Shown: positions 1 through 64,000 of the stretch, one piece after another
How positions within the stretch are numbered: position 1 is the stretch's first letter
Layout: each line of letters begins with the position of its first letter
IMG/VR virus record: IMGVR_UViG_3300031998_000072
Location: 3,428-67,427 of that record
From: a virus
Lineage: Duplodnaviria; Caudoviricetes
Strand: one strand, 5' to 3'
Length of the DNA stretch: 64,000 nt
The notes under the pieces: generated by a model
The model's input: the letters and a program-made list of their open reading frames with translations, nothing else
Told to the model about the DNA's origin: nothing
Database searches by the model: none
Program-made: the position numbers and the translations under genes

Positions 1-443
1 AATTTTATGTCTCGATAAGCAAGTAGTATAGCAAGTTGAGCTTTTTTGTCTTTTGCCGAACCAGCTCTAGTGTGTTTCACATCGTAGAACTGACCTGGCT
101 CGTTAATTACCTTAATTACTGAATTTCGAAATTGCTTACAATGAACTCTGTTAAAAATAACGGCAGCAACTAGCACTTTGTCTTGCATTTTTGGCCCTGC
201 TTCATGATTAACGACCTTAGTCATTTCCTTAAATGCTTTGGTTGAGAGGTGTACTAATTTAGCTTTCTTTTTAACAGAGAGTGCATTAAGTTCAGCATCG
301 GACATAGTATACAATGACTTAACTTCTGGCTTTTGCTGCTGAACTACTATGTAAAACCTTTGTATCTGTGGTTTAACAGGCACTTCAGGTTTTGTCATAG
401 TCATTGAAAACATTGTAAGCAATAAAAATGCTATATTATTCAT
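1..443 (-). CDS. SleB-like cell wall hydrolase (Hydrolase_2), truncated by window start
   Basis: Not in ORF track; translated by hand from ATG at 443 (TAATG overlap with upstream stop). MNNIAFLLLTMFSMTM...MTKVVNHEAGPKMQDKVLVAAVIFNRVHCKQFRNSVIKVINEPGQF fits the SleB pattern (catalytic E; V.xNRV...F...V..VI.x.GQF). Confidence 0.75.
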   Translation of the reverse strand, partial: MNNIAFLLLTMFSMTMTKPEVPVKPQIQRFYIVVQQQKPEVKSLYTMSDAELNALSVKKKAKLVHLSTKAFKEMTKVVNHEAGPKMQDKVLVAAVIFNRVHCKQFRNSVIKVINEPGQFYDVKHTRAGSAKDKKAQLAILLAYRDIK

Positions 444-820
444 TATGCTTTATTAATTAAATACTCTCTAAGTGAATTCTCCGCTTCTTTAAGCTTATCT
501 GTATCATTACCGTTTATGGCGTGTGACATTAAAGCCAGAAGCGCCTTCTGTGTTACGCGATTTCCTTCTTCTATTGCTAGAAGTCTCTTGTTGTCGTTGT
601 TGAAATACTCCTCGTGCTTCTTTAGACGATCTTCAAGATGTTTCATTTTATCCTCGATATCACGTATCTTGTTGTTCTGAACATTCTCAGGTTCCTTAAG
701 CTTTTTAACAGCACCGATAACTATCGAGACCGCAGCCGCAATAGTTATCAGTGCCGAGCAACAACCCATCAAAATAGTCCAGAACTCCTGAATAGACAAT
801 TGTCCGTCACCATTTAACAT
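443..820 (-). CDS. holin-like membrane protein with coiled-coil tail
   Basis: One N-terminal TM segment followed by a coiled coil; translationally coupled to the hydrolase. Confidence 0.55.
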   Translation of the reverse strand: MLNGDGQLSIQEFWTILMGCCSALITIAAAVSIVIGAVKKLKEPENVQNNKIRDIEDKMKHLEDRLKKHEEYFNNDNKRLLAIEEGNRVTQKALLALMSHAINGNDTDKLKEAENSLREYLINKA

Positions 821-850
821 GGTATTTTCCTCCTATTTTGAATTGTTGTA

Positions 851-1648
851 TTAAACTTTAACAAGCTGATTTGTTCCGACGGCAAGATATGGACCATCTT
901 TCAAAGAAACAGTATCTCCAATAGCAACAGTTGTACTATCATAGATTGAAGTAATCTCAAACTGCTTCTGACCATCATTCAAATAAACAGAACTCTTAAT
1001 ATAGTCTATTGTTCCCGGAGGACAAGTATATGAGAATCTTGAAGTAAAGGTTCCATTAACATTTTCACCAATTGGCGAAAATGTTCTTGCTGAAATATTA
1101 AATAACGTATTTTTTTCAAATGCTACATCACTTAACGCATATATAGATGAATATTTTTTGGAAGAGCCCTTAGCATATATGCTATTGAAAGTAAATTTGC
1201 AATTATAATTAGCATTACTTACAGTCGTTCCACCAATTGATAATAATACAAATTTATCATTTACTATATCAGATATAGTAAATATTCTTGTATTAGCATC
1301 AGTATAATTCCAACCTCCGCCAGCGTTTTGATGGTTCATATTTATTTGCTGAATTGTGTTCCCATTTAATACGAGATAGCTCCTGGCTATACTGCTTAAA
1401 GGAGACTCATATACTCCATAATTAATATAGCCCCTTTTTAAAGTAAAGAAATACTCTCCATCAATTGAAAAATTGAATTCAGGAACATGATCAGTTCCCT
1501 CTTCCCATTTACTAGGATCAAATTCGTCATCAGGATCATTAGAACATGTTATTTTAGTATCAAGTTCTGTCAAATAATTTACAAGAGTTGTTATGAAATT
1601 TATTTCTGTGTCATACATATTTAATACATAACCAAAAGTAGCAGGCAT
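851..1648 (-). CDS. hypothetical tail-region protein (paralog of 1648-2367)
   Basis: C-terminal ~70 aa aligns with the neighbour (TIDY/F...N.G.K.F...TV....SL.DG.Y.A.G). Confidence 0.6.
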   Translation of the reverse strand: MPATFGYVLNMYDTEINFITTLVNYLTELDTKITCSNDPDDEFDPSKWEEGTDHVPEFNFSIDGEYFFTLKRGYINYGVYESPLSSIARSYLVLNGNTIQQINMNHQNAGGGWNYTDANTRIFTISDIVNDKFVLLSIGGTTVSNANYNCKFTFNSIYAKGSSKKYSSIYALSDVAFEKNTLFNISARTFSPIGENVNGTFTSRFSYTCPPGTIDYIKSSVYLNDGQKQFEITSIYDSTTVAIGDTVSLKDGPYLAVGTNQLVKV

Positions 1649-2367
1649 TATTCATTCACCTCCTCATCAAGAGGAGCCAAACAATGAGCTCCTAAAGCTA
1701 TATAGTTTCCATCTGGCAATGATGCAGTTGATTTAATAGTAACTGTCGAACATTCTCTTAAGAAATCAGACTGAAATTTCTTAACACCACCATTTACAAA
1801 ATATGATTGAGCTAAGAAATCAATTGTTCTAGAAATAGCAATATACGGAAACATATTTGTATAAGTATACTGTACTCTGGCTGTATCGCTTATGTCTTCA
1901 AATATTAAAGTTGAAATATCAGCAATTTCATCTTCCGTATCTAATTCCTTATAACCAATTAATACTTTCGAACTAGAAATATTTAACAGCATTAACTCTA
2001 AACCAGTTTTATCAGCATTCAAATCGTTTATAGCTATATAGATGCAATTATCATCGATATAAGTATTAACAGCTAAATTTGTTTCACTTGAATTATTTCT
2101 AGCAGTATCTGGTATAAGATCATTATTACCATTTTTTAAACAACAAGCTGTATAGGACAAGCCATTATATCCAAAGAAACCTGAAATATCAGTACCAGTT
2201 AATTCAAAATTAACACCTGTATAAGTTGTACCACTAATTTCCAAAGTTCCTTCTTCAGCTGAAATTATAGTTGATTCTTCAGAATTTAAATTGTTTAAAT
2301 AAGCAATTAAACTAGCTATTCTTTCTGACTCGGAAGTAGAAAATATAGCTCTATCAAAAACTCCCAT
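1648..2367 (-). CDS. hypothetical tail-region protein (paralog of 851-1648)
   Basis: RBS GGAGG; coupled to the downstream gene; shared C-terminal motif. Confidence 0.6.
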   Translation of the reverse strand: MGVFDRAIFSTSESERIASLIAYLNNLNSEESTIISAEEGTLEISGTTYTGVNFELTGTDISGFFGYNGLSYTACCLKNGNNDLIPDTARNNSSETNLAVNTYIDDNCIYIAINDLNADKTGLELMLLNISSSKVLIGYKELDTEDEIADISTLIFEDISDTARVQYTYTNMFPYIAISRTIDFLAQSYFVNGGVKKFQSDFLRECSTVTIKSTASLPDGNYIALGAHCLAPLDEEVNE

Positions 2368-2378
2368 ATTCTACCTCC

Positions 2379-3254
2379 TTATGTGCCCAATATTAAAAAT
2401 GCATCTGTATGACTTGGAATTGTAGTATTAGTCTGTCTATATAATTTATAAGATATACTAGTATTTTTAAGACCTGTAAGATAAACGGTTACACCTAATC
2501 CATTTCCAACATTAATTGTGCCAGGAAAAACACCAAGTATTGAATTAAAATTATAACTAGAAAGAGATATGCTATAAGTTTCCTTGGAAGCGTACCATGA
2601 CCCAGATGATTCAAATTTTATATCAGTATTTGTTTTACTAGCTATAGCCATCTTAGTAAAAGCCAGACCATTTAATGATGCACAATACAAACTCTGCGTT
2701 ACAATGTTACTACTAAGTTTATTTACATCACTTCTAACAGTACCAATATCCGTTCTTATTTGCGATAATTCAGTATTTTCAATCGTACTAACATTTGTTT
2801 CAAGATTCCCAACTCTAGTGCTAAGACCTACTGAACTTCCAGAACCATTAATAGCCGCCAAAGCTTCTTCTGCCTTTGTCTTAGCTCCATCTGGTCCAGT
2901 TACCTTTAAATCTACGTCATTTATTGAACTATCGACACCAATCCAAGATGTCCATCCGTTCGAATAGATTCTTCTATATTCCCAACACTCATAGCCAGTC
3001 TGAACCAAATAAGCAGTCTGCAAATAAGTGTTATTTCCGTATTTCACAGTTGTAATAAGAAAAGTATTTCCAGTTTCAGGAAGCGTTCCAGCAGCTTGAT
3101 CTCTTACTACAAGCATACCTTTAGCTAACAGATCAGAGTCAGAAATCTCATCAATATTGCCTGTAAAAACTACAGGAGCTGGATTTGCAGCATACCGATA
3201 AGTTTGCCCTTTAATATAACTTCGGTCTATATAACCTGCTATGTTTTCAGACAT
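2379..3254 (-). CDS. tail fibre / receptor-binding-like protein
   Basis: Knob-like segment (QTAY...YRRIYSNGWTSW), a coiled coil, then a beta-rich C-terminus; follows the baseplate genes. Confidence 0.55.
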   Translation of the reverse strand: MSENIAGYIDRSYIKGQTYRYAANPAPVVFTGNIDEISDSDLLAKGMLVVRDQAAGTLPETGNTFLITTVKYGNNTYLQTAYLVQTGYECWEYRRIYSNGWTSWIGVDSSINDVDLKVTGPDGAKTKAEEALAAINGSGSSVGLSTRVGNLETNVSTIENTELSQIRTDIGTVRSDVNKLSSNIVTQSLYCASLNGLAFTKMAIASKTNTDIKFESSGSWYASKETYSISLSSYNFNSILGVFPGTINVGNGLGVTVYLTGLKNTSISYKLYRQTNTTIPSHTDAFLILGT

Positions 3255-3265
3255 TTAAGACCTCC

Positions 3266-4252
3266 TCAAAAGTGTAATGTGTAAGTTTCTGCATCCACAA
3301 CATAGTAAATCTCAACATTGTTCGTACCTACAGCAGGTGCAGTTTCAAGTGTTACTGTATAAGTTTCAGGATCAAATTCGTAATTATGAACCATATCTCC
3401 ATCTACAAAAATATCAGCAACACTACTAATTATTGCAGAAGTTTCTATTGTAAATTCAACAGAACTACCATCGCCATTAAATTTAGCTACTTCTTCATCA
3501 ACTTTAGGATAGATTCCCTTAACGTAATTATCATCATTAATAGAATCCAATTCGTCAATCATTTGTTCATAAGGATCTTCATTTGGATCAAGCATTCTCT
3601 GCATTGAATCAAACCAAGAAACAAACGGTGTTGTAATATTTCCTAAAGCTGGCTCCCATTTTGAATAAAGTTCAGAAACTGAGAGTCGCTCACCAAGCCA
3701 AGCAAAGTAAGGTGTTTCTATTCCGACAACATACTCAATATTGTAGTCCTTAATGACAGTAGTATTAGCAGGAACCGTAACATATGCTATCGGAAACTGA
3801 TCAATGCCACCAGAATGAGTCATTGTAGGTTTACTTGGAGTGGAAGCAGGCGTTCCTTTAACAATCTTAAGACTGTTAAAACGCTGTGTTGGATTATTAG
3901 GATCATTATACACTCCGGTCGTATATTGAGTATTAACTTCTATAACAACCGCATCAATTCGATCATATGTTGAATTGGCTGTGTCAATAGCTAATGTCTC
4001 ATTAGCAGTTGAAATTGTATATGTTCCAATAAACCATGCTCTTCCGGGAGCTACTATGACATTCATTCCATTGCCATCAGTAGAAACCATAAATTGCTTG
4101 TTTGCAGGATCGTCCTCTCTATTCGAAAGATAGATCCCATCTAAGATAAGACCATCAAAAAGCTTAGACATCTGTCCACTTTCATAAATCTTATCTTCTT
4201 CATATGCTCCATTTGTATATAAAGCACTGTAAAAACCATATGAGACTGCCAT
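3266..4252 (-). CDS. baseplate upper protein-like (paralog 2)
   Basis: MAVSYGFY...MSKLFDGLILDGIY...V.PGRAWF...RIDAVV pattern typical of siphophage baseplate proteins. Confidence 0.65.
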   Translation of the reverse strand: MAVSYGFYSALYTNGAYEEDKIYESGQMSKLFDGLILDGIYLSNREDDPANKQFMVSTDGNGMNVIVAPGRAWFIGTYTISTANETLAIDTANSTYDRIDAVVIEVNTQYTTGVYNDPNNPTQRFNSLKIVKGTPASTPSKPTMTHSGGIDQFPIAYVTVPANTTVIKDYNIEYVVGIETPYFAWLGERLSVSELYSKWEPALGNITTPFVSWFDSMQRMLDPNEDPYEQMIDELDSINDDNYVKGIYPKVDEEVAKFNGDGSSVEFTIETSAIISSVADIFVDGDMVHNYEFDPETYTVTLETAPAVGTNNVEIYYVVDAETYTLHF

Positions 4253-4254
4253 AA

Positions 4255-5148
4255 TTAGCCTCCAATCGGAATTTCCTCAGTATAAACTATTAATTCATTA
4301 GCATTAGGATTAGGATACATCGAACCAGTTACAAAGCCAAAATTAATAATTACTGGAGGCATTTCTGCTTTACTCGGAGATAGATACAAGCAACCATCAC
4401 TAGTATAAGGATACTGTCCAGACAAATAACCAGTACTATAAGTATTAGCAACAACTTCTGCAATCTCAATAACCTGATCTGCTGTTACAGTTCCAAGGTT
4501 ATCCTTAATATCGTTAAACCACTTATCAAATGAATCTGAGTACTGACTCTGATAAGAATCAAACTGACTTTCAAGATTCTTAAGAATTGTAGAAACAGTA
4601 ATATCTGGATCTGTAACTAGCGATTCGACATACGGTGCTCCACCAGAAACTCCTATCATATCGGTTATTTCAGTTCCTATTATTTGGCTATCAGGATCAT
4701 CATTAGGATTAACATGAACCGTAGCTATCAAATAATAAGTAACATGGCCTGGAATATTTGTAACTGGTTTGAGAGACGGAGCAGCAGGTGCCTCGTCTCC
4801 CTTTTCAACCCAGATACTATTAGCTCTGGCATCTTTATCAATCTTGATATAGATACCATCAAGTCTATGCATTGCTAAATCTCTAGAATCTAATTCTACT
4901 GTGCAATCTTCAGAATTCAAAGTCCATGTTTTATCAAACCATGCTCTTCCAGGTTTAACAATTACCTCGAGATGACCAGTTGAAGCATTGTCCGAAGCAA
5001 CAACCTTAAATGGCGTATCGCCATATTTTTTAAAAATACCGTCAGAGATAATGCCATCAAAAATGGCACCAAAATCCTCAGCACTATAAACTCTATCTCG
5101 TCCAGAGATAGACTGACTAGAGTTAAAAAAGCCACTACTTACTGCCAT
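4255..5148 (-). CDS. baseplate upper protein-like (paralog 1)
   Basis: MAVSSGFFNS...DRVYSAEDFGAIFDGIISDGIF...VKPGRAWF. Confidence 0.65.
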   Translation of the reverse strand: MAVSSGFFNSSQSISGRDRVYSAEDFGAIFDGIISDGIFKKYGDTPFKVVASDNASTGHLEVIVKPGRAWFDKTWTLNSEDCTVELDSRDLAMHRLDGIYIKIDKDARANSIWVEKGDEAPAAPSLKPVTNIPGHVTYYLIATVHVNPNDDPDSQIIGTEITDMIGVSGGAPYVESLVTDPDITVSTILKNLESQFDSYQSQYSDSFDKWFNDIKDNLGTVTADQVIEIAEVVANTYSTGYLSGQYPYTSDGCLYLSPSKAEMPPVIINFGFVTGSMYPNPNANELIVYTEEIPIGG

Positions 5149-5162
5149 TTTGAATTTTCTCC

Positions 5163-8027
5163 TTAAATATTAGCTAACAGAATATTTCTATACTGTCCAG
5201 CGTCTACGTTTATAGTTTTAATGATTCCAAGGTCAGTGCCGTAAGGAGGAGCCCATGAAGGGAATAGAACTCCAGGTATGACCATCTTGGTATCGGCATC
5301 TACATCAATATAGAACAGAGGTTCACCAACTGTTGTAGGATGCTGCTTGAGCATTTGCTCATATGATTGTTCTTCATAATCTTTATATATGTCTGTCGGA
5401 TCAGTAATCCAAGCAACCATATGCAGATCACGCTTAACTTTCTTGCCCTTCTCAACATCAGAGTCAGTCGTAATATGCTTAACAAATGACATGAGATAGT
5501 AAGTTGTATCGTCTTTCTGAGATGTTGCAATCTCGGTTGGTTCTGTAAATCTTGTTGATTCAGGAATCTTAACCAAGAATGTGTTTCCAAGAAGCTCGTC
5601 ATTAACTTCAAGATACCTTGTAGTAATCGTACTTGCTTCTACTGATTCGAATGTCGGATAGCACTTAATTCCGGTATTGTCATGAGAAATTATGAATTCC
5701 TTAACACGAACTGAATCATAGTATCCGTAAGCGTCACGAACTTCAACAATATCACCAATGTTATAGTCATAACGATACTTAAAATTGGTATCATAACCAA
5801 TCTCAGAATCAAACTTCTTAGTCATTCTGTTTGCAGGAATTGTAAGTTCAGCAAGAGCCATATCTCTTACTGTTGCCTGCATGACACCGTCATCAACAAG
5901 CCAATCTACAGTTTCCTGCTTCTTATTATCATAGAAATAATTGTATGTAGAAGGCACTGATGTTGCATCTACAAACATCTCTCTACGATCAAGGCCACCT
6001 GCGACATTGTCTTGAACTGTTCCATAAATATCGTAATTCTCAGTAGGAATATCTTCAAGAGCTTCCCAATTCTGAGCATTAAATATTTTGTATTTGTCTT
6101 TAATTTTAGTCCAATATGTCGTATTAGATGGAGCTTTACCTTTAACTTTTCCAGACTTGTACTTCTTACGAACATACATGAAACCGTCGCCAGTTGCATT
6201 CTTTGGCTTATACCAAACTACTTTATTTTCAGTATATTTGGTTTTGTTACTATATGTAGCATCTTTTTCAGTTTTTCTATATATAGTAATCTTTCCAGTT
6301 CTGCTGGCATCGTTAAAAGTTATAAAATTTCCCATATTATACTTTTTAGTTTGCTTCCAATCTTCACATTGTTCAAATAATGAATGTTTTGTTGGCTTAG
6401 TCTTCTTTTCTCCAGGCCAAGCAGTATTGGCAAATATCTGTTCAGTAACATCCAGATCATGAGTATAGGTTTTCTGTGGACTACTATTATCTTTATAGGT
6501 ATAACTTGTAACAGTAGGAATCCATTTAGTCTGATCTCTATCTGCCCAAGGACCAATAGATTCATGGTCCTCAATACAAGTCCAATAAGTAATAGTATTA
6601 TTTGTAGAATTGGTTACCTTTACAACATCATCTTCTTCATGCTTAGCTGGTTTTTCTTCTGTTCCAACAACATATTCTTGAAAATATGAAGAAGGTGGCC
6701 CCCAAGAAACGCGAATATCAACACGATCCCATCTTGCAGGGTCCCATACATCTCCAGAATTTTTATAATGATTATCTTTAGCCTTAAAATAATATGTTTC
6801 GGCATCATAACTATTTGAATAAAGCAAAATAGATGAGTAATCTTCATTAGGATCGCTTCCAGGAACTGTTTCAGGTTCCGTGGAAAGATAGAACTTACCG
6901 TCTTCTGTAGTTATTGCTCCACCTATTTGTGTTCTAGATACTAATTCGCCCTGAACATATTTATCAGGATAAACCCAAATATTAGTATTTTCTTGTTTAT
7001 AAGCATTCTCATTAAATTCATCCGGAGCCCAAGTAAGTGCATTTATATAATGTCTAGTTTGCTCTAAATCTTCATATGACCTCTGAGGATAAATATTCTC
7101 GTCATCACAAGTACCAAAATCTATCTTAACGGCCCATACTTTATTATCTCTAATTCTTACATTTCCTGTTTCAAGAGCAATTTCCTTATCGTCAAACTCT
7201 TTAACAATGTACTTAGTTCCTTGACCTTTAAAATATGCCATGTTCTTGTATGTAGACATGTCTATTGCAGAGTCACTTGCCAAAAGATTATCAAAGTCAT
7301 TTGAAAAACATACATAAGGATTTGCTGTCTGACTTGCAAGATGACTAACTCCTTTGTAAAGATGAAAATACATCTTCTTTTCATCAGGGTCCATCGTCAT
7401 TGCAAAACTAAACTCATACATGTCGCAAAGAGCTTTTATGGCATCATATAAGTTTTCTCCATGATAAGAACATGGAGACATTTCTATATCAAAAATAGGA
7501 TCATCTGTATCTGGAACAACAAACTCTACATTAGGAATCTTTCTCTGAGGTTTATTACCACAGTTTTCAGGTTCAATAACATATAGTCTTAAAAGATACT
7601 GAATAGCCATCCAAACAGGAAAGTCCGATCCAGCGTCATCAGCATCAGATAATGGATCAAGTATCTTAGTTAAGTTTACTTGAGTTACTATATCACCTTC
7701 GTAATTACCGTCATCATCCTTTTTAGTATCGTTCCAAATAATCCTTCTTTTTAAAATTGATTCGAGAGAATGACCAGATATGATTACAAAATTGCCATCC
7801 TCTAAATCTGTTTTGTATTCTACTTTTTCAACTATCATTGTTCTATTAGATTCAGAACATTGAATATAATAATCTTGATGAATATTCGCTAATAGCTCAA
7901 CAGCATCAGCAGGGATATATAATTCGAAGTCACCAAGATCTTCATATCTATCATTCCAAATAAAAGATTTATAAGAATCAACGATAGCTACTTTCTGCAT
8001 ATTTGTATTGAAAGATATGACTTCCAT
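5163..8027 (-). CDS. tail-associated (Tal-like, ReqiPepy6 gp37-like) protein with inserted carbohydrate-binding-like modules
   Basis: N-terminal YKSFIWNDRYEDLGDFELY and C-terminal YNIGDIVEV...VKEFIISHD...YPTF; located after Dit; central aromatic-rich repeats. Confidence 0.75.
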   Translation of the reverse strand: MEVISFNTNMQKVAIVDSYKSFIWNDRYEDLGDFELYIPADAVELLANIHQDYYIQCSESNRTMIVEKVEYKTDLEDGNFVIISGHSLESILKRRIIWNDTKKDDDGNYEGDIVTQVNLTKILDPLSDADDAGSDFPVWMAIQYLLRLYVIEPENCGNKPQRKIPNVEFVVPDTDDPIFDIEMSPCSYHGENLYDAIKALCDMYEFSFAMTMDPDEKKMYFHLYKGVSHLASQTANPYVCFSNDFDNLLASDSAIDMSTYKNMAYFKGQGTKYIVKEFDDKEIALETGNVRIRDNKVWAVKIDFGTCDDENIYPQRSYEDLEQTRHYINALTWAPDEFNENAYKQENTNIWVYPDKYVQGELVSRTQIGGAITTEDGKFYLSTEPETVPGSDPNEDYSSILLYSNSYDAETYYFKAKDNHYKNSGDVWDPARWDRVDIRVSWGPPSSYFQEYVVGTEEKPAKHEEDDVVKVTNSTNNTITYWTCIEDHESIGPWADRDQTKWIPTVTSYTYKDNSSPQKTYTHDLDVTEQIFANTAWPGEKKTKPTKHSLFEQCEDWKQTKKYNMGNFITFNDASRTGKITIYRKTEKDATYSNKTKYTENKVVWYKPKNATGDGFMYVRKKYKSGKVKGKAPSNTTYWTKIKDKYKIFNAQNWEALEDIPTENYDIYGTVQDNVAGGLDRREMFVDATSVPSTYNYFYDNKKQETVDWLVDDGVMQATVRDMALAELTIPANRMTKKFDSEIGYDTNFKYRYDYNIGDIVEVRDAYGYYDSVRVKEFIISHDNTGIKCYPTFESVEASTITTRYLEVNDELLGNTFLVKIPESTRFTEPTEIATSQKDDTTYYLMSFVKHITTDSDVEKGKKVKRDLHMVAWITDPTDIYKDYEEQSYEQMLKQHPTTVGEPLFYIDVDADTKMVIPGVLFPSWAPPYGTDLGIIKTINVDAGQYRNILLANI

Positions 8028-8033
8028 TTTGAA

Positions 8034-8996
8034 TTATACCCCGTAATAATAAGTTTTGTTCTTTACACTAGCTGTAATTTCTATAGCGCCATCCTTTTTA
8101 ATAACAAGATAGTTAGATCCAGTGGTTAAATAAACCCATTCTCCAGTCGGTTCAACAGCACTAAGCACGTTGTATTCGACTCCGTCATGTGTATAAATTA
8201 AACCCTTTTCTCCTACAATCGTAGAAATGGTCAATTTGTCTCCTGCTGTAATTCCATTGTAATCTTCTATTTGTTCAGCTGCCAAGTTAACAACTTTTTC
8301 AAGAGAAAAGATGTTAGCTGTATTAGTTAGAGAATTGTTTATTCTAATAGTTTTGTTTTCAATTGAATCCAAATTTATATCTGATTTAAAAACCATTTCA
8401 ACAACAATTCCAACATCAGCATCTCCTTCATAGTAAACATCTGTTACTACGTCAGGAACAACATCACCCATTAAGAGCTCAGTTCCATCTTCTGGAACTT
8501 TAGAAAATGCGAATGAGAATTCAGGATTTGACGAAATACTGAATCTTTGTTCTTGTGACGATGACTTATAGAAAAATGGCTGCGGACAAATGATAGAAAT
8601 TGTAGTTCCTTCTTGAGAAGAGAACGGTACAGGTTCATTTGACTCAACATAGCCATCTATATAGAAATCCTTATTAGTCTTTCCATCACTAGTTGTAATT
8701 TTAAGTTTAATATGTTTTTTAAGCGGAAAGTAAACATAACATTTGCGTCTTATGTCCTCTATTGAGAGTGTATCATGGTCTACAAATATTAAGTTAAGTA
8801 CAATATTTCTCGTGCCTTTTCTGGCAGAATTGAACAAACCACCATCCATCGATGAAATATCAGCCACGTTTATGGTAGCCTGTCCAGGACCTAAACCGTC
8901 AATGGAGGCGACGGCCAACCCCTCCTTCCAGGGATTGGCCAATTCGCACATCATTGATTTGCCAGTGTGGTTTGTAACTGTAAATGACTGAATCAT
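8034..8996 (-). CDS. distal tail protein (Dit-like)
   Basis: Directly after TMP; IDGLGP..A.IN......DG..FNSARK..RNIVLNL and YFPLKK motifs. Confidence 0.8.
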   Translation of the reverse strand: MIQSFTVTNHTGKSMMCELANPWKEGLAVASIDGLGPGQATINVADISSMDGGLFNSARKGTRNIVLNLIFVDHDTLSIEDIRRKCYVYFPLKKHIKLKITTSDGKTNKDFYIDGYVESNEPVPFSSQEGTTISIICPQPFFYKSSSQEQRFSISSNPEFSFAFSKVPEDGTELLMGDVVPDVVTDVYYEGDADVGIVVEMVFKSDINLDSIENKTIRINNSLTNTANIFSLEKVVNLAAEQIEDYNGITAGDKLTISTIVGEKGLIYTHDGVEYNVLSAVEPTGEWVYLTTGSNYLVIKKDGAIEITASVKNKTYYYGV

Positions 8997-8998
8997 CT

Positions 8999-11900
8999 TT
9001 AGAAACCTCGTGACATAGAGAGTTGCCTCTGAGTCTGTCTGTAAATGTCGATACGAGACAGAGCCTTCGGCGAGTAGTTGTTTTGTGTGAAATTATAGAC
9101 GTTTTGCCATCTATCTTTCATGAAAGGATTGAGCTCAGAATCCTTATTGATGTAATCACCAATAGCTGCATTCTGTGCTGCTGAAAGTGAAGACATTACA
9201 ATACCATTTGCCTTGTTTGCATCAGATGCAAGTTTATCAAGGTCGAATGTGGGAGTAAGGTCTGCTTTATTCTTTTCCAAATTCTTTTTAAGATCTTTAG
9301 CTTCATTAACTGCTTTGTTCTTATCGTCTTTAAGATTATTTTTGTTTTTACCTGTGTTGAAATTCCAAGTATTAAGTTTCGGATCACTAGGAAGTCTACT
9401 TGTTACATCCTTCCAGAAATTCTTTAAACCATCAGCAATACTTGTTTTTGATTTCTTTCCGTTAATGCCCAACTGTTTGATAGCTGCTTCATAATCGGCT
9501 TCAAATTGTTTGGAACTAAGTGTTCCATCTTGTGCCATCTTAGCCGTTGTATTTTTAACAATGGCATCCAATTGAGCTTTAAGATTATTAACTTTAGCAT
9601 TTTGTTGCTCTAGATCTTTCTTAGATTGAATATATTCTTTATAGTTACTTGAATTAACTTGGCCTGTTTCAGCCTTATGTTGCCAATCAGCAGCATTGGC
9701 TTCCATTTTAGCACGTTTGTCAAGTTCTTTCTCAAGAGCAGCTGTTATCTCTTTCTGAGAAGCTTCGTAAGCATCTACTTCAGCTTTCATTATTGCAACA
9801 GATTTCTCTAAGCTGCTTGCTTCGAGTTTCTTTTGCTGCTTTTGTCTGGCAAACATAAGAGCAACCATTTTCTTTGATTCCTCTTCTGCTTGCTCTTCAG
9901 ACATTCCTCTATATTTCAATTCATTCTTAATAATTTCTTGAGCTTGAGATTTAGATTTTCCTACTAATTGCTTCTTTTTATCTTCAGCAACATCAACAAG
10001 AAGACTATTAGTTTTAAGTTGCTGTTCCAAAGCCATCATGGAAGCTTCCTCTTCTGTAGAAAGAACTTCACTCCAACTACGAGTTGTAGCCGCTTCCAAT
10101 GACTGAATTGAAGACCATAATATTTGTTCTTTATCTCTTTGAACACCAAATAAATAATCTACTATCTTTTGTGTTTCTTCCAATCTAGCATCTTCATCAT
10201 TAAGTCCAAGTTCTTGAGCCTGATGATAAGCAAGATTATCAATATAAATTCTTGCCTGTTGTTCCGATAGTCCAAGTAATGCATCTTTTTGCTTAAGAAT
10301 TTCTTCAGTCAACGCCTTATGGAATGATACTTCCTTTTCTTCTCCACTACCGTATTCTGTGTATTTTATACCTTCATAAGTATTAAGGCCTTTTCTAGTA
10401 TCTAGTTCGACACCTACCTTTTTATATGCATCTTCTATTGTTTTAGAACCAGTTATTGTTTCTTTTATAAGCTTTTTATTATTGCTATTCATCACATTAA
10501 CTAATTCTTTTCCACCATTAGAAAGAGCATTTTTAGCACCAAGGATATAATTCCAATAAATATTATAAGACTTTTTAGAAGGAGAGTGTTCGTCAAGATC
10601 AACTTTAGCTCCTGCAATTAATCCGTCATTTGCTTTAGATTGAACATCGACCAATGCATCTTCCATTCCTGCAAGACCATCTACAGCACCTTGTTTATAA
10701 TTCTCTGTTATTTCTTTAGAACCTTCATATGCTTTTTTGCTAGCTTCTTTAACATTCTTTTCGAGATTCTTATCAAAGAAACTTAAACCAACATCAGCAT
10801 TTTCGGCATTTTCGTCCCAAACATTTTTCCAACCAGTAACTATACTTCCAAATGAATTTGAAGCAGTATCTTCCAAACCTTTTACAACATTTCCAAGATT
10901 ATCTGATATTCCTTTAGCCCAATCCCATCCAAATGTTTGATATAAAAGATCGGCCCAACCAGCTATTGGCTGAGTTAAAAGTTTAGTAGCTTGCGCCGCT
11001 AACCATGCTACAATTCCGAGTAAACTTCTTGCTAGCGTAAGACCAAACTGTATCATTATACGGCCAAGTTTTTCAAAACCATCTACAAGAACTTGTTCTA
11101 ATCCCTTCATAGAGAAAAGATCTTCCATCTTATAGCTGTCTTGAACTTCTCCGGTCCATCTCTTCCAAGCGCCTCTAAGCGCTATTACAGCAGTTGTAAT
11201 AGCTGCTACAGCAAGAGCTATTGCTCCAAGAGATGCGCAGACATTTCCAGCAGTTGAAGAAAATGCACCGCCTGTTTTAGAGAACGATGCAAATATTCCT
11301 TGGCCTTCTTTTGCTAATTTGACATTTGTTTTAAGATATCCAGATAAATTCTTAAAAGCAGTAGAAACATTTTCTACAGTGTCTTTTGAATTCTTAAAAC
11401 CAGTTACTAAAGTATTGTAATTACTTATTGTTTTAAGAATATTAGGAACAACATATTTTCCAAGAACTGTTGCTATTCCTAAACCGCCAATCCATTTAGA
11501 AACGTCCGCTTCTTTAAAGAAACCTTCTCCATCTTTATCAAAGAAAGCATTTAAAGCAGCAGTAACTTCGGTTGCTATAAAATCAACAGCTTCTTTAATA
11601 ATTTTTGCAATATCATCTTTTCTTGACTTAAGAATTCCTACAACTTTTCCTGCAATATCTATAACAAGATTTACAAATTTCTCAGCAACTTGATTATATG
11701 TTTCGCCTACCGAAATTACTTGATTAACAAAACCAGTTATGAAAGAAGTAAATACTGTTCCTGCCGATTGGCCAATATTATAAAATAATTTCTTAAGTTC
11801 TGGTAATGCATCACTAATTACTTTAGCTATATAAGTTAACTTACTAACAATTTTTCCTGAGGTTTTGTCAGCATCAGAATTAGAAATATCAACTGCGTTT

Positions 11901-14900
11901 ATAGATGTTATAAGAGCAGCAATTCCAGCAGTTAATATTCCAAAAGATGCAACAATAGCAGATATAGCAAACGCAATACCCTCTATTACTTTTACAAATT
12001 TAGTAGAAAAATCACTTTTAGCTTTAGCAGTTACAGCAGCCATAAATGCTAATAATGATACAGTTGCAACTGATAGTATACCTATAGTTACAACTATAGA
12101 TGCCGGAATAGAACCTGCTTTACTAAGTAAATATATAGCGCCTGCTATAGCTAAAACAGATCCAGTTAATATGGCAGCTAATGCGTTCAATTTTCCAAAA
12201 GATCTTGCATCCTGTGTTTTTGCTGCTATTCCAAGCATAGCAGCGACCATTCCAGTAAATACAGTTATTAATACACTTATAGCAGCAAGAGCTTGAATCC
12301 AAGTACCTTTTTCGCCATATTGTTTAATATATTTTACAAGTAATGCAAATGATGCTGCAATTGCGACTACTGCTACAACAGCTCCTGTTATAGATATAGA
12401 AATTTTCTTAAGTTTATTAAAATTGCTAGCATTAGAAGTTATTCCAGCTATAGTAACTGCTACTACGCTAAGAAAAGCTATTAAACTAGATACTATAATA
12501 AAACTTGTTTGTAATTTATCTCCTTCAATTTTAGATAATATAGCCATTGCTCCAACTAATACTAATACCGCTAAAGATATTGACATTATTATTTTTGAAA
12601 CTCCAGCTAATTTAAAAAATGAAGAAAATACACTTATACTAGTACCTATTTTAGGACCAAATTTTGACATTATACCCATTACTACTACTAAAGCGCCAAT
12701 AGATATAGTCAATGCTTTTATTAATCTAATAATAACATTTACTGGTTCTTCTATCTCTTTTGGATTCTTAAACACAATTTTTAATGCAATTATTGATGCA
12801 ACAATTATAGCAATAGCTATAGCTATATCTTTAGCAGCCTTGCCAAACATTCTTGCATTTAAACCTTTTGCTATTTTTATTCCAAAAACTCCAATTGGTC
12901 CTAAACTATTATTTATTCCAGATACCAAACTATCAAGAGAATTATTAAATTTAGAAATTGCATTAATTATTGGCGGTAATGTTAAAGACACTACAGCCAT
13001 AAAACTCGTAAATATTACTAAACCATCTTCAAGATTATCATACGGAATAAGTGATAATAAAGCCATAGAACCAGCAAGGATACCAATTGCGATAGCAATA
13101 TTAAGTATCATCTTTGACTGAGCTTCTTTTTGATAAGCTTTAATTACATCTATTCCAGCAGATAATAAATTATTAATATTATCTATTATACTAATCTTTT
13201 TAAACGTTTTAATTAAATGAGATATACTTAAACTAGCAGCGGCTACTCCGCCACCAATCAAACCTATTTTTTTAGCAATTTTATCAAATGTAAATTCTCC
13301 ATTTGTTCCAATAGATTTGAAAAAATCAGAAACTGGTGTAAAGAAACTTTTAATCTTTTCCCATATAGAAGTTACTTTCTTTCCAGTAGTATCTAATTTT
13401 TCACTAAGATTGGAATATTGCTTATCTATTTCATATGTTGCTGTTTTAACTTTTCCAACAACATTTGATTTATTAAAAATACTTCCTAATTTAGAGAAAA
13501 ATGTGCCTAATACTCCACCAATTTTCTTAGTAACTTGCTCAAAATTTAAAAGTCCTCTTCCATAATCACTTAATGCTTTTAAAACATTAAGAATTACTTT
13601 CTTAGGACCTTCAAGCCATGACCAATCTATATTATTCTTTGCGTTTCTAAGTGCACCAAATATTGCATTAAGTACATTCCACAAAGAAGTCACTACCATT
13701 TTGAATAATCCAAAGGCAGCGCTCATTGGTTTAATATTAAGTTCTTTAAAATATTCTTTAAGATTCTTAATCGTCTTTTTTAGACCATCAAAGACCCATA
13801 AAATAGCACCCAATACAGGATACTTCTTACCAAGTTCGTCAATGTTGTCTAAAAAGTAATCCATAACGTATCCAAAGATTTGCCAATCTTTAGCAGCATC
13901 TCTAAATACAGTTATCTTATCCCCAAATTGTCCTAATTTCTTAATTATTCCTACTAGACCTTTATTTGTATTACCAAAAAAGTCATTAAAAAATGGAATT
14001 CTCTTAATTATGGATTTAATCGGTTGAGAAATTGCCATCCAAGCGATATCTACTGCAGAAGCAAGACCTCTAAAGAATCTTATAAGATCTTTAATAGCAT
14101 CTGTTACTTTCTCAATATCGCTTGTATCCCATAACTCTTGTCCATCTTTTTGTATTTTTCCAGTATTTAAAACAAAAGCTCTAGTAAATTTTTCTACTAC
14201 ACTTAAAACTTTTCTGGCTGCAGCAGCAATTCTATCAACTGGGAAAATGTTATAAAAACCAGTTTTGACAGACTTAAGAAATGTCTTAACAATAGCAAGC
14301 ATATTCTCAATAATCTGTCTAAAGTTATCTTGACCAGATTTCCATTTTCCATCTACGCCTTTATCTTTACCACTAACTATTTGTTTAAATAATTCATTTC
14401 TAATATTAGCATTATTATCGATAAAATCACTTATTACATTACTAATTCTAGTATAAAGCTTTTTAGCATCTTCAAGATCACCAAGAAGAATTCGGAATGA
14501 TTGAGCCCAACCAGAACCAATTGCTTCTCCAATGGTATCCATTAACTGCTTAAAAGTCTTAACTCTAGTTGCTGCTTCTTCTGCGGCATTAGCAATTTCT
14601 CTAAGTTCACTTATTTGTTTTTTAGTATATCCTTTTCTCTTAAGATCGGCCTCATCCAAAGCGCCAGACATAATGTCCATTGCTTCTGTAAATACATCTT
14701 TAGTAAGCCAACCTTCTCGTAGAGATTCTCTGAGAGATCCCCACTTTTTTATCATTCCATCGATGTCTTTACCAGTTTGTTTGCCTTTTACTTTCATTGT
14801 TCTGGCAACTTCAGTTATAACTTTGTTAAACTGCTTACCAGCGATACCAGAAAGTTCCAAAGATCTCCAAGTAACATTTGTAAATCTTCCGCTTGACATG

Positions 14901-15481
14901 GCTCTTGAAACGGCATTCCATGCCATCTGAGCTTTCTGCATATTAGCGCCAACAAGGGCTGCAGAGTTTGCCAAGCCTTTAATTGTACTTACTGAACTTT
15001 TTAATCCAACACCAGCGGAACTAAACATACCTATCATTCTAGTCATTTGACCGAAATTATAGATAGTTTTATCAGCATAATCATTTAATTCATCAAGTGC
15101 ATTATTAACATCTTGAAGACTATTTCCATTTTGTTTAACATTTTGATAGATAGCTTCAGTGGATTCAATAATAGTATTGTATTCCCCCATGCCATCTCGC
15201 ATGCCTTTTGTTAGAGCGCCCCAAGCTTTCTTTCCAAGATTATATATATCTTTTCCAAGGCTACTAAGAACACCAAGCATTACTTGACCTTTTATCGAGA
15301 AGGTATTTGCTAAATTACTAAAACTTGTATTAATATTGTTTAAATGCTCTTTATTATCAAAAATACTTAGTCTCTGATCCAAGCTATTTAAAGCTTTAAT
15401 ACTATCATTAATATTTCCGTCGAAGTTGGAATTGTCAAATGACATTTTTACAACTTGCTCGTCGACTTGTGAATGTGGCAT
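8999..15481 (-). CDS. tape measure protein
   Basis: 2160 aa, helical, central TM-rich block; N-terminal tape-measure domain (LDELNDYADKTIYNFGQMT). Confidence 0.93.
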   Translation of the reverse strand: MPHSQVDEQVVKMSFDNSNFDGNINDSIKALNSLDQRLSIFDNKEHLNNINTSFSNLANTFSIKGQVMLGVLSSLGKDIYNLGKKAWGALTKGMRDGMGEYNTIIESTEAIYQNVKQNGNSLQDVNNALDELNDYADKTIYNFGQMTRMIGMFSSAGVGLKSSVSTIKGLANSAALVGANMQKAQMAWNAVSRAMSSGRFTNVTWRSLELSGIAGKQFNKVITEVARTMKVKGKQTGKDIDGMIKKWGSLRESLREGWLTKDVFTEAMDIMSGALDEADLKRKGYTKKQISELREIANAAEEAATRVKTFKQLMDTIGEAIGSGWAQSFRILLGDLEDAKKLYTRISNVISDFIDNNANIRNELFKQIVSGKDKGVDGKWKSGQDNFRQIIENMLAIVKTFLKSVKTGFYNIFPVDRIAAAARKVLSVVEKFTRAFVLNTGKIQKDGQELWDTSDIEKVTDAIKDLIRFFRGLASAVDIAWMAISQPIKSIIKRIPFFNDFFGNTNKGLVGIIKKLGQFGDKITVFRDAAKDWQIFGYVMDYFLDNIDELGKKYPVLGAILWVFDGLKKTIKNLKEYFKELNIKPMSAAFGLFKMVVTSLWNVLNAIFGALRNAKNNIDWSWLEGPKKVILNVLKALSDYGRGLLNFEQVTKKIGGVLGTFFSKLGSIFNKSNVVGKVKTATYEIDKQYSNLSEKLDTTGKKVTSIWEKIKSFFTPVSDFFKSIGTNGEFTFDKIAKKIGLIGGGVAAASLSISHLIKTFKKISIIDNINNLLSAGIDVIKAYQKEAQSKMILNIAIAIGILAGSMALLSLIPYDNLEDGLVIFTSFMAVVSLTLPPIINAISKFNNSLDSLVSGINNSLGPIGVFGIKIAKGLNARMFGKAAKDIAIAIAIIVASIIALKIVFKNPKEIEEPVNVIIRLIKALTISIGALVVVMGIMSKFGPKIGTSISVFSSFFKLAGVSKIIMSISLAVLVLVGAMAILSKIEGDKLQTSFIIVSSLIAFLSVVAVTIAGITSNASNFNKLKKISISITGAVVAVVAIAASFALLVKYIKQYGEKGTWIQALAAISVLITVFTGMVAAMLGIAAKTQDARSFGKLNALAAILTGSVLAIAGAIYLLSKAGSIPASIVVTIGILSVATVSLLAFMAAVTAKAKSDFSTKFVKVIEGIAFAISAIVASFGILTAGIAALITSINAVDISNSDADKTSGKIVSKLTYIAKVISDALPELKKLFYNIGQSAGTVFTSFITGFVNQVISVGETYNQVAEKFVNLVIDIAGKVVGILKSRKDDIAKIIKEAVDFIATEVTAALNAFFDKDGEGFFKEADVSKWIGGLGIATVLGKYVVPNILKTISNYNTLVTGFKNSKDTVENVSTAFKNLSGYLKTNVKLAKEGQGIFASFSKTGGAFSSTAGNVCASLGAIALAVAAITTAVIALRGAWKRWTGEVQDSYKMEDLFSMKGLEQVLVDGFEKLGRIMIQFGLTLARSLLGIVAWLAAQATKLLTQPIAGWADLLYQTFGWDWAKGISDNLGNVVKGLEDTASNSFGSIVTGWKNVWDENAENADVGLSFFDKNLEKNVKEASKKAYEGSKEITENYKQGAVDGLAGMEDALVDVQSKANDGLIAGAKVDLDEHSPSKKSYNIYWNYILGAKNALSNGGKELVNVMNSNNKKLIKETITGSKTIEDAYKKVGVELDTRKGLNTYEGIKYTEYGSGEEKEVSFHKALTEEILKQKDALLGLSEQQARIYIDNLAYHQAQELGLNDEDARLEETQKIVDYLFGVQRDKEQILWSSIQSLEAATTRSWSEVLSTEEEASMMALEQQLKTNSLLVDVAEDKKKQLVGKSKSQAQEIIKNELKYRGMSEEQAEEESKKMVALMFARQKQQKKLEASSLEKSVAIMKAEVDAYEASQKEITAALEKELDKRAKMEANAADWQHKAETGQVNSSNYKEYIQSKKDLEQQNAKVNNLKAQLDAIVKNTTAKMAQDGTLSSKQFEADYEAAIKQLGINGKKSKTSIADGLKNFWKDVTSRLPSDPKLNTWNFNTGKNKNNLKDDKNKAVNEAKDLKKNLEKNKADLTPTFDLDKLASDANKANGIVMSSLSAAQNAAIGDYINKDSELNPFMKDRWQNVYNFTQNNYSPKALSRIDIYRQTQRQLSMSRGF

Positions 15482-15484
15482 TCT

Positions 15485-15868
15485 TTAACCCTCCTTCCCG
15501 AAAAAGTATTCATTAATCTTGTTAATTACTGGTCTTATTGCAGAATCAATGTAATTGTATCCCTGTGTCCAAGAACCATCCAATGCAGCATGTCCTGTAT
15601 CTATAATTATAGCAATATTGACATGATCATTAACATTAGTATTATACCAAGTAAGATGGGTTTCGCCACCTTCTTCATAAATCTCATAATACCAAGAATT
15701 TGCAGTTTTACCAGTTCGGACTGGGGTAGCAGCCTGCAATCTGTCTACCCCCATTTGTCCAAACTCATTAAGTTTAATAAACTTTTTATCTACTTTCATC
15801 TTTTCAAGACGATTTTTCATTCTATTATTAAATCTTTTGTCATATCCAAATGTTACAACTGGTTTCAT
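15485..15868 (-). CDS. HK97 gp10-like tail component
   Basis: LQAATPVRTGKTANSWYYEI motif. Confidence 0.7.
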   Translation of the reverse strand: MKPVVTFGYDKRFNNRMKNRLEKMKVDKKFIKLNEFGQMGVDRLQAATPVRTGKTANSWYYEIYEEGGETHLTWYNTNVNDHVNIAIIIDTGHAALDGSWTQGYNYIDSAIRPVINKINEYFFGKEG

Positions 15869-15884
15869 AATAGAATTCTCCTTA

Positions 15885-16430
15885 TTATCCTCTAGTATGC
15901 AAAGCCGCCCTTCTCATCTTATTTAAAGAAGCATTCTGGCTAAGAATACTCATAGGGGACATCTTATTAGCAGGCATATTTTCAAGAGAACAAACCCTTA
16001 TTAAAGTCATAAGTCTATTCAAATGCCATTTCTGACATGGATCGAATGGTATTTCATTCTTTATCATCCATGAATAGATTACTTCAGACGTAATTATCTT
16101 ATTGACAGGAGGCGGTGTTTTATCTTCAGCAAACCACGTTGCAGTCATACTATCATAAATATACGATACAATATCTGCTTTATTTCTTTCAGATATATTT
16201 TCAAATACGTCATCTGGAACATTCGATAAAGACATACACCTAACATAGTCAATAAATTCTTCATCCGTCTTTTGATGTTTTTCATCTAAGAAAGGTTTGT
16301 GCCATTTTGACTCCCATTTTGAAATAGAAATCAAAGAATGCTCAAGGGTTAATTCCTGCGGCTTAGAAAAAACAAATTCATTTTTGTTTTCATCAAAAAA
16401 TTCTCTTTCAGGTATAACTATCTTTAGCAT
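15885..16430 (-). CDS. tail assembly chaperone-like protein
   Basis: Position before TMP; LEHSLISISKWESKWHKPFL and CQKWHLNRLMTLIRVC motifs. Confidence 0.65.
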   Translation of the reverse strand: MLKIVIPEREFFDENKNEFVFSKPQELTLEHSLISISKWESKWHKPFLDEKHQKTDEEFIDYVRCMSLSNVPDDVFENISERNKADIVSYIYDSMTATWFAEDKTPPPVNKIITSEVIYSWMIKNEIPFDPCQKWHLNRLMTLIRVCSLENMPANKMSPMSILSQNASLNKMRRAALHTRG

Positions 16431-16448
16431 TCATATCACCTCTAAAAA

Positions 16449-16883
16449 TTAGTTATTTCCAGAAGGAAGTCCAGACGCTTTTGCCTGGAGATTCTGCTTA
16501 TTTGCTTCATTTATAAGATCCTTAGGCAAAATACTATTAATGAATATAGCTGCCTTATCAGGGTCCATCAAAAGTTCTGTAAAAAGTGCATCAAATGCAG
16601 GTGTCTGTTCGAATGTCTCTGCAAGAGATACGCCATTTCTCTTTTTAATAAAAGCACGACCGTCGTCGGACTTTTCGCCATAAGCCTTAAGGATAATTTC
16701 CTTAAAGATTTTCATAATTTCTCCGCCATCATTAGCGTTAGTAATTCTTTCAAGTTTAGCCGTAAAACCGCCAGGTGTAGTAAGTTCCATCTCTGTCAGT
16801 TCAGACTTTGAAATAAAGAAATAAAGGTCCTCTGTACGAGTATTTCCATCATAATCTTCATAAGTAATAGTTTTCTTTAACAT
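16449..16883 (-). CDS. tail assembly chaperone
   Basis: MLKKTITYEDYDGN...LYF...ILKAYGEKS.DGR.FIK; follows the major tail gene. Confidence 0.7.
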   Translation of the reverse strand: MLKKTITYEDYDGNTRTEDLYFFISKSELTEMELTTPGGFTAKLERITNANDGGEIMKIFKEIILKAYGEKSDDGRAFIKKRNGVSLAETFEQTPAFDALFTELLMDPDKAAIFINSILPKDLINEANKQNLQAKASGLPSGNN

Positions 16884-16907
16884 AGTATTTAAGTCCTTTC
16901 AAGAATT

Positions 16908-16945
16908 AAAAAGGCGGGCCAGCCTAACTGAATACCCGCCAAAAA
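16908..16945 (-). terminator. intrinsic terminator after major tail gene
   Basis: GGCGGG/CCCGCC stem flanked by T/A tracts on both sides. Confidence 0.7.
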
Positions 16946-16953
16946 TTGTTAAA

Positions 16954-17844
16954 TCAGCCGTTTCCTGTTGTAGCAAGAAGTGTATAAACTGCTGAAGGGA
17001 GCGGGAGGTAAGGATCTGTAGGATCAACACCAGAACCACCATTAGTTCCATAAAGAGCATTCTCAAGAGCGGTGAGACCATCCTGTGTACACTTTGTAGA
17101 ATCGATAGTGATGAGAGCCGTAGGCTTATAAGTAACACCATTGATTGTGCAAGAAACAGGTGTGGTTGTAACAGTCCATGAGAATGTAATAGCAGAAGGG
17201 CTATCATTAACTGTTTCGTACGATCTCTCCGAAGGAGATGCCTTACAACCATAAAGAAGATGGAGCTTATAACCGTGATCCTGGCCATCAGTATCGTTAC
17301 CAAGAGCAGTTCTGTAGCAAAGACCGAAAGTCTTTCTTGCCTGCTGTCCAACCATCATAGGCATCGTGGAAGGCAGAAGCTCCCAGTGGGCTGCAGTCCA
17401 TTCCTCAGCTGTCTCAATAGCTGCCTTAGCCTTATAGTTATGTCCTTCGTGAGAAACAACAGCATCCTTAGCATATGTGCTAGAAGAAGAGTATGCAGGT
17501 GCAAGAATCTCAATGCCAGCTGAGCCATCGCATACTGCGAACTCATCAGGATATGTGTAAGCATTGATGGTAGCGCCAAGCTCCTCTGCGGAATAGAGGT
17601 TAAGATACTTAATATCGTCAGCATAAAGTGCTGTAGCCTCTGCACCAGAGGGTGACTCGGTAACACCAGTCAAACCATTCCAAGCAACACCAGGAGTATA
17701 AGGACCAGTTGATGCATTTACCTTAGAACTATCGTAAACATAGAGAACGCCATTCTTTGTACCGGTTTCAAACAGTCTTTCGCCTGTCTTATCCCATTCA
17801 AGTTTAGCCATTTGAGTTTCCTCCTTAATAAATTTTAATTCCAA
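16954..17844 (-). CDS. major tail protein with internal CBM-like insertion (likely start 17811)
   Basis: AKLEWDKTGERLFETG...GVAWNGLT.VTESPSGAE...LYADDIKY...GYKLHLLYG motifs; RBS AGGAGG before ATG at 17811. Confidence 0.88.
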   Translation of the reverse strand: MELKFIKEETQMAKLEWDKTGERLFETGTKNGVLYVYDSSKVNASTGPYTPGVAWNGLTGVTESPSGAEATALYADDIKYLNLYSAEELGATINAYTYPDEFAVCDGSAGIEILAPAYSSSSTYAKDAVVSHEGHNYKAKAAIETAEEWTAAHWELLPSTMPMMVGQQARKTFGLCYRTALGNDTDGQDHGYKLHLLYGCKASPSERSYETVNDSPSAITFSWTVTTTPVSCTINGVTYKPTALITIDSTKCTQDGLTALENALYGTNGGSGVDPTDPYLPLPSAVYTLLATTGNG

Positions 17845-18140
17845 TAGATTATATACTCGTCATGGTATAAACTATCTGAAACAAATTCTCTTTGAAATCT
17901 GCATGTCGGAAGTTTAGCAAGAACATCGATTAGCGGATCATCTGGATCTCTTGTTATATAGATTAATCTATAACCATGATCAAGTTTATAAACATCGTTG
18001 TTAGCGAAAGTACCATCTATACGAGTCCTCGAAAAGACGATACAAGGGTATTTAAGTTTTACATTTTCGGGAGGTTGAAAGTAAACATTACTTGTAAGAG
18101 TTTCAAGATAATGCTGCAAATCTAATCTAGTCTTCGCCAT
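17835..18140 (-). CDS. tail terminator / completion protein
   Basis: NVYFQPPENVKLKYPCIVF motif; position before the major tail gene. Confidence 0.65.
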   Translation of the reverse strand: MAKTRLDLQHYLETLTSNVYFQPPENVKLKYPCIVFSRTRIDGTFANNDVYKLDHGYRLIYITRDPDDPLIDVLAKLPTCRFQREFVSDSLYHDEYIIYWN

Positions 18141-18453
18141 TATACAGTCCTCCCAAAGATAAAATTAACCTAGGAGTTTGGACTTCAACACTGTTGACTT
18201 TCCATTTAGCTCCTAGGTATTTAGCATATCTAATAGATTGAAAATTCTGCATGGCATATTCATTTGCGACTATACTTATTCGATTTGACACGTTAAGATC
18301 TGGATTAACATTATCTGATAATTCAATTCTTTTTGTACTATTCAGAACATCTCCGCTGTATTTCTTTTTAGTAATTGTGGATTTCCAAATACCAGAACCA
18401 GCTGGAGTTTCCGCTGTTGTGGCAAATCCAATCTCAACGTAATACTTAGCCAT
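18127..18453 (-). CDS. head closure / head-tail adaptor
   Basis: ISIVANEYA...IRYA.Y.G.KWKV.SVEV..PRLIL pattern. Confidence 0.65.
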   Translation of the reverse strand: MAKYYVEIGFATTAETPAGSGIWKSTITKKKYSGDVLNSTKRIELSDNVNPDLNVSNRISIVANEYAMQNFQSIRYAKYLGAKWKVNSVEVQTPRLILSLGGLYNGED

Positions 18454-18489
18454 GAGAATTCTCCTCTAAAAATTTGCTTTTATTTTGAA

Positions 18490-18801
18490 TTATGAAGGAT
18501 CTGCAACACCAGCAAGGGAAGCAATGTCAGCGCTTGTAGCGGTTGTGCTATTAGGCTTGATAAAGTAAACAGAACCTACAGAAGAAGACTCTGCATACTT
18601 AACAGGGAATACATAGCCGCCGTTAGAAGCGAGGGCAATAACAGCACCCTTAAGGAATGCATTCTTAAGCTCGCTGGTTGTGAACTTGGTTGTGCAAGCA
18701 GAATCCTTATAAGCATAAGTAGACTCTGATGCCTTCTCGTAAATAACTACTGCTGCAACATTCTTGTCTTCAGCACGCTGGAAAATTCTATCCATGATCA
18801 T
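18490..18801 (-). CDS. probable head-associated small protein
   Basis: Immediately downstream of the capsid gene, with capsid-like codon usage. Confidence 0.45.
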   Translation of the reverse strand: MIMDRIFQRAEDKNVAAVVIYEKASESTYAYKDSACTTKFTTSELKNAFLKGAVIALASNGGYVFPVKYAESSSVGSVYFIKPNSTTATSADIASLAGVADPS

Positions 18802-18821
18802 TTCCTCCTATAAAATTTCTA

Positions 18822-20621
18822 TCAGCCCTGATTCTGAACAGACTTCTCGAGAACGATTGCAGAATAAGGCTTTGTAAGAGCACCTGAGCAACGTGTCTCG
18901 ATGAGATACTTCTGCTGGTTGTAGTCGATATCGAAGTCATCGAACATGCTGATAGCGCCACCCTTATCTGCACCAACATTATAGTCGTTAAGGTTGACGA
19001 TAATACCCATAAGAGTATTTGTATAAGTATTTCCACTCTTTGTAACCTGTCTTGTAAGGTTCTCCATTACAGGAACAGTAACAATCTTAGAAACGCGCAT
19101 TGCTGTAGCAACTTCAGCCTCAGTCTTATAAAGCTTGTGACCGATAGAGTCCTCAAGGAGGAGAATATCAGTAAGGTTGTCCTCTGTTGTGAAGAGAACA
19201 GGGTTGCCAGAACCTCTATAATCCTTTCTAGCCTTAATTGCTGCCTTAATGAAGTTCTTAGCTGTAGCATCGTCATCAGCACCAACTGTAACTTCCTTCT
19301 TGAGGCAGAAGAGATCAGCTTCCTTCCAGATAGGACGGATGTTGTCTTCATTGATCTTGTCATCATCAGAAGCAAGTCTTCCATCACCAACGAGAATAGC
19401 ACGAGCAATTTCCTCGTCGAGCATAACTCTCATCTCTGCCTTGATCCAAGCAACTACATCGAAATCCGTAATGTCGATAATGTCATCACGATCGAGCTTC
19501 TGCTTCTTATAGATTGTTGTAGGGGTTGTTGTTCTCTTAAGCAGTGAGAATACTTCCTCTTTCTTCAGGTTGCCCTTAATGTAACCCTTAGCCCTTGCTT
19601 CATCCTCAGTGATATCAGCAAACATGGACTTAATTCTTGAGAAAGGTGACTTATGAACTCCGCTCATGACTGTGGAGACCCACTCCATCTTTCTGGAAAT
19701 GAACTCGGGCTTATCTGTAAAGGTCTTAGCCTCAGGGAACAGCCAGTCAATGTCTTTAATACCATAATCATCAGCATGAGCAAGGAAAGAATCTCTAAGA
19801 GATCCGAACTTCTTACCATCATTGATGATGGTCTCGATCTGAGAATGTGTGAGCTCAGCCTGATCTGCAGCGCCCGTGTACTCTTCAGAATTGTCAAATA
19901 CGTTGTGCTTCATTTCTTTTTCTCCTTCATCTTCTGTTTCTTTTTCGCCACCCTTTTCGGCAGCAACTCCAACAAGGTACATCATTACCTTCTTCTGTTC
20001 TTCGTTCATTGTATCAATGACATCCTGAACAGTCTTTTCCTTTGCGCCAGAATCTTCGGCCATCTTCTTTTCCTCCTGTTTATCTTCGGATTCAGCGTGC
20101 TCAATAACTTCTTCATTTTCTTCCTCGGAATGCTCAATAGAATCCTCAACGTCTTCTGTTTCACCTCCAAGATTGTCGATGAAGTCATCGTTGTAGATAA
20201 CCGCCTCATCTGATTCACCATCTTCGCCATGAGCCATAGCAATATTGTCAATCATAGCTCCAGGATTTGCTCCTGCAATTACAAGACTGACTTCTCTGAT
20301 GGCGCCATGAAGAACATCACCAGACTTCTGCACAAGCTTATTAGCATAGATAGAAAGCTGGTTTACATCACCATGGAGGACAAGCTGCTTTGCCTGCTTA
20401 GCAGGTTCTGTCTCATTAAATGAGCAGTAAGCATACATTCCATCAGATTTCTCTTCAAGAAGTGCATGACCCAAAACATTCATCGGATCTCCATGCTGGT
20501 GCTGCCATACGAGAGGAACAACCTTTCCATTGCATTCCTTAAATGCACCTGCTCTGATAGTTCTACCATCCGAACACTTAAGATCATTCCTAGTGGCATA
20601 ACCACTAAAATCGTACTTCAT
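18822..20621 (-). CDS. prohead protease - major capsid protein fusion (HK97 fold)
   Basis: N-terminal protease (FSGYATRNDLKCSDGR...VPLVWQH...EVSLVIAGANPGA), acidic linker, C-terminal capsid domain (FDDFDIDYNQQKYLIETRCSGAL). Confidence 0.9.
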   Translation of the reverse strand: MKYDFSGYATRNDLKCSDGRTIRAGAFKECNGKVVPLVWQHQHGDPMNVLGHALLEEKSDGMYAYCSFNETEPAKQAKQLVLHGDVNQLSIYANKLVQKSGDVLHGAIREVSLVIAGANPGAMIDNIAMAHGEDGESDEAVIYNDDFIDNLGGETEDVEDSIEHSEEENEEVIEHAESEDKQEEKKMAEDSGAKEKTVQDVIDTMNEEQKKVMMYLVGVAAEKGGEKETEDEGEKEMKHNVFDNSEEYTGAADQAELTHSQIETIINDGKKFGSLRDSFLAHADDYGIKDIDWLFPEAKTFTDKPEFISRKMEWVSTVMSGVHKSPFSRIKSMFADITEDEARAKGYIKGNLKKEEVFSLLKRTTTPTTIYKKQKLDRDDIIDITDFDVVAWIKAEMRVMLDEEIARAILVGDGRLASDDDKINEDNIRPIWKEADLFCLKKEVTVGADDDATAKNFIKAAIKARKDYRGSGNPVLFTTEDNLTDILLLEDSIGHKLYKTEAEVATAMRVSKIVTVPVMENLTRQVTKSGNTYTNTLMGIIVNLNDYNVGADKGGAISMFDDFDIDYNQQKYLIETRCSGALTKPYSAIVLEKSVQNQG

Positions 20622-20647
20622 TAGGTTTTTCTCCTTTCATAGATTTA

Positions 20648-21913
20648 TTAAATTTGATTAATCGGAGTATTTCCAATAGAGTCGTCATTACCTGTAACAA
20701 CAGGATTGCTACCCGCCTCTTCTGGAGATTGATTAATATTCTTATTACTTAACTCATTAGCTCTCTGATCATTAACCGGCTTGTAACCAATAATACCTCT
20801 AACTTCGTTTGAAGAAAGAATCGCATTACGAGTAAACTTGTCAGCAATGTCGGCTATCTTATCTGTAGGAGTCATACTAAATGGATTACTAAAGAACATA
20901 ATAGCCTGATTCTGTGATCGAGCCGTCTTAGTTAAGAATTTTCTAGACATTTCTTCAATAATAGCTGAAACAATTGGCTCAATTGTTCTAGATTGGTAAT
21001 TCAACATCTCTTCAGGAGAAGCAGTACCGTCGAATACACCTTTTGTCATACCAAGCTGATTATAGAGCATTTCAGTAAGATACTGTATCTGATTAAACAT
21101 TGTATTCTCTACAGATCGATTCAGCTGTGTTATATGTTCTGTACCATCTGTATATGCAATACCATATTTAGAATTAGATAACTGTTCCTCAATGTCTTTA
21201 CGTCTACGTTCTGCTTGTTCTCTTCTAGCTTCAGTCTTTATTACATAAGGCAAACCAAGAATAAGATCAAGTTTGCCTGAGCCTGACTGTTCATCGACAG
21301 CATCAAGAAGATTTAACTTTCTAATAAGTCGCTTTGCTACTGAATTCGGTTCATTCATTACTGAATAAAGAGGATTTTCAATCAGAGCGACCATCTTTTT
21401 AGGAAGTATCTTTTCTTCATGCTTACCAGTTCTATCATTGTAAAGTTTTACCTTTACATGCTGTGGAAACCATTCAACAACACTACCAACTCTCATCGTC
21501 TGAATGTCATATGATCCAGTTTTAAGAGGATTTAGTGTAGTGTCTACCGGAACAATTACAACGCATCCTTCATCAAACATTGACATAACAACATCCTGAA
21601 TAAAAGCACGAGATGTTTGGTCAATATTTGCTTCTGTTGTAAGAGCATAATTAAGACCAGATTTAATTGTATCAACATAATGACCGTTTGCATCTGTTTT
21701 AACATGCTCTATATCAAGCTTTGCTACATCAATAGCAATTCGAGTATAGATAGCTGTTACAATTGTCTTTTCTGTTCCACGGGTCGGACGAAACATATCT
21801 GGTCGTCTAGTATTACTAGGACCAAGATCTATATAACGTTTATCCTCCGTAGGATCTTTGTTCATGAAGGCATTCCAAGAGTGCTTGAGCCTTTCACCAA
21901 AAGTCAATCCCAT
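20648..21913 (-). CDS. portal protein (HK97 family)
   Basis: SIVTAIY.RIAIDVA-like motif, KLDLILGLPY, NEVRGIIG; located upstream of the capsid gene. Confidence 0.9.
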   Translation of the reverse strand: MGLTFGERLKHSWNAFMNKDPTEDKRYIDLGPSNTRRPDMFRPTRGTEKTIVTAIYTRIAIDVAKLDIEHVKTDANGHYVDTIKSGLNYALTTEANIDQTSRAFIQDVVMSMFDEGCVVIVPVDTTLNPLKTGSYDIQTMRVGSVVEWFPQHVKVKLYNDRTGKHEEKILPKKMVALIENPLYSVMNEPNSVAKRLIRKLNLLDAVDEQSGSGKLDLILGLPYVIKTEARREQAERRRKDIEEQLSNSKYGIAYTDGTEHITQLNRSVENTMFNQIQYLTEMLYNQLGMTKGVFDGTASPEEMLNYQSRTIEPIVSAIIEEMSRKFLTKTARSQNQAIMFFSNPFSMTPTDKIADIADKFTRNAILSSNEVRGIIGYKPVNDQRANELSNKNINQSPEEAGSNPVVTGNDDSIGNTPINQI

Positions 21914-21919
21914 TTTGAA

Positions 21920-23050
21920 TTACCTTCCTTTATTTTTCTTTTTAACACTTGCTGGCAAATAACCTGCAATATTATTTGAATTTTTTCCTAATAAATCATT
22001 TAAAGCCTCATTTACTCCTGCTTTAACACCTTTTTCAGCTTCAGTCATTAATGTTCCTGTATGCGATTTTACTGTATTTACCGCAGCAGTGTATAATTTG
22101 TCTGCTGCTTTATTTCCAGAATTTGTTAATCTATTATAGAAATCTCTATTTATGTCATCTGAACTTCTAATTTTTGATGCATTAGAATCTTGAGATGCTG
22201 TACTTTTTTTAACTTCCCACTGTTGCCCTTTTATACCAGTTCCACTTGGTTTAGTTGACGATTCTTTTACATCATTTTTATTTCCACCAAACATTTTTTC
22301 AGCTCTTTCTTTTACATCTTTTAAATGTTTCTCCTGATATGCAACATTAGTTTTTAGTTCTCTTTCAGCAGCTTGAGAATTAAAATTACGAGCTTGAGCT
22401 TTTGTTAATGCAATATCTGCGGTCTTCTTTTCTATATCGAGTTTATTATCTTTATTTTCGAAAGCTTTTGAAACAACACTTTTAGTAATATCCGGTAAAG
22501 TTTTAACGGCCAAATCAGCAACAAATTTACCAGTTGGACCTTCAAAGAATCTATCAGCTCTAGCTAATGCACCATTTGGATTTGAAGCAAGTGCATACTG
22601 TTTATTATATTCGGCTTGTAATTTAAGACGATCGATTGCTCTTTGAAGTTCATCGTCAGACATGTTTTTTGTTTTTCCAAAACCATGTCCACCTGGTCTT
22701 CCTTGCCTATCTAATTTAGCATTTTCTTTTTTATTAAGTCTATCAAACTTTCCTTGCTCTTTTCTAGCAAGTCTCATTGTTTTAGCATTTTCTTTAATGC
22801 CATGTCTTTCTTCCTTAGCAGATCTAGTAGCTTTTTCTTTTTTTGCTCTAGATTTTAAATCTGCTTTGTACTTCTGTGTGTTATAAGAGATTTTTGCTTT
22901 TGACCGTTCATCTCCATAACCATAATGTTCTCTACCTTCTGGCGTTAGAGAACCATCTTCGTTTTGAAACCGACGATGCCCCCATCTTTGTCCAGGTATT
23001 CCCCAATGGTATAGCTCGTCATCGAAGACATAATTTGGCTGTTTACTCAT
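21920..23050 (-). CDS. HWG/KWG-tag (DUF7211-like) protein, Lys-rich, putative internal virion protein
   Basis: ELYHWGIPGQRWGHRRFQNEDGSLTPEG; KNMSDDELQRAIDRLKL. Confidence 0.7.
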   Translation of the reverse strand: MSKQPNYVFDDELYHWGIPGQRWGHRRFQNEDGSLTPEGREHYGYGDERSKAKISYNTQKYKADLKSRAKKEKATRSAKEERHGIKENAKTMRLARKEQGKFDRLNKKENAKLDRQGRPGGHGFGKTKNMSDDELQRAIDRLKLQAEYNKQYALASNPNGALARADRFFEGPTGKFVADLAVKTLPDITKSVVSKAFENKDNKLDIEKKTADIALTKAQARNFNSQAAERELKTNVAYQEKHLKDVKERAEKMFGGNKNDVKESSTKPSGTGIKGQQWEVKKSTASQDSNASKIRSSDDINRDFYNRLTNSGNKAADKLYTAAVNTVKSHTGTLMTEAEKGVKAGVNEALNDLLGKNSNNIAGYLPASVKKKNKGR

Positions 23051-23068
23051 TTATGTCCTCCTTATTTA

Positions 23069-23296
23069 TTATAATATAGGAGCATTAAAAAATCTATTAG
23101 TATCCTCTGCTATATTATACTTTCTTACTTGTCCATTATTCTTGCCTACAAGATAAAATGGATCTATTTCTTTATTTGGAGTATCTGTTTCAAATGCTAC
23201 AAATAAATAGTCTTTTCCATAATCTCTGCATTCTTTTACTGTCTTTATTGTTGGTAATTCTTTCTTTAATTTATTAAGTGCTTCTTCTTTAGTCAT
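23069..23296 (-). CDS. putative immunity protein for the adjacent papain-fold toxin
   Basis: 75 aa, directly downstream of the toxin; DPFYLVGKNNGQV resembles Imm35/YrhB-type motifs. Confidence 0.45.
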   Translation of the reverse strand: MTKEEALNKLKKELPTIKTVKECRDYGKDYLFVAFETDTPNKEIDPFYLVGKNNGQVRKYNIAEDTNRFFNAPIL

Positions 23297-23307
23297 AATA
23301 TTTCTCC

Positions 23308-24510
23308 TTATTTATACTTATTTACTGTAGACATTGAAATTCCAAGAAGTTTTGCAACCTCTTTTTGTGTTTTTCCAGAAGATATCAACGATTTTATTCT
23401 AGATTGCTTAGCTTCAGTTAGTATCATATTCTTAGAATCTTTTTTCTTATCTTCTTTAAAATCATACCACTTATTCTTAAACCTTCCTTCACTTTCCCAT
23501 TTATTTTGAAGTGCTATTGATGCTTGATCGTCTATTTCTTTTATTTTCTTTGAATACATACCATTAGCTATTCTTTGGCCAATTGCAATTCCAGCAAAAG
23601 GCATTCCAGTAACAGAGGTCAGTAACGCCGCACTTATTCCAATTACCCATGGTTCAACTTTAGCAGCTTTTAATTTTGCTGAATTATATTTTATATCACC
23701 TATTACATCCTCTGAATAAAATTTCTTTGCTTTTTCTTCATCAATCTTTAAATTATCAGATCTTAATGTTTCAACATTATTTGCATTCTTCATTGTTTGA
23801 TTAAAGAATTTTTTATCTGCTTTTACTATAGTACCTGGTTGCGAATCAACAAAATAAAGTTGGCCATTTTTAACTTCATAATTAAATATATGACCTCCGT
23901 TTCCGCCCTTCCAATCAACAGCAATAAAACCTCTAGTATTATCGCCATCGCTTAATAATTTATTAGTCATGTCATTATATTCATCTTTTGTCATACCAAT
24001 ACTCATCATTTTTGAACTTTCATTACTTCTAGTAGCAAAAGTTCTTGCATCTTTTGAAATTTTAGCATAATTTGGTATAACTCTTCCATATGCGCCTTTA
24101 GGATTTGATAGATATGCTTGAGCTCCTCTTAGTGATTCTTGCGCTCTTACATCATGCCCTCTTCTTCTAAGTTCATATGACATTGTACAAAAAGCACAAT
24201 TTACATTTCTATTCAAACCATATTCAAAACCTTTATTACCACCATTTACTTTTTGTATATCTTTTTGTATATCTTTAACAAACGCTTTATCGCCTTTTAT
24301 AGTACCGCCGGTTTTATATCCATAACCGCTAGATTCTTCAGATCTTCCAAATATTCTATCATCCCCAATTCTTCTACGGCGTTTTCCTTCCTCGGTATAG
24401 GTTCCATCTTCGAATTGGTATCTTCTTTCTCCCCACTTCTGGCCAGGGATGCCATAATGGATTAAATAAGTAGGATAATCAGACATTAATTTATTCCTCC
24501 TTAATTCCAA
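23308..24510 (-). CDS. DUF7211-tagged papain-fold (Tox-PL / Gln deamidase-like) toxin with C-terminal HTH (likely start 24486)
   Basis: YLIHYGIPGQKWG tag; NCAFCTMSYELRRRGHDVRA (Cys), GGHIFN (His), YFVDSQ (Asp); C-terminal GKTQKEVAKLLGISMSTVNKYK. Confidence 0.75.
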   Translation of the reverse strand: MELRRNKLMSDYPTYLIHYGIPGQKWGERRYQFEDGTYTEEGKRRRRIGDDRIFGRSEESSGYGYKTGGTIKGDKAFVKDIQKDIQKVNGGNKGFEYGLNRNVNCAFCTMSYELRRRGHDVRAQESLRGAQAYLSNPKGAYGRVIPNYAKISKDARTFATRSNESSKMMSIGMTKDEYNDMTNKLLSDGDNTRGFIAVDWKGGNGGHIFNYEVKNGQLYFVDSQPGTIVKADKKFFNQTMKNANNVETLRSDNLKIDEEKAKKFYSEDVIGDIKYNSAKLKAAKVEPWVIGISAALLTSVTGMPFAGIAIGQRIANGMYSKKIKEIDDQASIALQNKWESEGRFKNKWYDFKEDKKKDSKNMILTEAKQSRIKSLISSGKTQKEVAKLLGISMSTVNKYK

Positions 24511-25103
24511 TCACTTTTCCATTTTTTCTGATGTAACTTTTTATTCTTTACATCATATGAATAATCTATCTGATTATATTTGCTTGGTTTATCAAGTTCT
24601 GAATTAAAATCTCCAACTTCCCATAGTATATAATTTAAGGAATTCATATGCACGTCCATATATCTTTGAACCACTTTTTGCGCTTCTTCTCCAGTATCTC
24701 CATTTACTAATTTATTCGCGGTCGCCAATGAAGTATTTACATATTTTTTAATATCGTTAATTGGATTCTTTCCTTCTTTTCTTTTGCTAGCTGCATTTGA
24801 ATCATGATATTCAGTTGGATTTTTATCATTAAAATCAAATCTTTTACTAGCTCTAATATTTTCTTTAACTGAATTATACTTAGAAACCCTACTGCGATTC
24901 CCAAATGGATCTGTTTCTTTCTCAAATTTTTCGAGTTTCTTTTTATACTTGTCAGATTTTTCTGATTTATCTAAGAGATTAGCATACCTTTTTATACCTT
25001 CTGGTGTAAGTGTCCCATCCTCATTCTGAAAACGTCTTACACCCCATTTTTGACCCTGAATGCCATAATGTATAAGATATGAATGGTAATTCGATTCACT
25101 CAT
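24501..25103 (-). CDS. DUF7211-tagged protein
   Basis: YLIHYGIQGQKWGVRRFQNEDGTLTPEG. Confidence 0.7.
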   Translation of the reverse strand: MSESNYHSYLIHYGIQGQKWGVRRFQNEDGTLTPEGIKRYANLLDKSEKSDKYKKKLEKFEKETDPFGNRSRVSKYNSVKENIRASKRFDFNDKNPTEYHDSNAASKRKEGKNPINDIKKYVNTSLATANKLVNGDTGEEAQKVVQRYMDVHMNSLNYILWEVGDFNSELDKPSKYNQIDYSYDVKNKKLHQKKWKSDWN

Positions 25104-26848
25104 ACAAATGCCTCCCTATTAGCTTTATAAGCAACATAAGCATCCATTAATGCTGCGACATTATCGATTTTCTCGTCATGTCTTTGCTTAAAGAGCTTTC
25201 TGTTACCATTCGTATCTTCTAGCGTTATACAATTTCCCATTGTATAACTCATAATTTCTTGGTCGAAAATGAGCAATCTTTCTTCTGAAAGTTTCTTAAT
25301 TTCACCAAGAGGAACTGATTCTGTTCTAGCACCTTGTATAACTTTGGTCACTCCGAATGCTCCATTTTCTGCAGACCATCGTTCTACAAATCCTTGGGCA
25401 TTGTAAGGGTCAAATCCAAAACATCTTACATCATATGAACTATCATCAATAAACTTGTCAAGATCATCATAAACTTCCATCATGTCGAGAACTGTGCCCT
25501 CAAGTATTATAAGAGTTCCTTCATCAATAAACTCTTCATACTTAAGTCTAAGTGCTGCTGGAAGTTTACTAAGTGTTAGAGATGTTATATAACTTCTTGC
25601 CTTAATCCCAAATCGCTCTCTACTAAGAGGAAATAGAAAAGTAAATGCACAGAAGTCATCACCCTGTGAAAGGTCCGCTCCAAGTGCACATGGAAGATTC
25701 CAAAATTCCTGCTTTCTATGAGGCTTTGTCTCCTCGTAAGTGAAGAAGTATGTATAACCCTCCATAGGAATGTTAAATCTCTTTGCAAGAATGTCGTTTC
25801 TTGTCGATGGTGCCTGTTCGGCTCTCTCAACATCTAACTGATAGGTCTCATATGTAACCGTCTTACCAAGATTCGGATTAGCCTTAATCCACATCGAAGG
25901 GTCATTTATCTCCTTAATGTCATCAAGGGTATAATACCAAATCGATACATGCGGATTTACATATTGGCCTTTAAGAATGTCAAGCAATTCCATTTTGATG
26001 GTATCTCCAGGACCATTTCTTACCGTACCTTCTGAAGAGGTCGCAATAATGAGATAATCATCTAACTTCGAAGCGCCTTGCTCGATACAACCAATAACAT
26101 CTTCCTTAATATCTCCAGAAAGCCACTCGTCAACTGTAGCAATCTTACATCTCAAACCCTGCAATTTATCGATCGACATAGGTCTGATTTCAAGAATAGA
26201 GTTTGTAAGAAAGTTTTCAATACCTTTCTTTGTAGAAGCCAGCTTTTGACGATTTGCTTTAGAGCCTGTAGTATTTTGAAGTGAACCTTCAGTAAGAAAC
26301 TTAAACAAAGGTCCACGCGAACGCGCGATAGAAGTTCTAAACGGTGACATAACTTCTTCTGCCTGCTTCATTGTCGGCGCTACTGTAATCTGATGTGTAG
26401 TTGAAGTATCCACGCAAAGATAGAATGCCTGAATACAATAGTCATACATTGATTTTGCAGCACCTCTTGGAATTATTAGATACTGCTTATTTGTTAAGCG
26501 CTTCTTAATCATCTTCTTTTCGTAGTGGCCCTTAACTCCATTTGCAGGATCAGGCGGAATATAAACACTACGTTCTACAAAGTAATACCAACAGAATACT
26601 TGTTCTGCCCAGAGCTTAAATGTATCTAAGAGATGGAGATCATCTCCGTTTGTAAGTGTAAGTTCATTCTCACAATATTTTACAAATCCATCCATTGCGT
26701 GTTCGTCATAGTAAACGCCAGGATTTCTTATAAGATCGTCAATTCTATTCATCTCCATTGAGATATATCGATTGACTGCTATTTCTCCTCTCATTACAGC
26801 AGCTCTAAATTCACCGTAATATTTAGGAGTCGCTGTATTGGATAACAT
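25100..26848 (-). CDS. terL: terminase large subunit
   Basis: Walker A-like IIPRGAAKS, Walker B ATVDEW, nuclease GADLSQGDDF and KIDNVAALMDA. Confidence 0.93.
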   Translation of the reverse strand: MLSNTATPKYYGEFRAAVMRGEIAVNRYISMEMNRIDDLIRNPGVYYDEHAMDGFVKYCENELTLTNGDDLHLLDTFKLWAEQVFCWYYFVERSVYIPPDPANGVKGHYEKKMIKKRLTNKQYLIIPRGAAKSMYDYCIQAFYLCVDTSTTHQITVAPTMKQAEEVMSPFRTSIARSRGPLFKFLTEGSLQNTTGSKANRQKLASTKKGIENFLTNSILEIRPMSIDKLQGLRCKIATVDEWLSGDIKEDVIGCIEQGASKLDDYLIIATSSEGTVRNGPGDTIKMELLDILKGQYVNPHVSIWYYTLDDIKEINDPSMWIKANPNLGKTVTYETYQLDVERAEQAPSTRNDILAKRFNIPMEGYTYFFTYEETKPHRKQEFWNLPCALGADLSQGDDFCAFTFLFPLSRERFGIKARSYITSLTLSKLPAALRLKYEEFIDEGTLIILEGTVLDMMEVYDDLDKFIDDSSYDVRCFGFDPYNAQGFVERWSAENGAFGVTKVIQGARTESVPLGEIKKLSEERLLIFDQEIMSYTMGNCITLEDTNGNRKLFKQRHDEKIDNVAALMDAYVAYKANREAFV

Positions 26849-27189
26849 TATTCTTGCTCCTCACTTTGTCCATTATAACTACGCATAGCTGCAATAGCTC
26901 CTGCGTAAAGTTCATCAATTCTTTCCTGAGATTCAATAGCAGAGGTTTTAGCAACTACGAGTTTCTTCTGCTCTTCAAGAATCTCTTTCTCAAGTTTTTC
27001 CTTACTCGAACCAAGTTTTAAATAATGTGTAATAACTTGACTCGAAGCTGTTCCATTTCTAAGTTGTTGTTCCGCGAGATCGATAGCCAAAGATATCAGT
27101 TGGTTTTCCCTCGCTTCAGGTGTCATGACAGGAGGACTTTTAATCTCAGGCTGATCGTCAGGAACTTTGTTAATGTTTCTTCTTGCCAT
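26848..27189 (-). CDS. putative terminase small subunit
   Basis: Helical, 113 aa, coupled to TerL; TPEARENQLISLA.DLAEQQL..GTASSQVITHYLKLGS. Confidence 0.55.
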   Translation of the reverse strand: MARRNINKVPDDQPEIKSPPVMTPEARENQLISLAIDLAEQQLRNGTASSQVITHYLKLGSSKEKLEKEILEEQKKLVVAKTSAIESQERIDELYAGAIAAMRSYNGQSEEQE

Positions 27190-27354
27190 TTAAAGTCACT
27201 TCCAATCTTTACCTTTCATTTAGTTGCCTTTAGAGAAAGCAGTACAGCTTGTGTCATGTAAGCACTTAAAAACCTGACACAACTTGAAAGGAGCATGGCC
27301 CGCACCATAATTAGCCACAACTTTGCTATACTGCTCTCACTAAAAGCAACTAAA

Positions 27355-27526
27355 AAGTTTTGTAGGGTAAGGATTTGCACCTTACAGCATAACGATTATC
27401 TAGCCCACGTTAACCCGGTTTCAACCTAATCTAATAGGAAACACCAGCTCCTGTTTTATGAAACGTGTTCTCATACGTGAAAAGAACTCTGAGGCGCGTC
27501 TACCTATTCCGCCACCTACAAAACTT
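27355..27526 (-). ncRNA. tRNA-shaped RNA with ~85-nt insertion replacing the anticodon loop
   Basis: 12-bp terminal stem, Leu-type D arm GCG-GAATAGGTAGA-CGC, T arm GTAAGG-TGCAAAT-CCTTAC, variable-arm-like hairpin. Confidence 0.65.
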
Positions 27527-27539
27527 GATTATTCAGTTG

Positions 27540-27944
27540 TTAGTTTCGACTCATATGCTCAATCGCGCTGCGGTAGCTTTCACGCTCCTCTGGAGTACGT
27601 GCATTCATCATCATTTTGTTAAGATGATCAATCATTTCCTGTTTACCATCATCACGACTCGTATAACGACCCATCATATCCCTTCCTCTAGCATAAGAGT
27701 TAGGCTCTCTGTATCTGTCATATGAAGCACGAGTCATTGAGTAGTCCTCATCGTATCCGCGTGAATAGCCTCTCATCCAATCTTCTGGTTCATAGTTCTT
27801 CATCGCTTCTACTGTTTCAATGTCTTTTACAACATCGATCATTTCTCCGATAATGGCTACTTCATTAGGAGTCCAAGTTTCTTTCTTACAAAGTTCCTTG
27901 AGCTCATCTTCCATTCTATCTTTAATTTTGTAAATAATGTGCAT
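27540..27944 (-). CDS. hypothetical protein with R/G/Y/D-rich low-complexity centre (six-gene module)
   Basis: RGYSRGYDEDYSM...RGRDMMGRYTSRD between helical ends; RBS AGGAGG. Confidence 0.75.
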   Translation of the reverse strand: MHIIYKIKDRMEDELKELCKKETWTPNEVAIIGEMIDVVKDIETVEAMKNYEPEDWMRGYSRGYDEDYSMTRASYDRYREPNSYARGRDMMGRYTSRDDGKQEMIDHLNKMMMNARTPEERESYRSAIEHMSRN

Positions 27945-27961
27945 ATATGCCTCCTCCTTTC

Positions 27962-28456
27962 TTAGGATTGTCTCTTCTTAATAGAGACGCTTCCATCTAT
28001 AATGTTTATAGAAGGAGTTGGCGTAGTTGTGCCATCAGTTACACCGCTGACATACTCTACAGATGCCGTTATGCAGCAGCATCTAGGTACATCGATTGTT
28101 GCTCTGCTTGTTACATTACCATACTCGTCTACTGCAGCAGGAGTAAGAATAGATCTACTACCTTGCTGAGTTTCTCCAGCAATGACAACTGCTGTCGCGA
28201 TAGGACCAACAGTACCACCAGTAGGAATGGCAATATTACCAGTGAACTCTACATCATATGTAGATACGCATTCACCTTTGCCTCTAAGAATAAAAATTCC
28301 AGATCCATTTTGATGGATTACATTACCATTTGGGCACGGATTAAGATCGAGAAATGGAATAGCAGTATTAAGAGCAACAGATTCAACTGTATCTCTTGTT
28401 AAATAATCTGCCATAGCGGTCACCTCACTTAGCCGCAACCACAATTGTTGTTGCAA
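27962..28456 (-). CDS. beta-sandwich protein, BclA-CTD-like (six-gene module; likely start at MADYL)
   Basis: All-beta pattern with CCC; RBS GAGGTG before MADYL. Confidence 0.6.
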   Translation of the reverse strand: MQQQLWLRLSEVTAMADYLTRDTVESVALNTAIPFLDLNPCPNGNVIHQNGSGIFILRGKGECVSTYDVEFTGNIAIPTGGTVGPIATAVVIAGETQQGSRSILTPAAVDEYGNVTSRATIDVPRCCCITASVEYVSGVTDGTTTPTPSINIIDGSVSIKKRQS

Positions 28457-29193
28457 GTAAAGATAGGTGTTCTACCATAGACAGGAGTTGACGGTACAGG
28501 GCAGTTAGAAAGCCTATTATAGAGTGCGTCAACTTCATCAGTAAGACCCTTCTGAATGAATGCGTTGCTCTGAGCAGCAGTAAGCTGTCTCTCAAGGTCT
28601 GCAATCTTCTCATTCTTAGAGTCGATCTTGTCGTTGCACATCTGGTCTTTAATAGACTGAATGCCACCATTAATAGCGTTAAGAAGCAGCTGAGTATTCT
28701 GTGTATCAGTTGTTCTTGTATCGCAGGCTTCGCTAGCAATTGTAGCGCCAAGGTTAGCTGTAGCAAGACGGTTATCAGCACAGCACTGAGCAAGCTGAGC
28801 AGAAAGAGTGTTAATGTTCTGACCAATGAACTGAGTGTCAGTAAATCTCTGATTCATAGAGTCAATAGTTCCATTACATCTAGCAACTTCAGCATTTGCA
28901 AAGCCAGAGGTGATAGCAGACTGGATTCCGCTAAGTTGACTTGATAAACCTGAGTTATCAAATCCACGGTTAACATCATTCTGCGTCTGTGTGTTCCAGA
29001 GATAGGGCATTACTCCTTCAGAAGCATAACCGCCACCAAAGCCATTACCCCAGCCATTACCGCCGAGCAGAAGAAGGAGAATAATCCAAGCCCAATCTCC
29101 GCCCCAGCCGAAGCCGTTGCCGTTACATCCGTTGTAGCCGCCATACATAGGAGCCACAGGCATAACCATGTTGTCTGTTCCATTAGAAACCAT
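28429..29193 (-). CDS. Gly/Asn/Cys-rich TM plus coiled-coil protein (six-gene module)
   Basis: GFGWGGDWAWIILLLLLGGNGWGNGFGGG, QLAQCC, C-terminal CPVPS...CNNNCGCG. Confidence 0.8.
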   Translation of the reverse strand: MVSNGTDNMVMPVAPMYGGYNGCNGNGFGWGGDWAWIILLLLLGGNGWGNGFGGGYASEGVMPYLWNTQTQNDVNRGFDNSGLSSQLSGIQSAITSGFANAEVARCNGTIDSMNQRFTDTQFIGQNINTLSAQLAQCCADNRLATANLGATIASEACDTRTTDTQNTQLLLNAINGGIQSIKDQMCNDKIDSKNEKIADLERQLTAAQSNAFIQKGLTDEVDALYNRLSNCPVPSTPVYGRTPIFTCNNNCGCG

Positions 29194-29300
29194 TTCAGTT
29201 CCTCCTTTAAAAGTATTTTTCCATTGTTGCGCAACAAATAGAAACTTGTTTGGAGGTGCGGAATGGTGCGAATGGTGCGTAGTGCTTAAATATTAAGTTG

Positions 29301-29519
29301 TTATCTCATGAAATTTTGCATTTGCATGATTCTATTGACTTGATCCTGAGTTACCTGACCTGTTGTTAGCAAATGTTGAAGTATCTCATTAGGATTAGTC
29401 ATGCCTTGTGGTACACTATATTTAGTACTCAACATAGCAACCGGATCTTGCTTTAGTTGAGACAGCATTGTAAGCATATTAGGTCTTTGTTGAAACTGCT
29501 GAAATATCGGACTGCTCAT
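29301..29519 (-). CDS. small Q/M/N-rich protein (six-gene module)
   Basis: Overlaps the upstream gene by ATGA. Confidence 0.7.
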   Translation of the reverse strand: MSSPIFQQFQQRPNMLTMLSQLKQDPVAMLSTKYSVPQGMTNPNEILQHLLTTGQVTQDQVNRIMQMQNFMR

Positions 29520-29884
29520 TGTCTGTCCTCCTTAGCAGATTGATTCTTGTAATTATTCTGCCTTGGCTTCAACATTTCCTTAATCTCATTCTTGAAATTA
29601 TCAAAGTCAGATTTGCTTACATAATTATTAACTTGTTCAGGTGGATTCTCGATTCGCTCTACGTAATCAAGAATTCTAACTGGCAATGGTCTGCCAAACT
29701 GGTCAGTTGTCTTTGTATATATCACCGGAAGTTCTGTATCGATCAACACAGCGAACTGACCGGGAGCAACTGGATAAGCTTTGGCAGCTGCTTCACCTTG
29801 TACGTAAGCGCAAATGGGTGAATTAAAATTCTGTTGAGGGTAGTAAGCTCCTTGTAAAGACTGATTGTACCGCACCATAATCAT
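29516..29884 (-). CDS. hypothetical protein (six-gene module; likely start at MVRYN)
   Basis: YVQGEAAAKAYPVAPG...IYTKTTDQFGRP; C-terminal YVSKSDFDNFKNEI. Confidence 0.75.
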   Translation of the reverse strand: MIMVRYNQSLQGAYYPQQNFNSPICAYVQGEAAAKAYPVAPGQFAVLIDTELPVIYTKTTDQFGRPLPVRILDYVERIENPPEQVNNYVSKSDFDNFKNEIKEMLKPRQNNYKNQSAKEDRQ

Positions 29885-30279
29885 TTACCTTCTTTCTTAA
29901 AGTAATATAAAGGGATTTTGTTTCCACTATCCCAAGAATCATAGTAGTCGCCATCGATTACAGTAATAACGTGTGTTCCGGTGGCTAAAACATAAAGTCC
30001 TTTAGGATGGTCTCTACAAAAATCTCTAACAGTGTAGCAATCTGGACATTCATTTGGGATAATGTATCTCATGAAACCAGACTTTCGTAATAACGCAGGC
30101 CAATTTTCATTGGATGATGGCATCAGCTTGTTTTTAAATCCAAATTCAGCCAACATGCTATAAACATCATCCCAGTTTTTTCCAAAAGCCAACGTCAATG
30201 CTCTAATAACACAATCTCCAGTATTGTTTCCATATGGATTTGGGTTATAGAATATCCATTTCATATCACTTTGACTCAC
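29881..30279 (-). CDS. small papain-like (C39-like) Cys-His-Asp protein (six-gene module)
   Basis: NPNP...GDCVIRAL (Cys), THVITVIDG (His), YYDSWD (Asp). Confidence 0.55.
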   Translation of the reverse strand: MSQSDMKWIFYNPNPYGNNTGDCVIRALTLAFGKNWDDVYSMLAEFGFKNKLMPSSNENWPALLRKSGFMRYIIPNECPDCYTVRDFCRDHPKGLYVLATGTHVITVIDGDYYDSWDSGNKIPLYYFKKEGK

Positions 30280-30344
30280 TTTACTATAGATTTATGGTGC
30301 GTTTCTATAGTATCCTTACAAGTTTTAACATGCTTTTACAGCCT

Positions 30345-30409
30345 AGAAACTCCGCGAATACGTTCAGTATCAGCCGTAGCCAGTAGGGTTACTACCCACG
30401 GAGTTTCTA
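30345..30409. repeat. 11-bp inverted repeat enclosing two mini-hairpins
   Basis: TAGAAACTCCG / CGGAGTTTCTA. Confidence 0.7.
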
Positions 30410-30439
30410 CGCGGTAAAATGTAAATATAAAAATATCCA

Positions 30440-30500
30440 CCGGGGAATTTTCTAAGACCGCCGCGATGGCTATGGGGGGTATTATTTTCGAGACCCCCCT
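30440..30500. other. candidate cos / genome-end region
   Basis: GC-rich island (CCGGGG, GACCGCCGCGATGG, G6...C6 hairpin) in the largest non-coding gap, between the last replication-side gene and the first packaging-side gene. Confidence 0.45.
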
Positions 30501-30559
30501 CTAGGTACCTAATTCGATCCTCTACAGGGGATATCCTGGGTTTGATCCAAGATGCCTAT

Positions 30560-30660
30560 AAAAGCTCAAATTAACCTAAAAGGTGCAAAATTACTAAAAA
30601 TTAGTAAAAATTGCAAAAATTTTGATAAAAAGATTAAAATTCGTAAAATTAATTCAAAAT
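30560..30660 (+). repeat. phased A-tract array (bent DNA)
   Basis: 11 A3-5 tracts, most followed by TT, at ~9.6-bp mean spacing. Confidence 0.75.
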
Positions 30661-30696
30661 TGTTTAATTAATTGAATTAATTTTTTAATGAAACTA

Positions 30697-30859
30697 TTTA
30701 ATTATTGTTTAATTAAAATTTATTAGCATTAAAACAGTTATTTATACTTGAAAGGAGATTTCGCATGAACCTACACAAAGGCGTATGACAGATGATTTGA
30801 GGTTGACTATAAGCATAACCATAATAATGCTAATAAACTTTAATTAAACAATAATTAAA
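30697..30859. repeat. 35-bp inverted repeat (1 mismatch) flanking a 93-bp core
   Basis: 30697-30731 versus 30825-30859. Confidence 0.85.
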
Positions 30860-30896
30860 AGTTAAGAAAACGATTAATTATTGTTTAAAAAATGAA

Positions 30897-30940
30897 GATG
30901 GGGCCTTTTCTACGGTGCGGGGTAGTAGTATGACCCCATC
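30897..30940 (-). terminator. possible terminator of the RNAP operon
   Basis: GATGGGG/CCCCATC stem downstream of the 30977 stop, with a TTCATTTTTT run on the minus strand. Confidence 0.4.
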
Positions 30941-30976
30941 CTCAAGGGTATATAGAGAAGGTGTATGCCCCTATTA

Positions 30977-31249
30977 CTAGGGCTCCTCTATAGCAATGTA
31001 CTCGACCCCTTCTGGAAGTCTAGGATCAGGGTATTCTGCTGTGAGCTTGAGTATTTCTCTTACTGCATCATTACTAAACTTCTGATACAGTGTTGCTGGC
31101 ATCTCTATGTCTGTTTGAGACATACGGGCCAGGAACTCTTCACAACAGTACCCTTTTTGATGATCATAGTTTCTCCAATCAGTGTATTGAGTAAAGGGGT
31201 TGTAAGGGTTGTCTGTTGTAGATAGGAGGATTGCTTTTTCTTTTTCCAT
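30977..31249 (-). CDS. conserved hypothetical phage protein
   Basis: LSTTDNPYNPFTQY.DW..YD..KGY motif; RBS AGGAG. Confidence 0.7.
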   Translation of the reverse strand: MEKEKAILLSTTDNPYNPFTQYTDWRNYDHQKGYCCEEFLARMSQTDIEMPATLYQKFSNDAVREILKLTAEYPDPRLPEGVEYIAIEEP

Positions 31250-31263
31250 ACAATTCTCCTTTC

Positions 31264-34200
31264 TTACTTATACTTATTGACAGTTGAGGTTGAAATACCA
31301 AGGAGCTCTGCTACTTCTGTCTGTGTGTGTCCTGCAGCAAGTAGGGCTTTGATTCTCGACTGCCTAGCTGGTGTAATGCTAATCTCTTCAATTGGAGTTG
31401 CATACTTTGTAACAGTATCCAAATCTGTGTTGTCAAGTATTTCTTTTAACACGGACTTCCTTATGGCTCCTGCCTGTATCGCTTCCCATTCTCTTGGAGA
31501 GATTGTAATAGTCTGTTTCTTAGCACCAACCATTAATCTAGCTCCAGAAATGGCTTGATTAGCATATTTCTTTTTCTTTTCTTTGTCTTCTTTGATTGAA
31601 GGATCATCTTGCATCTTCTGTTTAAGAATAATATTAGCTAAAGCTGTTGCTTTTCTTTCAGCAGGTTTGTTAATCAATGCTGTTTTAAGACTCTTCTTAA
31701 GAGAATCAACTTCTGGCTTATACTTTAAAGCTGCTGCTTCATTATAAGGCTGATCTTCAACTTCAAGACTTGCTTTTCTTGCCTTATTTGCAAGAGCTTT
31801 AAGTTGATTGGCATAATTTGCATATGTTCTTTCAACTTCTGTTCCAATATGATCAGGACCAGATAACAATTCTCTTGCATCTTTAGCTTCTGCCATCTTA
31901 GTAGACTTAATAGTTCTTCTTTCTTGAGTCCACATCGGCTTTCCATTCTCATCGAGAACAGGAACTTTCTCACCTTTAACTGTTTTCATTACAGGTTTAT
32001 TGTAATATTCTTCAGTTTCAATATAGCGTTTTTCTCCTGTTTCTGGATCGATAGCACCACCTTCTGATTGTCTAGCCAATCTTCTAGTGTTAACTATTTG
32101 TGGAGACTTAGCTCTTGAAATTATTGTTTCAGCTCCGCCACCTTGTTGGTACTTATCTTTTAATGCTTGAATGCCGTTTTCAATATACGATCTACGAATA
32201 TCAAGGTTATGTTTTTCAGCATCAATAACTACCATTGAATGCTTAACTGCTCTAACAATTTCACTATTTGAAGCACCAAACTGCTGCATGTCAGTTATCA
32301 AGTTTGTTACTTTGCCCATTTCAATTTGGCAAGTTTGATGCTTAGGCTTTGGGGTTCCATCAGGTTTAGCATAAATTCCTGTATCAAAGTCTTTCAAACT
32401 AGCAAATGCAGGAAGAGTATTATCAATCCATTTAATCTCTTTATTATTGTTTGGAATAACAATTACTGTATCACCATCAAAGTCAGCACCAGACAACTGA
32501 TTTGCAACATGTTTATTAATCATGACAGCATCTCTTGGACTAGTACCAATTATTGATTGGCATTCTTTATTTGAGTTATTAACAATAAGATGAGGAATTT
32601 CAAACTTTCCTCCATGAGGATATCTAACAAGAACTACTTCTTCGCCATCTTTAAAATTAGGAGCATAAATCTCATTATCTTTCAAAGTAACAGAAGGAAT
32701 GATAACAGATGTAGCTTGTCTAGGAAGCGCTGCCGCTTTCAATCTTACTGCATCTGAATCGCACTTTTCTGCAAATGGCTCTAATAATCTTTTCTTAACT
32801 GCTGGATTTGTAAGTTGATTAATTCTTTCAAATTGATCTTCCTTAAGTTTAAATGCTTCATCAAGCTGTCTTTTTACAAGAGGATTAGGTTGCTTAGCTA
32901 AGAATTCTGAAGCAAGTGACTTTTGCCATTTAGACCAGTCGCCTTCTTCATTTACTTTATTAATACAACTAAGTTTCTTTTCTCCAGTATGAATATCAAT
33001 ATACTCATGCTGTCCACCAGCAAGCAGTTTAGAATCAGCTTCATCAGAACCAAGTTCTTCTGAAAGCTTAACCGATGCACCAAATGGATTATCTTTGTCA
33101 ACTGTTCCTGTTATCTTTCCAGTTTCAGGATCTTGTGAAAGACCTTTCATCAACTTAAGATGTTCAAGCTTATCTGTGTATTTACCAACAGACTCATGCT
33201 TTGAATTGACAATAATATCAATACCTTTAGGAACATCTTTAAAAGCATCTGCATTATATACAGCCATGCCTTTAATATATCTAGTTCCATCAACTGCAAT
33301 ACGAACCTGAGCATATGTTGAATTCTGCAACGACAAATCCTGAACTCCAGGACGAAGCTCAATAAGACCATCTCTTTCAAGACCGCCATGAGCTCCATCA
33401 CGAATATAAATTCTATCAGAATTAATAGATTCAGGAGTTCTTATACCAAGCCAAGTCTTACCATTATCAATAGAATGATACTCACCAAGAGTTTCAAGCT
33501 TGTTATCCTCAAGTACAGCTTTAACAGCTTCACTGTAAGTTGTTCCAGGAGGACATAAAACCTGAATTGATGTCTTTTGGCCAGGTAATTGTACTTGTTT
33601 AGCAGAAATATACTTAAGTTCATATCCTTGATCTTTTAAAGCAGCAATTGCAGTATTGAGTCTGGTTCTTGTAACACCAGCTAATAGCTCAGCAGATTTA
33701 CCAACATCAATGAATTGCTTTTGATCAACGGCTTCTTTGAGCATCTTAGTAGTATTATCAATTGCTTCTGCTTTCTCTCTAGCATTTGGAGCTAACAGAT
33801 TTCTAACAGTAGACTCTTTTGATTTGTCGCCAAACATCTTTTCTGCAATTGCAGTATTAGACATTCCTTTCTCATGAAGCTTAAGTGCTGTATTGATCTC
33901 ATTTTGCTTCTTAGCTTTAAGAGATACGGAATTTCTAGCTCTTAACTCATCAACAGTCATTTCTTTAGGCTGAAGCTTTCCATTTTCATCTAATTTAGGA
34001 ATTCGGTCACCCTTTTTGATTCCTAACTCAGGATTATCTTTTTCAGCAACAGTCATTTTATAACTATTCTTTGGAGTTAACATCTTTGCTATCTCTTTTG
34101 GAGTATAGCCTTGGCCTCTAAGTTTTGCTACTTCATCACAAAACCAAGGTTCTCTATCATATTCGTTGTCTCCATAATCAAAACCAGCAAACCAATCCTC

Positions 34201-34296
34201 ACGCTGATAAGGATTGTCACCGGAACCCCAAGGATAACGACCAGAATGACGCTTAGTGCCATAGTGCATCAAATAATCTTCATTTTCACTCATCAC
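31264..34296 (-). CDS. single-subunit two-barrel RNA polymerase (YonO / cellular RdRP-like) with HYG tag and HTH domains
   Basis: DPBB-A motif DGLIEL...YAQVRIAVDGTRYIKGMAVY; DPBB-B motif VLVRYPHGG...QLSGADFDGD; N- and C-terminal HTHs. Confidence 0.8.
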   Translation of the reverse strand: MMSENEDYLMHYGTKRHSGRYPWGSGDNPYQREDWFAGFDYGDNEYDREPWFCDEVAKLRGQGYTPKEIAKMLTPKNSYKMTVAEKDNPELGIKKGDRIPKLDENGKLQPKEMTVDELRARNSVSLKAKKQNEINTALKLHEKGMSNTAIAEKMFGDKSKESTVRNLLAPNAREKAEAIDNTTKMLKEAVDQKQFIDVGKSAELLAGVTRTRLNTAIAALKDQGYELKYISAKQVQLPGQKTSIQVLCPPGTTYSEAVKAVLEDNKLETLGEYHSIDNGKTWLGIRTPESINSDRIYIRDGAHGGLERDGLIELRPGVQDLSLQNSTYAQVRIAVDGTRYIKGMAVYNADAFKDVPKGIDIIVNSKHESVGKYTDKLEHLKLMKGLSQDPETGKITGTVDKDNPFGASVKLSEELGSDEADSKLLAGGQHEYIDIHTGEKKLSCINKVNEEGDWSKWQKSLASEFLAKQPNPLVKRQLDEAFKLKEDQFERINQLTNPAVKKRLLEPFAEKCDSDAVRLKAAALPRQATSVIIPSVTLKDNEIYAPNFKDGEEVVLVRYPHGGKFEIPHLIVNNSNKECQSIIGTSPRDAVMINKHVANQLSGADFDGDTVIVIPNNNKEIKWIDNTLPAFASLKDFDTGIYAKPDGTPKPKHQTCQIEMGKVTNLITDMQQFGASNSEIVRAVKHSMVVIDAEKHNLDIRRSYIENGIQALKDKYQQGGGAETIISRAKSPQIVNTRRLARQSEGGAIDPETGEKRYIETEEYYNKPVMKTVKGEKVPVLDENGKPMWTQERRTIKSTKMAEAKDARELLSGPDHIGTEVERTYANYANQLKALANKARKASLEVEDQPYNEAAALKYKPEVDSLKKSLKTALINKPAERKATALANIILKQKMQDDPSIKEDKEKKKKYANQAISGARLMVGAKKQTITISPREWEAIQAGAIRKSVLKEILDNTDLDTVTKYATPIEEISITPARQSRIKALLAAGHTQTEVAELLGISTSTVNKYK

Positions 34297-34856
34297 TAAA
34301 CCCCTTTCTGAATATCAAGTATTCGTTTATCGAATAATATTATCTTTGCCATTATCGCTCTAATAACTGCAGGTTCTGGTATCTCTTCCAGAATTTCATT
34401 GTTTTGATAAATTCTCAATACAATCATTATGTCTTCTGGATTCTTCTTATACTCAAGACAAAAGAAAGCAGCATAAATTTCAAGCTGTTCCATATGTGCC
34501 GGAGTAACACCAGTTTTTAAATCATGAATTCTTAAAACATTATTTCTAAAAGTTATAGAGTCTGTTGTTCCAAATGCATTGTCACTAAAATATAAAACTC
34601 TTTCAGGAGACATTCTATAACCAATAGCATCATTAACATATTCGTTCAATGTTAAATGAGCTCTTGTGTTAGGAAGCTTCTGACCAAGCTCTATACACTT
34701 AGCTGCAAATGCATGTAACTCAGTTCCTCTTTCGACAGCCAAATAATTTCTGTATGATTCAACTAACTTGTCTTCATCATAATTTATCCAGCTGTATTTG
34801 CTTGCACTTAGAAAGGCGTGCTTACCTACCTGATTCCAGTGCTCGTTGAAGATCAT
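34296..34856 (-). CDS. PD-(D/E)XK exonuclease (DUF2800/Cas4-like)
   Basis: HAFLSAS...GTELH...FGTTDSI...IHDLKTG...QLEIYA. Confidence 0.7.
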   Translation of the reverse strand: MIFNEHWNQVGKHAFLSASKYSWINYDEDKLVESYRNYLAVERGTELHAFAAKCIELGQKLPNTRAHLTLNEYVNDAIGYRMSPERVLYFSDNAFGTTDSITFRNNVLRIHDLKTGVTPAHMEQLEIYAAFFCLEYKKNPEDIMIVLRIYQNNEILEEIPEPAVIRAIMAKIILFDKRILDIQKGV

Positions 34857-35133
34857 TTAGAACCTCCTCTTTGTTACCAGGAAATATAAATGCTGAGAAC
34901 GACATCTTATTCATCAAGTCGACATAATAAGGTTGGTTCTTACGAGGATGGGTCATCTCATACTCATCCTTCTTGCATTCAAGAGTTCCCCATCTGTCAT
35001 TATACAATATCAATAAATCAGGAATACCTTGAATATGCTTGGCATCAAGTTTTGTAACTATAGCGCCAGGCAAGCGTTCCTTAATTTCTTTGACGAGGTC
35101 GCCTTGAAATTTTGATTCTTTCATAAATATCAA
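34822..35133 (-). CDS. VRR-NUC domain endonuclease
   Basis: ESKFQ...GIPDLLILY...LECKK...NQPYY. Confidence 0.8.
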   Translation of the reverse strand: MIFMKESKFQGDLVKEIKERLPGAIVTKLDAKHIQGIPDLLILYNDRWGTLECKKDEYEMTHPRKNQPYYVDLMNKMSFSAFIFPGNKEEVLNDLQRALESGR

Positions 35134-35174
35134 GCCTCCTCAAAAATTAATAAGAAAAGTACAAAATCCGTATT

Positions 35175-36401
35175 TTATCCCTCTCTTCTATTATATGCTA
35201 AGTTTTTTTCGCGAGCCAATTTTGCGAAAAATTTAGACTCATTAAAGTCTTTTTTCTTATTCAGTGTATTTCTAATACCATTATCAATAGATGATTTAGA
35301 AACCAAATGGTAATAATATAAATCCTTAAATGGTGTATTCCTTCTGTCAATTCTTCCAGCTGATTGTTTCATTGTCTTATAAGAATAATTCTGACTATAG
35401 AACACAGTTGTATCAGTCTCTATACAATTCCAAGCTTCGCTTCCTGAAGCATACTGAACAAGATAAATCCATTTGTCGCCTTTTGGAACTAACTCATGTT
35501 TATGACCATTCCATTCTTGGCATAGAATATCAATTTTCTTAGCGAAGTCTCTTAGCATCTCAAGCTCATAATCAAAGTTATAAAAAACAATAACCTTAAA
35601 TTTTTCTTCTATAATTTTTTGCAAAGCAATTAGTCGTCTAATATCACTGTTTACAACCTTTCTCATTAGATAGCATAATTGGCTTGCATTCTCTATCGGA
35701 CAATTATCATAAATGTTCCACCTATCTTTTACAATCAAATCATATTTCATTTTATCAAAGCCGCAGGTAATGAACATATGATGTTGAACTGTACTCTTGA
35801 CATAATCCATGTCAATCAATATTTGAGAACGATACAATATCAAGCGTCCAGTATTAATATACTTTTCAATCTTTGCAAAATTAGTAAACTTATTATAAAC
35901 TACATGTTGTTGACAAAAATCTGTTTTATTTCTATAGAAACCATTTGCAATGAATACTGGAATGTAATCAGACCATGTATCTCCTGGTGTAGCACTCAAT
36001 AAAATCCAATCATTATTCTTTGCAATCTTAATGAATGTTTTAGACCAAGCACCATAACCAACAACTCTTTGCTCATCAAATATAAAGAATGCATTTTCAA
36101 CATCTGCATATTTCTTAATATTATTCCATGAATCAATAACAGTACCTTCAACAAGAAGAAACCTTGAAAGTTCTTCTTCCCATTCTCGAGTATCTCTTTT
36201 ACGAGCTGTTGTTATAATATACAGTTTCTTAAATATCAATCTATCTTTCCAAGGATTTGTTTGTCCTTTACAAACCTTTTCATGGAAATATGCCAAAGCT
36301 GTAATAGATTTGCCTGAACCGGTGTCACCACACAAGATGGCACCGGTCTTCAGCATTTCTACAGCCTTTACTTGATAGTCGTCAAGTTTAGGCATTATCA
36401 A
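35175..36401 (-). CDS. SNF2/DEAD-like SF2 helicase
   Basis: GDTGSGKS, FIFDEQR, LLSATP, QSAGRIDR. Confidence 0.88.
   Translation of the reverse strand: MIMPKLDDYQVKAVEMLKTGAILCGDTGSGKSITALAYFHEKVCKGQTNPWKDRLIFKKLYIITTARKRDTREWEEELSRFLLVEGTVIDSWNNIKKYADVENAFFIFDEQRVVGYGAWSKTFIKIAKNNDWILLSATPGDTWSDYIPVFIANGFYRNKTDFCQQHVVYNKFTNFAKIEKYINTGRLILYRSQILIDMDYVKSTVQHHMFITCGFDKMKYDLIVKDRWNIYDNCPIENASQLCYLMRKVVNSDIRRLIALQKIIEEKFKVIVFYNFDYELEMLRDFAKKIDILCQEWNGHKHELVPKGDKWIYLVQYASGSEAWNCIETDTTVFYSQNYSYKTMKQSAGRIDRRNTPFKDLYYYHLVSKSSIDNGIRNTLNKKKDFNESKFFAKLAREKNLAYNRREG
35190..35215 (-). promoter_or_regulatory. variant promoter CTCGCG-N14-TATAAT
   Basis: Same spacing as 11 other sites; lies upstream of VRR-NUC, the exonuclease and the RNAP. 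Confidence 0.55.
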
Positions 36402-37000
36402 TTGACATTAAAAGGGAGATTGTTAGGGTCCTGCGCATCCATTCCTGCAAATCTCTCATTGTATTCCCTCTCAAGATCATTCTCTTCAATCTCTGCATAA
36501 AGATTTCTAAGGTAAGCAGAATATCTTGTCTCACCTGTATCTCTATCCTGATATGAGTAACCAGAGAATATCAAGTCTGCCTTAATGATTCTAGCACCAT
36601 CAAGGAACTTAACTGTTGTTTTATCAAGTGCTTTCATTCCTGTAGAATCAATCTTATAAATCTTAGGAGGATACGGATTATCTGTTCCATCCTTCAATGT
36701 AAAACCAACCTTAATCTTAATGTAAGGAACTGAATCAAAATCATCTCTAGCTTTTGTATGCTTTACTGAAAATCCCTTAGACTGCAATTCACCAGCAAGC
36801 TCTTCATCAATTATCAAGCAGAAATTTCTGTCGCCAGCATTGTTAAACTTTCCGGCTGCGCCTTCAAAATTCCTGAAGATTAACTGCTGTCCAGCTGCGC
36901 CTCTGATTGTAACGTCGTCTACTCTTTCTCTTTTTGCCATTTTTCTTTTCCTCCATTGGCTTATTAAAATATAAATTAAGAGTGGCTCGATGTGAACCAC
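36398..37000 (-). CDS. single-stranded DNA-binding protein (likely start at MAKRE)
   Basis: IFRNFEG...KFN.AGDRNF...; acidic C-terminus ending LPF; replication cluster. Confidence 0.7.
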   Translation of the reverse strand: MVHIEPLLIYILISQWRKRKMAKRERVDDVTIRGAAGQQLIFRNFEGAAGKFNNAGDRNFCLIIDEELAGELQSKGFSVKHTKARDDFDSVPYIKIKVGFTLKDGTDNPYPPKIYKIDSTGMKALDKTTVKFLDGARIIKADLIFSGYSYQDRDTGETRYSAYLRNLYAEIEENDLEREYNERFAGMDAQDPNNLPFNVN

Positions 37001-40000
37001 TCAAAATCACCATATTGCGATATTTCATCTTTTGCTTCATTTGCTAATTTATTATAGTATGAAATATCAATATTATTTTGTAAATTATTTTGTTTTACTA
37101 TTTCTGATTCCATCCATCTGTAACCTTTAGCTCCAACAGCTGATGAATATTTTCCTTCTTCAACTTGTCTAAGAAGCAATCCACCATTACTACCTTCAAC
37201 TACTGGAACAAACGAACCTGTCTTTCCGACGAACCTATAATCATGTTCGTCTTCTTTCAAATTTTCATTAAAGTCTAAATACAATGATGTCTGAACTTGC
37301 TTAACTTGAGCATAATCATCAAATATCAATGGTTCTTTAGAAAACAATGTCTTATAAACATAAGGTTCTGCAAACTGTTTACCAGTTGCTTCCCATCCAC
37401 TATCTTTAACTTTAGCAATATACACAGCATCATTTACAAGACACATCTTCTCATACTCATTCTCGATCTCAAAAGAATATCCATATGCTTTTCCCATACT
37501 CTTAACAAACTCAATAATTTCTGGTGTAGCATTTGGAATCTTAATTGAATCAGTCTTAATATGAGCAACTGTAAATCCTTTCTCCTGAACAGCAAATTTC
37601 AAATCTGTCATAAACAAAGCTCCACGCTTTGCTACAATATTATCAATGTTGCGAGGATCTCTGAACGGATTACTAAAAGATGCACTTGTCAAACCATATA
37701 CTGAGTTAATTGCAATCTTCAATGCTTGAGACAATGCCTTTGCCATTTCTTTATTTGTAAGCCATTTTTCAAGTTTACCATCAAACAACTTTTTAGCTTT
37801 CTCAAAATCTCCATGCTTAATATCGATTCTTGTTTGAACAAGATTCATGAAGTTTTCTGTATACTTACCAAAAAGCCATTCTGCTAAGATTGAATGAGGA
37901 TGCATAGAAGCTACATCCAAAACCGGAATATTCTCATACATTCCTGGTTCTGCATAAACTCTTCCACCTTCTCCAATCTCTTCACCTCTGTAAGTTGACT
38001 TACCATGATCAAACACATATCCTGGGAAGTATGGTTTCTTTCCTGTACAATCTTTACCCTTAAGAAAATCCTTGTAACAGAAATATCCAGAACCACCATC
38101 GCTACTTAAATCCCTATAACAAAATTGACTCTGAGGATTCTTCTCTTTGCCAAAGATGATTCTTGTTGTCAAACTATTTGTTGTATCATTAACTGTCATT
38201 CCAGCAATATCGGCAAGTATCTGTCTAGCTACAAAGTCTCCTTGTGTAGCATCCCAAACTGCTTCCGTTGCTTCAACGTCATTTACACAATATTCAGCAA
38301 CTTTTTCCCATAATTCTTTAGGAACAGGTTTGTCCCAAGGAAGACCAAGCTCCATGTGATGGATGCCTAATTCAATCTCCCATTTCTTAAGAGATTGCTT
38401 CTTTGCACAATAGTCATAAATATCAGTGTAACTAAGATTGTAAGCTTCTCCAAAGAACGCATTATTCTTACTTCCTTTTGCAACAACTATAATCCTTTGT
38501 GACAAATCAAATAGTTGTTCATTAGTATATCCAAGTAATGCTGCATATACAATATGATTATCATATCGTCTGCAGTTAAAACCAACTAAGTTATAACTGA
38601 GCATGTTCTGAATATCAATTGGCTTTGGATTGATTAGCTTAATAGCTTTCTTACCCTTTTCTTTATAGACTACTACAAATAGATTCGGAAACACTTCCAC
38701 ATCATAGAATACAATCGGCGCATCTAATTGTTGCGCTTCCTTATTCTCTGACTTAAACTTCATCTCATCTACTTTCTTGCAACAATTAGCAGCTTGATTT
38801 GTGCTATTGATTGCAAAATTGTAAATATCATAATACATGTCAGAGATGTCATACTCCATTCCTGAATCATAACACTCTTTTAAAATATCATATATGAAGT
38901 TAATATTTTGTGTTGTACTTCCAAACTCTTTCTTTAGGCATCGCAATATCAATCTTCTAAGACTTACTTCTGTTCTTATTGCTTTGTCTGTCATCATAGA
39001 CTTCTTCTCCTCTTTTAGAGGAAGTCCAGAATTGATAGTTCTTATAGGAATATCATTACAATATGACAACCTTCTTCTCATTGATGAGTTTCCAGTGCAT
39101 GTCTTAATTTCAATTCCCTCAGAATATAAAGCACTAAGTTTTGACACGTCTCCAGAATATCTATACACAAGATGTACACCTTCGCCACCTTTAGAAAATT
39201 CTCCATATGTCGACGGCCACTTCGATGCTGCTTCTAGATTCTTCTCTTTACATTTATTACCTTTCTCATCTTTCAAATCAAAGTCAATAAATATAATGTC
39301 TTCTGGAAGTTTTACATAATGGACTTTCTTTGTATCAATGTTCTTCAACTTAGACACAACATTATCCCATTTAAACTTAGGAACTTCCTTTTGCGTATCT
39401 CTATCAACAGCATATTGTGCAAAACAATCTTTAAACTCTTTATCAAACAGAGATTCTGTCTTATCAAATATCAATACATTTTTCTTTTCTTCCTCTATAT
39501 GATCGGCTACTTTAGCTGCTAATTGAAATTTAGATACTTTAAATCCTAAATAACAACATCTATAACGATCATCGCCTATTCGCATTTGATCTCTATATTC
39601 TTCAAAATAGTTTTTTAATTCATCTCTAAACTTAAACTTTGGCATTCTAGACTTTAATGCAGATTCATCACAAAACTGAATATACATCTCATATGCTTGC
39701 TTAAGAGTTATAAATTTAGATTCACTAAATACATTAAAACTATCTTCTACGAAGTTAAAGAAATAGTCAGTACGGAACATCATATCAATAGGAACATATG
39801 TTTCATAATAATATTTTCCTAATGTTTTATAAACATCAAGACAATGATACGCTATTGCTCCTATCTCAAATTGAATAGCATCCATAAGATCATGATACTT
39901 TTTAGCAGGAACTTTGTTGCCTGTTGGACGAATATCAATTAATCTTCTTGAGATACCACTCAATGCATCTGTAATCATTACAGGCTTATTAGTAGCCATG

Positions 40001-40809
40001 AATAGAAAACTATTACTTCTTATTGTATATTTAGATTTAAATTTTTCATTGACAGTGATTGTTTCATGAGATATAATTGAATTTAATTTTGTATTATCTT
40101 CAATCCTACTCAAATCACCATCTGTTTGAATAGCAACCAATGGCCCTTTTGCAAATTGTTCGGTGCTAAACAAATCACTTTTACTTGCTAAAGCACCAAT
40201 ATCCATATAAGAAGTATATCCTTTAAATAGACTGTCTATTATCTGAAGAACTGTTCCTTTACCACAACCAGGCGGACCAAAGAATACTTCAAACTTCTGA
40301 ATATCAATACTATCTCCAGCAATAATACTTCCTATTGCCCATTCAAATTTTTGTCTTTCTTCATCTTCATAAAGAATGGATACCAATTCTAAATAATTAT
40401 CAATAGATCCTTCTTTTAAAGAATAGTTAAGACGAAAACTTGAATAATCTTCTTTCGTTGTTACAGTATCTGCAAATATCATTTTCTGATTAAGAGATAC
40501 TGTAGAATCCGGCATCTTGTTAAGATAATTAATAAACTCTGTCCACTTTAATGATTCAAAGTCGCTTAATGTCTTTACAGTAACCGGATTTTCAACTTTA
40601 ATTTCATCTCTCTTTTTGTATATCTCTTTGTCTATAATTCTCGCGACGTCCAAAATATCAGTTGACCACTTTCCAGCTTCTTCATTCCATATTGCATAGA
40701 ACTTTCCGCCACGAACCAACAAATCTTTTGAATCCATTATTCTAAATGCAGGATATACTTCAAGAGTGCCATTCTTTAATGTTTTGACTTTTACGTCACA
40801 AAAATCCAC
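36976..40809 (-). CDS. fused SF3 helicase - primase-polymerase - 3'-5' exonuclease - family B DNA polymerase
   Basis: GPPGCGKGT; IFIDFD and SKGGEGVHL; FYDVEV and GFNCRRYD; LDVASMHP, KIAINSVYG, KTDSI. Confidence 0.88.
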   Translation of the reverse strand: MDFCDVKVKTLKNGTLEVYPAFRIMDSKDLLVRGGKFYAIWNEEAGKWSTDILDVARIIDKEIYKKRDEIKVENPVTVKTLSDFESLKWTEFINYLNKMPDSTVSLNQKMIFADTVTTKEDYSSFRLNYSLKEGSIDNYLELVSILYEDEERQKFEWAIGSIIAGDSIDIQKFEVFFGPPGCGKGTVLQIIDSLFKGYTSYMDIGALASKSDLFSTEQFAKGPLVAIQTDGDLSRIEDNTKLNSIISHETITVNEKFKSKYTIRSNSFLFMATNKPVMITDALSGISRRLIDIRPTGNKVPAKKYHDLMDAIQFEIGAIAYHCLDVYKTLGKYYYETYVPIDMMFRTDYFFNFVEDSFNVFSESKFITLKQAYEMYIQFCDESALKSRMPKFKFRDELKNYFEEYRDQMRIGDDRYRCCYLGFKVSKFQLAAKVADHIEEEKKNVLIFDKTESLFDKEFKDCFAQYAVDRDTQKEVPKFKWDNVVSKLKNIDTKKVHYVKLPEDIIFIDFDLKDEKGNKCKEKNLEAASKWPSTYGEFSKGGEGVHLVYRYSGDVSKLSALYSEGIEIKTCTGNSSMRRRLSYCNDIPIRTINSGLPLKEEKKSMMTDKAIRTEVSLRRLILRCLKKEFGSTTQNINFIYDILKECYDSGMEYDISDMYYDIYNFAINSTNQAANCCKKVDEMKFKSENKEAQQLDAPIVFYDVEVFPNLFVVVYKEKGKKAIKLINPKPIDIQNMLSYNLVGFNCRRYDNHIVYAALLGYTNEQLFDLSQRIIVVAKGSKNNAFFGEAYNLSYTDIYDYCAKKQSLKKWEIELGIHHMELGLPWDKPVPKELWEKVAEYCVNDVEATEAVWDATQGDFVARQILADIAGMTVNDTTNSLTTRIIFGKEKNPQSQFCYRDLSSDGGSGYFCYKDFLKGKDCTGKKPYFPGYVFDHGKSTYRGEEIGEGGRVYAEPGMYENIPVLDVASMHPHSILAEWLFGKYTENFMNLVQTRIDIKHGDFEKAKKLFDGKLEKWLTNKEMAKALSQALKIAINSVYGLTSASFSNPFRDPRNIDNIVAKRGALFMTDLKFAVQEKGFTVAHIKTDSIKIPNATPEIIEFVKSMGKAYGYSFEIENEYEKMCLVNDAVYIAKVKDSGWEATGKQFAEPYVYKTLFSKEPLIFDDYAQVKQVQTSLYLDFNENLKEDEHDYRFVGKTGSFVPVVEGSNGGLLLRQVEEGKYSSAVGAKGYRWMESEIVKQNNLQNNIDISYYNKLANEAKDEISQYGDFEWFTSSHS

Positions 40810-40841
40810 ATTAAAATGCTCCTTTCAAGTATTTTTAAGTT

Positions 40842-41030
40842 TTGTCCCGTTGTCCCGTTGTCACAGTAGGTTTTCATTTCTCTATAGAAAAATCAATTTT
40901 CTATTAATAAATGAAAAGAAAAAACGTGACTCCGTGACAAAAAACCCAAAAACCCAATAAAATCAAGGGTTTCCGGGCTTTTTTAGCCCTTTTAAAAACG
41001 GGACAAAAACGGGACAAAAACGGGACAAGT
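40842..41030. repeat. candidate replication origin (CGGGACAA/CGTGACAA iterons)
   Basis: TTGTCCCG x2 plus TTGTCACA at 40842-40865; AAAAACGGGAC x3 at 40994-41026; AT-rich core between them. Confidence 0.6.
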
Positions 41031-41038
41031 CACGTTTT

Positions 41039-41602
41039 TCAGTAATTTTCCCTAAACCATTCCTGCATTTGGTACCACATTTCAAGATTTTTTTGATCAA
41101 CTCCGGGACATTTTAACGGAAAAATACTACCTTTTCCGTCTCCCCGATACTGTCTGGACATCCAAATATCAACAATTTGCTCCTCATCTTCGATAGTCCA
41201 ATCCAATCCTAATGCATCATCTGTGAAATTTGTCATTCCAAGATTGTCTATCATAATGAAAAACCACTTGCTGGCATGAAGAGAACCATCATACATAATA
41301 TCATCATCAATTCTCATCGCAAACGCCGTCAATACTTCCAAAACACTCATCGGTTCCTCAAATATCTTAGGTAACACAGGGTCTGTGAAGTTGTTTGAGA
41401 ACGTCGCTCTAAGCTCAAATGCATCACTCAAACGATTCTCATCATGTCCAACAACTGGGTCAGTTAACTTAAAATCTGTTGAATATAAATACGACAACAT
41501 AGAGAGATACCTGCATTCAGCAGTCTCCTTAAATCCGAGTATTCCAAGTAGCCACCTGAAATATCCATCACTTAAGAAGAGCCCATAATAGTTGTCTTCC
41601 AT
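41039..41602 (-). CDS. conserved hypothetical protein
   Basis: DENR..D...LR, SVLEVL.AFA.R, GSIFPL...DQ...EMWYQM motifs. Confidence 0.7.
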   Translation of the reverse strand: MEDNYYGLFLSDGYFRWLLGILGFKETAECRYLSMLSYLYSTDFKLTDPVVGHDENRLSDAFELRATFSNNFTDPVLPKIFEEPMSVLEVLTAFAMRIDDDIMYDGSLHASKWFFIMIDNLGMTNFTDDALGLDWTIEDEEQIVDIWMSRQYRGDGKGSIFPLKCPGVDQKNLEMWYQMQEWFRENY

Positions 41603-41608
41603 AAGACT

Positions 41609-42409
41609 TTACTCCTCATCATCCTCACGCATAGCAGAAGAGTAAGAACGAGTTGACCTGACAATTTCATAATCAATGTGAAGCTTATTGTTCCTTACAA
41701 AATCCCTCTTTAAAGACCTGTCTTCAATAAAGCTCTTCATGTTGTCTTTACCGATCGCTAACTCAATTTCAGTAGAAGACATCATTGTGAATTCATTAAG
41801 ACGTACCCTCTCAGCAAACACATTGTCTGTGAATAATATCAATGATACCTTATCCCACATTCCTTCCTCGACCTCTCTGGCGAGACCATTACTGTACTCG
41901 TCCTCAGAAATCTTATAAGGCTTCTTCTTAGGATCTAAGTATGAAATATCAATCCCTTCAGGTTCAACTGTCTTATCATACTCTTCCTGAGTCAAAGAAT
42001 CTTCGTCAGGTTCTGGTTCATCCCAGATGTTATGCTTTTCTTCCTTACTCTCACCTACTTCAAATGGTAGGTCGCTGTCATCATCAGGTGCCTCCGACGG
42101 CTCCTCAACATCGTCCCTACTATCTTTAGATTCCTCAGAATATCCATTATCCTTTGCAATGTCCTTAGCAATATCAACTGCATCAAAATGAGGAATTGCA
42201 TTAATTATGTTTGTCTTTCTTTTTTCATTCTCCATGATTTTTTCTTTCTGACTTGCTCTAATCTCGTCGAGTGTACTCTGGATTCCATCAGAAATCGCCT
42301 TATCAATCTTCTTCTGCTCAATAAAATGGCATGCCAAATATCCACCTGTTGCACCTACAACAAGACCTCCGATGCCAGCAATAATAGCAATTTTATTCAT
42401 AAATATCAC
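41609..42409 (-). CDS. membrane-anchored acidic protein
   Basis: N-terminal Gly-rich TM, acidic linker, PYKISEDEY domain. Confidence 0.7.
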   Translation of the reverse strand: MIFMNKIAIIAGIGGLVVGATGGYLACHFIEQKKIDKAISDGIQSTLDEIRASQKEKIMENEKRKTNIINAIPHFDAVDIAKDIAKDNGYSEESKDSRDDVEEPSEAPDDDSDLPFEVGESKEEKHNIWDEPEPDEDSLTQEEYDKTVEPEGIDISYLDPKKKPYKISEDEYSNGLAREVEEGMWDKVSLILFTDNVFAERVRLNEFTMMSSTEIELAIGKDNMKSFIEDRSLKRDFVRNNKLHIDYEIVRSTRSYSSAMREDDEE

Positions 42410-43386
42410 CCCTTTGCAAACTTAGCACATGTCTCAGGTGTCAGCAATCTGCAGTTAAAATTCAGCATAATATCATTAATTTCGCCAGCTCTAAACAGTC
42501 TATGCTGCGTATCATTGCATTCTAATATGCCAAACAAAACATGCTGGTCATTAGGCATGCCTTCTTCTGTGAAACAATCAAGAACCCAGCCGTACGTACG
42601 ACCCTGTGCACGCTCAGCAAGCAATGTCCTCATATCCAAACCAAGATACTGGTAAATATCATCAAGGAATACAATGCCATCATCTTCAAGTCTGTTGTTA
42701 AATATTGACTGAGTTTGTGTAAGGAGTCTCATATTATAGAAAGGATTACGAGAATAGTTTCCACCCTTTACTGTATCTTCAGTGAAGTAATAATGGAAAA
42801 TATCATCAACTCTTTCGACGCTATTGCACGTTACATTTGGATCTTTACTTACCGGAACTTCCTTTTCCTTGTACTTACCTTTAGCTATCAATTCCTGCTT
42901 CTTTTTAAGAGCACCATTTGTTGCATAATACTGATCCTTCTCAAGACCCTGATCCTCAATGACATTATCACGATATCTCTCAAATGCTTTTGTTACACCA
43001 ACAAATGCTGTCTCTGCCATCATGAGACGCTTATTGACAATCTTAAATGATCCGAGAGCTGCCGTTCCACTGAGAAGTGTTAAACCAACACAAGGAGCCC
43101 ATGTCTTTGCAATATCAAGACCATAGCGTCCATACTCTTTTACTATACTTTTCTTATATTCAGGAGTTTCTTCGCCATTATCATTTTCCTTGACACTATG
43201 AAGAATATCAAGTATCTTTTTGTGCTCCTCATTAATTGCATCCATCTTAGTCATTGCAATACAACCTGTTACAGTTGCTCCAACTCCAGCAGCAATACTG
43301 GTTCCTAATAGAATCTCAGGACTGTGCTGAATTGTGAAATCTTTTACTGCAAAAGCTGCAGTTTTAATTGTTGTTAACAGTGCCAT
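42406..43386 (-). CDS. DUF6353-like membrane protein
   Basis: HSPEILLG...G...TV.GC.A, second TM, VFLDDIYQYLG. Confidence 0.65.
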   Translation of the reverse strand: MALLTTIKTAAFAVKDFTIQHSPEILLGTSIAAGVGATVTGCIAMTKMDAINEEHKKILDILHSVKENDNGEETPEYKKSIVKEYGRYGLDIAKTWAPCVGLTLLSGTAALGSFKIVNKRLMMAETAFVGVTKAFERYRDNVIEDQGLEKDQYYATNGALKKKQELIAKGKYKEKEVPVSKDPNVTCNSVERVDDIFHYYFTEDTVKGGNYSRNPFYNMRLLTQTQSIFNNRLEDDGIVFLDDIYQYLGLDMRTLLAERAQGRTYGWVLDCFTEEGMPNDQHVLFGILECNDTQHRLFRAGEINDIMLNFNCRLLTPETCAKFAKG

Positions 43387-43588
43387 TTTTCTCTTTATCC
43401 TTTCTCTCTATGTAATTCTTTGCTGTGCTAACGGACCAATCTATCATACTATTAAATTCAAATATCAAGTCTGGTTCATTAAACATAATGATGTAGATAG
43501 TGTTATCTTTAACAAGTCTGGCTTCTTTAATAACACCATCTGTAAAATGCATCGTATTGAATACTTTTAATAATTGGTTTTCATCCAT
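43364..43588 (-). CDS. hypothetical protein
   Basis: In-operon ORF with RBS. Confidence 0.6.
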   Translation of the reverse strand: MDENQLLKVFNTMHFTDGVIKEARLVKDNTIYIIMFNEPDLIFEFNSMIDWSVSTAKNYIERKDKEKNGTVNNN

Positions 43589-43589
43589 A

Positions 43590-44288
43590 TTAATGCTCCA
43601 ATACTATAGGATTAGGCAGTTCAAGCAAATATCCACCACGAACCTGCCTTACGCAAGCATTCGTCAAATCTGACCAGCCGAACTTTGCATCCTGTGCTGT
43701 CATAGGAATCTGAATGCCTGTCTGCTCTCGTACCAACTCATACAGCTTAACTATCTGAATATCATCATAAGTATTAATATAATCACGCATATTAAAAAGA
43801 ATGTTTTCAGCATCCCCCCTGATTTCAAAAACCAGGTTATTATACTTGACGCTATCTTCAGGTCGATATATATCAACCCTATCACGATTGCGGCTATTAG
43901 AACTAATACTGCTAGAATAAGAAGTGTAATCACGTACTAATCCTCCTCCATTTCTTAAAATTCCTTTACCGCCTGCTCTTGTGTCGCCCCAAAGAAACAT
44001 TGATAGTGCGTCCCTACCAGCCGAAAATATCATCTCCTTAAGTGCAGGAACTATAACATCCAGGAGAATTGTCTGACCAACTGTCTTAACATCTCCATTA
44101 TTTAAGAATGTTTCTGTAAATCTCTGCCCTGGGGTTTTTCGCTTTAAGGTTACACCGCCTTGGATGGTACCTCCGAGCTTCGGCTTTTCTTCCTCAACAG
44201 GCTTCTGCGCAAGAGAGGATTTGGCTGCGTAAGAGTTGTTGTATTGAACCAGCCCTCTATCGGAACTAGGCATCGGTACTTCAGCCAT
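43590..44288 (-). CDS. conserved hypothetical protein
   Basis: DVIVPALKEMI..., F..RGDAE.IL..M...I..Y...FGWSDL...YLLELP.P. Confidence 0.7.
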   Translation of the reverse strand: MAEVPMPSSDRGLVQYNNSYAAKSSLAQKPVEEEKPKLGGTIQGGVTLKRKTPGQRFTETFLNNGDVKTVGQTILLDVIVPALKEMIFSAGRDALSMFLWGDTRAGGKGILRNGGGLVRDYTSYSSSISSNSRNRDRVDIYRPEDSVKYNNLVFEIRGDAENILFNMRDYINTYDDIQIVKLYELVREQTGIQIPMTAQDAKFGWSDLTNACVRQVRGGYLLELPNPIVLEH

Positions 44289-44664
44289 CTACTTTTCCCT
44301 CCATAATCTGATTGTAAATATCATCGACCTTGTTTTCGACCTTAATCTCATGTTCAGCCATGACTTTTGACAATTCGCCATTAGTTTCAAGAGCTGTTAC
44401 ACATGCTCCAACAAGTTCTTCGTACTTCTTTTCTTCATTAGGATGCAAGACACCATGCACTACCTTATACACTCCATAGTTGCATGCTACACTTACACCT
44501 GCCGTACCTACGCCGGTTAAGATTTTTTCGTAGATTGTCTGAGGATCAACTGCTTTGTTAATCGCTTTACCTACAACAAAATCAATACCAGCTGAGAATA
44601 CGGTTGTTAAACCAATTTCGATACCATTAAGTGTTTTTTCTGTCATTACCCATGCTCCTTTCAA
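44281..44664 (-). CDS. membrane protein
   Basis: Two Gly-rich hydrophobic segments. Confidence 0.65.
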   Translation of the reverse strand: MKGAWVMTEKTLNGIEIGLTTVFSAGIDFVVGKAINKAVDPQTIYEKILTGVGTAGVSVACNYGVYKVVHGVLHPNEEKKYEELVGACVTALETNGELSKVMAEHEIKVENKVDDIYNQIMEGKVDG

Positions 44665-44715
44665 CTTGTGCCAGGCTAAAAAATATAGGATGCGATTTGC
44701 ATCCCATATTTTGAC

Positions 44716-45111
44716 TTATGCTTCCGTATTAAACGGTGCTTCTTCAGCTACTTCTTCAGTAGTTTCCTCTGTTACTTCATCAGAGCTCTTGCTTCTGAAA
44801 TAGTCAACACCCTTCTTGACACCCCAAGCCGCAGCAGCACCAAGCGGACCTCCGACCGCAAGGCCGAGTCCAAAAGTCTTTGGATTGTTCTCAACAGCGT
44901 TGATACCCTTTCCAACATACTTAAATGGACCCCACCAATTAAGTCTCTTTTCCTGCTTTTCTGCTTTCTTTGCAGCTCTATCGATCTCAATAGCCTTGAC
45001 CTTTTCGTCAGCCTTCTTGACCTCTTCGATCGCAACGTTTGCCTCAACTTCCTGCTTTTTTGTGTTAGCCATAATGCTACACCTCCTTAATATTTTAAGC
45101 TTTTCAGCCAT
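44716..45111 (-). CDS. membrane protein (likely start at MANTK, 45072)
   Basis: RBS AGGAGG before MANTK; TM FGLGLAVGGPLGAAAAWGV. Confidence 0.65.
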   Translation of the reverse strand: MAEKLKILRRCSIMANTKKQEVEANVAIEEVKKADEKVKAIEIDRAAKKAEKQEKRLNWWGPFKYVGKGINAVENNPKTFGLGLAVGGPLGAAAAWGVKKGVDYFRSKSSDEVTEETTEEVAEEAPFNTEA

Positions 45112-45135
45112 TATACGTTAATATTTTTTTGCGAA
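45110..45135 (-). promoter_or_regulatory. TTCGCA-N14-TATAAT promoter
   Basis: Exact consensus, upstream of the RBS. Confidence 0.75.
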
Positions 45136-45137
45136 TA

Positions 45138-45932
45138 TCAGTTAATTTTCGCATGCGGACATTTACTAAACATTACATAAACCATTACAATTCCTTCATC
45201 ATTAGGACCTCTTTCGAGACATTCCTGTGTAGAATACTCAATTTTGCCATCATGATAATACTGCCAGCCAATATCCCAACCAATTTCAGCTATAGGAATA
45301 TTAACATTAGGTATCATTTCATGGAACATATTCATTGAACAGTAATCCTGGTCTAACATTAGGTTATTTGCTTCTAAAAGACCCTTTTCGAAGTCAATAA
45401 GACGACAATCATACTCAATTCCAGTGTCTACTTCCTTAAAATGGAGAATATCACCGAGATGATCCCTAATATATTTAGGCTTTTCACCCTCTTCAAGAGC
45501 TGGTCTACGATCAATTATCTTCTGAATTTTCTTCTGCTCTTCGGGATCTTGAGGCAAATACTTGATAGTTTCCTGTCTATAATCATCAAATACAGCTCTT
45601 GTTGTGTCTAACTGCTCTTTTGCAATTATCAACGCTGCTGAAAGAGCTGCTGCACGCTTAGCTGAGATGACATTTGATGCTACGATTGATGTACAAGTGC
45701 CTAAACCGACAACTCCAGCCCAGATATACTCAGGCCATACAAGTTTAATAATGTCTTTTGTTGTCAGATTCTCATCTTCATGTTCTCTAAGAATATCAAC
45801 AGCATTCTTAGTAGCAATTGATGAGCATACGGCTGTACCTGCAACTCCTACAACACCTAGGATGCCAAATATCAAGTTGGCATGCTTATTGAAGAATGAC
45901 TTTCCGGCTGCTATTATTCCATTATTCAACAT
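45138..45932 (-). CDS. DUF6353-like membrane protein (paralog)
   Basis: Two Gly-rich TMs; SMNMFHEMI...GWDIGW. Confidence 0.65.
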   Translation of the reverse strand: MLNNGIIAAGKSFFNKHANLIFGILGVVGVAGTAVCSSIATKNAVDILREHEDENLTTKDIIKLVWPEYIWAGVVGLGTCTSIVASNVISAKRAAALSAALIIAKEQLDTTRAVFDDYRQETIKYLPQDPEEQKKIQKIIDRRPALEEGEKPKYIRDHLGDILHFKEVDTGIEYDCRLIDFEKGLLEANNLMLDQDYCSMNMFHEMIPNVNIPIAEIGWDIGWQYYHDGKIEYSTQECLERGPNDEGIVMVYVMFSKCPHAKIN

Positions 45933-46218
45933 CCTTTACCTCCTTAGGATCTGTAGGAAAGAGGTCCATGACATCTTCCAAATATCCAGCTACCTCAGGA
46001 TACATTTTATTGTAGGTAAGGAATGCAATACCTGATGCTCCTGCACAAGTTATGGTTGAAAGCAACTTAACCTGTCCTCTTGTAAGTCCATCAGGAAATA
46101 CATGATTAACAAGCACTGTTGCCCCCCATCCTGCCATCCAGCCAAGCAATACGGATGTACCACATGACATTACCATTGAGCCTACGCCAACAATTACTTC
46201 TTTTGTTTCTCTTTTCAT
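45922..46218 (-). CDS. membrane protein
   Basis: Two hydrophobic segments; RBS GAAAGGAG. Confidence 0.65.
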   Translation of the reverse strand: MKRETKEVIVGVGSMVMSCGTSVLLGWMAGWGATVLVNHVFPDGLTRGQVKLLSTITCAGASGIAFLTYNKMYPEVAGYLEDVMDLFPTDPKEVKDVE

Positions 46219-46264
46219 GTTGTCGCTCCTTTCAAAAAATAAAATAAGAACTGTTACGTTCTCT

Positions 46265-46290
46265 ATTATACCCTATGTTTTGTTTGCGAA
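46265..46290 (-). promoter_or_regulatory. TTCGCA-N14-TATAAT promoter
   Basis: Exact consensus. Confidence 0.75.
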
Positions 46291-46291
46291 A

Positions 46292-46543
46292 TTATTCTTC
46301 ACCTTTAGTCGCTCCTGGATCTTCACCTTTAGTCGCTCCTGGATCTTCACCATCATCATATAAAATTATAAACGCCTGATCGCTGCATCCTGGACAAGCA
46401 TATCCCTTCGTTTCTATAACATTTATAACTTTGCAGTGCCACTGTTTCTGTATTATATCAAGACGCTGTTCTAATACATGAGCTACTGGTTCATAACTTA
46501 ATATCTGTTCCGCTACAATAGTTTTTATCATATTTACCCCCAA
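46292..46543 (-). CDS. hypothetical protein
   Basis: ORF ending in a duplicated EDPGATKG. Confidence 0.6.
   Translation of the reverse strand: MGVNMIKTIVAEQILSYEPVAHVLEQRLDIIQKQWHCKVINVIETKGYACPGCSDQAFIILYDDGEDPGATKGEDPGATKGEE
46296..46351. repeat. 24-bp tandem duplication (2.3 copies)
   Basis: TCTTCACCTTTAGTCGCTCCTGGA x2 plus TCTTCACC. Confidence 0.9.
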
Positions 46544-46890
46544 TAAATGATCTTATGATACTCATTATTGTAAACATCATTAAAATTTTCCCAATAATCA
46601 GACATCTTGTACTCCGGTTGAGTGGCGTAGTTAATATGTGCATCTTTAAAATCATAGTTATTAATATCAGCCTGATAGAGATCAATAAATTCCCTAAACT
46701 CTTCAGCAGTAAAAACTATTTCTGGATAACAACAAGTAAATGCTATCTCCGGATCGTTATCATACTCTTTTAACTTATCATGATCCACCAACCATTTAAT
46801 TGACTTAAGATTATCCAATTTAACATAGCCGTAAAACTTACCAAATTCCCAATTGTCTTCTCTGCAACAAATTGTAGGTCTATATCCCAT
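46534..46890 (-). CDS. hypothetical protein
   Basis: RBS GAGGTG; FYGTKLYGY-like motif FGKFYGYV. Confidence 0.65.
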   Translation of the reverse strand: MGYRPTICCREDNWEFGKFYGYVKLDNLKSIKWLVDHDKLKEYDNDPEIAFTCCYPEIVFTAEEFREFIDLYQADINNYDFKDAHINYATQPEYKMSDYWENFNDVYNNEYHKIIYWG

Positions 46891-46901
46891 AAAATATCAC
46901 C

Positions 46902-47279
46902 TCAATATCTTTTTTCTTCATCCTTTTCGCCACCCTCTCTGTGCTTATTAAATATTTCTACTGCATACTTAAACGGTCTTGATTTAGGATCGCTAGGTGA
47001 CCATTTACTAGTGTAATCTTTATCACTAAACTGAGTTTCGAGGCGCTCTTCATAATGTTTATCACGAAGCATAATAACAATCGCACCATTGTCAGAAAAC
47101 TTTTCAGTAGAAAAATACTCAACAGTGTCCATAAGATGATCAAATACCTCTTCCCAATTATCAAGCATTTCTTGCCGTTCACCATTACCGATTAAAACAT
47201 TCTGATCATAAGCATTTGTTACATATACTTCAAATTTCTGAAAATATTGAGCTGTATTTAAAATATCCCATAAAGTCAT
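46902..47279 (-). CDS. hypothetical protein
   Basis: In-operon ORF. Confidence 0.65.
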   Translation of the reverse strand: MTLWDILNTAQYFQKFEVYVTNAYDQNVLIGNGERQEMLDNWEEVFDHLMDTVEYFSTEKFSDNGAIVIMLRDKHYEERLETQFSDKDYTSKWSPSDPKSRPFKYAVEIFNKHREGGEKDEEKRY

Positions 47280-47434
47280 TCTGTATCACCTCGCATATTT
47301 TCATCGTACCATTCAAGCATAGTCGGTAATTTATACATCGGCGTATCTGCACTGATACTTTTAATGTAATTTGTATATTCACGCTCAAGTTTATAGTATC
47401 TCTTAAATAGTATTATCAATTCTCTGTCAGTCAT
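47276..47434 (-). CDS. small hypothetical protein (52 aa, not in ORF track)
   Basis: MTDRELIILF...; ATGA overlap with the downstream gene. Confidence 0.55.
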   Translation of the reverse strand: MTDRELIILFKRYYKLEREYTNYIKSISADTPMYKLPTMLEWYDENMRGDTE

Positions 47435-47777
47435 TGTCCGTACCGCCTTTCATCTTTGCACCGCATTTCTCACAAAAATTCGGAAAGTCAGTAAAGGTAA
47501 TAATGATAGTGTCTGCATTATTGCTACCCTTTTCATAGGAACAAAAAGGACAACAAATTCTATGAACTCCATTATTGTCTTCTGAAGTAATTATCCACTC
47601 GCCTTGCTTTGGCTCAACTGCCGGGGCAGTATCGATAATATCTAATACTTCTTCCGTAGGAATAGTTTTTCTGCCCTTGCTATACGGGTGATAGTATTTC
47701 TCTCTGACAAAAAACTGTTCTATCGCCTCTTTCATATACTTACGGCTGATTAAATCGTTGTTCATTCCGCACCTCAC
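47427..47777 (-). CDS. Zn-ribbon small protein
   Basis: GEWI...CPFC...CEKCGAKM. Confidence 0.65.
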   Translation of the reverse strand: MRCGMNNDLISRKYMKEAIEQFFVREKYYHPYSKGRKTIPTEEVLDIIDTAPAVEPKQGEWIITSEDNNGVHRICCPFCSYEKGSNNADTIIITFTDFPNFCEKCGAKMKGGTDND

Positions 47778-48100
47778 TCAATCGTCAAAATATCATCAGG
47801 CTTAATCTTAGGTGTTGGAAGAATCGTCCAATACTTTACTCCATGAACCTTAAACAATTTAGGATAAGCACTGGTTTCCTGAACCATATAAAATCCTGCA
47901 TCCTTGATTGTAAAGTTATGTTCCTTATCGTACTTATCAACCAATTCTAACTTAGCGCCTTCTTCATACCAACGAGCAATCTGCAAATGCCAATCCGACT
48001 CCCTTGCACAGTCCATACAGACTATGCAAGTGTCGTTCTCATTAGGCTTAGGTGCGAGAATATCATCTACAGCATTCCACTGAAATGTATATGACTCCAT
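47774..48100 (-). CDS. hypothetical protein
   Basis: Coupled ORF; ends VKYW..LP.PK, reminiscent of DUF551. Confidence 0.6.
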   Translation of the reverse strand: MESYTFQWNAVDDILAPKPNENDTCIVCMDCARESDWHLQIARWYEEGAKLELVDKYDKEHNFTIKDAGFYMVQETSAYPKLFKVHGVKYWTILPTPKIKPDDILTIE

Positions 48101-49401
48101 TACCTCGCCTCCCTAGTTCTGATTGTATAAGAGTCTGCCTTGCCAAACGGATGCTCAAACTTCTTATGAATATCAATGGTCATTCCATCGACAGTGATGA
48201 AAATGTTATCCGTCTTAGAATCCTTCATCTTCTCAAGGACAATATTAAGCAGAGCGAAAGTGTCAAAGTTCTTAGGATTCGATGCTATTCTTCTACTCTC
48301 TGCAACTGACTTAAGACCCTCATTTTCATCTTTAAGATTGGCATTCTCATCTCTAAGACGAGAATTATAGGCCTCAAGATCAAGCTTCTGTTTAAGAAGT
48401 TCATCATATCTATCAGCCTGCTCCTGAGCTGTCTTAAGAAGTTCATCATATTTAGCACTAAGTTTATCGCACTCTTCTTTAGATTCCTTATAGACATCAT
48501 ATGACTTTTTTGAAATTATCATCTTATCTACATTTGGCTTCTCTTCAGAATTATCAACGATATACTTCTTGCCAGCCTTTTCAATAGCTTCCTTAACCTT
48601 TCTAAGCTTAACAACGCCAAAGGTACGGATCTTAAGAAGCTCTTTATCTGTCTTCTCTACAAACTGTCCAACAGTCTGAATTCTGGCTCTATAAAGCGGA
48701 TTCGTTAATCTTGCATCGTCAATAATATCAACGAGAAGTGTGCTAAACCAATCTTCTGAATAATTCTTTCCAAGCATAATAAGTGATGTCTTTTCTTCCA
48801 TAGTTTTCCCCTTCGCTTCTTCAATATCTTTATTACCCCAAGCCCAATATATGCCGTTCATCTGGAATGGGTTATCTGATCTATCATAGCCAAATACTAT
48901 TGCTGCTTTTTCTCTAGTTTCTTTATCTGGAAAATATCTCTGTGTCTTATCATCTCTAATAATATCAAGATATGTCCAGTACATTGCAAGATACCTGCAC
49001 GCATCATATGTAGCCTGTCCATGAGGAAGCCGTGTATTATAGTCGCATCTAGCTTCATGAATAGCCTGCTCTGTCATAGATTTGAATTTCCTAAGACAAT
49101 CATATGACACATTAATGTTTTTCTTGTATTCTACAGCTCCATGCCATACAACACTGTCTTTTACAAGCTTGCTCCAAATATCATACGAGATCTGCATGCA
49201 ATGCCACTTGTACAAACCACGCTGTAATGTAGTTTTTGGCACATTGTGGAAAGTATCAAACAGACCGCATCTTGCAGGAACAAACTCTTTGACATTAGTC
49301 CAACCATGTTCTTCAATGAACTTCTTTCTTACTTCCAAATACTTTACATAAACGTCGTGCTCGGCTACCAAATTGTTAGTTGCAAATCTACTTACTGCCA
49401 T
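48100..49401 (-). CDS. protein with RNA polymerase alpha-CTD-like domain and coiled coil
   Basis: DDARLTNPLYRARIQTVGQFVEKTDKELLKIRTFGVVKLRKVKEAIEKAG parallels the alpha-CTD consensus (L...I.T..DL.....EL.K..N.G.KSL.EI). Confidence 0.65.
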   Translation of the reverse strand: MAVSRFATNNLVAEHDVYVKYLEVRKKFIEEHGWTNVKEFVPARCGLFDTFHNVPKTTLQRGLYKWHCMQISYDIWSKLVKDSVVWHGAVEYKKNINVSYDCLRKFKSMTEQAIHEARCDYNTRLPHGQATYDACRYLAMYWTYLDIIRDDKTQRYFPDKETREKAAIVFGYDRSDNPFQMNGIYWAWGNKDIEEAKGKTMEEKTSLIMLGKNYSEDWFSTLLVDIIDDARLTNPLYRARIQTVGQFVEKTDKELLKIRTFGVVKLRKVKEAIEKAGKKYIVDNSEEKPNVDKMIISKKSYDVYKESKEECDKLSAKYDELLKTAQEQADRYDELLKQKLDLEAYNSRLRDENANLKDENEGLKSVAESRRIASNPKNFDTFALLNIVLEKMKDSKTDNIFITVDGMTIDIHKKFEHPFGKADSYTIRTREAR

Positions 49402-49426
49402 AATTTGACTCCTTTTTAAATATCAA

Positions 49427-49690
49427 TTATTTAACTACTTCAAACGGATCTTCTTCAAGAATTACTTTTACCTGGTCTTCTGAAACCTGAAGAGCATCAG
49501 CAATCTCTTTTGCTGTCTTACCATCCATTTCCATCTTTCCAAGAATCCTTCCCTTCTGAAGAGATGTGTGAATGAAATAAGACATAAGCATTGTCTGCTC
49601 CTCATTGAGTGTTCCCATGATTGTTTGGACACTCCATGCTTTCTTCAGCTGCTCTTCAGCTTTCTTTGTTTCGTTCTTAATATCATCCAT
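49427..49690 (-). CDS. small HTH-like protein
   Basis: GKTAKEIADALQVSEDQVKVIL. Confidence 0.6.
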   Translation of the reverse strand: MDDIKNETKKAEEQLKKAWSVQTIMGTLNEEQTMLMSYFIHTSLQKGRILGKMEMDGKTAKEIADALQVSEDQVKVILEEDPFEVVK

Positions 49691-49692
49691 TT

Positions 49693-49896
49693 TTATTTCT
49701 CCTTTATCATATCATAAATATACTCAAAAGCATATGAAAGATTAAGAATCGTTTCAGAAACTTTTAAATCTTCTTCATAAGTATTACAATTATTTGCTAT
49801 TGTGTCCAATTCAACCTTAATAGTATCAAGAATATCGCCAAGTCTTTCAGCTGCTTTCTTATTTACATCATCCATTTTTCTTTTCCTCCATATCAT
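49693..49896 (-). CDS. hypothetical protein
   Basis: In-operon ORF (likely start MDDVN). Confidence 0.55.
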   Translation of the reverse strand: MIWRKRKMDDVNKKAAERLGDILDTIKVELDTIANNCNTYEEDLKVSETILNLSYAFEYIYDMIKEK

Positions 49897-50074
49897 ATTC
49901 CCAAGGATTTCCTATCTTACACTCAGTAATTACAGATGCTGATTCATCTCGACCTGGATACACAACAGGCTTTGAAAATGGACAATCAAAACATGATTCA
50001 AACTGATCACAAAATCCTTGTACTAATTTGACTGCTTCTTTTGCACTATTAAAATTTATTTTAATATCAGCCAT
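49868..50074 (-). CDS. hypothetical Cys-containing protein
   Basis: FC...C.DCPF motif. Confidence 0.55.
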   Translation of the reverse strand: MADIKINFNSAKEAVKLVQGFCDQFESCFDCPFSKPVVYPGRDESASVITECKIGNPWEYDMEEKKNG

Positions 50075-50303
50075 TATTCTTTTCCTCCATCAAATCCTTA
50101 TTTTCAACACGCCAAGCACATCTATAACACAGCTGTTTGCAAATACCATTCTGTAATGCTTCTCCACACATCATATATTTAATTTTGTCAGATGTGTCTT
50201 CGCTTTTTGGCTCAACGTCTCTTTCCATAGATAAAGAAGCAATCCAACTTACCATCACTATAGTTGCACAAATTATTGCACAAATTATCACCGATTCACT
50301 CAC
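50067..50303 (-). CDS. membrane protein with Cys motif
   Basis: N-terminal TM; C...C...C..CAW. Confidence 0.6.
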   Translation of the reverse strand: MSESVIICAIICATIVMVSWIASLSMERDVEPKSEDTSDKIKYMMCGEALQNGICKQLCYRCAWRVENKDLMEEKNNG

Positions 50304-50752
50304 TTCTTTCCCTCCTTATCAGCGGACTCGAACCAAGTCTTAAATGCCTTTCTACAATCAGGGCACATATCAACATATTCACCACCGCCCATTTTTATAA
50401 ATATATCATGGGTCTTCTTGTCTTCAATAAATTCTTTAGAATAATTTTTCTCTTCTCCTGGGAAGTATGGTTCGTCATGCTTAAATACACACTGAATGTC
50501 ATTCTTCTCGAACTTCTTCTCATAAAGCTTACCACATCTGTCACACTTCTTTGCTTCCATTTTGTTTGTCTCCTTTTTAATATCATTTAAATTAATTTTG
50601 TAGGTGTAGTCATAATAAGGGTTAAATGTTCCCCTCATTTGCATCATATCGATTTCATTCCTAATATAATCAGTAAAATTATCCGTACCGATATAAAAAC
50701 TAGGCGGTCTAATACAATTACTGTCTATTGTAAAATACGGCATAAATATCAC
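50300..50752 (-). CDS. hypothetical Zn-binding protein
   Basis: KCDRCGK...DMCPDC. Confidence 0.65.
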   Translation of the reverse strand: MIFMPYFTIDSNCIRPPSFYIGTDNFTDYIRNEIDMMQMRGTFNPYYDYTYKINLNDIKKETNKMEAKKCDRCGKLYEKKFEKNDIQCVFKHDEPYFPGEEKNYSKEFIEDKKTHDIFIKMGGGEYVDMCPDCRKAFKTWFESADKEGKK

Positions 50753-50976
50753 CTCTCCATTTTAGCACCGCAATCTGGACAATATGTAAATCCATAAGAG
50801 AAGCGAATATGGTATATTACTTTACAATTACTGCACTGAAGATCTCTTAAATGCCAATCTCTTCCACCATCATCAGTAGTTGCATCGGAAATATCAATCC
50901 ATTTCGCTTTTAGCCTTGTCTTACTTACTTTTACCTTTTTGACTTTTACTTTGTCACACCATGGCTTTTGTTTCAT
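50749..50976 (-). CDS. Zn-ribbon small protein
   Basis: KWI...CSNC...YCPDCGAKM. Confidence 0.65.
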   Translation of the reverse strand: MKQKPWCDKVKVKKVKVSKTRLKAKWIDISDATTDDGGRDWHLRDLQCSNCKVIYHIRFSYGFTYCPDCGAKMER

Positions 50977-50981
50977 AAATA

Positions 50982-51320
50982 TCAGTCCTCCCTAACTTCA
51001 TGCGCTTCAATTAATATTGAAAATTCTTCTTTTACTCCTTTGGAAATATCATCATCTACGAATGCTGTGATGTAAGCAATTCCTTCATCTTCGTTATCGA
51101 AAAGATCGTCTTCAGACAAGTATTTGCCTTCTTTTACATCTGCACATACAACTTTTTTGTTTTTGCTATCTTTTAAGAAAGCATGAATATCATCAATAAC
51201 ATACTTATTAGCATATTCAACTGCTAAATCTTTGTCATTACATACATGAGCTATACGAGTATATGCTTCGTTTAATTCGACATTTTTATAAATTGCAATT
51301 ACTAAATACACTTTTTTCAT
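50982..51320 (-). CDS. hypothetical protein
   Basis: In-operon ORF. Confidence 0.6.
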   Translation of the reverse strand: MKKVYLVIAIYKNVELNEAYTRIAHVCNDKDLAVEYANKYVIDDIHAFLKDSKNKKVVCADVKEGKYLSEDDLFDNEDEGIAYITAFVDDDISKGVKEEFSILIEAHEVRED

Positions 51321-51610
51321 TTTGGCATATTCTCCATAATTTCATCAATAACATCTGTAAGTTTTTCGAACATTTCATCTGGCGAAATATCATCCTTATA
51401 ATCAGTTCCTTTATATAAATCTAGCATATACATCTGAGGATCATCGCCATAATGTTTAACAACTATTCTTATACCTTCACCTTTGTTCGGCGGAGTATCC
51501 ATTAAGAATAATCTGTTTCTGAATTCCCATTCGTCTGTGTCTTCATTGTAAATATCATACTTATCCGAAAACCAAGTAAATAAGTCTTTCATTCTAGCCA
51601 TTATTATCAC
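51317..51610 (-). CDS. hypothetical protein
   Basis: In-operon ORF with RBS GAGGTG. Confidence 0.6.
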   Translation of the reverse strand: MIIMARMKDLFTWFSDKYDIYNEDTDEWEFRNRLFLMDTPPNKGEGIRIVVKHYGDDPQMYMLDLYKGTDYKDDISPDEMFEKLTDVIDEIMENMPK

Positions 51611-51613
51611 CTC

Positions 51614-51859
51614 TCATACATGAAAATCGCAAGTTAGCATGTTGTGAATCATGTCATCTGAACAATTCAGCAATACAACTTCATTACACTTGCTACATTT
51701 AAAAAGTAAGCAAGTCGAATTATATAACGGGTTTCTTGCGTACTTCCAATCCGTATAAAAGTGTTCACACTTTGGTTTGTCGTTGTAGTCAGTTCCGCAA
51801 GCATCACAGACGAGCGTTGATGGATCTATTAACTTTCCACAGTTCTTGCAGTATTTCAT
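51614..51859 (-). CDS. zinc-ribbon protein
   Basis: CKNCG...CDACG...C.H...CSKC. Confidence 0.6.
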   Translation of the reverse strand: MKYCKNCGKLIDPSTLVCDACGTDYNDKPKCEHFYTDWKYARNPLYNSTCLLFKCSKCNEVVLLNCSDDMIHNMLTCDFHV

Positions 51860-52188
51860 TACGCACCGCCTTTCTGCATATCAGCTCCGCAATGAGGACA
51901 ATATCTTATTTCGTTAATATCCTCGTTTGTAATGTGCATACACCTTGAGCAGTAATAATCATAACCATTTCCGTTGCGTTCTCCTGTTATCCACTCGCCC
52001 TTATAACCTTCTTTGAAATCGGGTAAAGATACTGTCGGGGAATTGTCGATAAGATTCAACATTAGCTTTACCAAATCAGTTTTTTCAAGCGAGTTGAGTT
52101 TCCTTATGTATGAGGTAGCACTTGCAAAGTCCAACTCCTTTTTGAGCTTGTCGCCTAAATCACTTCTACTGATTAAATCGTTATTCAT
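51859..52188 (-). CDS. Zn-ribbon small protein
   Basis: MNNDLISR; GEWI...CSRC...YCPHCGADM. Confidence 0.65.
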   Translation of the reverse strand: MNNDLISRSDLGDKLKKELDFASATSYIRKLNSLEKTDLVKLMLNLIDNSPTVSLPDFKEGYKGEWITGERNGNGYDYYCSRCMHITNEDINEIRYCPHCGADMQKGGA

Positions 52189-52592
52189 TCCACACCGCCT
52201 TTACGCATATCTGCACCGCAGTTAGGGCAGTAATTCCGTTTATCATGAATACTTTTCAAACTAAACCCACAATCTTTACAACCCCAAACTAAACGAGATG
52301 TTTCTTCATCATCAAATATTTCTTCTCGTTGAATCCACTCGCCTTGCGGTCTTTCATTTTCTCCCTCAGAAAAGCCATCAGACCAGCCATTATTATAAGC
52401 TTCTTCTAACTCAATTGCCTTTCTTACAGCATTTTCTACTGAGAGTATTCCATCTTCGTAGCCTAATTCCGGAGCATTATCAATAATATTAAGAAATCTT
52501 ATTGTGGGTATTGTTATGCCATTTTTGCTATTTATTAGATTACATAAATTTACCATTTCTATTTTCAAAGCATCCGCATCAATTGGTCTCAT
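52185..52592 (-). CDS. Zn-ribbon small protein
   Basis: MRPIDADAL; GEWI...CKDC...YCPNCGADM. Confidence 0.65.
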   Translation of the reverse strand: MRPIDADALKIEMVNLCNLINSKNGITIPTIRFLNIIDNAPELGYEDGILSVENAVRKAIELEEAYNNGWSDGFSEGENERPQGEWIQREEIFDDEETSRLVWGCKDCGFSLKSIHDKRNYCPNCGADMRKGGVE

Positions 52593-52787
52593 TTATTCCT
52601 CCTTGCTTTGAATATCAATCTTATTATCCATAATGTCTATAGCATCTTTTGCGACTTTAACTGCTTCATCATACTTTTCAAAAAGACTATTCAAATTCTT
52701 TGTTTCATCTGTTAAACAAGTAGCTTGTATTAAAAATAATAATCCACCAATAGCTTCTAATGTCTCTTTTGCTTCCTTTCCTGACAT
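52593..52787 (-). CDS. hypothetical protein
   Basis: In-operon ORF with RBS. Confidence 0.55.
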   Translation of the reverse strand: MSGKEAKETLEAIGGLLFLIQATCLTDETKNLNSLFEKYDEAVKVAKDAIDIMDNKIDIQSKEE

Positions 52788-52788
52788 A

Positions 52789-52968
52789 TTAATTCTCCTT
52801 TTTAATATCCCAATCTTTAATAGTTGTTTTAAACTTCTTAGCAGCCTGCCAATATCCGGGATGACCTATCAGCTTATTACTAGCATCCTTGTCATCCCTA
52901 GCATGAAGATAGATTGCTACACCTGCTTTTTCGCATTCAGCTCTGTAAGGGTAAAGTTTAGTTGGCAT
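52789..52968 (-). CDS. small hypothetical protein (59 aa, not in ORF track)
   Basis: RBS GGAGGT; MPTKLYPYRAECEKAG...; fills the operon gap. Confidence 0.55.
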   Translation of the reverse strand: MPTKLYPYRAECEKAGVAIYLHARDDKDASNKLIGHPGYWQAAKKFKTTIKDWDIKKEN

Positions 52969-53401
52969 TTGACACCTCCGAATCTGGTCCTTTGCTTGTG
53001 TCTACAAGTTTTGTATAATCTGTCCGCGTCCTCATTTCTAATACTATCAATCTATTATTAATTTCATTAATCTGACGCTGAATATCTTCAGTATATACAA
53101 CCTCTTCGGCATATGTAGGAGTTTTACCCCAATCATGAAAATTAATACCTGATCTTTGCATCCATTCCCAAAGAATGTTAATTCTGTTATCCTTAGGCTT
53201 ATTATTAATATCAGCCATGTAATACTTATTATCATTCTCGAGTTTTGTTATAGAATCTTTGCATGACTTTATATGATTTGTATTATTACTCTCTTTAAGA
53301 GCTAATTCACGCTGAAATCCTGCAATCCGTTTAATATCTCTTTCAAGCTTCTTAATCTTCTTTTTTAACTTCTTCTTTTTCATACAGTATCTCCCTCCCA
53401 T
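52958..53401 (-). CDS. coiled-coil hypothetical protein
   Basis: Likely start MKKKKLKK after GGGAGG. Confidence 0.55.
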   Translation of the reverse strand: MGGRYCMKKKKLKKKIKKLERDIKRIAGFQRELALKESNNTNHIKSCKDSITKLENDNKYYMADINNKPKDNRINILWEWMQRSGINFHDWGKTPTYAEEVVYTEDIQRQINEINNRLIVLEMRTRTDYTKLVDTSKGPDSEVSNAN

Positions 53402-53835
53402 CTCTGTCTTTCAAACATTTCAAAATTATTTGAACTATCGCAACCAATACAAGGAGTAACATCTGATGATAATGGACTATATCTGCAATCAGAACAAGGA
53501 TCGTTAGAAATATCATCTTTTTTAGAATAACTAAGGATAGCATCCATTTTAGCTATTTCAGAATCCCTCTTATCAATCTCAATTTCCAGCTTTTTTCTCA
53601 TCAGATTCATATCATTAAGAAGACGCTCCCGTTCATCTAATGACTTGGCATACTTAGCATTAATATCAACTAATTTATCTAAATCATATTCATGAGATTC
53701 TATAAGAAGATCATAATGTTTTTCTAAATCATTAAAATCTAATCTAAGTCTATGAATTATTAATGCAAATAGAATTATAATTCCTACTAATACGATTAAC
53801 AATGCAACAATTAATGCTCTTTCCATAAATATCAT
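53380..53835 (-). CDS. membrane-anchored coiled-coil protein with Cys motif
   Basis: N-terminal TM, coiled coil, C..C...PC..C. Confidence 0.6.
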   Translation of the reverse strand: MIFMERALIVALLIVLVGIIILFALIIHRLRLDFNDLEKHYDLLIESHEYDLDKLVDINAKYAKSLDERERLLNDMNLMRKKLEIEIDKRDSEIAKMDAILSYSKKDDISNDPCSDCRYSPLSSDVTPCIGCDSSNNFEMFERQRWEGDTV

Positions 53836-54332
53836 CCTTTCTTCTGCTTCTTCTCATATCTACCAACATACTTCTTGAAAATATCATAATAATCATAATT
53901 GTTTCCAAGAGCCTTCTTGGCAATAGCCATAGCAAGACCTTTTTCAGGATCAAACTCCTCGTTTTCAGCCTTTACTACTGTCTTAGTACCATCCTCCCAA
54001 AGAATAATAGTTGCCGGATTATTAAAGATAACATCCTTAATATCAAACTTATCGCGTTCCTTCTGATACTCGTTCCTCCAAGTAGTGAAACCTCCATAAT
54101 AATTATTCATAAACATTCTTGTTTTACCATTGCCCCTTCCGCAAATTATATAATGCGAGTCCTTAGTTTCGCCGATACTCTCAATGGCTTCTTTTACTAC
54201 GTAAGCGAAATTAGGATATGATCCATCTAGATTCACCTTAATTGTACAATCTGTTGTCAGCGGTCCACGAATCATAGAATTAGTGTTAAGTTCTGTAGTA
54301 ATACTTTCGACTTTTATTTTCATAAATATCAC
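53832..54332 (-). CDS. conserved hypothetical protein
   Basis: KDVIFNNPATIILWEDGTKTVVK...FDPEKGLAMAIAKK. Confidence 0.7.
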   Translation of the reverse strand: MIFMKIKVESITTELNTNSMIRGPLTTDCTIKVNLDGSYPNFAYVVKEAIESIGETKDSHYIICGRGNGKTRMFMNNYYGGFTTWRNEYQKERDKFDIKDVIFNNPATIILWEDGTKTVVKAENEEFDPEKGLAMAIAKKALGNNYDYYDIFKKYVGRYEKKQKKG

Positions 54333-54601
54333 CTCTCATATTCTTCAATTAATTTGCGTACGTGTTCGGTTATTCCAGGATACTTATTTTCAATACCTTT
54401 AGGGCAAAGAGTGAACCATCCATCAGAGTTTATTTCATCGGCAGCAAGAATTTGAATATCATCTGAATCTTTATGAACCCATATACTAACTTCATGTGAA
54501 AAACGAAGAATTCCATTAGATTCGCTGTAATTTAAGCCGATATAATAATTACCATTACGCTGTTTTTCAATAATAGGTTCTTTTGACATAAATATCATCA
54601 C
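54329..54601 (-). CDS. hypothetical protein
   Basis: GATATTTATG start context. Confidence 0.6.
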   Translation of the reverse strand: MMIFMSKEPIIEKQRNGNYYIGLNYSESNGILRFSHEVSIWVHKDSDDIQILAADEINSDGWFTLCPKGIENKYPGITEHVRKLIEEYER

Positions 54602-54604
54602 TCC

Positions 54605-55030
54605 TTATGCATATTTTCCAAATTTTTCTTTAGATTCTTCGCAAGATTTTAACCATTTTTTGGTTTGCTTCTCTATGTATGTATGAGCCTCTGGCTTAGT
54701 CATTCTATATTTAGACATTCTGCTCAATGCCATACCCTTTCTAAAACCAGTTGAGAACAAGCGCTTAAACCCACCGTTGTCATAATACTCAACATTATCC
54801 GTTCTAGATGACGGTATTTTCAAATATAATACTTCATAAGTCATATCAGAATATGCTATCCATATTTTTCTCGTACCACCACCTGCTGGATCATCTGCTA
54901 AGATCCTAACAACGTAAGGATCTCCGATTAAAGAATAGATGCTATCTTCGTTTTCCATTGAAAATTCAACAGGTTTTTCCTGATTCTTACAATACTCTTC
55001 CCAACCAAATTCTGCCATAAATATCAGCAC
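54605..55030 (-). CDS. hypothetical protein
   Basis: GATATTTATG start context. Confidence 0.6.
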   Translation of the reverse strand: MLIFMAEFGWEEYCKNQEKPVEFSMENEDSIYSLIGDPYVVRILADDPAGGGTRKIWIAYSDMTYEVLYLKIPSSRTDNVEYYDNGGFKRLFSTGFRKGMALSRMSKYRMTKPEAHTYIEKQTKKWLKSCEESKEKFGKYA

Positions 55031-55033
55031 TCC

Positions 55034-55384
55034 TTAATATTCTATAGGATGCATCATCGCATCGTTAAATTTAATTTTATAAAATTTATCCTTAGTTCTT
55101 ATAATATCAAATGGATTTTGACTAATAAACCATCCATATTTATATGAAATATTAGATGGTTCAAATATCATTTCATCATAATCATTAAATTTTAATACAC
55201 CATTTACTAAATCAATCAATTGGCCAATACTTATAGTATCGTATCCAAATTTCAAACAATGTTCATCAAATGCATTTTTTATATCGCATGCAATCTTTTC
55301 ATCAAAACAAATATCTACAAGATCACAGCGCTTATGATACCACATGTCGTTTCTCATTTCATTATACTTTACATATTCTGCCAT
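55034..55384 (-). CDS. hypothetical protein
   Basis: RBS AAGGAG; ISYKYGW motif. Confidence 0.6.
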   Translation of the reverse strand: MAEYVKYNEMRNDMWYHKRCDLVDICFDEKIACDIKNAFDEHCLKFGYDTISIGQLIDLVNGVLKFNDYDEMIFEPSNISYKYGWFISQNPFDIIRTKDKFYKIKFNDAMMHPIEY

Positions 55385-55601
55385 ACCTTTGTCTCCTTTC
55401 TGACTTTTAATGACTTAAAATATAAAGTAGTTTGCTTATTGAAACTACCAAAGTCACCATTGTAACGCCTATGGTTACGCCGCTATGCTTATTGACAGCA
55501 GTAAGTCACATCTCTTAAGGCAGGAATGATGCCGGGAGTTGTTATGCGCTGGGCCACTCCCCATCCGGAGTTGAACCGGATTTCAGGACCACCCTAACCC
55601 G

Positions 55602-55677
55602 TGGCAGCCCAAATTGGAATCGAACCAACGTATCACAGAGTCAAAGTCTGTTGCCTTACCGCTTGGCTATTGGGCTA
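55602..55677 (-). tRNA. trnQ: tRNA-Gln (TTG)
   Basis: 76 nt: TAGCCCA/TGGGCTG acceptor, ACAGA-CTTTGAC-TCTGT anticodon arm, GGTTCGATTCC T arm, encoded CCA. Confidence 0.95.
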
Positions 55678-55705
55678 TAAAATATAAGCAAAAAGATATA
55701 GGGGA

Positions 55706-55978
55706 TTAATCCCCTGTATCCTCTAGTTCTTTCATTAGATCATCTTTCATGTTCTCATAAGTTTCCTCCAATTCTTCAAACGAGTCAAGCTCATACATCT
55801 TTTCAGCAATGTAAGCTTGAGTCTCCGGTTTAAGTATAAGCAAGACACTTGATGCCAACTTGATTGCTTTATCGAAATCATGTTCGATAAGAGCATCAAA
55901 GTAGTCACCAATACCTGCTACGTACTGTTCCTTCTCTGCCTTCATTTCCTCAATAAACTGCTCTTTTGTCATTGTCAT
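55706..55978 (-). CDS. hypothetical acidic protein
   Basis: RBS AAGGAGG; downstream of a consensus promoter. Confidence 0.65.
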   Translation of the reverse strand: MTMTKEQFIEEMKAEKEQYVAGIGDYFDALIEHDFDKAIKLASSVLLILKPETQAYIAEKMYELDSFEELEETYENMKDDLMKELEDTGD

Positions 55979-56025
55979 ACTTAGAATCCTCCTTATTTGA
56001 TTCCAAAAATTGCCTAATCGTACCT

Positions 56026-56051
56026 ACTATACTATAGAATTTATTTGCGAA
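56026..56051 (-). promoter_or_regulatory. TTCGCA-N14-TATAGT promoter
   Basis: One mismatch in the -10 element. Confidence 0.65.
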
Positions 56052-56101
56052 AGACTAATAGGCCAAGAATATCTTGACCTATTGTCCGGTTTATAAGGAG
56101 G

Positions 56102-56305
56102 TTAAGAATTTGCTTTCGATTTCTTTTTTGTCACTTTTTTATGCCTTTTATTGTTCTTCTGTTCATTTTTGATCTCCTTGTACTCATTAATGTCATGAAT
56201 TACCATGCATCCAACTAATGGTATTACCAAAAGTGGAAATGGCATTCTTCCAATAAGATATAAAACGATCAAATTAACACAAATCAATCTTACAATTCGT
56301 GACAA
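56102..56305 (-). CDS. small membrane protein
   Basis: Two hydrophobic segments and a basic tail. Confidence 0.6.
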   Translation of the reverse strand: MSRIVRLICVNLIVLYLIGRMPFPLLVIPLVGCMVIHDINEYKEIKNEQKNNKRHKKVTKKKSKANS

Positions 56306-56346
56306 TTACATCACCTCTCTTTCTTATAATTAACCTCTTATCAACC

Positions 56347-56372
56347 ATTATAAGAAGAGATTTATTTGCGAA
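56347..56372 (-). promoter_or_regulatory. TTCGCA-N14-TATAAT promoter
   Basis: Exact consensus. Confidence 0.75.
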
Positions 56373-56409
56373 AAATCAATAGGATACAATTTGTACCCTA
56401 TTGACTGGT

Positions 56410-56487
56410 TCAGTCGCCCTTTACACCTTTAATGATGTAGGCGATACCCATGATTACCATTGAAATTCCTAAAAGTACCATGAACAT
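56410..56487 (-). CDS. 25-aa membrane peptide (not in ORF track)
   Basis: GGGAGGTGAT RBS; MFMVLLGISMVIMGIAYIIKGVKGD; own promoter and hairpin. Confidence 0.6.
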   Translation of the reverse strand: MFMVLLGISMVIMGIAYIIKGVKGD

Positions 56488-56525
56488 CTTGCACATCACC
56501 TCCCATAATGTATTCAACTGATTCC

Positions 56526-56551
56526 ATTATAGGAACAAAAAAATATGCGAA
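56526..56551 (-). promoter_or_regulatory. TTCGCA-N14-TATAAT promoter
   Basis: Exact consensus. Confidence 0.75.
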
Positions 56552-56590
56552 ACAAAAAAGGAAGGCTATGTTTCCATAGCCCCTTCTTGT

Positions 56591-56929
56591 TTAAATGCCA
56601 GGCAGACGCTTGATTGCATCGGTTACAATCTTGTCTCCTGTTCCTCTGTTAGTGATTACCTCACAAGCAACCACAGATCCAGCCAGAGTTGCTACCTTCA
56701 AACTTGTAGATATCAACTCAGAAGCCCATTTTGGCAATTCAGTGTTCTTTTTATACACTTCCTTGACTGCAACGAGCTTTGAAATCTCATCTTCAGTCTG
56801 ACGTCTCAACTCAACGTCCTTGATCTCCGGCAAACTCATGGATAAAGCACTAATGTACTTATCAATTGCCAGGATTGCTTCCTTTTTTGCTCTCTTAGCC
56901 TCTAACTTAGCCTTAAACAATTCCATCAT
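56591..56929 (-). CDS. hypothetical protein
   Basis: RBS AAGGAGG; own promoter. Confidence 0.65.
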   Translation of the reverse strand: MMELFKAKLEAKRAKKEAILAIDKYISALSMSLPEIKDVELRRQTEDEISKLVAVKEVYKKNTELPKWASELISTSLKVATLAGSVVACEVITNRGTGDKIVTDAIKRLPGI

Positions 56930-56976
56930 AGTTACATGCCTCCTTTTTGATCGGGTTTAATATAGTTTCTCCGACC

Positions 56977-57002
56977 ATTATATGATTAAATTTAGTTGCG
57001 AA
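56977..57002 (-). promoter_or_regulatory. TTCGCA-N14-TATAAT promoter
   Basis: Exact consensus. Confidence 0.75.
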
Positions 57003-57004
57003 TA

Positions 57005-57262
57005 TCAAAAACAGACTTCTGATTCCATGATTGCAAAACATTCTGGACATGTTTTTGGTAATTTAATATCATTTGGTTTTCTACCATATACATTGTATTT
57101 GCATCTTGAACACGTTCCAACAAAACAATTACCATTAGATTGAATGTTTATCCATTTTGGATTATCAGTAACTTTATTATCTTTAGTATGCTTTGCAAGT
57201 TCATTAACAAAATTATTTAATATATTTAAACTTTCTGTATTTGTAAGTTCCATAAATATCAC
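57005..57262 (-). CDS. Zn-ribbon small protein
   Basis: KWI...CSRC...CPEC. Confidence 0.6.
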   Translation of the reverse strand: MIFMELTNTESLNILNNFVNELAKHTKDNKVTDNPKWINIQSNGNCFVGTCSRCKYNVYGRKPNDIKLPKTCPECFAIMESEVCF

Positions 57263-57372
57263 TCCGTTTCATTATCTCTACTTCTCCCTGCTGCTATTGC
57301 GATAGCAAATAAAAATACTCCAATAATTAATCCAAGTCCTGTTCCCGCAAAAAATGCTACTAATACATCCAT
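57259..57372 (-). CDS. 37-aa membrane peptide (not in ORF track)
   Basis: MDVLVAFFAGTGLGLIIGVFLFAIAIAAGRSRDNETE; GATATTTATG start. Confidence 0.6.
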   Translation of the reverse strand: MDVLVAFFAGTGLGLIIGVFLFAIAIAAGRSRDNETE

Positions 57373-57530
57373 AAATATCGACCCCTTTCGTGGACAAAAA
57401 CTAATAGGCTAACAATATTCCTTTCTTTTCTGTTGCCTATTAGCCGGCAGATCCTTAATGGATCTTAATGCCTTAAACAAATGGCTTATAATTCCTTAAA
57501 TTTAAACACCTTCTCTATTTCTAATCTGCC

Positions 57531-57556
57531 ATTATAAGATGGAAAATATCTGCGAA
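57531..57556 (-). promoter_or_regulatory. TTCGCA-N14-TATAAT promoter
   Basis: Exact consensus. Confidence 0.75.
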
Positions 57557-57585
57557 AGAAATATAGGGGAAAATCCCCTAATATT

Positions 57586-57756
57586 TCACTTGTAAGGATA
57601 ACACATCTTTACAGGATTTCCCTGGAAAAACGTGATCTCTTCCTTGCCCTTACGAGCCTCTTCAAGACGCTCCAGCTGCTCCTGATTACCAGTCGTAGCT
57701 ACAACGTTTTCAAACATCTCGTTGTGGACTCTTACTCTGATCTCATTGTTTTTCAT
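57586..57756 (-). CDS. 56-aa hypothetical protein (not in ORF track)
   Basis: GGGAGGT RBS; MKNNEIRVRVHNEMF... Confidence 0.6.
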   Translation of the reverse strand: MKNNEIRVRVHNEMFENVVATTGNQEQLERLEEARKGKEEITFFQGNPVKMCYPYK

Positions 57757-57792
57757 ACTAAAAACCTCCCAATAATTTTTGTTTATTCCTAC

Positions 57793-57818
57793 ATTATAAG
57801 GAGATATTTTTTTGCGAA
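57793..57818 (-). promoter_or_regulatory. TTCGCA-N14-TATAAT promoter
   Basis: Exact consensus. Confidence 0.75.
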
Positions 57819-57858
57819 AAGAATATAGGACAAGAAGTCCTATATTAGATGTAAACCG

Positions 57859-58092
57859 CTACTCTATTATCATATTAAATTGCTTAAATCCAAAAGACTC
57901 CATTCTAATTTTATAGAAGTTATATGCTCCAACATCACCATACATGGTGCAATGGAAATCATTGCACTCTATATCATTAGCTATTTCAAAAATAGTCCAT
58001 GAATTATTACAATTCTTTTGAAAAATGTAAGTTGCTAATGGTTTAGCTAATATTATTCTTTTCTTGTCCATAAATTCTTCAAATGTCAACAT
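57859..58092 (-). CDS. hypothetical protein
   Basis: RBS AAGGAGGT; own promoter. Confidence 0.6.
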   Translation of the reverse strand: MLTFEEFMDKKRIILAKPLATYIFQKNCNNSWTIFEIANDIECNDFHCTMYGDVGAYNFYKIRMESFGFKQFNMIIE

Positions 58093-58123
58093 AATATTTA
58101 CCTCCTTTTTATGTTATACACCT

Positions 58124-58149
58124 ATTATACCAAATAATTAATTTGCGAA
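58124..58149 (-). promoter_or_regulatory. TTCGCA-N14-TATAAT promoter
   Basis: Exact consensus. Confidence 0.75.
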
Positions 58150-58191
58150 AAAGAGATAGGCTGAGAATATCAACCTATCATGCACTTATTA

Positions 58192-58467
58192 TTACTTTTT
58201 CTCCTTTTTGTCTAAGTGTTTAATATACAACCATGACCCTATCATAGCCGCTGCTGTTAACCAGGAAATCCCTTGAACTATCCACACCCCAAACATCAGT
58301 TTTGGTTCAACTGATGGAAAAGTTGCAGACCGCCAGTCATAATTCCCAATCCATGCTAGCAATACTCCAGTCATACTATTAAATACAAACACACAAGCAC
58401 TAAATATAAGTATAAGTCCTGCTATGCCTTTTCTTTCTTCTATCTCTTTATTTGTCATAAATATCAC
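58192..58467 (-). CDS. two-TM membrane protein
   Basis: Two long hydrophobic helices. Confidence 0.65.
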   Translation of the reverse strand: MIFMTNKEIEERKGIAGLILIFSACVFVFNSMTGVLLAWIGNYDWRSATFPSVEPKLMFGVWIVQGISWLTAAAMIGSWLYIKHLDKKEKK

Positions 58468-58482
58468 CTCCTTATGACTTCT

Positions 58483-58508
58483 ATTATTAGCAAAAAAATA
58501 TATGCGAA
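58483..58508 (-). promoter_or_regulatory. TTCGCA-N14-AATAAT promoter
   Basis: One mismatch in the -10 element. Confidence 0.65.
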
Positions 58509-58539
58509 GAAAAAGTTGCTAAAAGGTAATAGCAGAGTA

Positions 58540-58866
58540 TTACTCTGCTATTGTATACATTGTTGATTCAAACCAGGCATTGTACCAACCATTCCAAGTA
58601 TCGTCTTCTTTGATTTTAACTGTTGTTACTATCTCACCATGCTTCTGGAGAAACTGCCTATTAGCTTCAGCAATACGTAATGCTTCAAACCTACCTTTTA
58701 CTGTAAAGGTATGCTTGACAAATACGATATTGTTTTCGCCAACTTCAATTCCAACCTTAGCTGTAGATAATACACCATTATCTTTGACGTTCTTTTTGTT
58801 GCATCCTGTTATCATCAACATTGTCATAACCATAATAACTGCCATTACCACAATAATCTTTTTCAT
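58540..58866 (-). CDS. lipoprotein
   Basis: Signal peptide with lipobox-like MITGC. Confidence 0.65.
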   Translation of the reverse strand: MKKIIVVMAVIMVMTMLMITGCNKKNVKDNGVLSTAKVGIEVGENNIVFVKHTFTVKGRFEALRIAEANRQFLQKHGEIVTTVKIKEDDTWNGWYNAWFESTMYTIAE

Positions 58867-58908
58867 TTTCTTGTCCTCCTTATTGACTTGAAAGTTTGTT
58901 TTCTTATC

Positions 58909-58934
58909 ATTATAAGGATGGAAAATTTTGCGAA
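58909..58934 (-). promoter_or_regulatory. TTCGCA-N14-TATAAT promoter (first of the early region)
   Basis: Exact consensus. Confidence 0.75.
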
Positions 58935-59186
58935 CCTACCTACTATCCGTCCCTACGACCCTGCTATGCCTAGACAAGATCATAGGGAACAGATAGCTGA
59001 AAGGTAAGCGACATCCTGTTGAGTGTAATTTTATGGCTATCGGTTGAGGAGGTTCCTTCAATATGATGAGTACAGGATGTCAGACAATTGTTTTAATTAA
59101 GGCCCAGCATGGTACGCATTTATGATTCTTATGTACCTCAAAGAGCGTGCAACCGATATCATAAAGAGGCGTGCTGGACTCAAATA

Positions 59187-59591
59187 TCACCAAAGCTTTG
59201 TATCGCCTGGTCTTCTAGATGTTGGAAAATAGTCCACCAATAGATCCTCAGATCCGTAGTGTATTGCTTCGTGGGTTCTGTGGGATACGCAGATGACATT
59301 ATCTGGATCTAGGACTATTGGTGAACCATCTCGAATATCAGCAATGGTTATGGGCTTTATATGGTGAATGATGATTCGTCCCCCTATCTGGAAACCATCA
59401 ACCCCTAAGTCATTGCCGTTATCTCTGATAATAATGTTGTTACGGAAGGTTTTCCATTCTTTTGAGTGGTAGAATTCTTGGTTCAAATATCTTTCAAAAC
59501 CGAAAGTCTCTTCGCCAATTCCACCACCAAGTTTAAGATATCTAAACCGTCCTAAGAAATCTGGTATTTGTATTAATTCTGAATAATTCAT
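59187..59591 (-). CDS. HNH endonuclease (packaging-associated type)
   Basis: FYHSKEW..FR..III.RD...IHHI.P...DPDNVICVSHRTHEAIHYG. Confidence 0.85.
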   Translation of the reverse strand: MNYSELIQIPDFLGRFRYLKLGGGIGEETFGFERYLNQEFYHSKEWKTFRNNIIIRDNGNDLGVDGFQIGGRIIIHHIKPITIADIRDGSPIVLDPDNVICVSHRTHEAIHYGSEDLLVDYFPTSRRPGDTKLW

Positions 59592-60190
59592 TGCTCTTCA
59601 ATCCAAATTTCATCATATTTTAAATCAGTTGCTGTTGAGGAATAATAATCTTGTTCGCCAATAGTATCATACAAATATCCAGCATTTGTTGATTCATTTT
59701 TCATAGGAACGAGATCCATATAAAGAACGTCATCCTTATAAATTTTCATTTCAGCAATTGCTAAATATCCTAATCTACTTGAAACATTTTGAGCAAATAA
59801 TCCAACCTGCCAATGGTTTCTAACAGGTGTTCCACCATATGTAGTACCATTGTATACTATTGTTCCATCAACACTATCCATTTCAATATCAACAAATTTT
59901 TTAATAATTGTTTCTTCAGTTGGGATAGTTACATTTCCATTTGGATTATATCTTAGTTGTAATGTTCCATTATTTTCATTATATAAAACAAATGATTGGT
60001 TTGACCATTGGCCATCGCCTATTAAAGGAGCTTGAATATTTTTTAAACTAATTGCTATTTTTGCCTCAATTACAAAATTATCATCATCATACAAAGGAAG
60101 GGCCACATATTGCTGAGCAGTAGAATAAACATAAGGAACTTTTGTTGCTCCTCCGCCACCACTTCCACCAGTACATTCAAACCAAGCCAT
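59588..60190 (-). CDS. beta-sandwich (ConA/LamG-like) putative virion protein
   Basis: KIYKDDVLYMDLVP...GYLYDTI...Y pattern seen in tail-associated lectin-like domains. Confidence 0.45.
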   Translation of the reverse strand: MAWFECTGGSGGGGATKVPYVYSTAQQYVALPLYDDDNFVIEAKIAISLKNIQAPLIGDGQWSNQSFVLYNENNGTLQLRYNPNGNVTIPTEETIIKKFVDIEMDSVDGTIVYNGTTYGGTPVRNHWQVGLFAQNVSSRLGYLAIAEMKIYKDDVLYMDLVPMKNESTNAGYLYDTIGEQDYYSSTATDLKYDEIWIEEQ

Positions 60191-60708
60191 TAGTATACCC
60201 TCACTTTCACACCGATGTCAGAGCTCTGTGCAGGGAATGTCAGAGTAATTGTGTTGTCAGCAATTGACACAGCTGTAGGATTCACACCAAAGATAGATGT
60301 GAAAATTCTAATATTAGTGTTAGCTCCTATAGTTGGGTCATATTGGACAAAGTGCTTAGCATCATTAGCCCAACCTCTATCGGTTGAACCAGAGATTGCT
60401 TCTACACAGATATAGTGTCTTGTGACTTCGTCAGTATCGGTGTAAGTTACTCTATCGCCAACATCATAATTACTATTCTGATTATAAGCCTGAACAGTTC
60501 CATAAGGCAAAGTAATACTTGTACTTCCTGCCGTTAACGTCCCTACAAGGTCGTAGCCTGCAATCTGAGTCTTAAGAGCATTAAAATATACTTTCCTAGT
60601 TATGTTGCTTCCACTAGGTCTAACCGTCATAGGTAAAAGAGAGTTTTCATCTAGTAAATTATTATACAAATCTAACTCACTTAGGGGTTTCATATCTGAT
60701 TCAGCCAT
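60190..60708 (-). CDS. putative virion protein with CBM5/12-like module
   Basis: YNQNSNYDVGDRVTY...HYICVEA...W. Confidence 0.5.
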   Translation of the reverse strand: MAESDMKPLSELDLYNNLLDENSLLPMTVRPSGSNITRKVYFNALKTQIAGYDLVGTLTAGSTSITLPYGTVQAYNQNSNYDVGDRVTYTDTDEVTRHYICVEAISGSTDRGWANDAKHFVQYDPTIGANTNIRIFTSIFGVNPTAVSIADNTITLTFPAQSSDIGVKVRVY

Positions 60709-60910
60709 TTTTACTTACCTCTCTATATGCCATTTCCTGAAAATCATTAGAAATCTTTTCAAAATTCTTATCTTCAGCTACTACTGGCGTTTCATCATAG
60801 TTTTTAGCGTAGAGAATATCAAGAGTATGGCTGCAAGGTCCGCCATTCTTGCAGCATCCGATACTCCCATTACACGCTCTTTTGCAATTACAAAGATATA
60901 AAATCTTCAT
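60701..60910 (-). CDS. Cys-rich hypothetical protein
   Basis: LYLCNCKRAC...CC...CSHTLDILYAKNY. Confidence 0.6.
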   Translation of the reverse strand: MKILYLCNCKRACNGSIGCCKNGGPCSHTLDILYAKNYDETPVVAEDKNFEKISNDFQEMAYREVSKNG

Positions 60911-61533
60911 GGTTTGTATTCAACCCATTTCGTTGCATCAAAAGCTCCAGCGGCAGAGTTAATAATGCATACATAATATTTGTTATCATACTTACATTTG
61001 TTGCCAACGACGTAATCTTTTGAAATATCATACGCAGCAACAGTATCATCTTGGTAATCATAGACTTTCCAATTACGGAAATTCCACTTTTCAGGTACTT
61101 CTTGAGGAGCAATGCGTACATAGTGCACGCCGTCCTTAACTACCTTATCTCCAACATTGTAAATAATTCCAGGGTGGAAAATATCATCCCTCTCATTATC
61201 TGCTTGTACGTACATACGCCACTCAAGTTCAGCCATACGAGCTTTAATAGCGTCTGTTACAAATCCACTCGTCGGTGGATCAAATATCAGTCGTACATAC
61301 AGATAGATGTAGGTCTTTACGTTTTCAAAATCTGAAACATTGGTCATGAAATCTTCCCAAGTCTCGTCTGTACCTGTGATTCTGAAAGGCGTATTAGGAC
61401 CTACACCTAACTGACAGAGTTGATTAAATGCGGAATTAATATGAACCATAATATCAGGATCAAAATAATCCTCGCTAACCTGGACTCCTAACAACTTGGA
61501 AATTGTTTCCAAAATTGACTCATCCATAGGCAT
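60907..61533 (-). CDS. head-tail connector (gp6-like) with two C-terminal CBM-like modules
   Basis: SILETISKLLG...FD.DIM.HINSAF..L.QLGVGP...KTYIYL.VRLIFDPP...ELEWR; then two Y..G..V...G..Y modules. Confidence 0.75.
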   Translation of the reverse strand: MPMDESILETISKLLGVQVSEDYFDPDIMVHINSAFNQLCQLGVGPNTPFRITGTDETWEDFMTNVSDFENVKTYIYLYVRLIFDPPTSGFVTDAIKARMAELEWRMYVQADNERDDIFHPGIIYNVGDKVVKDGVHYVRIAPQEVPEKWNFRNWKVYDYQDDTVAAYDISKDYVVGNKCKYDNKYYVCIINSAAGAFDATKWVEYKP

Positions 61534-61539
61534 GCTCCT

Positions 61540-61848
61540 TTAGAAGGTAACAAAATCCAGCTTTACCCACATTTCATTGAAGTCACTAATTCTACCGAAA
61601 CCATTCTTCTCTTCGTAAATAGTAACCTTTTCACCATTCCTAAGCTGTCCAACAGTAGCTGAGGAAATATCAGCAGCAGATCTGATGTTAAGCCAAGAAT
61701 CTGTCTTAACAATACCTGTCTTGACCTCAAACTTAGGTTCAGCAGTCTTCTCTTCCTTCTTAACCTTAGCAACCTTTACTTCAGGCTCCTTAGGTGTCTC
61801 GATTTCCTTAATGTCATCGAACATTGACTTCTTAGATCTTCCAGCCAT
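61540..61848 (-). CDS. SH3b domain protein
   Basis: WLNIRSAADISSATVGQLRNGEKVTIYEEKNGFGRI. Confidence 0.8.
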   Translation of the reverse strand: MAGRSKKSMFDDIKEIETPKEPEVKVAKVKKEEKTAEPKFEVKTGIVKTDSWLNIRSAADISSATVGQLRNGEKVTIYEEKNGFGRISDFNEMWVKLDFVTF

Positions 61849-61860
61849 TTTTATTCCTCC

Positions 61861-62331
61861 TTAGCTGTAAAAAGGTGTAGCAAAGCCCAGAATGGACTTA
61901 GAATTATAGGAAACATGTCTGTATCCTACCTTATTTGACTTATTACCCTCAATTACGTAAATATAACCCTTCTTTTTGTAGTTAACAGAGGTTACCATTC
62001 CCGTATGAGTAGCCTTTCCTTCACCATTGAAATCATAAAATACAAGGTCTCCAACCTTAGGCACATAAGAACCTCTGGCATGGAAACGCTTCTTGGACTT
62101 ATACCACTTCATCTGAGTAGTACAACCTGCAGACATGGAAAGTTTCTTAACGCCAACCTGCTTAAGACAAGATGCTGTAGCAATAGCACACCAAGCAGTC
62201 TTCTTGCAATTAACTTTCATTCCCATGTACTTGTTCCAAGGATCTACAATATACTTCTGAGCTTTACCATTAGACTCGGAATAACCATTCCAAGACTTGA
62301 ATTTGGTTCTAGCTTTTGCAGCAGTAGCCAT
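61861..62331 (-). CDS. CHAP-domain endolysin
   Basis: AWCAIAT (Cys), GDLVFY, HTGMV (His), [10 protein letters not shown]. Confidence 0.85.
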
Positions 62332-62333
62332 AA

Positions 62334-62636
62334 TTAAATCTCCTCATCTGTAAGGTCTTCAATAGAAATCTGATCCTCGTCTTCTGCAACGCCATCCTGA
62401 ATATCAGCAGTCTCTTCGATCATTTCAAGCTTTTCCTTAGCAAGAGTAACCTGAGATACACCGATAATAGCAGCAATAAATACACCAATAGCATTGCATG
62501 TTACTGTAAGAGCCTTAATCAGGGAGGGATCAACACCCCAAACAGGAAGAACTGTCTGGAGAAGAATCCCGAGTGCCGGAAAGAAAGCCAATCCGAGCCA
62601 CTTTAAAATATCATACACTTTGTCGTTAAGTTTCAT
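62334..62636 (-). CDS. holin
   Basis: [16 protein letters not shown]...PAL...WG, two TMs, next to the endolysin. Confidence 0.85.
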
Positions 62637-62682
62637 ACTTAATCCTCCTTATCGAATTTATCTTTTATTTTGTGAACTCCTT

Positions 62683-64000: not shown

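Follow-up and report, generated by a model that had tools for sequence, protein, structure and literature searches.

A conserved peptide on unrelated proteins encoded beside the head genes of a siphovirus, a candidate head-loading tag

Introduction

Three neighbouring genes between the terminase large subunit gene (terL) and the portal gene of a siphovirus start with the same short peptide, and a variant of it starts an RNA polymerase encoded further upstream. What could one peptide do on proteins that are otherwise unrelated? A preliminary description of this DNA had proposed a capsid-sorting signal that packages a polymerase, a toxin and helpers for injection with the DNA. Here, the window (the whole 64 kb stretch of DNA that was analysed, part of a 67-kb virus record) was compared with related phages.

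Results

The tag and its match to DUF7211

Each of the three ORFs between terL and the portal gene (Table 1) starts with L.H(W/Y)GI.GQ(K/R)WG.RR(F/Y)Q.EDG..T.EG. The strict core of this motif was found at 3 sites only in a six-frame regular-expression search of the 64 kb window, these being the three ORFs. The relaxed form H[WYF]G..WG added a single site, at the start of the 1010-aa polymerase encoded at 31264-34296, and all four motif sites are the N-termini of the genes named. Where the three tags have identical residues, the codons are different synonymous ones in about two thirds of cases, and we therefore attribute their likeness to conservation at the protein level, not to recent DNA duplication.

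An HMM built from 22 lineage-phage tags, the three window tags included, scored those three at 52-57 bits (E about 1e-15 to 1e-16, among 2609 ORF fragments). Against Pfam DUF7211 (PF23847, gathering cut-off 27 bits) the 200-aa, papain-fold and 376-aa proteins scored 27.3, 21.4 and 19.9 bits, only the first of these window tags reaching the cut-off; relatives from Gordon, Pepy6, Vardy, Kardashian and 1706 scored above it (35-54 bits). The polymerase N-terminus was the fourth and last DUF7211 match when the complete 67-kb record was searched in six frames (13.2 bits, E 0.007). Judged by these scores, the tag in the window is most probably the DUF7211 motif. The literature searched contained no mention of DUF7211, a Pfam family without assigned function. 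The earlier claims of a tag shared by three genes, of its resemblance to DUF7211 and of a variant on the polymerase are all borne out. The absence of a MuF gene was likewise confirmed: searching all 67 kb of the record in six frames with Phage_Mu_F (PF04233) returned nothing at E <= 1.

Table 1. Features of the locus, by position in the window. All genes listed lie on the minus strand.
Feature	Position	Strand	Remarks
RNA polymerase, 1010 aa	31264..34296	-	two-barrel (YonO / QDE-1-like), single-chain
Polymerase variant tag, DYLMH-YGTKRHSGRYPWGSGDNPYQ	34204..34296	-	relaxed regular expression, DUF7211 and lineage HMM
Small ORF upstream of terL, candidate small terminase subunit	26848..27189	-	kept at the same place in related loci
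Terminase large subunit (terL)	25100..26848	-	Pfam/PHROG matches
Tagged gene 1, 200 aa	24501..25103	-	N-terminal tag, then basic all-helical cargo without known domain; DUF7211 27.3 bits, lineage HMM 57 bits
Tag of gene 1, residues 1-41	24981..25103	-	L-x-H at residues 10-12
Tagged gene 2, 392 aa	23308..24486	-	ATG at 24486, alternative start TTG at 24510; PF15644 43.7 bits, DUF7211 21.4 bits
75-aa ORF	23069..23296	-	directly downstream of the papain-fold gene
Tagged gene 3, 376 aa, net charge +26	21920..23050	-	tag and Lys-rich helical cargo
Degenerate second tag-like stretch in gene 3, GIKGQQWEVKK, residues about 272-287	22190..22237	-	weak, E 0.58
Portal protein	20648..21913	-	Pfam/PHROG matches
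Prohead protease (S78) fused to major capsid protein	18822..20621	-	Pfam/PHROG matches
Acidic scaffold-like linker, residues 131-282, net charge -34	19776..20231	-	six [LIVM]-x-H-[small] sites

In the tags, a short leader precedes the core and closes with L-x-H, the median distance from Met to His being 11 residues. Among the lineage tags the L at -2 is conserved in 92% and the H in 99%, whilst the G, W and G of the core that follows, (H/Y)GIKGQKWGxRR, are 99-100% conserved. The tag is 20-45 residues long and is predicted to form no folded domain; in the AF2 model of gene 1, residues 11-40 have a pLDDT of 77-93 with no fold there (pTM 0.33), and the remainder is helical. Its position is not strictly N-terminal. 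In several actinophages it lies inside the gene upstream of terL, and other proteins repeat it up to five times, in 2-5 units that each start with a tag. Such internal or repeated tags count against a simple N-terminal signal.

Lineage and genomic position

Loci fetched by means of tag patterns (n = 154) contained 508 tagged ORFs, 1-10 per locus, on the same strand and between terS and the portal gene. Homologues of the terL, portal or protease-capsid gene of the window were present in 146 of the 154. Where the upstream flank extended more than about 6 kb from terL, the inspected loci had the polymerase there; in circular or integrated copies the polymerase gene abuts the head module. Members of the lineage include Lactococcus phage 1706, Faecalibacterium phage Oengus and actinophage clusters AM, AU, AW, DJ, CC, EL and BI. 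In 50,697 phage records searched with tblastn, the Firmicute tag matched 118 and the actinophage tag 185, all in genera with the polymerase, and the counts of tag and polymerase were identical in Arthrobacter (95), Gordonia (55) and Rhodococcus (4). Moreover, among about 400 Clostridia genomes, a sample centred on one of the two positives, DUF7211 occurred in two and the polymerase in the same two. On this distribution we regard the DUF7211 tag as a hallmark of one phage lineage. Grouped at 50% identity, the family's proteins in public data make up more than 26,000 clusters.

Tagged proteins and the RNA polymerase

The cargo parts in the window are unrelated, as had been stated: a 200-aa helical protein without a family, a papain-fold Gln_amidase, a Lys-rich helical protein and a two-barrel RNA polymerase. 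In gene 2 the tag is followed by the papain-fold domain, a hydrophobic segment and a C-terminal HTH near-identical to that of the polymerase. The domain (PF15644) exceeds its gathering cut-off of 24.1 bits and retains the NCAFC and GGHIFN motifs (Cys-His pair), identifying it as a predicted Gln_amidase of the polymorphic-toxin type. The 75-aa ORF downstream is a candidate immunity or inhibitor protein; it had no family match in Pfam and PHROG scans and did not resemble the N-terminal extensions found in related Gln_amidase proteins. Gene 3 is the orthologue of FP_oengus gp69, the portal-adjoining tagged gene (31% identity, 172 aa, E 6e-16).

Across the lineage, a net positive charge is carried by 97% of tagged proteins (median +15), and their Lys content is 12.9% versus 6.9% in controls. 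The cargo parts are hypervariable, 486 of them forming 250 clusters at 30% identity. A TM-like hydrophobic segment occurs in 30% of tagged proteins versus 11% of control ORFs; a membrane-like segment of this kind is also compatible with a role after ejection. Cataloguing the domains fused to DUF7211, a check that had been proposed, returned mostly small basic proteins without known domains. Gln_amidase occurred in 4 of 148 diverse cargo parts, with toxins and other enzymes rare, and 2H phosphoesterase is a cargo in actinophage relatives.

The polymerase matched phrog_4291 (E 8e-301). Foldseek searches with its model gave QDE-1 (E 3e-9), RDR2 and phage P32 gp64 as top matches, whilst the match to crAss-like gp66 (6vr4) was at rank 38 and not significant (E 0.019). 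The catalytic loop GADFDGD (residues 602-608) is invariant in the homologue alignment and a C-terminal HTH follows the core. By its D-x-D-G-D loop and fold, the protein is a two-barrel RNA polymerase of the YonO / QDE-1 / crAss gp66 class. Residues 1-47 have an AF2 pLDDT below 50 (disordered), yet are among the most conserved of the protein: H10 and Y11 are near-invariant, and G12, S17-Y20 and G23-G25 invariant. The variant tag was present in 38 of 39 polymerase-sized ORFs with a D-x-DGD motif, the lone exception being cut by the locus end, and was on each full-length orthologue seen, across two bacterial phyla. The profiles of polymerase N-terminus and tag are each other's best non-self match. 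The score between them is weak (about 10-13 bits; local HMM E-values 0.03-0.07) and comes mainly from D-x-L-x-HYG-x-K plus a later WG, the core reading KRHSGRYPWG in the polymerase and KGQKWG in the tag.

The scaffold linker and virion records

Of the six sites in the linker of the protease-capsid fusion, the last (SFLAH-ADDYGIKDIDW) falls at the predicted junction of scaffold and capsid. Among the His residues of 100 such fusions, 62% are preceded by L/I/V/M/F at -2 versus 26% in the background, and 52% stand in the full [LIVMF]-x-H-[GASNT] context versus 22% in control ORFs; in the cargo, motifs of this type fall to 6% of His residues. Linker sites are kept in 80-93% of homologues at five positions, the junction included, and the tag profile scored 2.4 bits or less on them. 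These counts indicate that the near-invariant L-x-H of the tag recurs along the scaffold linker, the predicted junction included. To our knowledge, cleavage after His by an S78 protease has no described precedent.

The GenBank record of phage 1706 (EU081845) bears on whether tagged proteins are in virions. Its depositors labelled both orf7, a two-tag protein (DUF7211 41.8 bits over two stretches), and orf75, the polymerase with variant tag, as 'structural protein', and unlike these labels the homology-based names in the record carry 'putative'. We assume that the labels have an experimental basis; for the polymerase, it is this database label that would place it in virions. The same label is repeated in the ReqiPepy6 record. 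In 1706, orf62 and orf71 are also 'structural proteins', outside the head module and without a tag.

Discussion

We consider it probable that the shared peptide is a head-loading address tag, analogous to the capsid-targeting sequence (CTS) of T4. This reading draws on the 1706 labels, the L-x-H common to tag and linker, the depletion of that motif in the cargo and the basic, hypervariable nature of the cargo. The capsid-sorting signal first suggested is partly and indirectly supported by the restriction to one lineage, the co-occurrence with the polymerase, the gene position, the 1706 labels and the L-x-H shared with the linker. The tag is not strictly N-terminal, and toxins are rare among the cargo.

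We infer that tagged proteins bind in the prohead, are cleaved after His and are injected. Late in infection, they would be recruited into the assembling prohead, the polymerase included. The L-x-H of the tag would imitate the predicted sites of the protease in its own acidic linker and at the scaffold-capsid junction, which would let the tag dock on the capsid-fused protease as a substrate, or beside a substrate, with cleavage the probable outcome. Proteins with several tags would thereby be split into single units. The cargo, which is strongly basic, would stay inside, probably held first by the acidic linker and later by packaged DNA, and would leave the head with the DNA at infection. The cargo delivered in this way would comprise a two-barrel polymerase with which phage transcription could begin independently of the host enzyme, small basic proteins in a hypervariable set and occasional enzymes (the papain-fold deamidase here, 2H phosphoesterase in actinophage relatives). 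Taken as a whole, the scheme is put forward tentatively, with somewhat more doubt than belief: a siphovirus lineage of Firmicutes and Actinobacteria may use sequence-defined loading, in which a junction-mimicking peptide of about 20-45 residues, cut after L-x-His by the capsid-fused protease, loads polymerase and basic effectors for co-injection, which would confer independence of host transcription from the first minute and provide a portable packaging tag.

The same peptide could instead be a conserved functional module of internal or ejection proteins that acts after injection or on DNA, for example in membrane or cell-wall anchoring, DNA binding or engagement of the portal or tail channel for exit. 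The excess of TM-like segments, the strongly basic cargo, the internal or repeated tags and the scarcity of globular domains all fit such a module. However, the same peptide is found on unrelated globular enzymes (papain-fold, 2H phosphoesterase, and as a variant on a 1000-aa polymerase without membrane features), and the L-x-H common to tag and linker but depleted in cargo points to an event inside the prohead, so that we judge this explanation unlikely. Alternatively, the motif may be a processing site only, for propeptide trimming or polyprotein cutting, with head entry governed by charge or other contacts. Proteins of 2-5 tagged units and the near-invariant L-x-H shared with the linker sites would be expected from this, but the core after the His is as conserved as L-x-H itself, far beyond what the linker sites keep, and therefore has a role beyond being cut; we regard a pure processing site as highly improbable.

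A further alternative concerns the polymerase, whose N-terminus could be tag-like by chance or for some other reason, the enzyme being made after infection and only small proteins entering the head. The low DUF7211 and HMM scores and the differing core speak for this, and we know of no report that YonO of SPbeta, a relative, is packaged. Set against these are the reciprocal best matches between the two profiles, a variant on every full-length orthologue seen in two bacterial phyla, the conservation of a disordered N-terminus, the deposition of 1706 orf75 as a structural protein and the gene's abutment on the head module in circular or integrated copies. We therefore find a polymerase outside the virion quite unlikely.

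If the peptide is a head-loading tag, its closest analogue may be the CTS of T4 and its internal proteins. The CTS peptide ends in a prohead-protease site, (L/I)-x-E; in the present tag L-x-H closes a leader of about 11 residues, conservation continues well past the putative cut, and the tag can be internal or repeated. In T4, a short N-terminal peptide is the sole common part of IPI-IPIII and Alt, which are diverse, fast-evolving small basic head proteins injected with the DNA (PMC3012670). The tag is similarly a conserved short peptide on otherwise unrelated, diverse proteins that are encoded together. However, no sequence relation between the two is apparent, PHROG and Pfam scans of the window proteins found no T4-related family, and the scaffolding core of the myovirus T4 is separate, whereas this phage is a siphovirus whose HK97-type protease is fused to the capsid protein. 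Moreover, the cargo here includes an RNA polymerase, and its packaging and cleavage are putative.

MuF toxins consist of a head-associated module fused to variable toxin domains, are encoded adjoining the portal and are thought to deliver effectors by injection; Jamet et al. 2017 reportedly treat those of temperate phages. The tag resembles them as a module, proposed to be head-associated, on variable cargo encoded near the portal gene, but it is a peptide and not a folded MuF domain. Encapsulins load unrelated cargo by means of short terminal peptides, which bind to the inner face of an HK97-fold shell. Encapsulins are cellular compartments without DNA, protease or ejection, and their peptides are unrelated to the tag in sequence.

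The virion RNA polymerases of crAss-like phi14:2 (gp66), N4 (vRNAP) and the phiKZ group are phage enzymes carried in the particle for early transcription, and gp66 shares the two-barrel class with the polymerase described here. The latter differs in its size of about 1000 residues, its HTH domains and its occurrence in siphoviruses of Gram-positive hosts. The phiKZ-group virion enzyme is covered in a study that also places the 1706 protein among YonO-like polymerases (PMC2919709). In SPN3US and phiKZ, the prohead protease cleaves at a short consensus site to remove the propeptides of many head-internal proteins (PMC7411985, PMC5694885); site and phage type differ from ours, and no common extended tag is known to have been described there.

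Head loading would give DUF7211 a candidate function and would explain nearly all 'hypothetical' terminase-portal genes in a phage lineage widespread in gut, dairy and soil. Like N4 and crAss-like phages, these siphoviruses would deliver an RNA polymerase of their own into the host, and the injected proteins would form a large, fast-evolving set with candidate anti-defence roles. A short peptide would also be available for loading proteins of choice into phage heads. The rule predicted for the protease, hydrophobic at P3 and His at P1, is directly testable. Lastly, the second tag-like stretch of gene 3 parallels the two tags of 1706 orf7.

A shared peptide tag in the window

The parent IMG/VR virus record is 67 kb long and is rated complete by CheckV, the window being its bases 3428-67427. 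Every window gene lies on the minus strand, and the order along it is replication genes, exonuclease, polymerase, a few small genes, a small ORF, terL, tagged genes, portal gene, protease-capsid fusion and tail genes. The shared N-terminal tag reported in the preliminary description was confirmed, its motif being found exactly as written at the start of all three tagged genes. A six-frame scan of the window found the strict tag core in these three genes and nowhere else, and relaxing the motif added only the N-terminus of the polymerase, the protein that had been said to carry a variant. A six-frame search of the full 67-kb record with Pfam DUF7211 returned the same four places and no others. 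A MuF domain, whose absence had also been stated, is indeed absent here. Where residues are identical between the window tags, approximately two thirds of the codons differ synonymously and therefore selection on the tag acts at the peptide level. Synonymous sites in the tags are saturated, and so the alternative that the tag DNA is a recombination site for cassette swapping was rejected.

Positions of the polymerase, tagged and head genes in the window.
Feature	Position	Strand	Remark
Polymerase, 1010 aa	31264-34296	-	
Small ORF upstream of terL	26848-27189	-	
terL	25100-26848	-	
Tagged gene 1	24501-25103	-	
Tagged gene 2 (papain-fold)	23308-24486	-	75-aa ORF comes after
Tagged gene 3	21920-23050	-	
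Portal gene	20648-21913	-	
Protease-capsid fusion	18822-20621	-	tail genes follow

The consensus of 405 unique Firmicute tags is [D/N]-[Y/E]-L-x-H-[H/Y]-G-I-[K/L]-G-[Q/M]-K-W-G-V-R-R-[Y/F]-Q-N-x-D-G-[S/T]-L-T-x-x-G, with the Leu conserved in 92%, the His in 99% and the G, G, W and G in 99-100%. The median distance between the start Met and the His is 11 residues. In actinophages the tag is reduced to its first part (DDFLxHYGVKGMKWGxR), and a Ser/Gly-rich linker comes next. An AF2 model of the 200-aa tagged protein gave fair confidence for the tag but no fold (pTM 0.33).

The variant on the polymerase reads [D/E]-x-L-x-H-Y-G-[TVMI]-[KPL]-R-x-S-G-R-Y-P-W-G-S-G. Of the 39 polymerase-sized ORFs with D-x-DGD that were collected, 38 have this variant and the remaining one is cut off by the end of its locus; the phages 1706, Gordon, Pepy6 and FP_oengus have it too. 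The variant ranks with the best-conserved stretches of the protein, yet residues 1-47 are disordered in the AF2 model, a combination that, as modelled, is the signature of a partner-binding linear motif. Among 2609 ORF fragments, the tag profile and the profile of the polymerase N-terminus were mutual best non-self matches, albeit with low scores (~10 bits).

The tag is confined to a polymerase-bearing phage lineage

The match between the polymerase and phrog_4291 is full-length. A tblastn search of 50,697 phage records found the polymerase in 250, among them phages of Arthrobacter, Gordonia, Streptomyces, Lactococcus, Curtobacterium, Microbacterium, Rhodococcus and Faecalibacterium as well as contigs of gut siphoviruses. 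In searches of the same kind, the window tag matched 118 phage records and an Arthrobacter tag matched 185 (531 places), all within polymerase-bearing genera. Counts of tagged records equal those of polymerase records in Arthrobacter (95), Gordonia (55) and Rhodococcus (4), and none of the 50,697 records gave a tag match in a genus outside the polymerase set. Protease-capsid fusions also occur in other phages, such as Arthrobacter cluster AN; given that no tag match fell outside the polymerase-bearing genera, a tie between the tag and the fusion as such was rejected.

Pattern-seeded scans yielded 154 loci, 79 in IMG/VR and 75 in bacterial genomes or MAGs, and 146 of them contain homologues of the terL, portal or protease-capsid gene of the window. 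Across the 154 loci, 526 tags were counted in 508 ORFs (1-10 per locus); all are on the same strand, placed between the small ORF and the portal gene either before or after terL. Where an inspected locus extended more than ~6 kb upstream of terL, it had the polymerase in that stretch; one such locus is part of a complete bacterial genome. An even sample of ~400 Clostridia genomes, centred on one of the two DUF7211-positive genomes, contained DUF7211 in 2 genomes and the polymerase in the same 2, in both cases 2-3 kb from a tag. Among named phages, tagged ORFs number 5 in Arthrobacter phage Gordon, 8 in ReqiPepy6 (including all 7 genes between TerL and portal), 4 in Vardy, 3 in Kardashian and 1 in FP_oengus. 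A profile built from the three window tags matched 26,415 clusters among 1.84 billion representatives (E <= 0.001).

The lineage corresponds to the supercluster of Koert et al. (bioRxiv 10.1101/842583), who noted an RdRP/YonO-like protein with HTH domains and neither a shared tag nor a virion role. Ruprich-Robert and Thuriaux (PMC2919709) classed the phage 1706 protein among the YonO-like two-barrel enzymes, and our AF2 model of the polymerase (pTM 0.61) matches QDE-1, plant RDR2 and Thermus phage P32 gp64. Literature searches on DUF7211, on virion data for the lineage and on its genus names turned up nothing on the tag.

Several observations concern individual records. The annotated start of Gordon gp6 (L001:4295-4825) is at 4346, a Met within the tag core GMKWG; the full-tag ORF starts at 4295 and overlaps gp5. 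Mis-called starts of this type probably recur in related records. A copy of the block exonuclease-polymerase-terS-tags-terL-portal lies within a complete Clostridiales genome (L115, AP018533.1, 346642-366743, and G001:C1:296152-319729), with a polymerase fragment ~55 kb and a further DUF7211 match ~32 kb upstream of its polymerase. The lineage, usually called lytic, may include integrated or carried forms. Another Clostridia polymerase homologue (G306:C36:21718-23232) has one in-frame TGA, its N-terminal part being on another contig, and may be broken or recoded.

A possible link between the tag and the capsid-fused protease

The protease-capsid fusion of the window has 13 His residues, 10 of which are preceded at -2 by L/I/V/M, and 6 of these L-x-H-type sites belong to the linker, an acidic stretch of net charge -34 at residues 131-282. 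The last linker site, SFLAH-ADDYGIKDIDW, is just upstream of the capsid domain. Across 100 unique fusions from the lineage, position -2 is L/I/V/M/F for 62% of His residues against a background of 26%, and 52% are in the full context (followed by G/A/S/N/T) compared with 22% in control ORFs. L-x-H sites at five linker positions are kept in 80-93% of homologues, and the junction ...[F/V]-L-x-H-G-I-x-x-I-[D/E]-[Y/W]-L-F-P is common to Firmicute phages, actinophages and 1706. In cargo outside the tags, only 6% of His residues are in the full context as defined for the fusions. In 54 of 64 fusion proteins the best stretch for the tag profile coincided with a linker site, one of a set of four, with scores of at most 2.4 bits. 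The apparent likeness of tag and junction consists of L-x-H, of YGIK...W in some members and of an agreement in position, without significant alignment.

The T4 prohead protease cleaves at (L/I)-x-E and herpesvirus assemblin at (V/L)-x-A; by analogy, the L-x-H pattern looks like a protease cleavage rule. If so, the capsid-fused protease would act on the tag as a substrate, and this would place the tagged proteins inside the prohead. The closest analogue of such a head-loading address is the T4 capsid-targeting sequence. The tag, however, is unrelated to it in sequence, its conserved part reaches past the putative cut, the system occurs in siphoviruses with a protease fused to the capsid protein, and the cargo includes an RNA polymerase. 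The earlier interpretation of the tag as a capsid-sorting signal for co-injected cargo is partly supported.

Record annotations also bear on virion location. In the phage 1706 record (EU081845) homology-based names are marked 'putative', whilst orf6, 7, 11, 12, 62, 71 and 75 are plainly 'structural protein', among them orf7, which has two diverged tag copies, and orf75, the polymerase. Virion proteomics is assumed here to underlie these labels. In the ReqiPepy6 record the 1706 homologues are again named 'structural protein'.

The cargo is diverse and basic

The 486 cargo parts (median size ~200 aa) fell into 250 clusters at 30% identity. The catalogue of DUF7211-fused domains proposed in the preliminary description was compiled for 148 diverse tagged proteins and proved thin, with almost no cargo domains: Pfam gave four Gln_amidase, one HTH and one portal domain (an apparent fusion), and beyond these only two single weak matches, to FRB_dom (E 2e-4) and DUF3173 (E 5e-4). 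Lys makes up 12.9% of cargo residues compared with 6.9% in controls. A net positive charge is seen in 97% of tagged proteins (median charge +15) and a TM-like segment in 30%. The linker (window 19776-20231) is extremely acidic, with 48 D/E against 14 K/R in 151 aa, and a charge match with the net-basic tagged proteins could hold cargo in the prohead.

Phages of clusters DJ, CC and BI have, upstream of terL, a gene that encodes a 2H phosphoesterase ('2'-5' RNA ligase') domain with an internal tag behind it. In ReqiPepy6 (L003:10681-12276), Vardy (L014:8565-10244) and Kardashian (L015:2374-3393) the domain of this upstream gene is N-terminal and the internal tag is DUF7211. Some phage nucleases that destroy cyclic-nucleotide immune signals belong to the 2H phosphoesterase class.

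The last ~35 residues of the papain-fold protein (23308-23415) and of the polymerase (31264-31371) are ~75% identical, both ending in a resolvase-type HTH (...QSRIK.L...G.TQ.EVA.LLGIS.STVNKYK). Through this common DNA-binding end the two proteins might be directed to one DNA site. The 75-aa ORF was compared with the N-terminal extensions found on related Gln_amidase proteins and showed no similarity; an immunity role for it is a guess.

Some top matches of the tag profile, including P0047, P0051 and P0055, are proteins of 500-1570 aa with 2-5 units, each made up of a tag, a Lys-rich helix and a Gly/Ala-rich hydrophobic segment, in that order; in appearance they are polyproteins of the single-tag genes. 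Lastly, on one MAG contig (L097:4396-6069) a tagged ORF of ~190 aa continues in frame into the portal gene, representing either a natural fusion or a lost stop codon.

Follow-up and report, generated by a model that had tools for sequence, protein, structure and literature searches.

The locus described here lies in the genome of a rumen phage whose record of 67,427 bp is rated 100% complete, and the window analysed is a 64 kb stretch of that record. All genes of the window are on the minus strand, which is also the strand of every feature given below. Reading along this strand, a small terminase-like gene (26848-27189) is followed by the large terminase gene TerL (25100-26848), the left border of a cargo island. 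The island contains gp200 (24501-25103), a DUF7211-tagged gene with no function assigned (PF23847, 27.3 bits), the toxin gene that is the subject of this analysis (23308-24486), a gene for a 75-aa protein, referred to as the partner (23069-23296), and gp376 (21920-23050), which is DUF7211-tagged and Lys-rich, is the most conserved member of the island and adjoins the portal gene. The portal protein gene (20648-21913) forms the right border, and next to it a 599-aa protein is encoded in which an S78 prohead protease is fused to the major capsid protein (18822-20621). With TerL, portal and capsid genes around it, the toxin lies in the head module, as the original prediction had stated.

The gaps between the genes around the toxin measure 11-18 nt and carry strong Shine-Dalgarno sites, and scans for promoters and terminators in the toxin and partner stretch gave no signal above chance. 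Because of these three features, the arrangement reads as a single late operon to which both the toxin and the partner gene would belong.

The reading frame of the toxin is open from a TTG at 24510, giving an ORF of 400 aa, and its homologues start at the ATG at 24486. Hence, the gene was taken as 23308-24486, encoding 392 aa in the order tag, Tox-PL1 domain, hydrophobic hairpin and HTH. The motifs NCAFC, GGHIFN and FVDSQ, in which a Cys-His-Asp triad had been recognised, are all present in the ORF (23308-24510). NCAFC corresponds to N96-C97...C100, GGHIFN contains H199, and FVDSQ contains D214 and Q216. The candidate catalytic residues are N96 (24199-24201), C97 (24196-24198), H199 (23890-23892), D214 (23845-23847) and Q216 (23839-23841). 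In the alignment of 26 homologues (A1), H199 and Q216 are invariant, and N96, C97, C100 and D214 are conserved in at least 90% of the sequences. Tox-PL1 is defined by the signature NC-H-DxQ (Zhang et al. 2012, PMC3482391), which in the toxin is formed by N96, C97, H199, D214 and Q216.

Regarding the family, PF15644 (Tox-PL1/Gln_amidase, "papain fold toxin 1") matches the toxin with 43.7 bits (E 6.5e-11), the gathering cut-off being 24.1 bits. The match spans residues 104-226 of the 400-aa ORF and profile positions 2-113 of 114, and the same profile scores 45.8 bits in the six-frame genome search. Considering this match and the model, the papain-fold Tox-PL1 core comprises residues 64-262 (23701-24297). 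The AlphaFold (AF2) model of the toxin has a mean pLDDT of 76.7, with blocks of the core mostly between 85 and 97, and it places C97 at the N-terminus of a helix (97-108) and H199 and D214 on adjacent strands. The toxin model was compared with 48,161 PDB chains by VIA-align, which is independent of Foldseek. The top-ranked fold was SpvD (Z 10.3, 152 aa, rmsd 3.5), followed by YopQ (Z 8.8), OspI (Z 8.1), and then C39 peptidases, AvrPphB (6.7) and staphopain (6.6). Foldseek against the PDB returned no match at E<=0.001 for the toxin or the partner model, and the PDB sequence search with the toxin profile gave HTH matches only. Among the proteins retrieved, none was a characterised close relative of the toxin. 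The predicted papain fold, the Pfam match, the conserved signature and the SpvD/OspI-like architecture bear out the proposal that this protein belongs to the Tox-PL/glutamine-deamidase family, and its fold and family can be regarded as settled. PF15644 is classed beside OspI, a glutamine deamidase, and its members have been described as maybe "a releasing peptidase or a poison" (PMC10318531). Judging from the sequence, the chemistry could be either that of a protease or that of a glutamine deamidase.

The nearest solved folds, OspI from Shigella and SpvD from Salmonella, are type III effectors with Cys-His-Asp hydrolase sites which are delivered into the target cell, where they modify one host protein. 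However, they act on eukaryotic targets and use a secretion system, the toxin is only 10-13% identical to them, and delivery by a virion is a proposal of the present work.

The core is preceded by an N-terminal DUF7211 tag with a conserved extension (residues 2-41, 24364-24483), which reads YLIHYGIPGQKWGERRYQ..DGTYTEEG..RRRIG. Its match to Pfam PF23847 (DUF7211) reaches 21.4 bits (E 1.7e-4), below the cut-off of 27, and the tag region has low pLDDT in the model. The tag motif HYG..GQ.WG.R is invariant in alignment A1, and the tag is 71% identical to that of gp200 and 56% identical to that of gp376. In the literature searched, neither DUF7211 nor its motif is mentioned. T4 internal proteins and Alt carry a short N-terminal capsid-targeting sequence on otherwise unrelated proteins that are packaged and injected. 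The DUF7211 tag is likewise a short N-terminal peptide on unrelated proteins, but it shows no sequence similarity to the T4 sequences, and packaging is in this case inferred. The toxin has no Pfam match to MuF or minor capsid protein 2, in agreement with its description as a non-MuF protein.

The hydrophobic helical segment that had been noticed after the core corresponds to a Gly-rich stretch (residues 277-311, 23554-23658). The best 19-residue Kyte-Doolittle mean of this stretch is 1.67 and it is modelled as two helices interrupted at TGMPFA; it is probably a membrane hairpin. This segment is variable in sequence and is kept in most homologues. The protein ends with an HTH (residues 356-392, 23311-23421), which matches the final 37 residues (31267-31377) of a 1010-aa protein of the window at 70% identity; we take this protein to be the phage RNA polymerase. 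These are the sole two copies of this HTH within the window. The tag and the HTH are additional to the features listed for this locus in the original prediction. Most toxin homologues keep all the modules; P0018-P0020 are without the HTH, and P0025 and P0026 are without both the hairpin and the HTH. Furthermore, in P0034 and P0047 the tag and the HTH flank middle domains unrelated to Tox-PL1, which means that the enzyme is an interchangeable insert between constant ends.

The 75-aa ORF described directly downstream of the toxin is a real and conserved feature. It starts 11 nt past the toxin stop, is preceded by the Shine-Dalgarno sequence AAGGAG, and has 14 close homologues. A profile search over 1.84 billion representatives retrieved 63 clusters, nearly all of them free-standing proteins of 72-117 aa. 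The family consensus contains DY..Y.F and DPFY.V.K.TG, and the nearly invariant columns of the broad alignment (A3) are A6, D45 and P46, with no conserved Trp. The ORF was matched by no Pfam, PHROG or NCBIfam model, and the PDB sequence search with the partner profile gave nothing. The ORF of the window itself is not matched by PepSY (PF03413) either, but 20 of the 60 members of its family are, with a best E of 1.3e-5, as is the C-terminus of a natural fusion, P0026, with E 0.06.

The model of the partner (pLDDT 77.6) contains a helix (3-13), four strands of an antiparallel sheet (19-26, 30-36, 47-51 and 57-60) and a final helix, in an alpha-beta4-alpha arrangement. Its fold matches by VIA-align are YpmB (Z 6.7, 59 aa, rmsd 2.4), CD1622 (Z 6.5), the C-terminal part of YpeB (YpeB-C, Z 6.3) and the vibriolysin propeptide (Z 5.0), all of them modest values below 7, a range in which common folds score too. 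These modest values agree with the HMM result for the family. We read the partner family as a divergent and unnamed cytoplasmic branch of PepSY-like proteins, and its member at this locus as a candidate inhibitor of the toxin. The likeness to PepSY domains (PF03413: YpeB, YpmB and the propeptides of M4 proteases) lies in the helix and the four-strand sheet and in the HMM matches in one third of the family, and PepSY domains have themselves been associated with protease inhibition. However, known PepSY domains are extracytoplasmic, often in tandem and linked to metalloproteases, whereas the partner appears to be a single cytoplasmic domain that accompanies a cysteine hydrolase.

The original prediction had suggested an inhibitor of the Imm35/YrhB type. 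Imm35 is an immunity family linked to Tox-PL1 and proposed as a peptidase inhibitor, which also neighbours Ntox40 (PMC3482391), and, like the partner, it is a small alpha+beta protein encoded beside Tox-PL1. Nevertheless, this part of the prediction was not supported by HMM. A search of all six genome frames at E<=10 gave no match to PF15567, the partner ORF was not matched at E<=1, and Imm35 was absent from the 25 listed of the 27 families that match the 60 members. The partner lacks both the conserved W and the [ST] of Imm35 and has a conserved core of its own (DPFY..K.TG). In a language-model search Imm35 was the nearest annotated cluster, with an Atlas score of 0.76, which is at chance level. 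A very remote kinship between the partner and Imm35 is possible.

To evaluate whether toxin and partner are one unit, two sets of loci can be considered. In the partner-anchored set, a Tox-PL1 gene lies immediately upstream of the partner in all four informative loci (L087, L088, L089 and L090), two more (L091 and L092) being cut at a contig end and standing outside this count. The TerL-anchored set consists of 80 related IMG/VR loci and the phage of the window itself (L001), 81 in total. Tox-PL1 is present in only two of them, L001 and L050, and the partner family is found in the same two loci only (A3 HMM, E 3e-29 and E 1.4e-8, respectively). The narrower partner profile (A2) did not align significantly with the L050 ORF in hhalign, whereas the wider A3 HMM did match it significantly. 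None of the 78 toxin-less TerL loci has an orphan partner, and in 10 of the 14 close partner homologues the longest contig is equal in size to that of a toxin homologue. The claim that the small ORF is a conserved and specific partner of the toxin is sustained by these counts.

Moreover, the surroundings of the pair change. The toxin of L050 has a different, untagged N-terminus, and in L087 the pair is located upstream of TerL. In Acutalibacter phage Fontainebleau, a fusion of a minor capsid protein (MuF-like) with Tox-PL1, whose N-terminus matches PF06152 with E 3e-103, precedes a 78-aa ORF, and this ORF aligns over its whole length with the partner family (hhalign 76%, E 2e-5). In total, the Tox-PL1 genes directly followed by partner relatives come with three kinds of N-terminal part, and P0026 has toxin and partner joined in one polypeptide. 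These comparisons indicate that toxin and partner form a unit, a pair that travels together while the delivery end and the position change. Downstream of the Tox-PL1 gene of Mycobacteriophage SororFago, gp3 was not counted as a partner, with only a 16-column motif in common.

The TerL of the phage shares 75-79% identity with its counterparts on more than 568 IMG/VR contigs and 70-77% with those of cultured actinophages. Among the relatives, the gap between TerL and portal is between 14 bp and 4,214 bp long and contains 0-8 ORFs, which form 50 clusters, mostly DUF7211-tagged. The TerL-portal locus is thus a hypervariable island, far from invariant among relatives, and the toxin cassette is one interchangeable unit of it. 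Relatives exchange both the content of this locus and the domain between tag and HTH (P0034 and P0047), which is the kind of swapping that had been anticipated. DUF7211-tagged genes are near-universal in the relatives, and the tag is also found in gp7-9 of Streptomyces phage ClubPenguin and gp9 of Arthrobacter phage Nason. In Lactococcus phage 1706, orf7, annotated as "structural protein", has two DUF7211-like motifs. Since the tag marks head-module genes across the lineage and two tag-like motifs occur in the orf7 of phage 1706, the DUF7211 tag probably loads proteins into the capsid.

With respect to lifestyle, neither an integrase nor a resolvase was found, as PF00589 and PF00239 had no match in the complete 67.4-kb record. 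From its gene content the phage is apparently virulent, and an antidote that protects a lysogen is unlikely; a "safety catch" during the production of virions fits better.

Judging from the sequences and the models, we consider it reasonably probable that the toxin is a capsid-loaded and injected Tox-PL1 cysteine hydrolase, kept inactive in the producing cell by its PepSY-like partner. The enzyme would be made late, together with the partner, which most likely binds it and blocks it in the cell that produces the virions. The DUF7211 tag would then carry the enzyme into the capsid, from which it may pass into the next host along with the DNA and without the partner. In the new host it could act on a host protein, in takeover or counter-defence. 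The hairpin and the RNA-polymerase-type HTH may place it at the membrane and/or at the incoming phage DNA, beside the RNA polymerase. The toxin is too sporadic for a core assembly factor, and a head protease is already present, so an accessory effector is the better description.

Some observations count against this reading. The partner is more conserved than the toxin (64-75% identity among its close homologues versus 51-80% over the whole length of the toxin), which is unlike fast-evolving immunity proteins. A virulent phage also has a less obvious need of an antidote. Furthermore, a hairpin and an HTH are unusual in an injected toxin.

A wider idea, which we hold only tentatively, is that DUF7211 defines a polymorphic effector system distinct from MuF, with a PepSY-like safety catch and an HTH-guided hydrolase. 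In such a system the tag would load interchangeable enzymes into the capsid, the cytoplasmic safety catch would be shed when the enzyme unfolds for ejection, and the HTH, which it has in common with the virion RNA polymerase, could bring the hydrolase to the genome as this comes in, so as to disable a host defence or a nucleoid protein there.

It is unlikely that the enzyme is instead a peptidase of the processing (releasing) kind, removing the DUF7211 tag or maturing cargo packaged with it, for instance the RNA polymerase, with the PepSY-like protein as a propeptide-like chaperone or inhibitor in trans. Zhang et al. (2012, PMC3482391) proposed that Tox-PL1 in MuF contexts may have a protein-processing role in assembly or release. 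PepSY domains are known from the propeptides of proteases such as vibriolysin (Z 5.0 to the partner model), and the same HTH is common to the toxin and the RNA polymerase. However, tagged genes are present in most relatives and Tox-PL1 in only 2 of the 81 loci, which is too sporadic for general maturation, and the capsid protein already comes with a fused S78 prohead protease. The suggestion of a protease maturing the tagged cargo, also part of the original prediction, is disfavoured for the same reasons.

Improbable as well is the reading as a polymorphic toxin of the classical kind, carried by a temperate phage, in which particles released by a lysogen would poison competitors and the small gene would give immunity to the lysogen. 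Tox-PL1 in phage head modules was described in 2012 as MuF fusions in prophages (Zhang et al., PMC3482391), and Jamet et al. reported in 2017 on MuF polymorphic toxins of temperate phages that are followed by small ORFs (PMC5576092). The head-module layout with a small downstream ORF is as in the MuF toxins (Jamet 2017, PMC5576092), and the MuF-like domain of Fontainebleau is fused to Tox-PL1. Polymorphic Tox-PL1 toxins share with the present one the family, the NC-H-DxQ signature, the papain fold, the location beside terminase, portal and capsid genes and the small downstream gene; MuF polymorphic toxins share a variable toxin module in the packaging and head module, a small ORF (<150 aa) after it and the exchange of modules. 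In contrast to MuF-Tox-PL1 fusions, the toxin has no MuF but a DUF7211 tag of 25-40 residues, a hairpin and a C-terminal HTH, the phage is apparently virulent and the partner is not Imm35. The carrier is also different from that of MuF polymorphic toxins, with several independent tagged genes in an island and not one long MuF protein, and no integrase was found. Against a temperate origin, the record rated 100% complete contains neither a tyrosine nor a serine recombinase, and an immunity gene within a late operon whose promoter and terminator signals do not exceed chance would be silent in a prophage.

A virion cell-wall hydrolase with an NlpC/P60- or CHAP-like papain fold, aiding DNA entry and anchored by the hydrophobic segment, is very improbable. 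Phages of Gram-positive hosts commonly encode cell-wall enzymes with a papain fold, and a single pseudomurein endoisopeptidase is found among the fold matches of the toxin model (Z 6.1), but both the Pfam family and the best-scoring folds are those of effectors acting in the cytoplasm (OspI and SpvD) and not of NlpC/P60, Pfam shows no cell-wall-binding domain in the toxin, and a cytoplasmic inhibitor would be needless. We give equally little credit to the view that the two genes are mere neighbours and the 75-aa protein has an unrelated job. The unusually good conservation of the partner would favour this view, but against it the two genes stay adjacent in two genomic positions and with four or more toxin architectures, one natural fusion exists, and the 78 related loci contain no orphans.

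Returning to the injected hydrolase with its PepSY-like partner, what is new in this locus is the DUF7211 carrier, the unnamed PepSY-like partner family, the hairpin, the HTH in common with the RNA polymerase and the apparently virulent lifestyle. Phage toxin modules are known chiefly as MuF fusions of temperate phages, and here the same family is found on an unstudied tag. If the proposed reading is true, the concept of injected phage effectors would be widened to a reshuffled island of an apparently virulent phage. Likewise, the PepSY fold, so far found mostly outside the cytoplasm in connection with metalloproteases, would then also serve in the cytoplasm, as an inhibitor of cysteine hydrolases.

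The large terminase TerL (25100-26848 in the window) shows 75-79% identity in more than 568 IMG/VR contigs (loci L002-L081 of related phages among them) and 70-77% identity to its counterparts in cultured Streptomyces and Arthrobacter phages (L084 and L085 among the loci). By these values, TerL is conserved to a striking degree across host phyla, and the adjoining gap between TerL and the portal gene is hypervariable. Recurrent two-gene sets, each with one ORF carrying the N-terminal DUF7211 tag and one small untagged ORF, were found in this gap. One set combines a tagged protein of 428 aa with an untagged one of 66 aa (L019, L021, L022 and L045; e.g., L021 9756-11254), and another a tagged protein of 160-179 aa with an untagged one of 67 aa (L026, L027, L032 and L039; e.g., L026 9697-10444). 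No Pfam domain other than the tag was detected in either set, and both may be additional effector-partner cassettes. In one relative, an HNH/NUMOD homing endonuclease is located inside the gap (L046 10233-10754), and it is possible that this enzyme drives cassette exchange.

The location of the toxin-partner cassette itself also differs between loci. In the partner-anchored locus L089 (125-4175), the toxin and its partner come right after a small terminase-like gene, and the portal gene has no TerL ahead of it; in L087 (1-4163), TerL has the toxin pair on its upstream side, along with two tagged ORFs. Concerning mycobacteriophages, SororFago encodes a Tox-PL1 gene and the next ORF (gp2-gp3) at L083 1039-2402. 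Such genes of mycobacteriophages are annotated in relatives as 'VIP2-like toxin', with 94 phage records matched overall, and the 105-aa ORF 3' of them resembles the partner family solely in a P.(I/Y).V.K.TG motif.

Regarding domain architecture, the 37-residue C-terminal HTH of the toxin (23311-23421) is 70% identical to that of the RNA polymerase (31267-31377). As related HTHs also end the tagged proteins P0034 and P0047, whose middle parts are different, this HTH is a second portable module. Natural fusions were found as well: P0084 (268 aa) carries a partner-like domain N-terminal to a tagged protein, and P0026 (440 aa) joins toxin and partner-like domain, although both could be artefacts of read-through or sequencing. 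Moreover, the Tox-PL1 protein of the related locus L050 (3944-4999) is untagged, with two copies of a KY[RK]YFY[TS].EEY..YL motif replacing DUF7211 at its N-terminus.

The tag may also carry a different enzyme type, as in the tagged gp7 of Streptomyces phage ClubPenguin (L084 5024-5704), annotated as 'peptidase' and presenting a HESAH (HExxH-like) motif. Furthermore, orf7 of Lactococcus phage 1706 (L093 2501-3889), annotated as 'structural protein', contains two internal DUF7211-like motifs (HRGVIGMRWG and HKGVKGMKWG), which hints that DUF7211-tagged proteins belong to the virion.

Follow-up and report, generated by a model that had tools for sequence, protein, structure and literature searches.

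Two-barrel polymerases carry out all cellular transcription, normally as many subunits with separate initiation factors. In the T7, T3 and SP6 polymerases, of which the fold is unrelated (Pol A family), one chain reads a fixed promoter repeated along the genome. Early transcription by a carried-in enzyme is known from N4 vRNAP, a virion RNA polymerase, and also from the virion polymerases gp66 of crAss-like phage phi14:2 and gp96 of P23-45, which start it from the particle. Single-chain two-barrel phage polymerases include gp64 of Thermus phage P23-45, a non-virion protein of ~590 aa (PDB 8f72, 8f5m; PMC10770324), and YonO of the Bacillus prophage SPbeta, which reads the SPbeta late genes as a single operon with one start site (PMC5467207). 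QDE-1 of Neurospora and plant RDR2 are eukaryotic RNA-silencing enzymes; QDE-1 accepts DNA and RNA templates (PMC9508822). Koert et al. (bioRxiv 10.1101/842583) had already described the family of Lactococcus phage 1706 orf75, PHROG 4291, as a putative RNA polymerase that carries helix-turn-helix (HTH) domains at each terminus. Neither biochemistry nor promoters for this family were found in the literature searched.

The window analysed here is a stretch of 64,000 nucleotides from a rumen phage (Caudoviricetes), with positions counted from its first letter. One of its genes codes for a single-chain relative of cellular RNA polymerase to which DNA-binding modules are fused (Table 1). According to the ORF list and translation, the ORF of 1010 aa begins at a GTG, which is preceded by the ribosome-binding site AAAGGGG and overlaps the stop codon of the upstream exonuclease gene (TAGTGATG). 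An ATG lies one codon past the GTG, at 34291-34293, and gives 1009 aa; this ATG is probably the true start judging from the sequence, because the identical database cluster representative has 1009 aa. By sequence comparison the protein matches PHROG 4291 over its full length (E 1e-300; residues 2-1009 against profile positions 5-904 of 909); the family is not new, and the protein is a typical member of it. Identity to 250 phage proteins, measured over the whole chain, is 34-43% (E 3e-155 to 0), and 7996 of 8000 scored database clusters match at E<=0.001, far above chance. A megablast search of phage records with the gene gave no match, the relatives being detectable at the protein level alone. 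Most of the 250 phage records name the protein 'helix-turn-helix DNA-binding domain protein', a labelling by automated pipelines which the earlier note had foreseen, while the RefSeq and PHROG name for the family is RNA-dependent RNA polymerase. Phage 1706 orf75, a putative RNA polymerase of Faecalibacterium phage FP_oengus and HTH proteins of actinophages have the same domain order as the protein here.

The gene neighbourhood of the family is found here as well. The order of exonuclease and polymerase genes is kept in phages 1706, CapnMurica, Bing, Pippin15, Camille, Qui and Rickmore, and both genes apparently form one operon; in Pippin15 and Camille the exonuclease homologue carries the annotation 'Cas4 family exonuclease'. 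In 32 of the 33 loci that have it, the PHROG 4303 gene immediately follows the polymerase gene, and it is also present in phages 1706, CapnMurica and Bing. In isolated relatives and many metagenomic contigs, the polymerase and this small gene lie within ~50-450 nt of the right end. The present contig is permuted, and the non-coding stretch past the polymerase module is the probable physical genome end (cos) region. As here, members of the 1706 orf75 family have the exonuclease upstream, the PHROG 4303 gene downstream and a genome end (in the present contig a probable one) nearby, and share the DFDGD loop and the terminal HTHs. In contrast to them, the first HTH of the copy here is followed by an insert of 39 residues, limited to this phage and its close relatives (alignment A2).

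Table 1. Features of the polymerase, its neighbouring genes, the tagged genes and the promoter-like sites in the window
Feature	Position (strand)	Residues	Remarks
Polymerase gene	31264..34296 (-)		ORF translation, PHROG 4291, fold matches Z ~14
Tag-like peptide	34198..34275 (-)	8-33	YLMHYGTKRHSGRYPWGSGDNPYQRED; disordered in model
First small HTH	34072..34146 (-)	51-75	Contains GYTPKEIAKML
Lineage-specific insert	33955..34071 (-)	76-114	Beta hairpins
Second HTH	33769..33927 (-)	124-176	Contains GMSNTAIAEKM, ESTVRNLL
Winged-helix domain	33502..33768 (-)	177-265	Aligned stretch starts ~170
First (beta-type) barrel	33202..33414 (-)	~295-365	Inside 284-843 fold alignment, plus invariants
Second (beta-prime-type) double-psi barrel	32425..32715 (-)	528-624	DFDGD at 32470-32484
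Post-barrel helices	32209..32340 (-)	653-696	GKVTNLITDM ... HSMVVIDAEKH
C-terminal HTH	31267..31383 (-)	972-1010	Pfam HTH_7 on 975-1010
90-aa partner gene	30977..31249 (-)		PHROG 4303; TTxDNPxNPF..W..D...GY
Non-coding stretch, 697 nt	30280..30976		No ORF; past polymerase module
Exonuclease gene	34296..34856 (-)		PHROG 3953, E 7e-73; upstream neighbour of polymerase
Three DUF7211-tagged genes	21920..25103 (-)		Between terminase (25100-26848) and portal (20648-21913)
Tagged 200-aa gene	24501-25103 (-)		Pfam DUF7211 E 2.4e-6
Tagged 400-aa gene	23308-24510 (-)		DUF7211 E 1.7e-4; papain-fold Gln_amidase E 6.5e-11; copy of polymerase C-terminal HTH
Tagged 376-aa gene	21920-23050 (-)		Pfam DUF7211 E 5e-4
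11 promoter-like sites, TTCGCA-N14-TATAAT(G)	45105..58937 (-)		
Array sites 1-4	58904-58937, 58478-58511, 58119-58152, 57788-57821 (-)		
Array sites 5-9	57526-57559, 56972-57005, 56521-56554, 56342-56375, 56021-56054 (-)		
Array sites 10-11	46260-46293, 45105-45138 (-)		
Variant site, CTCGCG-N14-TATAAT	35185..35218 (-)		Ahead of 103-aa, exonuclease and polymerase genes; PWM 30.5 bits

The earlier note had placed both catalytic barrels in one 1010-aa chain, and all the motifs quoted there were found. In the first barrel, RDGLIEL occupies residues 308-314 and YAQVRIAVDGTRYIKG residues 328-343, corresponding to DG...QVR....KG of that note; in the second, RYPH is at 558-561 and SGADFDGD at 602-609. 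Residue conservation in an alignment of 30 sequences (identity range 48-91%) showed D309, G310, Y328-R332 (Q330-R332 included), K342 and G343 to be invariant in barrel 1, and R558, P560, H561 and S602-D609 in barrel 2. R332 and K342 are candidate catalytic basic residues of the first barrel. The full-length AlphaFold model has a pLDDT of 75.8, and its residues 284-843 match QDE-1, RDR2 and P23-45-type gp64 (VIA Z 13.5-14.2). The best structural matches are QDE-1 and RDR2 (Z ~14), which have the DxDGD loop in common with the phage protein; both are eukaryotic enzymes, RNA-templated or dual-template. With gp64, 353-362 residues are aligned over residues 284-842 (VIA Z 13.8-13.9) at only ~15% identity. 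The alignment spans both barrels of QDE-1, RDR2 and gp64, in keeping with a barrel that bears the invariant R332 and K342. Residues 528-624 match the double-psi barrels of p97-N (VIA Z 10-11, rmsd ~1.8-2.3) and, with the invariant SGADFDGD, represent the DxDGD-loop barrel of the two-barrel superfamily. The double-psi barrels on which the earlier note had made its polymerase reading depend are thus predicted, both from p97-N and from the two-barrel polymerases. After this barrel, a run of invariant residues extends from M660 to H696 in the alignment and the model has helices at 653-672 and 677-696, so that residues 653-696 may be a bridge-helix-like region.

In the Foldseek search with the full-length model, QDE-1 ranked first (E 5e-8), ahead of gp64-type polymerases, RDR2 and gp96; bacterial beta-prime subunits trailed in the list at E > 0.01, which is not significant. 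Single-protein and profile sequence searches of PDB chains gave nothing significant; P23-45 gp96 scored E 0.78, at the DFDGD loop. From the comparisons suggested in the earlier note, QDE-1 came out as the top Foldseek match, the YonO sequence gave no hit, and crAss gp66 was not among the fold-match lists, an absence which is no evidence against relatedness. The kinship with YonO, also a single-peptide two-barrel phage polymerase, holds for the DFDGD barrel region: the YonO family, PHROG 8308, matches residues 534-681 only (E 2.8e-7). YonO is not the nearest relative and has no full-length match. YonO itself gives E 0 on PHROG 8308 and no match to 4291, which makes it a separate family, and aligning the family profile to the YonO sequence alone with hhalign gave nothing. 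The PHROG scan of YonO lists no HTH family. Membership in PHROG 8308 was ruled out, as full-length homology is absent.

The Pfam RdRP domain (PF05183) matches residues 596-650 weakly, at 15.4 bits under a gathering cutoff of 23.8; the cutoff for a eukaryotic-type enzyme is not reached, yet the fold likeness is strong. A true RNA-dependent RNA polymerase, producing double-stranded or antisense RNA, would agree with this weak match, with the nearest solved folds QDE-1 and RDR2 being RNA-dependent enzymes, and with the template range of QDE-1, which covers RNA as well as DNA (PMC9508822). Such a role is nevertheless very improbable, as the RefSeq and PHROG label rests on homology alone, the characterised phage relatives YonO and gp64 are DNA-dependent, and the protein belongs to a dsDNA phage and has DNA-binding HTH modules and a promoter-like array. 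Databases recognise only the HTH domains in the protein, which would suit an inactive polymerase relic, now serving solely as a DNA-binding regulator. The invariance of the DFDGD loop and of dozens of core residues, seen in thousands of clusters, implies selection on catalysis and makes a relic scarcely credible.

The N-terminal third is predicted to fold into small HTH modules and a winged helix. Modelled separately, this region has a pLDDT of 90 and contains a winged helix as well as an HTH of DeoR/ParB type. The first HTH, with GYTPKEIAKML at 63-73, has helices 52-61 and 66-72 in both models and a pattern kept in alignment A2; by itself it gave no solved-fold match. The second HTH, with GMSNTAIAEKM at 144-154 and conserved G144, S146, N147, I150, E161, S162 and R165, matches the DNA-binding HTHs of DeoR, SorC, ParB and KorB (VIA Z 6.0-6.4, rmsd 1.5-2.1). 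The winged helix matches TFIIIC tau138 eWH, TFIIE, MarR, GntR and PadR (VIA Z 6-8.4). Foldseek with the N-terminal model gave nothing at E<=0.001, and VIA alone gave middling HTH and winged-helix matches (Z 6-8). As the gp64 alignment begins at residue 284, this region and the tag-like peptide fall outside it. At the other end, Pfam HTH_7 covers the last 36 residues (975-1010; E 1.1e-11). This HTH is 67-70% identical to the C-terminus of the tagged 400-aa papain-fold protein, and among ~100 related loci fetched, only this genome has such a copy in another protein. The claim of HTH segments at both ends of the chain is upheld by these matches. The accompanying claim of sigma-like promoter recognition stands loosely, for the HTH modules and winged helix fused to the core; nothing resembling sigma region 2 appeared in the list of folds matched by the N-terminal model, which may miss such a domain. 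The cutoffs for sigma-70 region 4 were missed by the protein (Sigma70_r4_2, 20.6 against 25.7 bits; Sigma70_r4, 15.6 against 24.1).

Ahead of these modules, residues 1-49 have a pLDDT below 50 and contain the tag-like peptide, in which H11, G13, R16, S18-Y21 and G24-G26 are invariant among the 30 aligned sequences. Pfam DUF7211 on the first 44 aa reached E 0.034, 14 bits against a gathering cutoff of 27. An HMM built from the canonical tags of non-polymerase proteins was run over 5083 ORFs and matched 67 of 88 polymerase N-termini, with marginal per-sequence scores (E 0.072 for the present protein, 0.003 for the best polymerase), against E 1e-15 to 1e-17 for the three tagged proteins of this genome. 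The polymerase N-terminus is at best a diverged relative of DUF7211, of which no mention was found in the literature searched. In the depositors' record of phage 1706 (EU081845), orf75 and the DUF7211-like orf7 are both listed as 'structural protein'. The disordered peptide may be a diverged head-loading tag of DUF7211 type; some of the enzyme might then be packed in the capsid, enter the cell with the DNA and start transcription there.

A promoter-like array was identified in the same genome. Where chance would give 0.21 exact copies of TTCGCA-N14-TATAAT, there are nine, on the coding strand only and always with a spacer of 14, and the PWM scan gave 12 sense sites, 0 antisense sites and none in the late region. 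Several array sites are adjoined by terminator hairpins. The spacer is 14 nt and not 17, and scanning the region for sigma-70-type promoters gave a result near chance. Record G003 has a promoter-like copy at a position equivalent to the variant site, ~1 kb upstream of the polymerase gene. The motif is found again in relatives among the phages of both Actinomycetota and Bacillota. There are 12 copies in G003, 7 in G001, 15 in Qui and 5 in Rickmore, and same-geometry variants in 1706 (11), Camille (5), G004 (4) and Scap1 (6). In pattern-free counts of gapped motifs, TCGCA-N16-TAATG is the top pair in CapnMurica (Arthrobacter, GC 49%) and Bing (Streptomyces phage, GC 59%), and in Bing the extension TCGCA-N22-GACCC ranks first. 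Five phages without a PHROG 4291 polymerase have 0, 0, 0, 0 and 1 copies (294 kb). Three of 14 polymerase-encoding genomes (Pippin15, G002 and G005) showed no such motif, also in looser or pattern-free searches. The exact pattern TCGCA-N14-TAWAAT is present in only one of five IMG/VR relatives, and looser or pattern-free searches added variants in G001 and G004. A bovine-gut metatranscriptome, X9 (n=1), gave contigs of related phages only, and metatranscriptome contigs cannot reveal transcript starts. One X9 contig ends ~5-15 nt past the TATAAT at 58909-58914, which is unusable as start evidence.

Against the assignment of the array to the phage enzyme, its perfect TATAAT is a sequence that the primary sigma factor of the host could read; a phage activator might assist by binding TCGCA, much as at the T4 MotA box. 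In a rival reading, the polymerase is a non-virion late-gene enzyme of the YonO style, made in mid-infection, that transcribes the structural genes either from a single promoter or through the joined genome ends, and the array is left to host RNA polymerase, possibly with a phage activator. This agrees with YonO making the SPbeta late operon from a single start (PMC5467207), with the location of the polymerase gene, a short way upstream of the late genes and the probable genome end and on the same strand throughout, and with a late region which lacks the repeated motif, as a single promoter would allow. The repeated sites carry a perfect -10 hexamer, and an early phage protein with an alpha-CTD-like domain could act on the host polymerase. 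We consider this arrangement unlikely all the same, in view of the TCGCA box held at a fixed 14-nt spacing across two phyla and GC of 36 to 59%, the conserved block of ~40 bp in Bing, which is unlike host promoters, the presence of the motif at the polymerase operon itself, and the listing of orf75 as structural in the 1706 record.

The polymerase gene is grouped with genes for a primase-polymerase, an annealing protein, a helicase and an exonuclease, and iteron-like repeats lie nearby (40810-41038), which would suit a replication helper producing primer or R-loop RNA at an origin instead of messenger RNA. A dedicated primase-polymerase of 1277 aa is already present, and four fused DNA-binding modules and a dozen gene-proximal motif copies would be left unexplained, which makes such a helper quite improbable. 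The protein is, on balance, probably a single-chain two-barrel DNA-dependent RNA polymerase of the PHROG 4291 family, promoter-specific and perhaps virion-delivered, for which activity, template, promoter and virion location are what we infer. Its catalytic core (residues ~285-845) would consist of a barrel with the metal-binding DFDGD loop and a barrel with invariant basic residues, arranged as in QDE-1, RDR2 and Thermus phage gp64. The two HTH modules and winged helix fused to the N-terminus of the core, and HTH_7 at the C-terminus, would let the enzyme locate its own promoters without a sigma factor. These promoters would be the rigid TTCGCA-N14-TATAAT(G) elements before the early and replication genes and the polymerase operon itself. 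The principle proposed is that of T7, T3 and SP6; T7 promoters are a single continuous block, whereas two or three boxes at fixed spacing are seen here. The logic of early transcription by a carried-in enzyme is likewise proposed to be the same as in N4 vRNAP, phi14:2 gp66 and P23-45 gp96. The fullest form of this proposal is put forward tentatively, as a possibility we would not yet favour: a virion-carried, factor-independent, promoter-specific two-barrel polymerase, of which the HTH and winged-helix modules would read a promoter of two or three boxes (TCGCA / TTACA / TATAATG) kept in phages of two bacterial phyla, a diverged DUF7211 tag would serve loading so that the enzyme came into the cell together with the DNA, and the host enzyme would not be needed for early transcription.

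A candidate promoter and hints of a virion location are added here to a family known from sequence prediction. The family is very large, and is mislabelled as a plain DNA-binding protein in most phage records. With a candidate promoter and cultivable relatives (1706, CapnMurica, Bing and Qui), the question becomes testable at the bench. If the proposal is true, a single chain of 110 kDa which both locates a defined promoter and synthesises RNA would serve as a minimal model of promoter recognition in the two-barrel class, and possibly as a compact, orthogonal tool for expressing genes in Gram-positive bacteria.

The polymerase gene was recovered in the translation of the minus strand at the position given for it in the earlier note, together with every motif quoted there. 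Counted from its GTG the ORF has 1010 codons. The identical database cluster representative has 1009 residues, so the ATG one codon past the GTG is the likelier start. The window comes from an IMG/VR virus record of 67.4 kb, of which it covers the greater part, and its DNA is present in bovine-gut metagenomes. PHROG 4291, labelled "RNA-dependent RNA polymerase", covers the protein end to end (E 1e-300), and 7996 of the 8000 scored clusters in the protein database match it. A translated search found 250 phage records with 34-43% identity across the full length, from phages of Arthrobacter, Gordonia, Streptomyces, Curtobacterium, Microbacterium, Rhodococcus, Lactococcus and Faecalibacterium along with human-gut siphovirus contigs. 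Most of these records carry the sole label "helix-turn-helix DNA-binding domain protein", as the earlier note had expected of automated pipelines. An alignment of 30 sequences shows no variation in RYPH, the DFDGD loop, the paired strands of QVR...KG or a long stretch past the second barrel (M660-H696). Koert et al. (bioRxiv 10.1101/842583) described the family protein as the signature gene of one phage group, comprising cluster BI Streptomyces phages, other actinophages, Lactococcus phage 1706 and Faecalibacterium phages, and reported an HHpred match to RdRP, a DxDGD loop and HTH domains at both termini; promoters and virions are not mentioned there. No biochemistry on the family was found in the literature searched. 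The gene is a further member of a known, computationally predicted family.

An AlphaFold2 model on the 30-sequence alignment reached a mean pLDDT of 75.8, with disorder limited to residues 1-49 and a few loops. Foldseek against the PDB ranked QDE-1 first (E 5e-8), followed by the P23-45-type non-virion polymerase (8f72, 8f5m), plant RDR2 and P23-45 gp96; bacterial beta-prime subunits came lower, below significance (E > 0.01). On VIA re-alignment to RDR2, QDE-1 and gp64, 340-385 residues within model residues 284-843 were aligned (Z 13.5-14.2). Residues 528-624 matched the N-domains of p97/Cdc48, which contain a double-psi barrel (Z 10-11, rmsd ~1.8-2.3). These matches point to both barrels as a predicted fold, and the claim of a single-chain two-barrel polymerase, which a lack of predicted double-psi barrels was to refute, stands. 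The sequence-level link to known two-barrel polymerases is thin; the Pfam RdRP score is under the Pfam cutoff and PDB sequence searches with the polymerase gave no match. Among the proteins proposed for comparison QDE-1 was found by fold at top rank, whereas membership in the YonO family was rejected, as the similarity to PHROG 8308 (E 2.8e-7) is confined to residues 534-681.

A second model, of residues 51-285 alone, was built from 29 aligned relatives (pLDDT 90.1). Residues 124-176 resemble the three-helix DNA-binding domains of DeoR, SorC, ParB and KorB (Z 6.0-6.4, rmsd 1.5-2.1), and residues ~170-265 resemble winged helices of TFIIIC tau138, TFIIE, MarR, GntR and PadR (Z 6-8.4). The sequence pattern of the first helix-turn-helix (residues 51-75) is repeated in the second (124-176); a 39-residue insert following the first is confined to the polymerase's own sublineage in this alignment. 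As the Z values are middling, these N-terminal folds are considered likely. Together with the C-terminal HTH_7 they bear out HTH segments at both ends. The description "sigma-like" holds for the presence of fused HTH modules but not for resemblance to sigma region 2, of which no counterpart was seen among the fold matches of the N-terminal model.

A repeated element was first spotted between genes of the early region. TTCGCA-N14-TAWAAT is present in nine exact copies (0.21 expected by chance), each of which sits on the coding strand and has a spacer of 14 nt. A weight-matrix scan of the window gave 12 sense-strand sites, no antisense site and none in the structural-gene half, while a sigma-70-type scan of the array region was near chance. 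Terminator hairpins abut several copies, and the copies behind hairpins form promoter-terminator cassettes around tiny early genes. In a related-phage contig obtained from an RNA library, position 56111 is linked to 56344 and 56374 to 56524. The two junctions coincide precisely with promoter copies, a pattern that suggests swapping of early-gene cassettes by recombination at the repeated promoters.

Gapped motifs were counted in other phages without a prior pattern. The top pair in CapnMurica (Arthrobacter phage, GC 49%) was TCGCA-N16-TAATG with 8 copies. In Bing (Streptomyces phage, GC 59%) it has 7 copies and ranks just under TCGCA-N22-GACCC (11 copies), an extension of the same pair; this order reflects the longer conserved block of that phage, which reaches ~40 bp. 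The motif or a same-geometry variant was also counted in the related phages Qui (15), Scap1 (6), Rickmore (5) and Camille (5) and in the IMG/VR relatives G003 (12), G001 (7) and G004 (4); phage 1706 has 11 copies with TATAGT replacing TATAAT. No copy was found in phage Pippin15 or the relatives G002 and G005, and five polymerase-free phages (phiC31, L5, sk1, TP901-1 and SPbeta) gave 0, 0, 0, 0 and 1 copies in 294 kb. With its perfect -10, the candidate promoter may be read by a host sigma factor, assisted by an activator from the phage that binds the TCGCA box; as boxes and spacing are kept across hosts of two phyla, it is most simply explained by a phage-encoded reader. We infer that this reader could be the polymerase, which has four DNA-binding modules and whose gene is, according to Koert et al., the conserved signature of the group.

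Three observations bear on whether the enzyme travels in the virion. The polymerase operon carries a candidate promoter of the array's own type, and its transcription would call for an initial supply of enzyme if this promoter is unreadable to the host. The polymerase N-terminus (YLMHYGTKRHSGRYPWGSGDNPYQRED) is invariant in the alignment yet disordered in the model. It resembles YLIHYGIxGQKWGxRRFQNEDG, the DUF7211 peptide proposed as a head-loading signal, which heads three terminase-to-portal proteins that may be loaded into the head. A tag HMM whose training set was 37 canonical tags, none from a polymerase, was searched against 5083 ORFs and matched 67 of 88 polymerase N-termini, with individually weak matches (best E 0.003; the window's polymerase E 0.072). 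The depositors' record of phage 1706 (EU081845) names orf75 "structural protein", and likewise orf7, which has the DUF7211-like LQHRGVIGMRWG. Orf75 is 34% identical to the polymerase over the full length (E 3e-155). The labels in the phage 1706 study reportedly derived from mass spectrometry of particles. Virion delivery is weakened by the location of the gene with the replication genes and by a DUF7211 match under the Pfam cutoff, and the chances for and against it appear about equal. Over its last 37 residues the polymerase shares 70% identity with the C-terminus of the tagged papain-fold protein (400 aa), and both chains finish in STVNKYK; this HTH duplication is unique to the window's genome among ~100 related loci.

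In the window, as in the isolated relatives examined, the polymerase gene lies between an exonuclease gene upstream and the PHROG 4303 gene downstream; Scap1 alone departs from this, with a gene annotated as DNA helicase on the upstream side. In 32 of 33 loci the PHROG 4303 gene is the next one 3' of the polymerase gene, and the two often share a few bases; a role of its product as polymerase cofactor or partner is plausible from this arrangement. In isolated relatives the trio is ~50-450 nt from the right genome end, and many related contigs stop 150-450 nt past the polymerase module. The 1706-related phages have cohesive ends. The gene-free stretch that follows the trio in the window is probably the cos or physical genome-end region of a permuted assembly.

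Positions of features in the window and in the polymerase
Feature	Position	Strand	Remarks
Polymerase ORF	31264-34296	minus	ATG at 34293
GYTPKEIAKML	residues 63-73		
GMSNTAIAEKM	residues 144-154		
RDGLIEL	residues 308-314		
YAQVRIAVDGTRYIKG	residues 328-343		
RYPH	residues 558-561		
SGADFDGD	residues 602-609		
HTH_7 (C-terminal)	residues 975-1010		Pfam, E 1.1e-11
Duplicated HTH, polymerase	31267-31383	minus	
Duplicated HTH, papain-fold protein	23311-23427	minus	
Promoter-like sites	45105-58937	minus	nine at 56-59 kb, two at 45-46 kb
CTCGCG variant site	35185-35218	minus	directly ahead of 103-aa, exonuclease and polymerase genes
90-aa gene, PHROG 4303	30977-31249	minus	invariant T..DNP.NP...W...D...GY
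Gene-free stretch	30280-30976		697 nt; AT-rich inverted-repeat core, GC-rich flanks
Three DUF7211 genes	21920-25103	minus	between terminase and portal genes; YLIHYGIxGQKWG
Middle DUF7211 gene	23308-24510	minus	papain-fold Gln_amidase 'toxin' domain, E 6.5e-11
Protease-capsid fusion	18822-20621	minus	Peptidase_S78 and major capsid domain, 599 aa
Repeats upstream of primase-polymerase gene	40810-41038		three tandem GTCCCGTTTTT, further on two inverted CAACGGGAC
DUF6353 paralogues (middle region)	42406-43386, 45138-45932	minus	E 1e-30, 4e-25
Early 433-aa protein	48100-49401	minus	RNA_pol_A_CTD (Pfam), residues 230-274, 29.5 bits (cutoff 23.8)
tRNA-Gln (TTG), early region	55602-55676	minus	very high depth in DNA and RNA runs

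Among the other features, the RNA_pol_A_CTD protein could, from its domain match, target the RNA polymerase of the host or work with that of the phage. The repeats upstream of the primase-polymerase gene look like an origin or operator. The head protease-capsid fusion is the same as in phage 1706 orf10, and the depth over the tRNA-Gln is probably due to other organisms in which this tRNA sequence is conserved.

The core interpretation of the earlier note is supported. The polymerase family deserves bench work, to which the present gene adds one more example with a duplicated HTH and little else.

Follow-up and report, generated by a model that had tools for sequence, protein, structure and literature searches.

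A TTCGCA-N14-TATAAT promoter-like motif shared by a lineage of tailed phages, and a single-chain two-barrel RNA polymerase as its candidate reader

Twelve TTCGCA-N14-TATAAT sites in a tailed phage (Caudoviricetes) are real promoter-like signals. The motif is common to an entire phage lineage whose hosts belong to two bacterial phyla and, as a promoter class, is probably specific to that lineage. The best reading of these sequence data, and one that is held here to be somewhat probable, is that the phage's own RNA polymerase, a single-chain enzyme of the two-barrel type, uses the sites as its promoters. The window, i.e., the whole stretch of DNA that was analysed, comprises 64,000 nt (positions 3,428 to 67,427 of IMG/VR record IMGVR_UViG_3300031998_000072).

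Results

Promoter-like sites in the window

An earlier sequence-only reading had described eleven minus-strand sites with TTCGCA and a 14-nt spacer, nine of them with a perfect TATAAT, as well as a CTCGCG variant ahead of the RNA polymerase operon, and all of these were recovered. Nine exact matches were observed where 0.01 are expected by chance, a number reached in no shuffle, and two more sites combine an exact TTCGCA with one hexamer mismatch. The sites and the leader of the last one are as follows:

58909..58934, minus strand, site 1, TTCGCA-N14-TATAAT; 42 nt before a 108-aa ORF (58540-58866), the first unit past the late/lysis block
58483..58508, minus strand, site 2, TTCGCA-N14-AATAAT; upstream hairpin, ORF 24 nt on
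58124..58149, minus strand, site 3, exact motif; adjoins a terminator-like hairpin (58155-58179)
57793..57818, minus strand, site 4, exact motif
57531..57556, minus strand, site 5, exact motif; heads a candidate non-coding RNA (57395-57530)
56977..57002, minus strand, site 6, exact motif
56526..56551, minus strand, site 7, exact motif; upstream terminator-like hairpin (56562-56583)
56347..56372, minus strand, site 8, exact motif
56026..56051, minus strand, site 9, TTCGCA-N14-TATAGT
46265..46290, minus strand, site 10, exact motif; before the DUF6353/replication block, identical site in relative L009
45110..45135, minus strand, site 11, exact motif; identical site in relatives L009 and G001
35190..35215, minus strand, site 12, CTCGCG-N14-TATAAT; overlaps the 3' end of the helicase ORF, candidate promoter of the operon of a 100-aa ORF, a Cas4-like exonuclease and the RNA polymerase
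35125..35189, minus strand, site 12 leader; hairpin then T run, candidate attenuator

The TTCGCA box is identical in all eleven sites that carry it, with differing spacer sequences, and the hexamer is TATAAT in ten of the twelve sites, TATAGT in one and AATAAT in one, so that the A at position 2 is kept in every site. These two boxes are the strongly conserved parts of the lineage motif in this phage; the other parts of the consensus (see below) are not. When at least 11 of the 12 bases had to match, a 14-nt spacer was found in 12 minus-strand sites and another spacer (12 nt) in one only. TTCGCA on its own has 17 occurrences on the minus strand as against 6 on the plus strand, and a search of the whole 67.4-kb record gave no site beyond the window. 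A thirteenth candidate at 24873-24898 (ATCGCA, one mismatch) was rejected and is not counted, because of its position within coding sequence and its lack of conservation in relatives.

All eleven sites at 45-59 kb are intergenic. Start codons with an AGGAGG-type ribosome-binding site follow at 24-47 nt; otherwise a non-coding stretch or an ORF below the caller's length follows (sites ending at 57556 and 56551). A stable hairpin followed by a T run lies directly upstream of 8 of the 9 sites at 56-59 kb. The units that the sites head comprise small early-type genes, the replication block and the polymerase operon; structural genes are not among them. Most low-GC relatives, down to a protein identity of ~40%, have a site of the same class as site 12 at ~0.9-1 kb before the polymerase gene, and a hairpin plus T run occupies the matching place in the leaders of four relatives (L022, L033, L065 and L025).

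Conservation of the motif across the phage lineage

The lineage consensus, found on the coding strand only, reads (y)TCGCR, N4, (T)TACA, N5, TATAAT, GARA. Sites of the TCGCA-N14-TATAAT type with the same 14-nt geometry number 9 in Arthrobacter phage CapnMurica, 9 in Gordonia phage Tanis and 12 in Streptomyces phage Rima, and 10-12 in each of three IMG/VR relatives (G002, G004 and G005), compared with 0-0.25 sites per shuffled genome. Co-linear variants are present in Faecalibacterium phage FP_oengus (ACGCG-N14-CTTTAT-GG, 11 sites) and Lactococcus phage P1046 (nCACA-N4-TTACA-N5-TATAGT-AGA, 10 sites). Between phages of the two phyla with ~40% identical proteins, the boxes and the exact spacing are kept while spacer and flanks diverge.

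The 1010-aa two-barrel polymerase with its helix-turn-helix (HTH) modules is encoded by the Arthrobacter, Gordonia and Streptomyces relatives as well as by FP_oengus and P1046, and the polymerases of motif-bearing relatives share only 41-44% identity with that of this phage. IMG/VR was also scanned motif-first, i.e., with the DNA pattern TCGCA-N4-TTACA-N5-TATAAT alone; at least 106 stretches were retrieved and 49 records were tested, 35 of which encode the polymerase, including 19 of the 20 with a completeness of 90% or more. Common descent alone may explain this co-occurrence of motif and polymerase.

Hexamer and start-site signals

The sequence-only reading took TATAAT to be a host -10 element. 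The A at position 2 in all twelve sites fits that premise, but it is not secure, as position 2 is non-A in several lineages: another base stands there in 50% or more of the sites of 8 of the 63 loci (CTTTAT, TTTAAT, TGTAAT, CTTAAT), and CTTTAT is present at nearly all FP_oengus sites. A non-A at this position should not be tolerated by sigma-A. Across the lineage, T3, A5 and T6 of the hexamer are kept at 86-92%, and TATAAT is the commonest hexamer (350 of 525 anchor-selected sites, a retrieval biased towards TATAAT).

The four bases 3' of the hexamer are 85-94% purine. The candidate non-coding RNA at 57395-57530 (~136 nt, predicted fold energy -35 kcal/mol, z = -3.4) has a predicted 8-bp closing helix that begins at the first base past TATAAT, and such a helix from the first post-hexamer base is predicted in three non-coding units, namely this one and two in CapnMurica. 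In these models, the position of the closing helices hints at a start adjacent to the hexamer. Assembled RNA contigs of bovine gut libraries did not provide 5' ends that could be used.

At the sites, no canonical -35 box was found at 16-18 nt and no TG extended -10; the box that is conserved, TTCGCA, stands exactly 14 nt from the hexamer. No site from 45-59 kb was among the 60 matches listed by a sigma-70 scan, and sigma-70-type promoters were not enriched.

Candidate readers encoded by the phage

Two encoded proteins were considered in particular:

31264..34296, minus strand, 1010-aa single-chain two-barrel (YonO/QDE-1-like) RNA polymerase, candidate reader; PHROG 4291, E = 8e-301
48100..49401, minus strand, 433-aa protein with an alpha-CTD-like segment; Pfam RNA_pol_A_CTD, E = 6e-7

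The polymerase has three HTH_7-like modules near residues 56-80, 139-168 and 975-1010 (C-terminal HTH_7, E = 1e-11) and a weak RdRP match. Its motifs YAQVRI..KGMA, RYPHGG.FE.P and SGADFDGD are invariant (16 homologues for SGADFDGD and the barrel motifs), and the best fold matches of its AF2 model are QDE-1 (Foldseek E = 8e-8), RDR2, polymerases of Thermus phages (P32 gp64, P74 gp62 and P23-45 gp96 were listed) and crAss-like phi14:2. Of the core genes shared by the whole lineage, no other has recognisable modules for sequence-specific DNA binding. An 87-aa HTH protein and the alpha-CTD protein are both missing from distant motif-bearing relatives; the latter, which had been put forward as the possible factor, has homologues only in the closest clade (this phage, L009 and G002) and is ruled out as a lineage-wide reader. 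Instead of the polymerase, the actual reader might be one of several conserved core proteins whose function is unknown. No AsiA or MotA homologue was found in the whole 67-kb record (PF09010 and PF09114, no match at E <= 1), and no sigma region 2 homologue is encoded in the genome.

Discussion

Interpretation of the sites

Of the two options offered by the sequence-only reading, namely, the phage RNA polymerase or a phage factor replacing host sigma region 4, the common element of a phage-encoded reader is supported, and the polymerase is favoured on account of the conservation of the motif across phyla together with a shared polymerase and the loss of the hexamer A. We infer that the polymerase would recognise the TTCGCA-N14-TATAAT sites, with its built-in HTH modules standing in for a sigma factor, and that transcription would start at the purine just past the hexamer rather than 6-8 nt downstream as for sigma-A. 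In the first round, the enzyme might be delivered with the virion, or host RNA polymerase might fire once from TATAAT. In this phage, position 2 is A throughout and ten of the twelve sites have TATAAT, the sigma-A optimum, and host holoenzyme could fire the sites. The gene for the polymerase follows these promoters and is itself headed by one, so that the enzyme would have to be there at the outset if it were the only reader. That no promoter was identified for the late genes counts against the polymerase as reader.

A more elaborate version is doubtful. In it, the enzyme would be sigma-free, its three HTH_7-like modules would read TCGCR, TTACA and the hexamer, and an invariant N-terminal tag (HYG..SGRYPWGSG) would load it into the capsid beside DUF7211-tagged proteins encoded in the terminase-portal interval; ejected with the DNA, it would start early transcripts at the hexamer-adjacent purine in phages of both Actinobacteria and Firmicutes. 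The N-terminal motif, which resembles DUF7211 tags by eye while the Pfam DUF7211 model gives no match, is the sole hint of packaging, and packaging is a guess.

Part of the evidence may be read in favour of the host enzyme. Sigma-A could use TATAAT while a conserved phage protein at TCGCR/TTACA replaces the -35 contact in the manner of T4 MotA/AsiA or of class II activation; this factor might be found among the conserved core proteins without known function, which are indeed present, or might be the polymerase protein, whose HTH part would then act as a transcription factor. The perfect TATAAT in 10 of 12 sites and its lineage-wide prevalence, the centring of the box near -30 if a sigma-type start is assumed, and the two genome announcements that take the motif as a sigma-70 -10 (Vardy, PMC9671010; Conley, PMC10868162) are in keeping with such appropriation. 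It is nevertheless considered rather unlikely: homologues of AsiA, MotA and sigma region 2 are not encoded, the factor would have to be present for the early genes at a time when nothing of the phage has been expressed, position 2 is non-A in FP_oengus and several IMG/VR lineages, and the purine run after the hexamer and the helices from +1 fit a hexamer-adjacent start. The MotA/AsiA-style appropriation that had been proposed for these sites is thus reduced to a likeness in geometry, with a different box sequence.

Host sigma-A might also act alone on strong -35-less promoters, the upstream boxes being operators at which a phage regulator shuts off the early genes, or simply carried along by cassette duplication. 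Actinobacterial promoters often have no -35 box, the -10 hexamer is perfect, and hairpins resembling intrinsic terminators, which would be expected with bacterial RNA polymerase, flank the cassettes. This explanation is decidedly unlikely given that a TG extended -10 is absent, that TTCGCA is invariant in eleven of eleven sites despite differing spacers, that boxes and spacing persist across two phyla at ~40% protein identity while spacer and flanks do not, and that several lineages have lost the A at position 2. Finally, the sites may serve both enzymes, with host sigma-A making the first transcripts, including that of the polymerase operon, and the phage polymerase then taking over through the full 30-bp signal. 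Such dual use would solve the start-up problem with no packaged enzyme, and it agrees with the retention of TATAAT in most lineages although variants are clearly tolerated, and with the fit of the polymerase-operon site to TTGGCT-N18-TATAAT (10 of 12 bases). The TTGGCT box is, however, not kept in relatives. Moreover, at every site FP_oengus-type phages lack a usable -10, and dual use therefore cannot be general. It is judged improbable.

How single-chain two-barrel polymerases such as YonO and its relatives find their promoters is a question that has stood since 2017, and this lineage provides a candidate promoter that is short and sharply defined, and with it an enzyme that has its own DNA-binding modules. 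Cultured members (Gordonia, Arthrobacter, Streptomyces and Lactococcus phages and Faecalibacterium phage FP_oengus) make the link testable at the bench. If the polymerase is the reader, the pair would be a compact orthogonal polymerase-promoter system for both Actinobacteria and Firmicutes, with natural variants (CTTTAT, TTTAAT, TGTAAT) usable for specificity studies, and the motif, at present taken for a host sigma-70 -10, would have to be reinterpreted.

Comparison with known systems

T4 middle promoters, which combine a MotA box with a sigma-70 -10 and depend on AsiA, are alike in having a box near -30, a -10-like hexamer and no -35 at 17 nt. They differ in that the MotA box, with its TGCTT core, is centred at -30 with the -10 ~12 nt downstream, whereas here TTCGCA is set off by a fixed 14-nt gap; moreover, the present phage encodes no AsiA or MotA, the sites precede the earliest genes, and the hexamer of relatives varies at a sigma-critical position. 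T7, T3 and SP6 promoters are ~23-30 bp long, co-evolve with their enzymes and set a TATA-like stretch against a purine-rich start. The signals described here are likewise long, and the Lactococcus variant CTATAGTAGA closely resembles the SP6 core, but the polymerase families are not related (Pol I-like there, two-barrel here), and our signal consists of two or three boxes separated by variable spacers. The virion polymerases of N4 and crAss-like phi14:2 (PDB 6vr4) are possible models of an injected early-gene polymerase, and phi14:2 gp66 is a two-barrel enzyme among the fold matches; the gene here, however, encodes 1010 aa and is no part of a giant virion protein, and its packaging is guessed from the N-terminal motif.

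YonO of the Bacillus prophage SPbeta belongs to the same broad class, being a DNA-dependent RNA polymerase with a single chain, two barrels and a DxDGD loop (PMC5467207). It transcribes one late operon from a promoter of undefined sequence, whereas the candidate promoters described here head early and middle genes, and the enzyme has extra HTH modules.

The same element has been seen before in Gordonia cluster DJ phages, for which genome announcements describe an intergenic repeat of 50 bp (Vardy, PMC9671010) or 43 bases (Conley, PMC10868162). It is repeated and intergenic, contains TATAAT and lies upstream of start codons in a central small-gene region, and Gordonia phage Tanis (subfamily Deejayvirinae) has nine copies with the TCGCA-N14-TATAAT core; the leader and TTACA box of the cluster DJ motif are not conserved in the present phage. 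Neither announcement connects the motif with the polymerase of the phages, with clusters other than DJ or with phages of Firmicutes.

A precedent comes from Thermus phage P23-45, for which the part of the study drawn on here (PMC10770324) describes two two-barrel polymerases (gp96, virion; gp64, non-virion), each with its own conserved promoter motif, one AT-rich and one GC-rich and of other make-up than TTCGCA-N14-TATAAT. That part of the study mentions no HTH modules in these enzymes, whereas they are present here, and the P23-45 promoters were mapped by cappable-seq and ChIP-seq, whereas our sites are predicted from sequence. In both systems the phage encodes a two-barrel polymerase, early genes are preceded by a conserved motif that would be its promoter here, and motif and enzyme co-distribute among relatives; the P23-45 study, in the same part, also argued from such co-distribution.

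Promoter-like sites and genome layout

Genes in the record lie on the minus strand throughout, and the following features, given in transcription order, frame the analysis.

61861-62331 (-), CHAP endolysin, and 59187-59591 (-), HNH endonuclease: end of the late/lysis block, first in this order
58.9 down to 55.7 kb (-), small-gene cassettes, next after the late/lysis block
55602-55676 (-), early-region gene for tRNA-Gln (UUG), after the cassettes and ahead of further small genes
After the small genes and before the polymerase (-), DUF6353 proteins, DNA primase/polymerase, annealing protein and helicase
35190-35215 (-), CTCGCG variant site preceding a 100-aa ORF, a Cas4-like exonuclease and the polymerase gene
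31264-34296 (-), polymerase, then a 700-nt non-coding gap
Downstream of the gap (-), terminase, portal, capsid and tail genes, last in this order
21920-25103 (-), DUF7211-tagged proteins of 200, 400 and 376 aa, between terminase and portal

The sequence-only reading had reported repeated TTCGCA-N14-TATAAT sites on the minus strand, and this observation is confirmed and extended. A pattern search returned nine exact sites, exclusively on the minus strand, against a chance expectation of 0.01; a one-mismatch search added 56026-56051 (hexamer TATAGT) and 58483-58508 (AATAAT), and the full 67,427-bp IMG/VR record, of which the window takes up bases 3428-67427, holds none beyond it. Among minus-strand sites with at least 11 of 12 bases matched, the spacer is 14 nt in 12 sites and 12 nt in one. 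All 11 sites of the 45-59 kb region are intergenic and lie 24-47 nt before AGGAGG-type ribosome-binding sites (RBSs) or before non-coding stretches, and eight of the nine between 56 and 59 kb stand directly behind a stable hairpin with a run of Ts, an arrangement that makes the region a series of promoter-gene-terminator cassettes. No match to 45-59 kb turned up when the phage collection was searched by megablast. The terminator hairpins before promoters form one family, with stems that start with ATAGG and end with CCTAT and with variable loops:

56056-56090 (-), family hairpin
56380-56410 (-), family hairpin
57560-57585 (-), family hairpin
57822-57845 (-), family hairpin
58155-58179 (-), family hairpin

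The CTCGCG variant claimed ahead of the polymerase operon was likewise recovered at 35190-35215. Since most low-GC relatives keep one site at that place, approximately 0.9-1 kb ahead of the polymerase gene, with a hairpin and T run in the leader behind it, the variant is a conserved member of the promoter class. Its leader (35125-35189, -) contains a hairpin and then a T run before the RBS, and a hairpin with T run occupies the matching place in four distant relatives (phage loci L022, L033, L065 and L025). The leader hairpin looks like a promoter-proximal attenuator of the polymerase operon.

Candidate non-coding RNAs and other intergenic features

Behind the promoter at 57556, a stretch of approximately 136 nt (57395-57530, -) has no ORF of at least 40 aa; two long helices are predicted for it (-35 kcal/mol, z = -3.4), a hairpin with a T run forms its end, and it is a candidate non-coding RNA, of which only one other copy was found (98% identical). 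A small membrane-peptide ORF possibly comes next, near 57371. In Arthrobacter phage CapnMurica (L049 21501-21690; record 31500-31689), two of the promoters each drive a short non-coding unit that has a tRNA-like T arm (GGTTCGAATCC, GGTTGAAATCC). ARAGORN called no tRNA on these units, and tRNA genes directly behind promoters, whose position would have pinned down the start site, were absent in the actinophage loci.

Just 3' of tRNA-Gln, 55440-55600 (-) is GC-richer and apparently structured, and has neither an ORF nor an Rfam match. The stretch 40810-41045 (-), which lies upstream of the DNA primase/polymerase gene, holds three direct TGTCCCGTTTT repeats, with two inverted copies approximately 150 nt further on; these iteron-like repeats may mark a replication origin. 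The 700-nt gap (30280-30970, -) between the polymerase operon and the late genes is very AT-rich and non-coding and contains a long-range stem as well as inverted TTAATTAAACAATAATTAA-type repeats. The genome end, a packaging site or a late promoter region may lie in it; on examination, neither a late-gene promoter nor a TTCGCA-class promoter was found there.

Distribution of the motif in the lineage

The motif recurs throughout the lineage. A relative with 94% identity has 13 sites in which the boxes are kept and the spacers altered, and in IMG/VR relatives with polymerase identities of 42-86% there are 6-11 sites with no more than one mismatch, on the coding strand only. Random shuffles gave 0-0.25 sites per genome. 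Three cultured actinophages carry a longer consensus, TCGCR, 4 nt, TTACA, 5 nt, TATA(A/G)T, GAGACC, which runs into the RBS:

Arthrobacter CapnMurica, 9 sites, just behind tail or holin genes
Gordonia Tanis, 9 sites, just behind tail or holin genes
Streptomyces Rima, 12 sites, just behind tail or holin genes

A co-linear variant without gaps, ACGCG-N14-CTTTAT-GG, occurs in the Faecalibacterium phage FP_oengus (11 sites), and Lactococcus P1046 has nCACA-N4-TTACA-N5-TATAGT-AGA (10 sites). When IMG/VR was searched by the DNA motif alone, at least 106 stretches were retrieved; the polymerase is encoded in 35 of 49 tested records, and among those with a completeness of 90% or more the figure is 19 of 20. 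This co-occurrence may reflect plain common descent.

The polymerase has already been named the signature gene of a supercluster comprising Streptomyces, Arthrobacter, Gordonia and Rhodococcus phages, Lactococcus 1706-like phages and Faecalibacterium FP_oengus, in an account from which the promoters are absent (Koert et al., bioRxiv 10.1101/842583). Announcements of the Gordonia cluster DJ phages Vardy (PMC9671010) and Conley (PMC10868162) describe an intergenic motif (50 bp in Vardy, 43 bases in Conley) that is present in five copies and contains a TATAAT labelled 'sigma-70 -10'; neither the polymerase nor any other host is connected with it there. No account of the promoter emerged from papers searched on YonO with actinophages, on the Arthrobacter clusters AM/AU, on phage 1706 and on DUF7211.

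The polymerase and its associated modules

The 1010-aa single-chain polymerase matches PHROG 4291 (E = 8e-301) and contains three HTH_7-like segments, including a C-terminal HTH_7 domain (E = 1e-11). Among 16 polymerase homologues, YAQVRI..KGMA, RYPHGG.FE.P, SGADFDGD and HSMVVID..KH are invariant. A fold search run on an AlphaFold2 model (mean pLDDT 76) gave as best matches QDE-1 (E = 8e-8) and plant RDR2, Thermus phage P32 gp64, P74 gp62 and P23-45 gp96, and the virion polymerase of crAss-like phi14:2 and bacterial beta'. MAG contigs of Erysipelotrichia, Bacilli and Saccharibacteria contain polymerase relatives at approximately 40% identity. Directly downstream lies a gene for a 90-aa protein (30977-31249, -), an adjacency kept in nearly all relatives, actinophages and Lactococcus P1046 among them; a Pfam search with it gave no match, and it may be a polymerase partner.

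The three DUF7211 proteins open with YLIHYGIxGQKWGxRR, and genes 14-16 of Gordonia Tanis start with the same tag. That the polymerase shares this tag is a lead only: a related motif, HYG..SGRYPWGSG, stands at the N-terminus of every polymerase homologue and is lineage-invariant, but the Pfam DUF7211 model does not match the polymerase N-terminus, so that a polymerase 'packaging tag' is a similarity by eye. The common motif may be a capsid-loading signal. An HTH also closes the 400-aa papain-fold glutamine-deamidase-like protein (23308-24510, -), and over 37 aa it is 70% identical to the one at the C-terminus of the polymerase (31264-31380). Because the two proteins carry the same HTH, the role of the polymerase copy may be to tether DNA and not to read promoters.

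Recognition of the sites

Recognition by host sigma-A is possible in this phage, where all hexamers are sigma-compatible, but several observations argue against sigma-A as the general reader. A -35 box at 16-18 nt is absent, and the upstream boxes and exact spacing are kept between phages of Actinobacteria and of low-GC hosts. The conservation profile of the hexamer is also unlike that of a -10 element: when sites were picked by the upstream anchor only, with a retrieval still biased to TATAAT, T3, A5 and T6 were 86-92% conserved, and position 2 was lost in whole lineages (CTTTAT in FP_oengus; TTTAAT, TGTAAT and CTTAAT in others), with a base other than A in at least 50% of sites at 8 of 63 loci despite that bias. 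The A at position 2 is the base flipped out by sigma-70-family factors, and the variants lacking it are thus expected to be very poor sigma-A promoters. No enrichment emerged from a scan for sigma-70 promoters, and the sites of 45-59 kb were absent among the matches it listed. What follows the hexamer counts against sigma-A too, namely a purine run (the four bases 3' of it are 85-94% purine) and predicted closing helices that begin at the first base after it in the 57395-57530 unit and two CapnMurica units; a start 6-8 nt downstream would lose most of such a helix. In four public bovine-gut RNA libraries (Logan contigs, small shares), contigs end 12-13 nt after two hexamers, where a run that is probably DNA ends too; such ends of assembled contigs bear on neither start sites nor expression.

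The sequence-only reading had left the choice between the phage polymerase and a phage factor replacing sigma region 4. That the reader is phage-encoded is likely; sigma appropriation like that by MotA/AsiA at T4 middle promoters is unsupported, as AsiA, MotA and sigma region 2 were all absent in family searches. Sigma region 4 gave weak matches only, to the polymerase C-terminal HTH, to its copy in the toxin-like protein of 400 aa and to an 87-aa ORF. The alpha-CTD protein (433 aa; 48100-49401, -), which had been put forward as a possible factor, is missing from distant relatives that retain the motif, as is the 87-aa HTH protein next to it; the alpha-CTD protein occurs only in the closest clade and is ruled out as a lineage-wide reader.

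The strongest candidate reader is the phage polymerase, with a probability put slightly above even, an estimate raised by the loss of A at hexamer position 2 in some lineages and by the helices beginning at +1. Among the non-structural genes common to the lineage, it alone has recognisable sequence-specific DNA-binding modules. As its gene lies downstream of promoters of this class and is headed by one, first-round transcription would need the host polymerase or a virion-delivered enzyme.

The promoter of YonO remains undefined (PMC5467207). The purine run after the lineage hexamer resembles the purine-rich start sites of T7-type promoters. Lastly, Thermus phage P23-45 sets a precedent (PMC10770324), with a conserved promoter motif for each of two two-barrel polymerases; the argument there likewise drew on the co-distribution of motifs among relatives.
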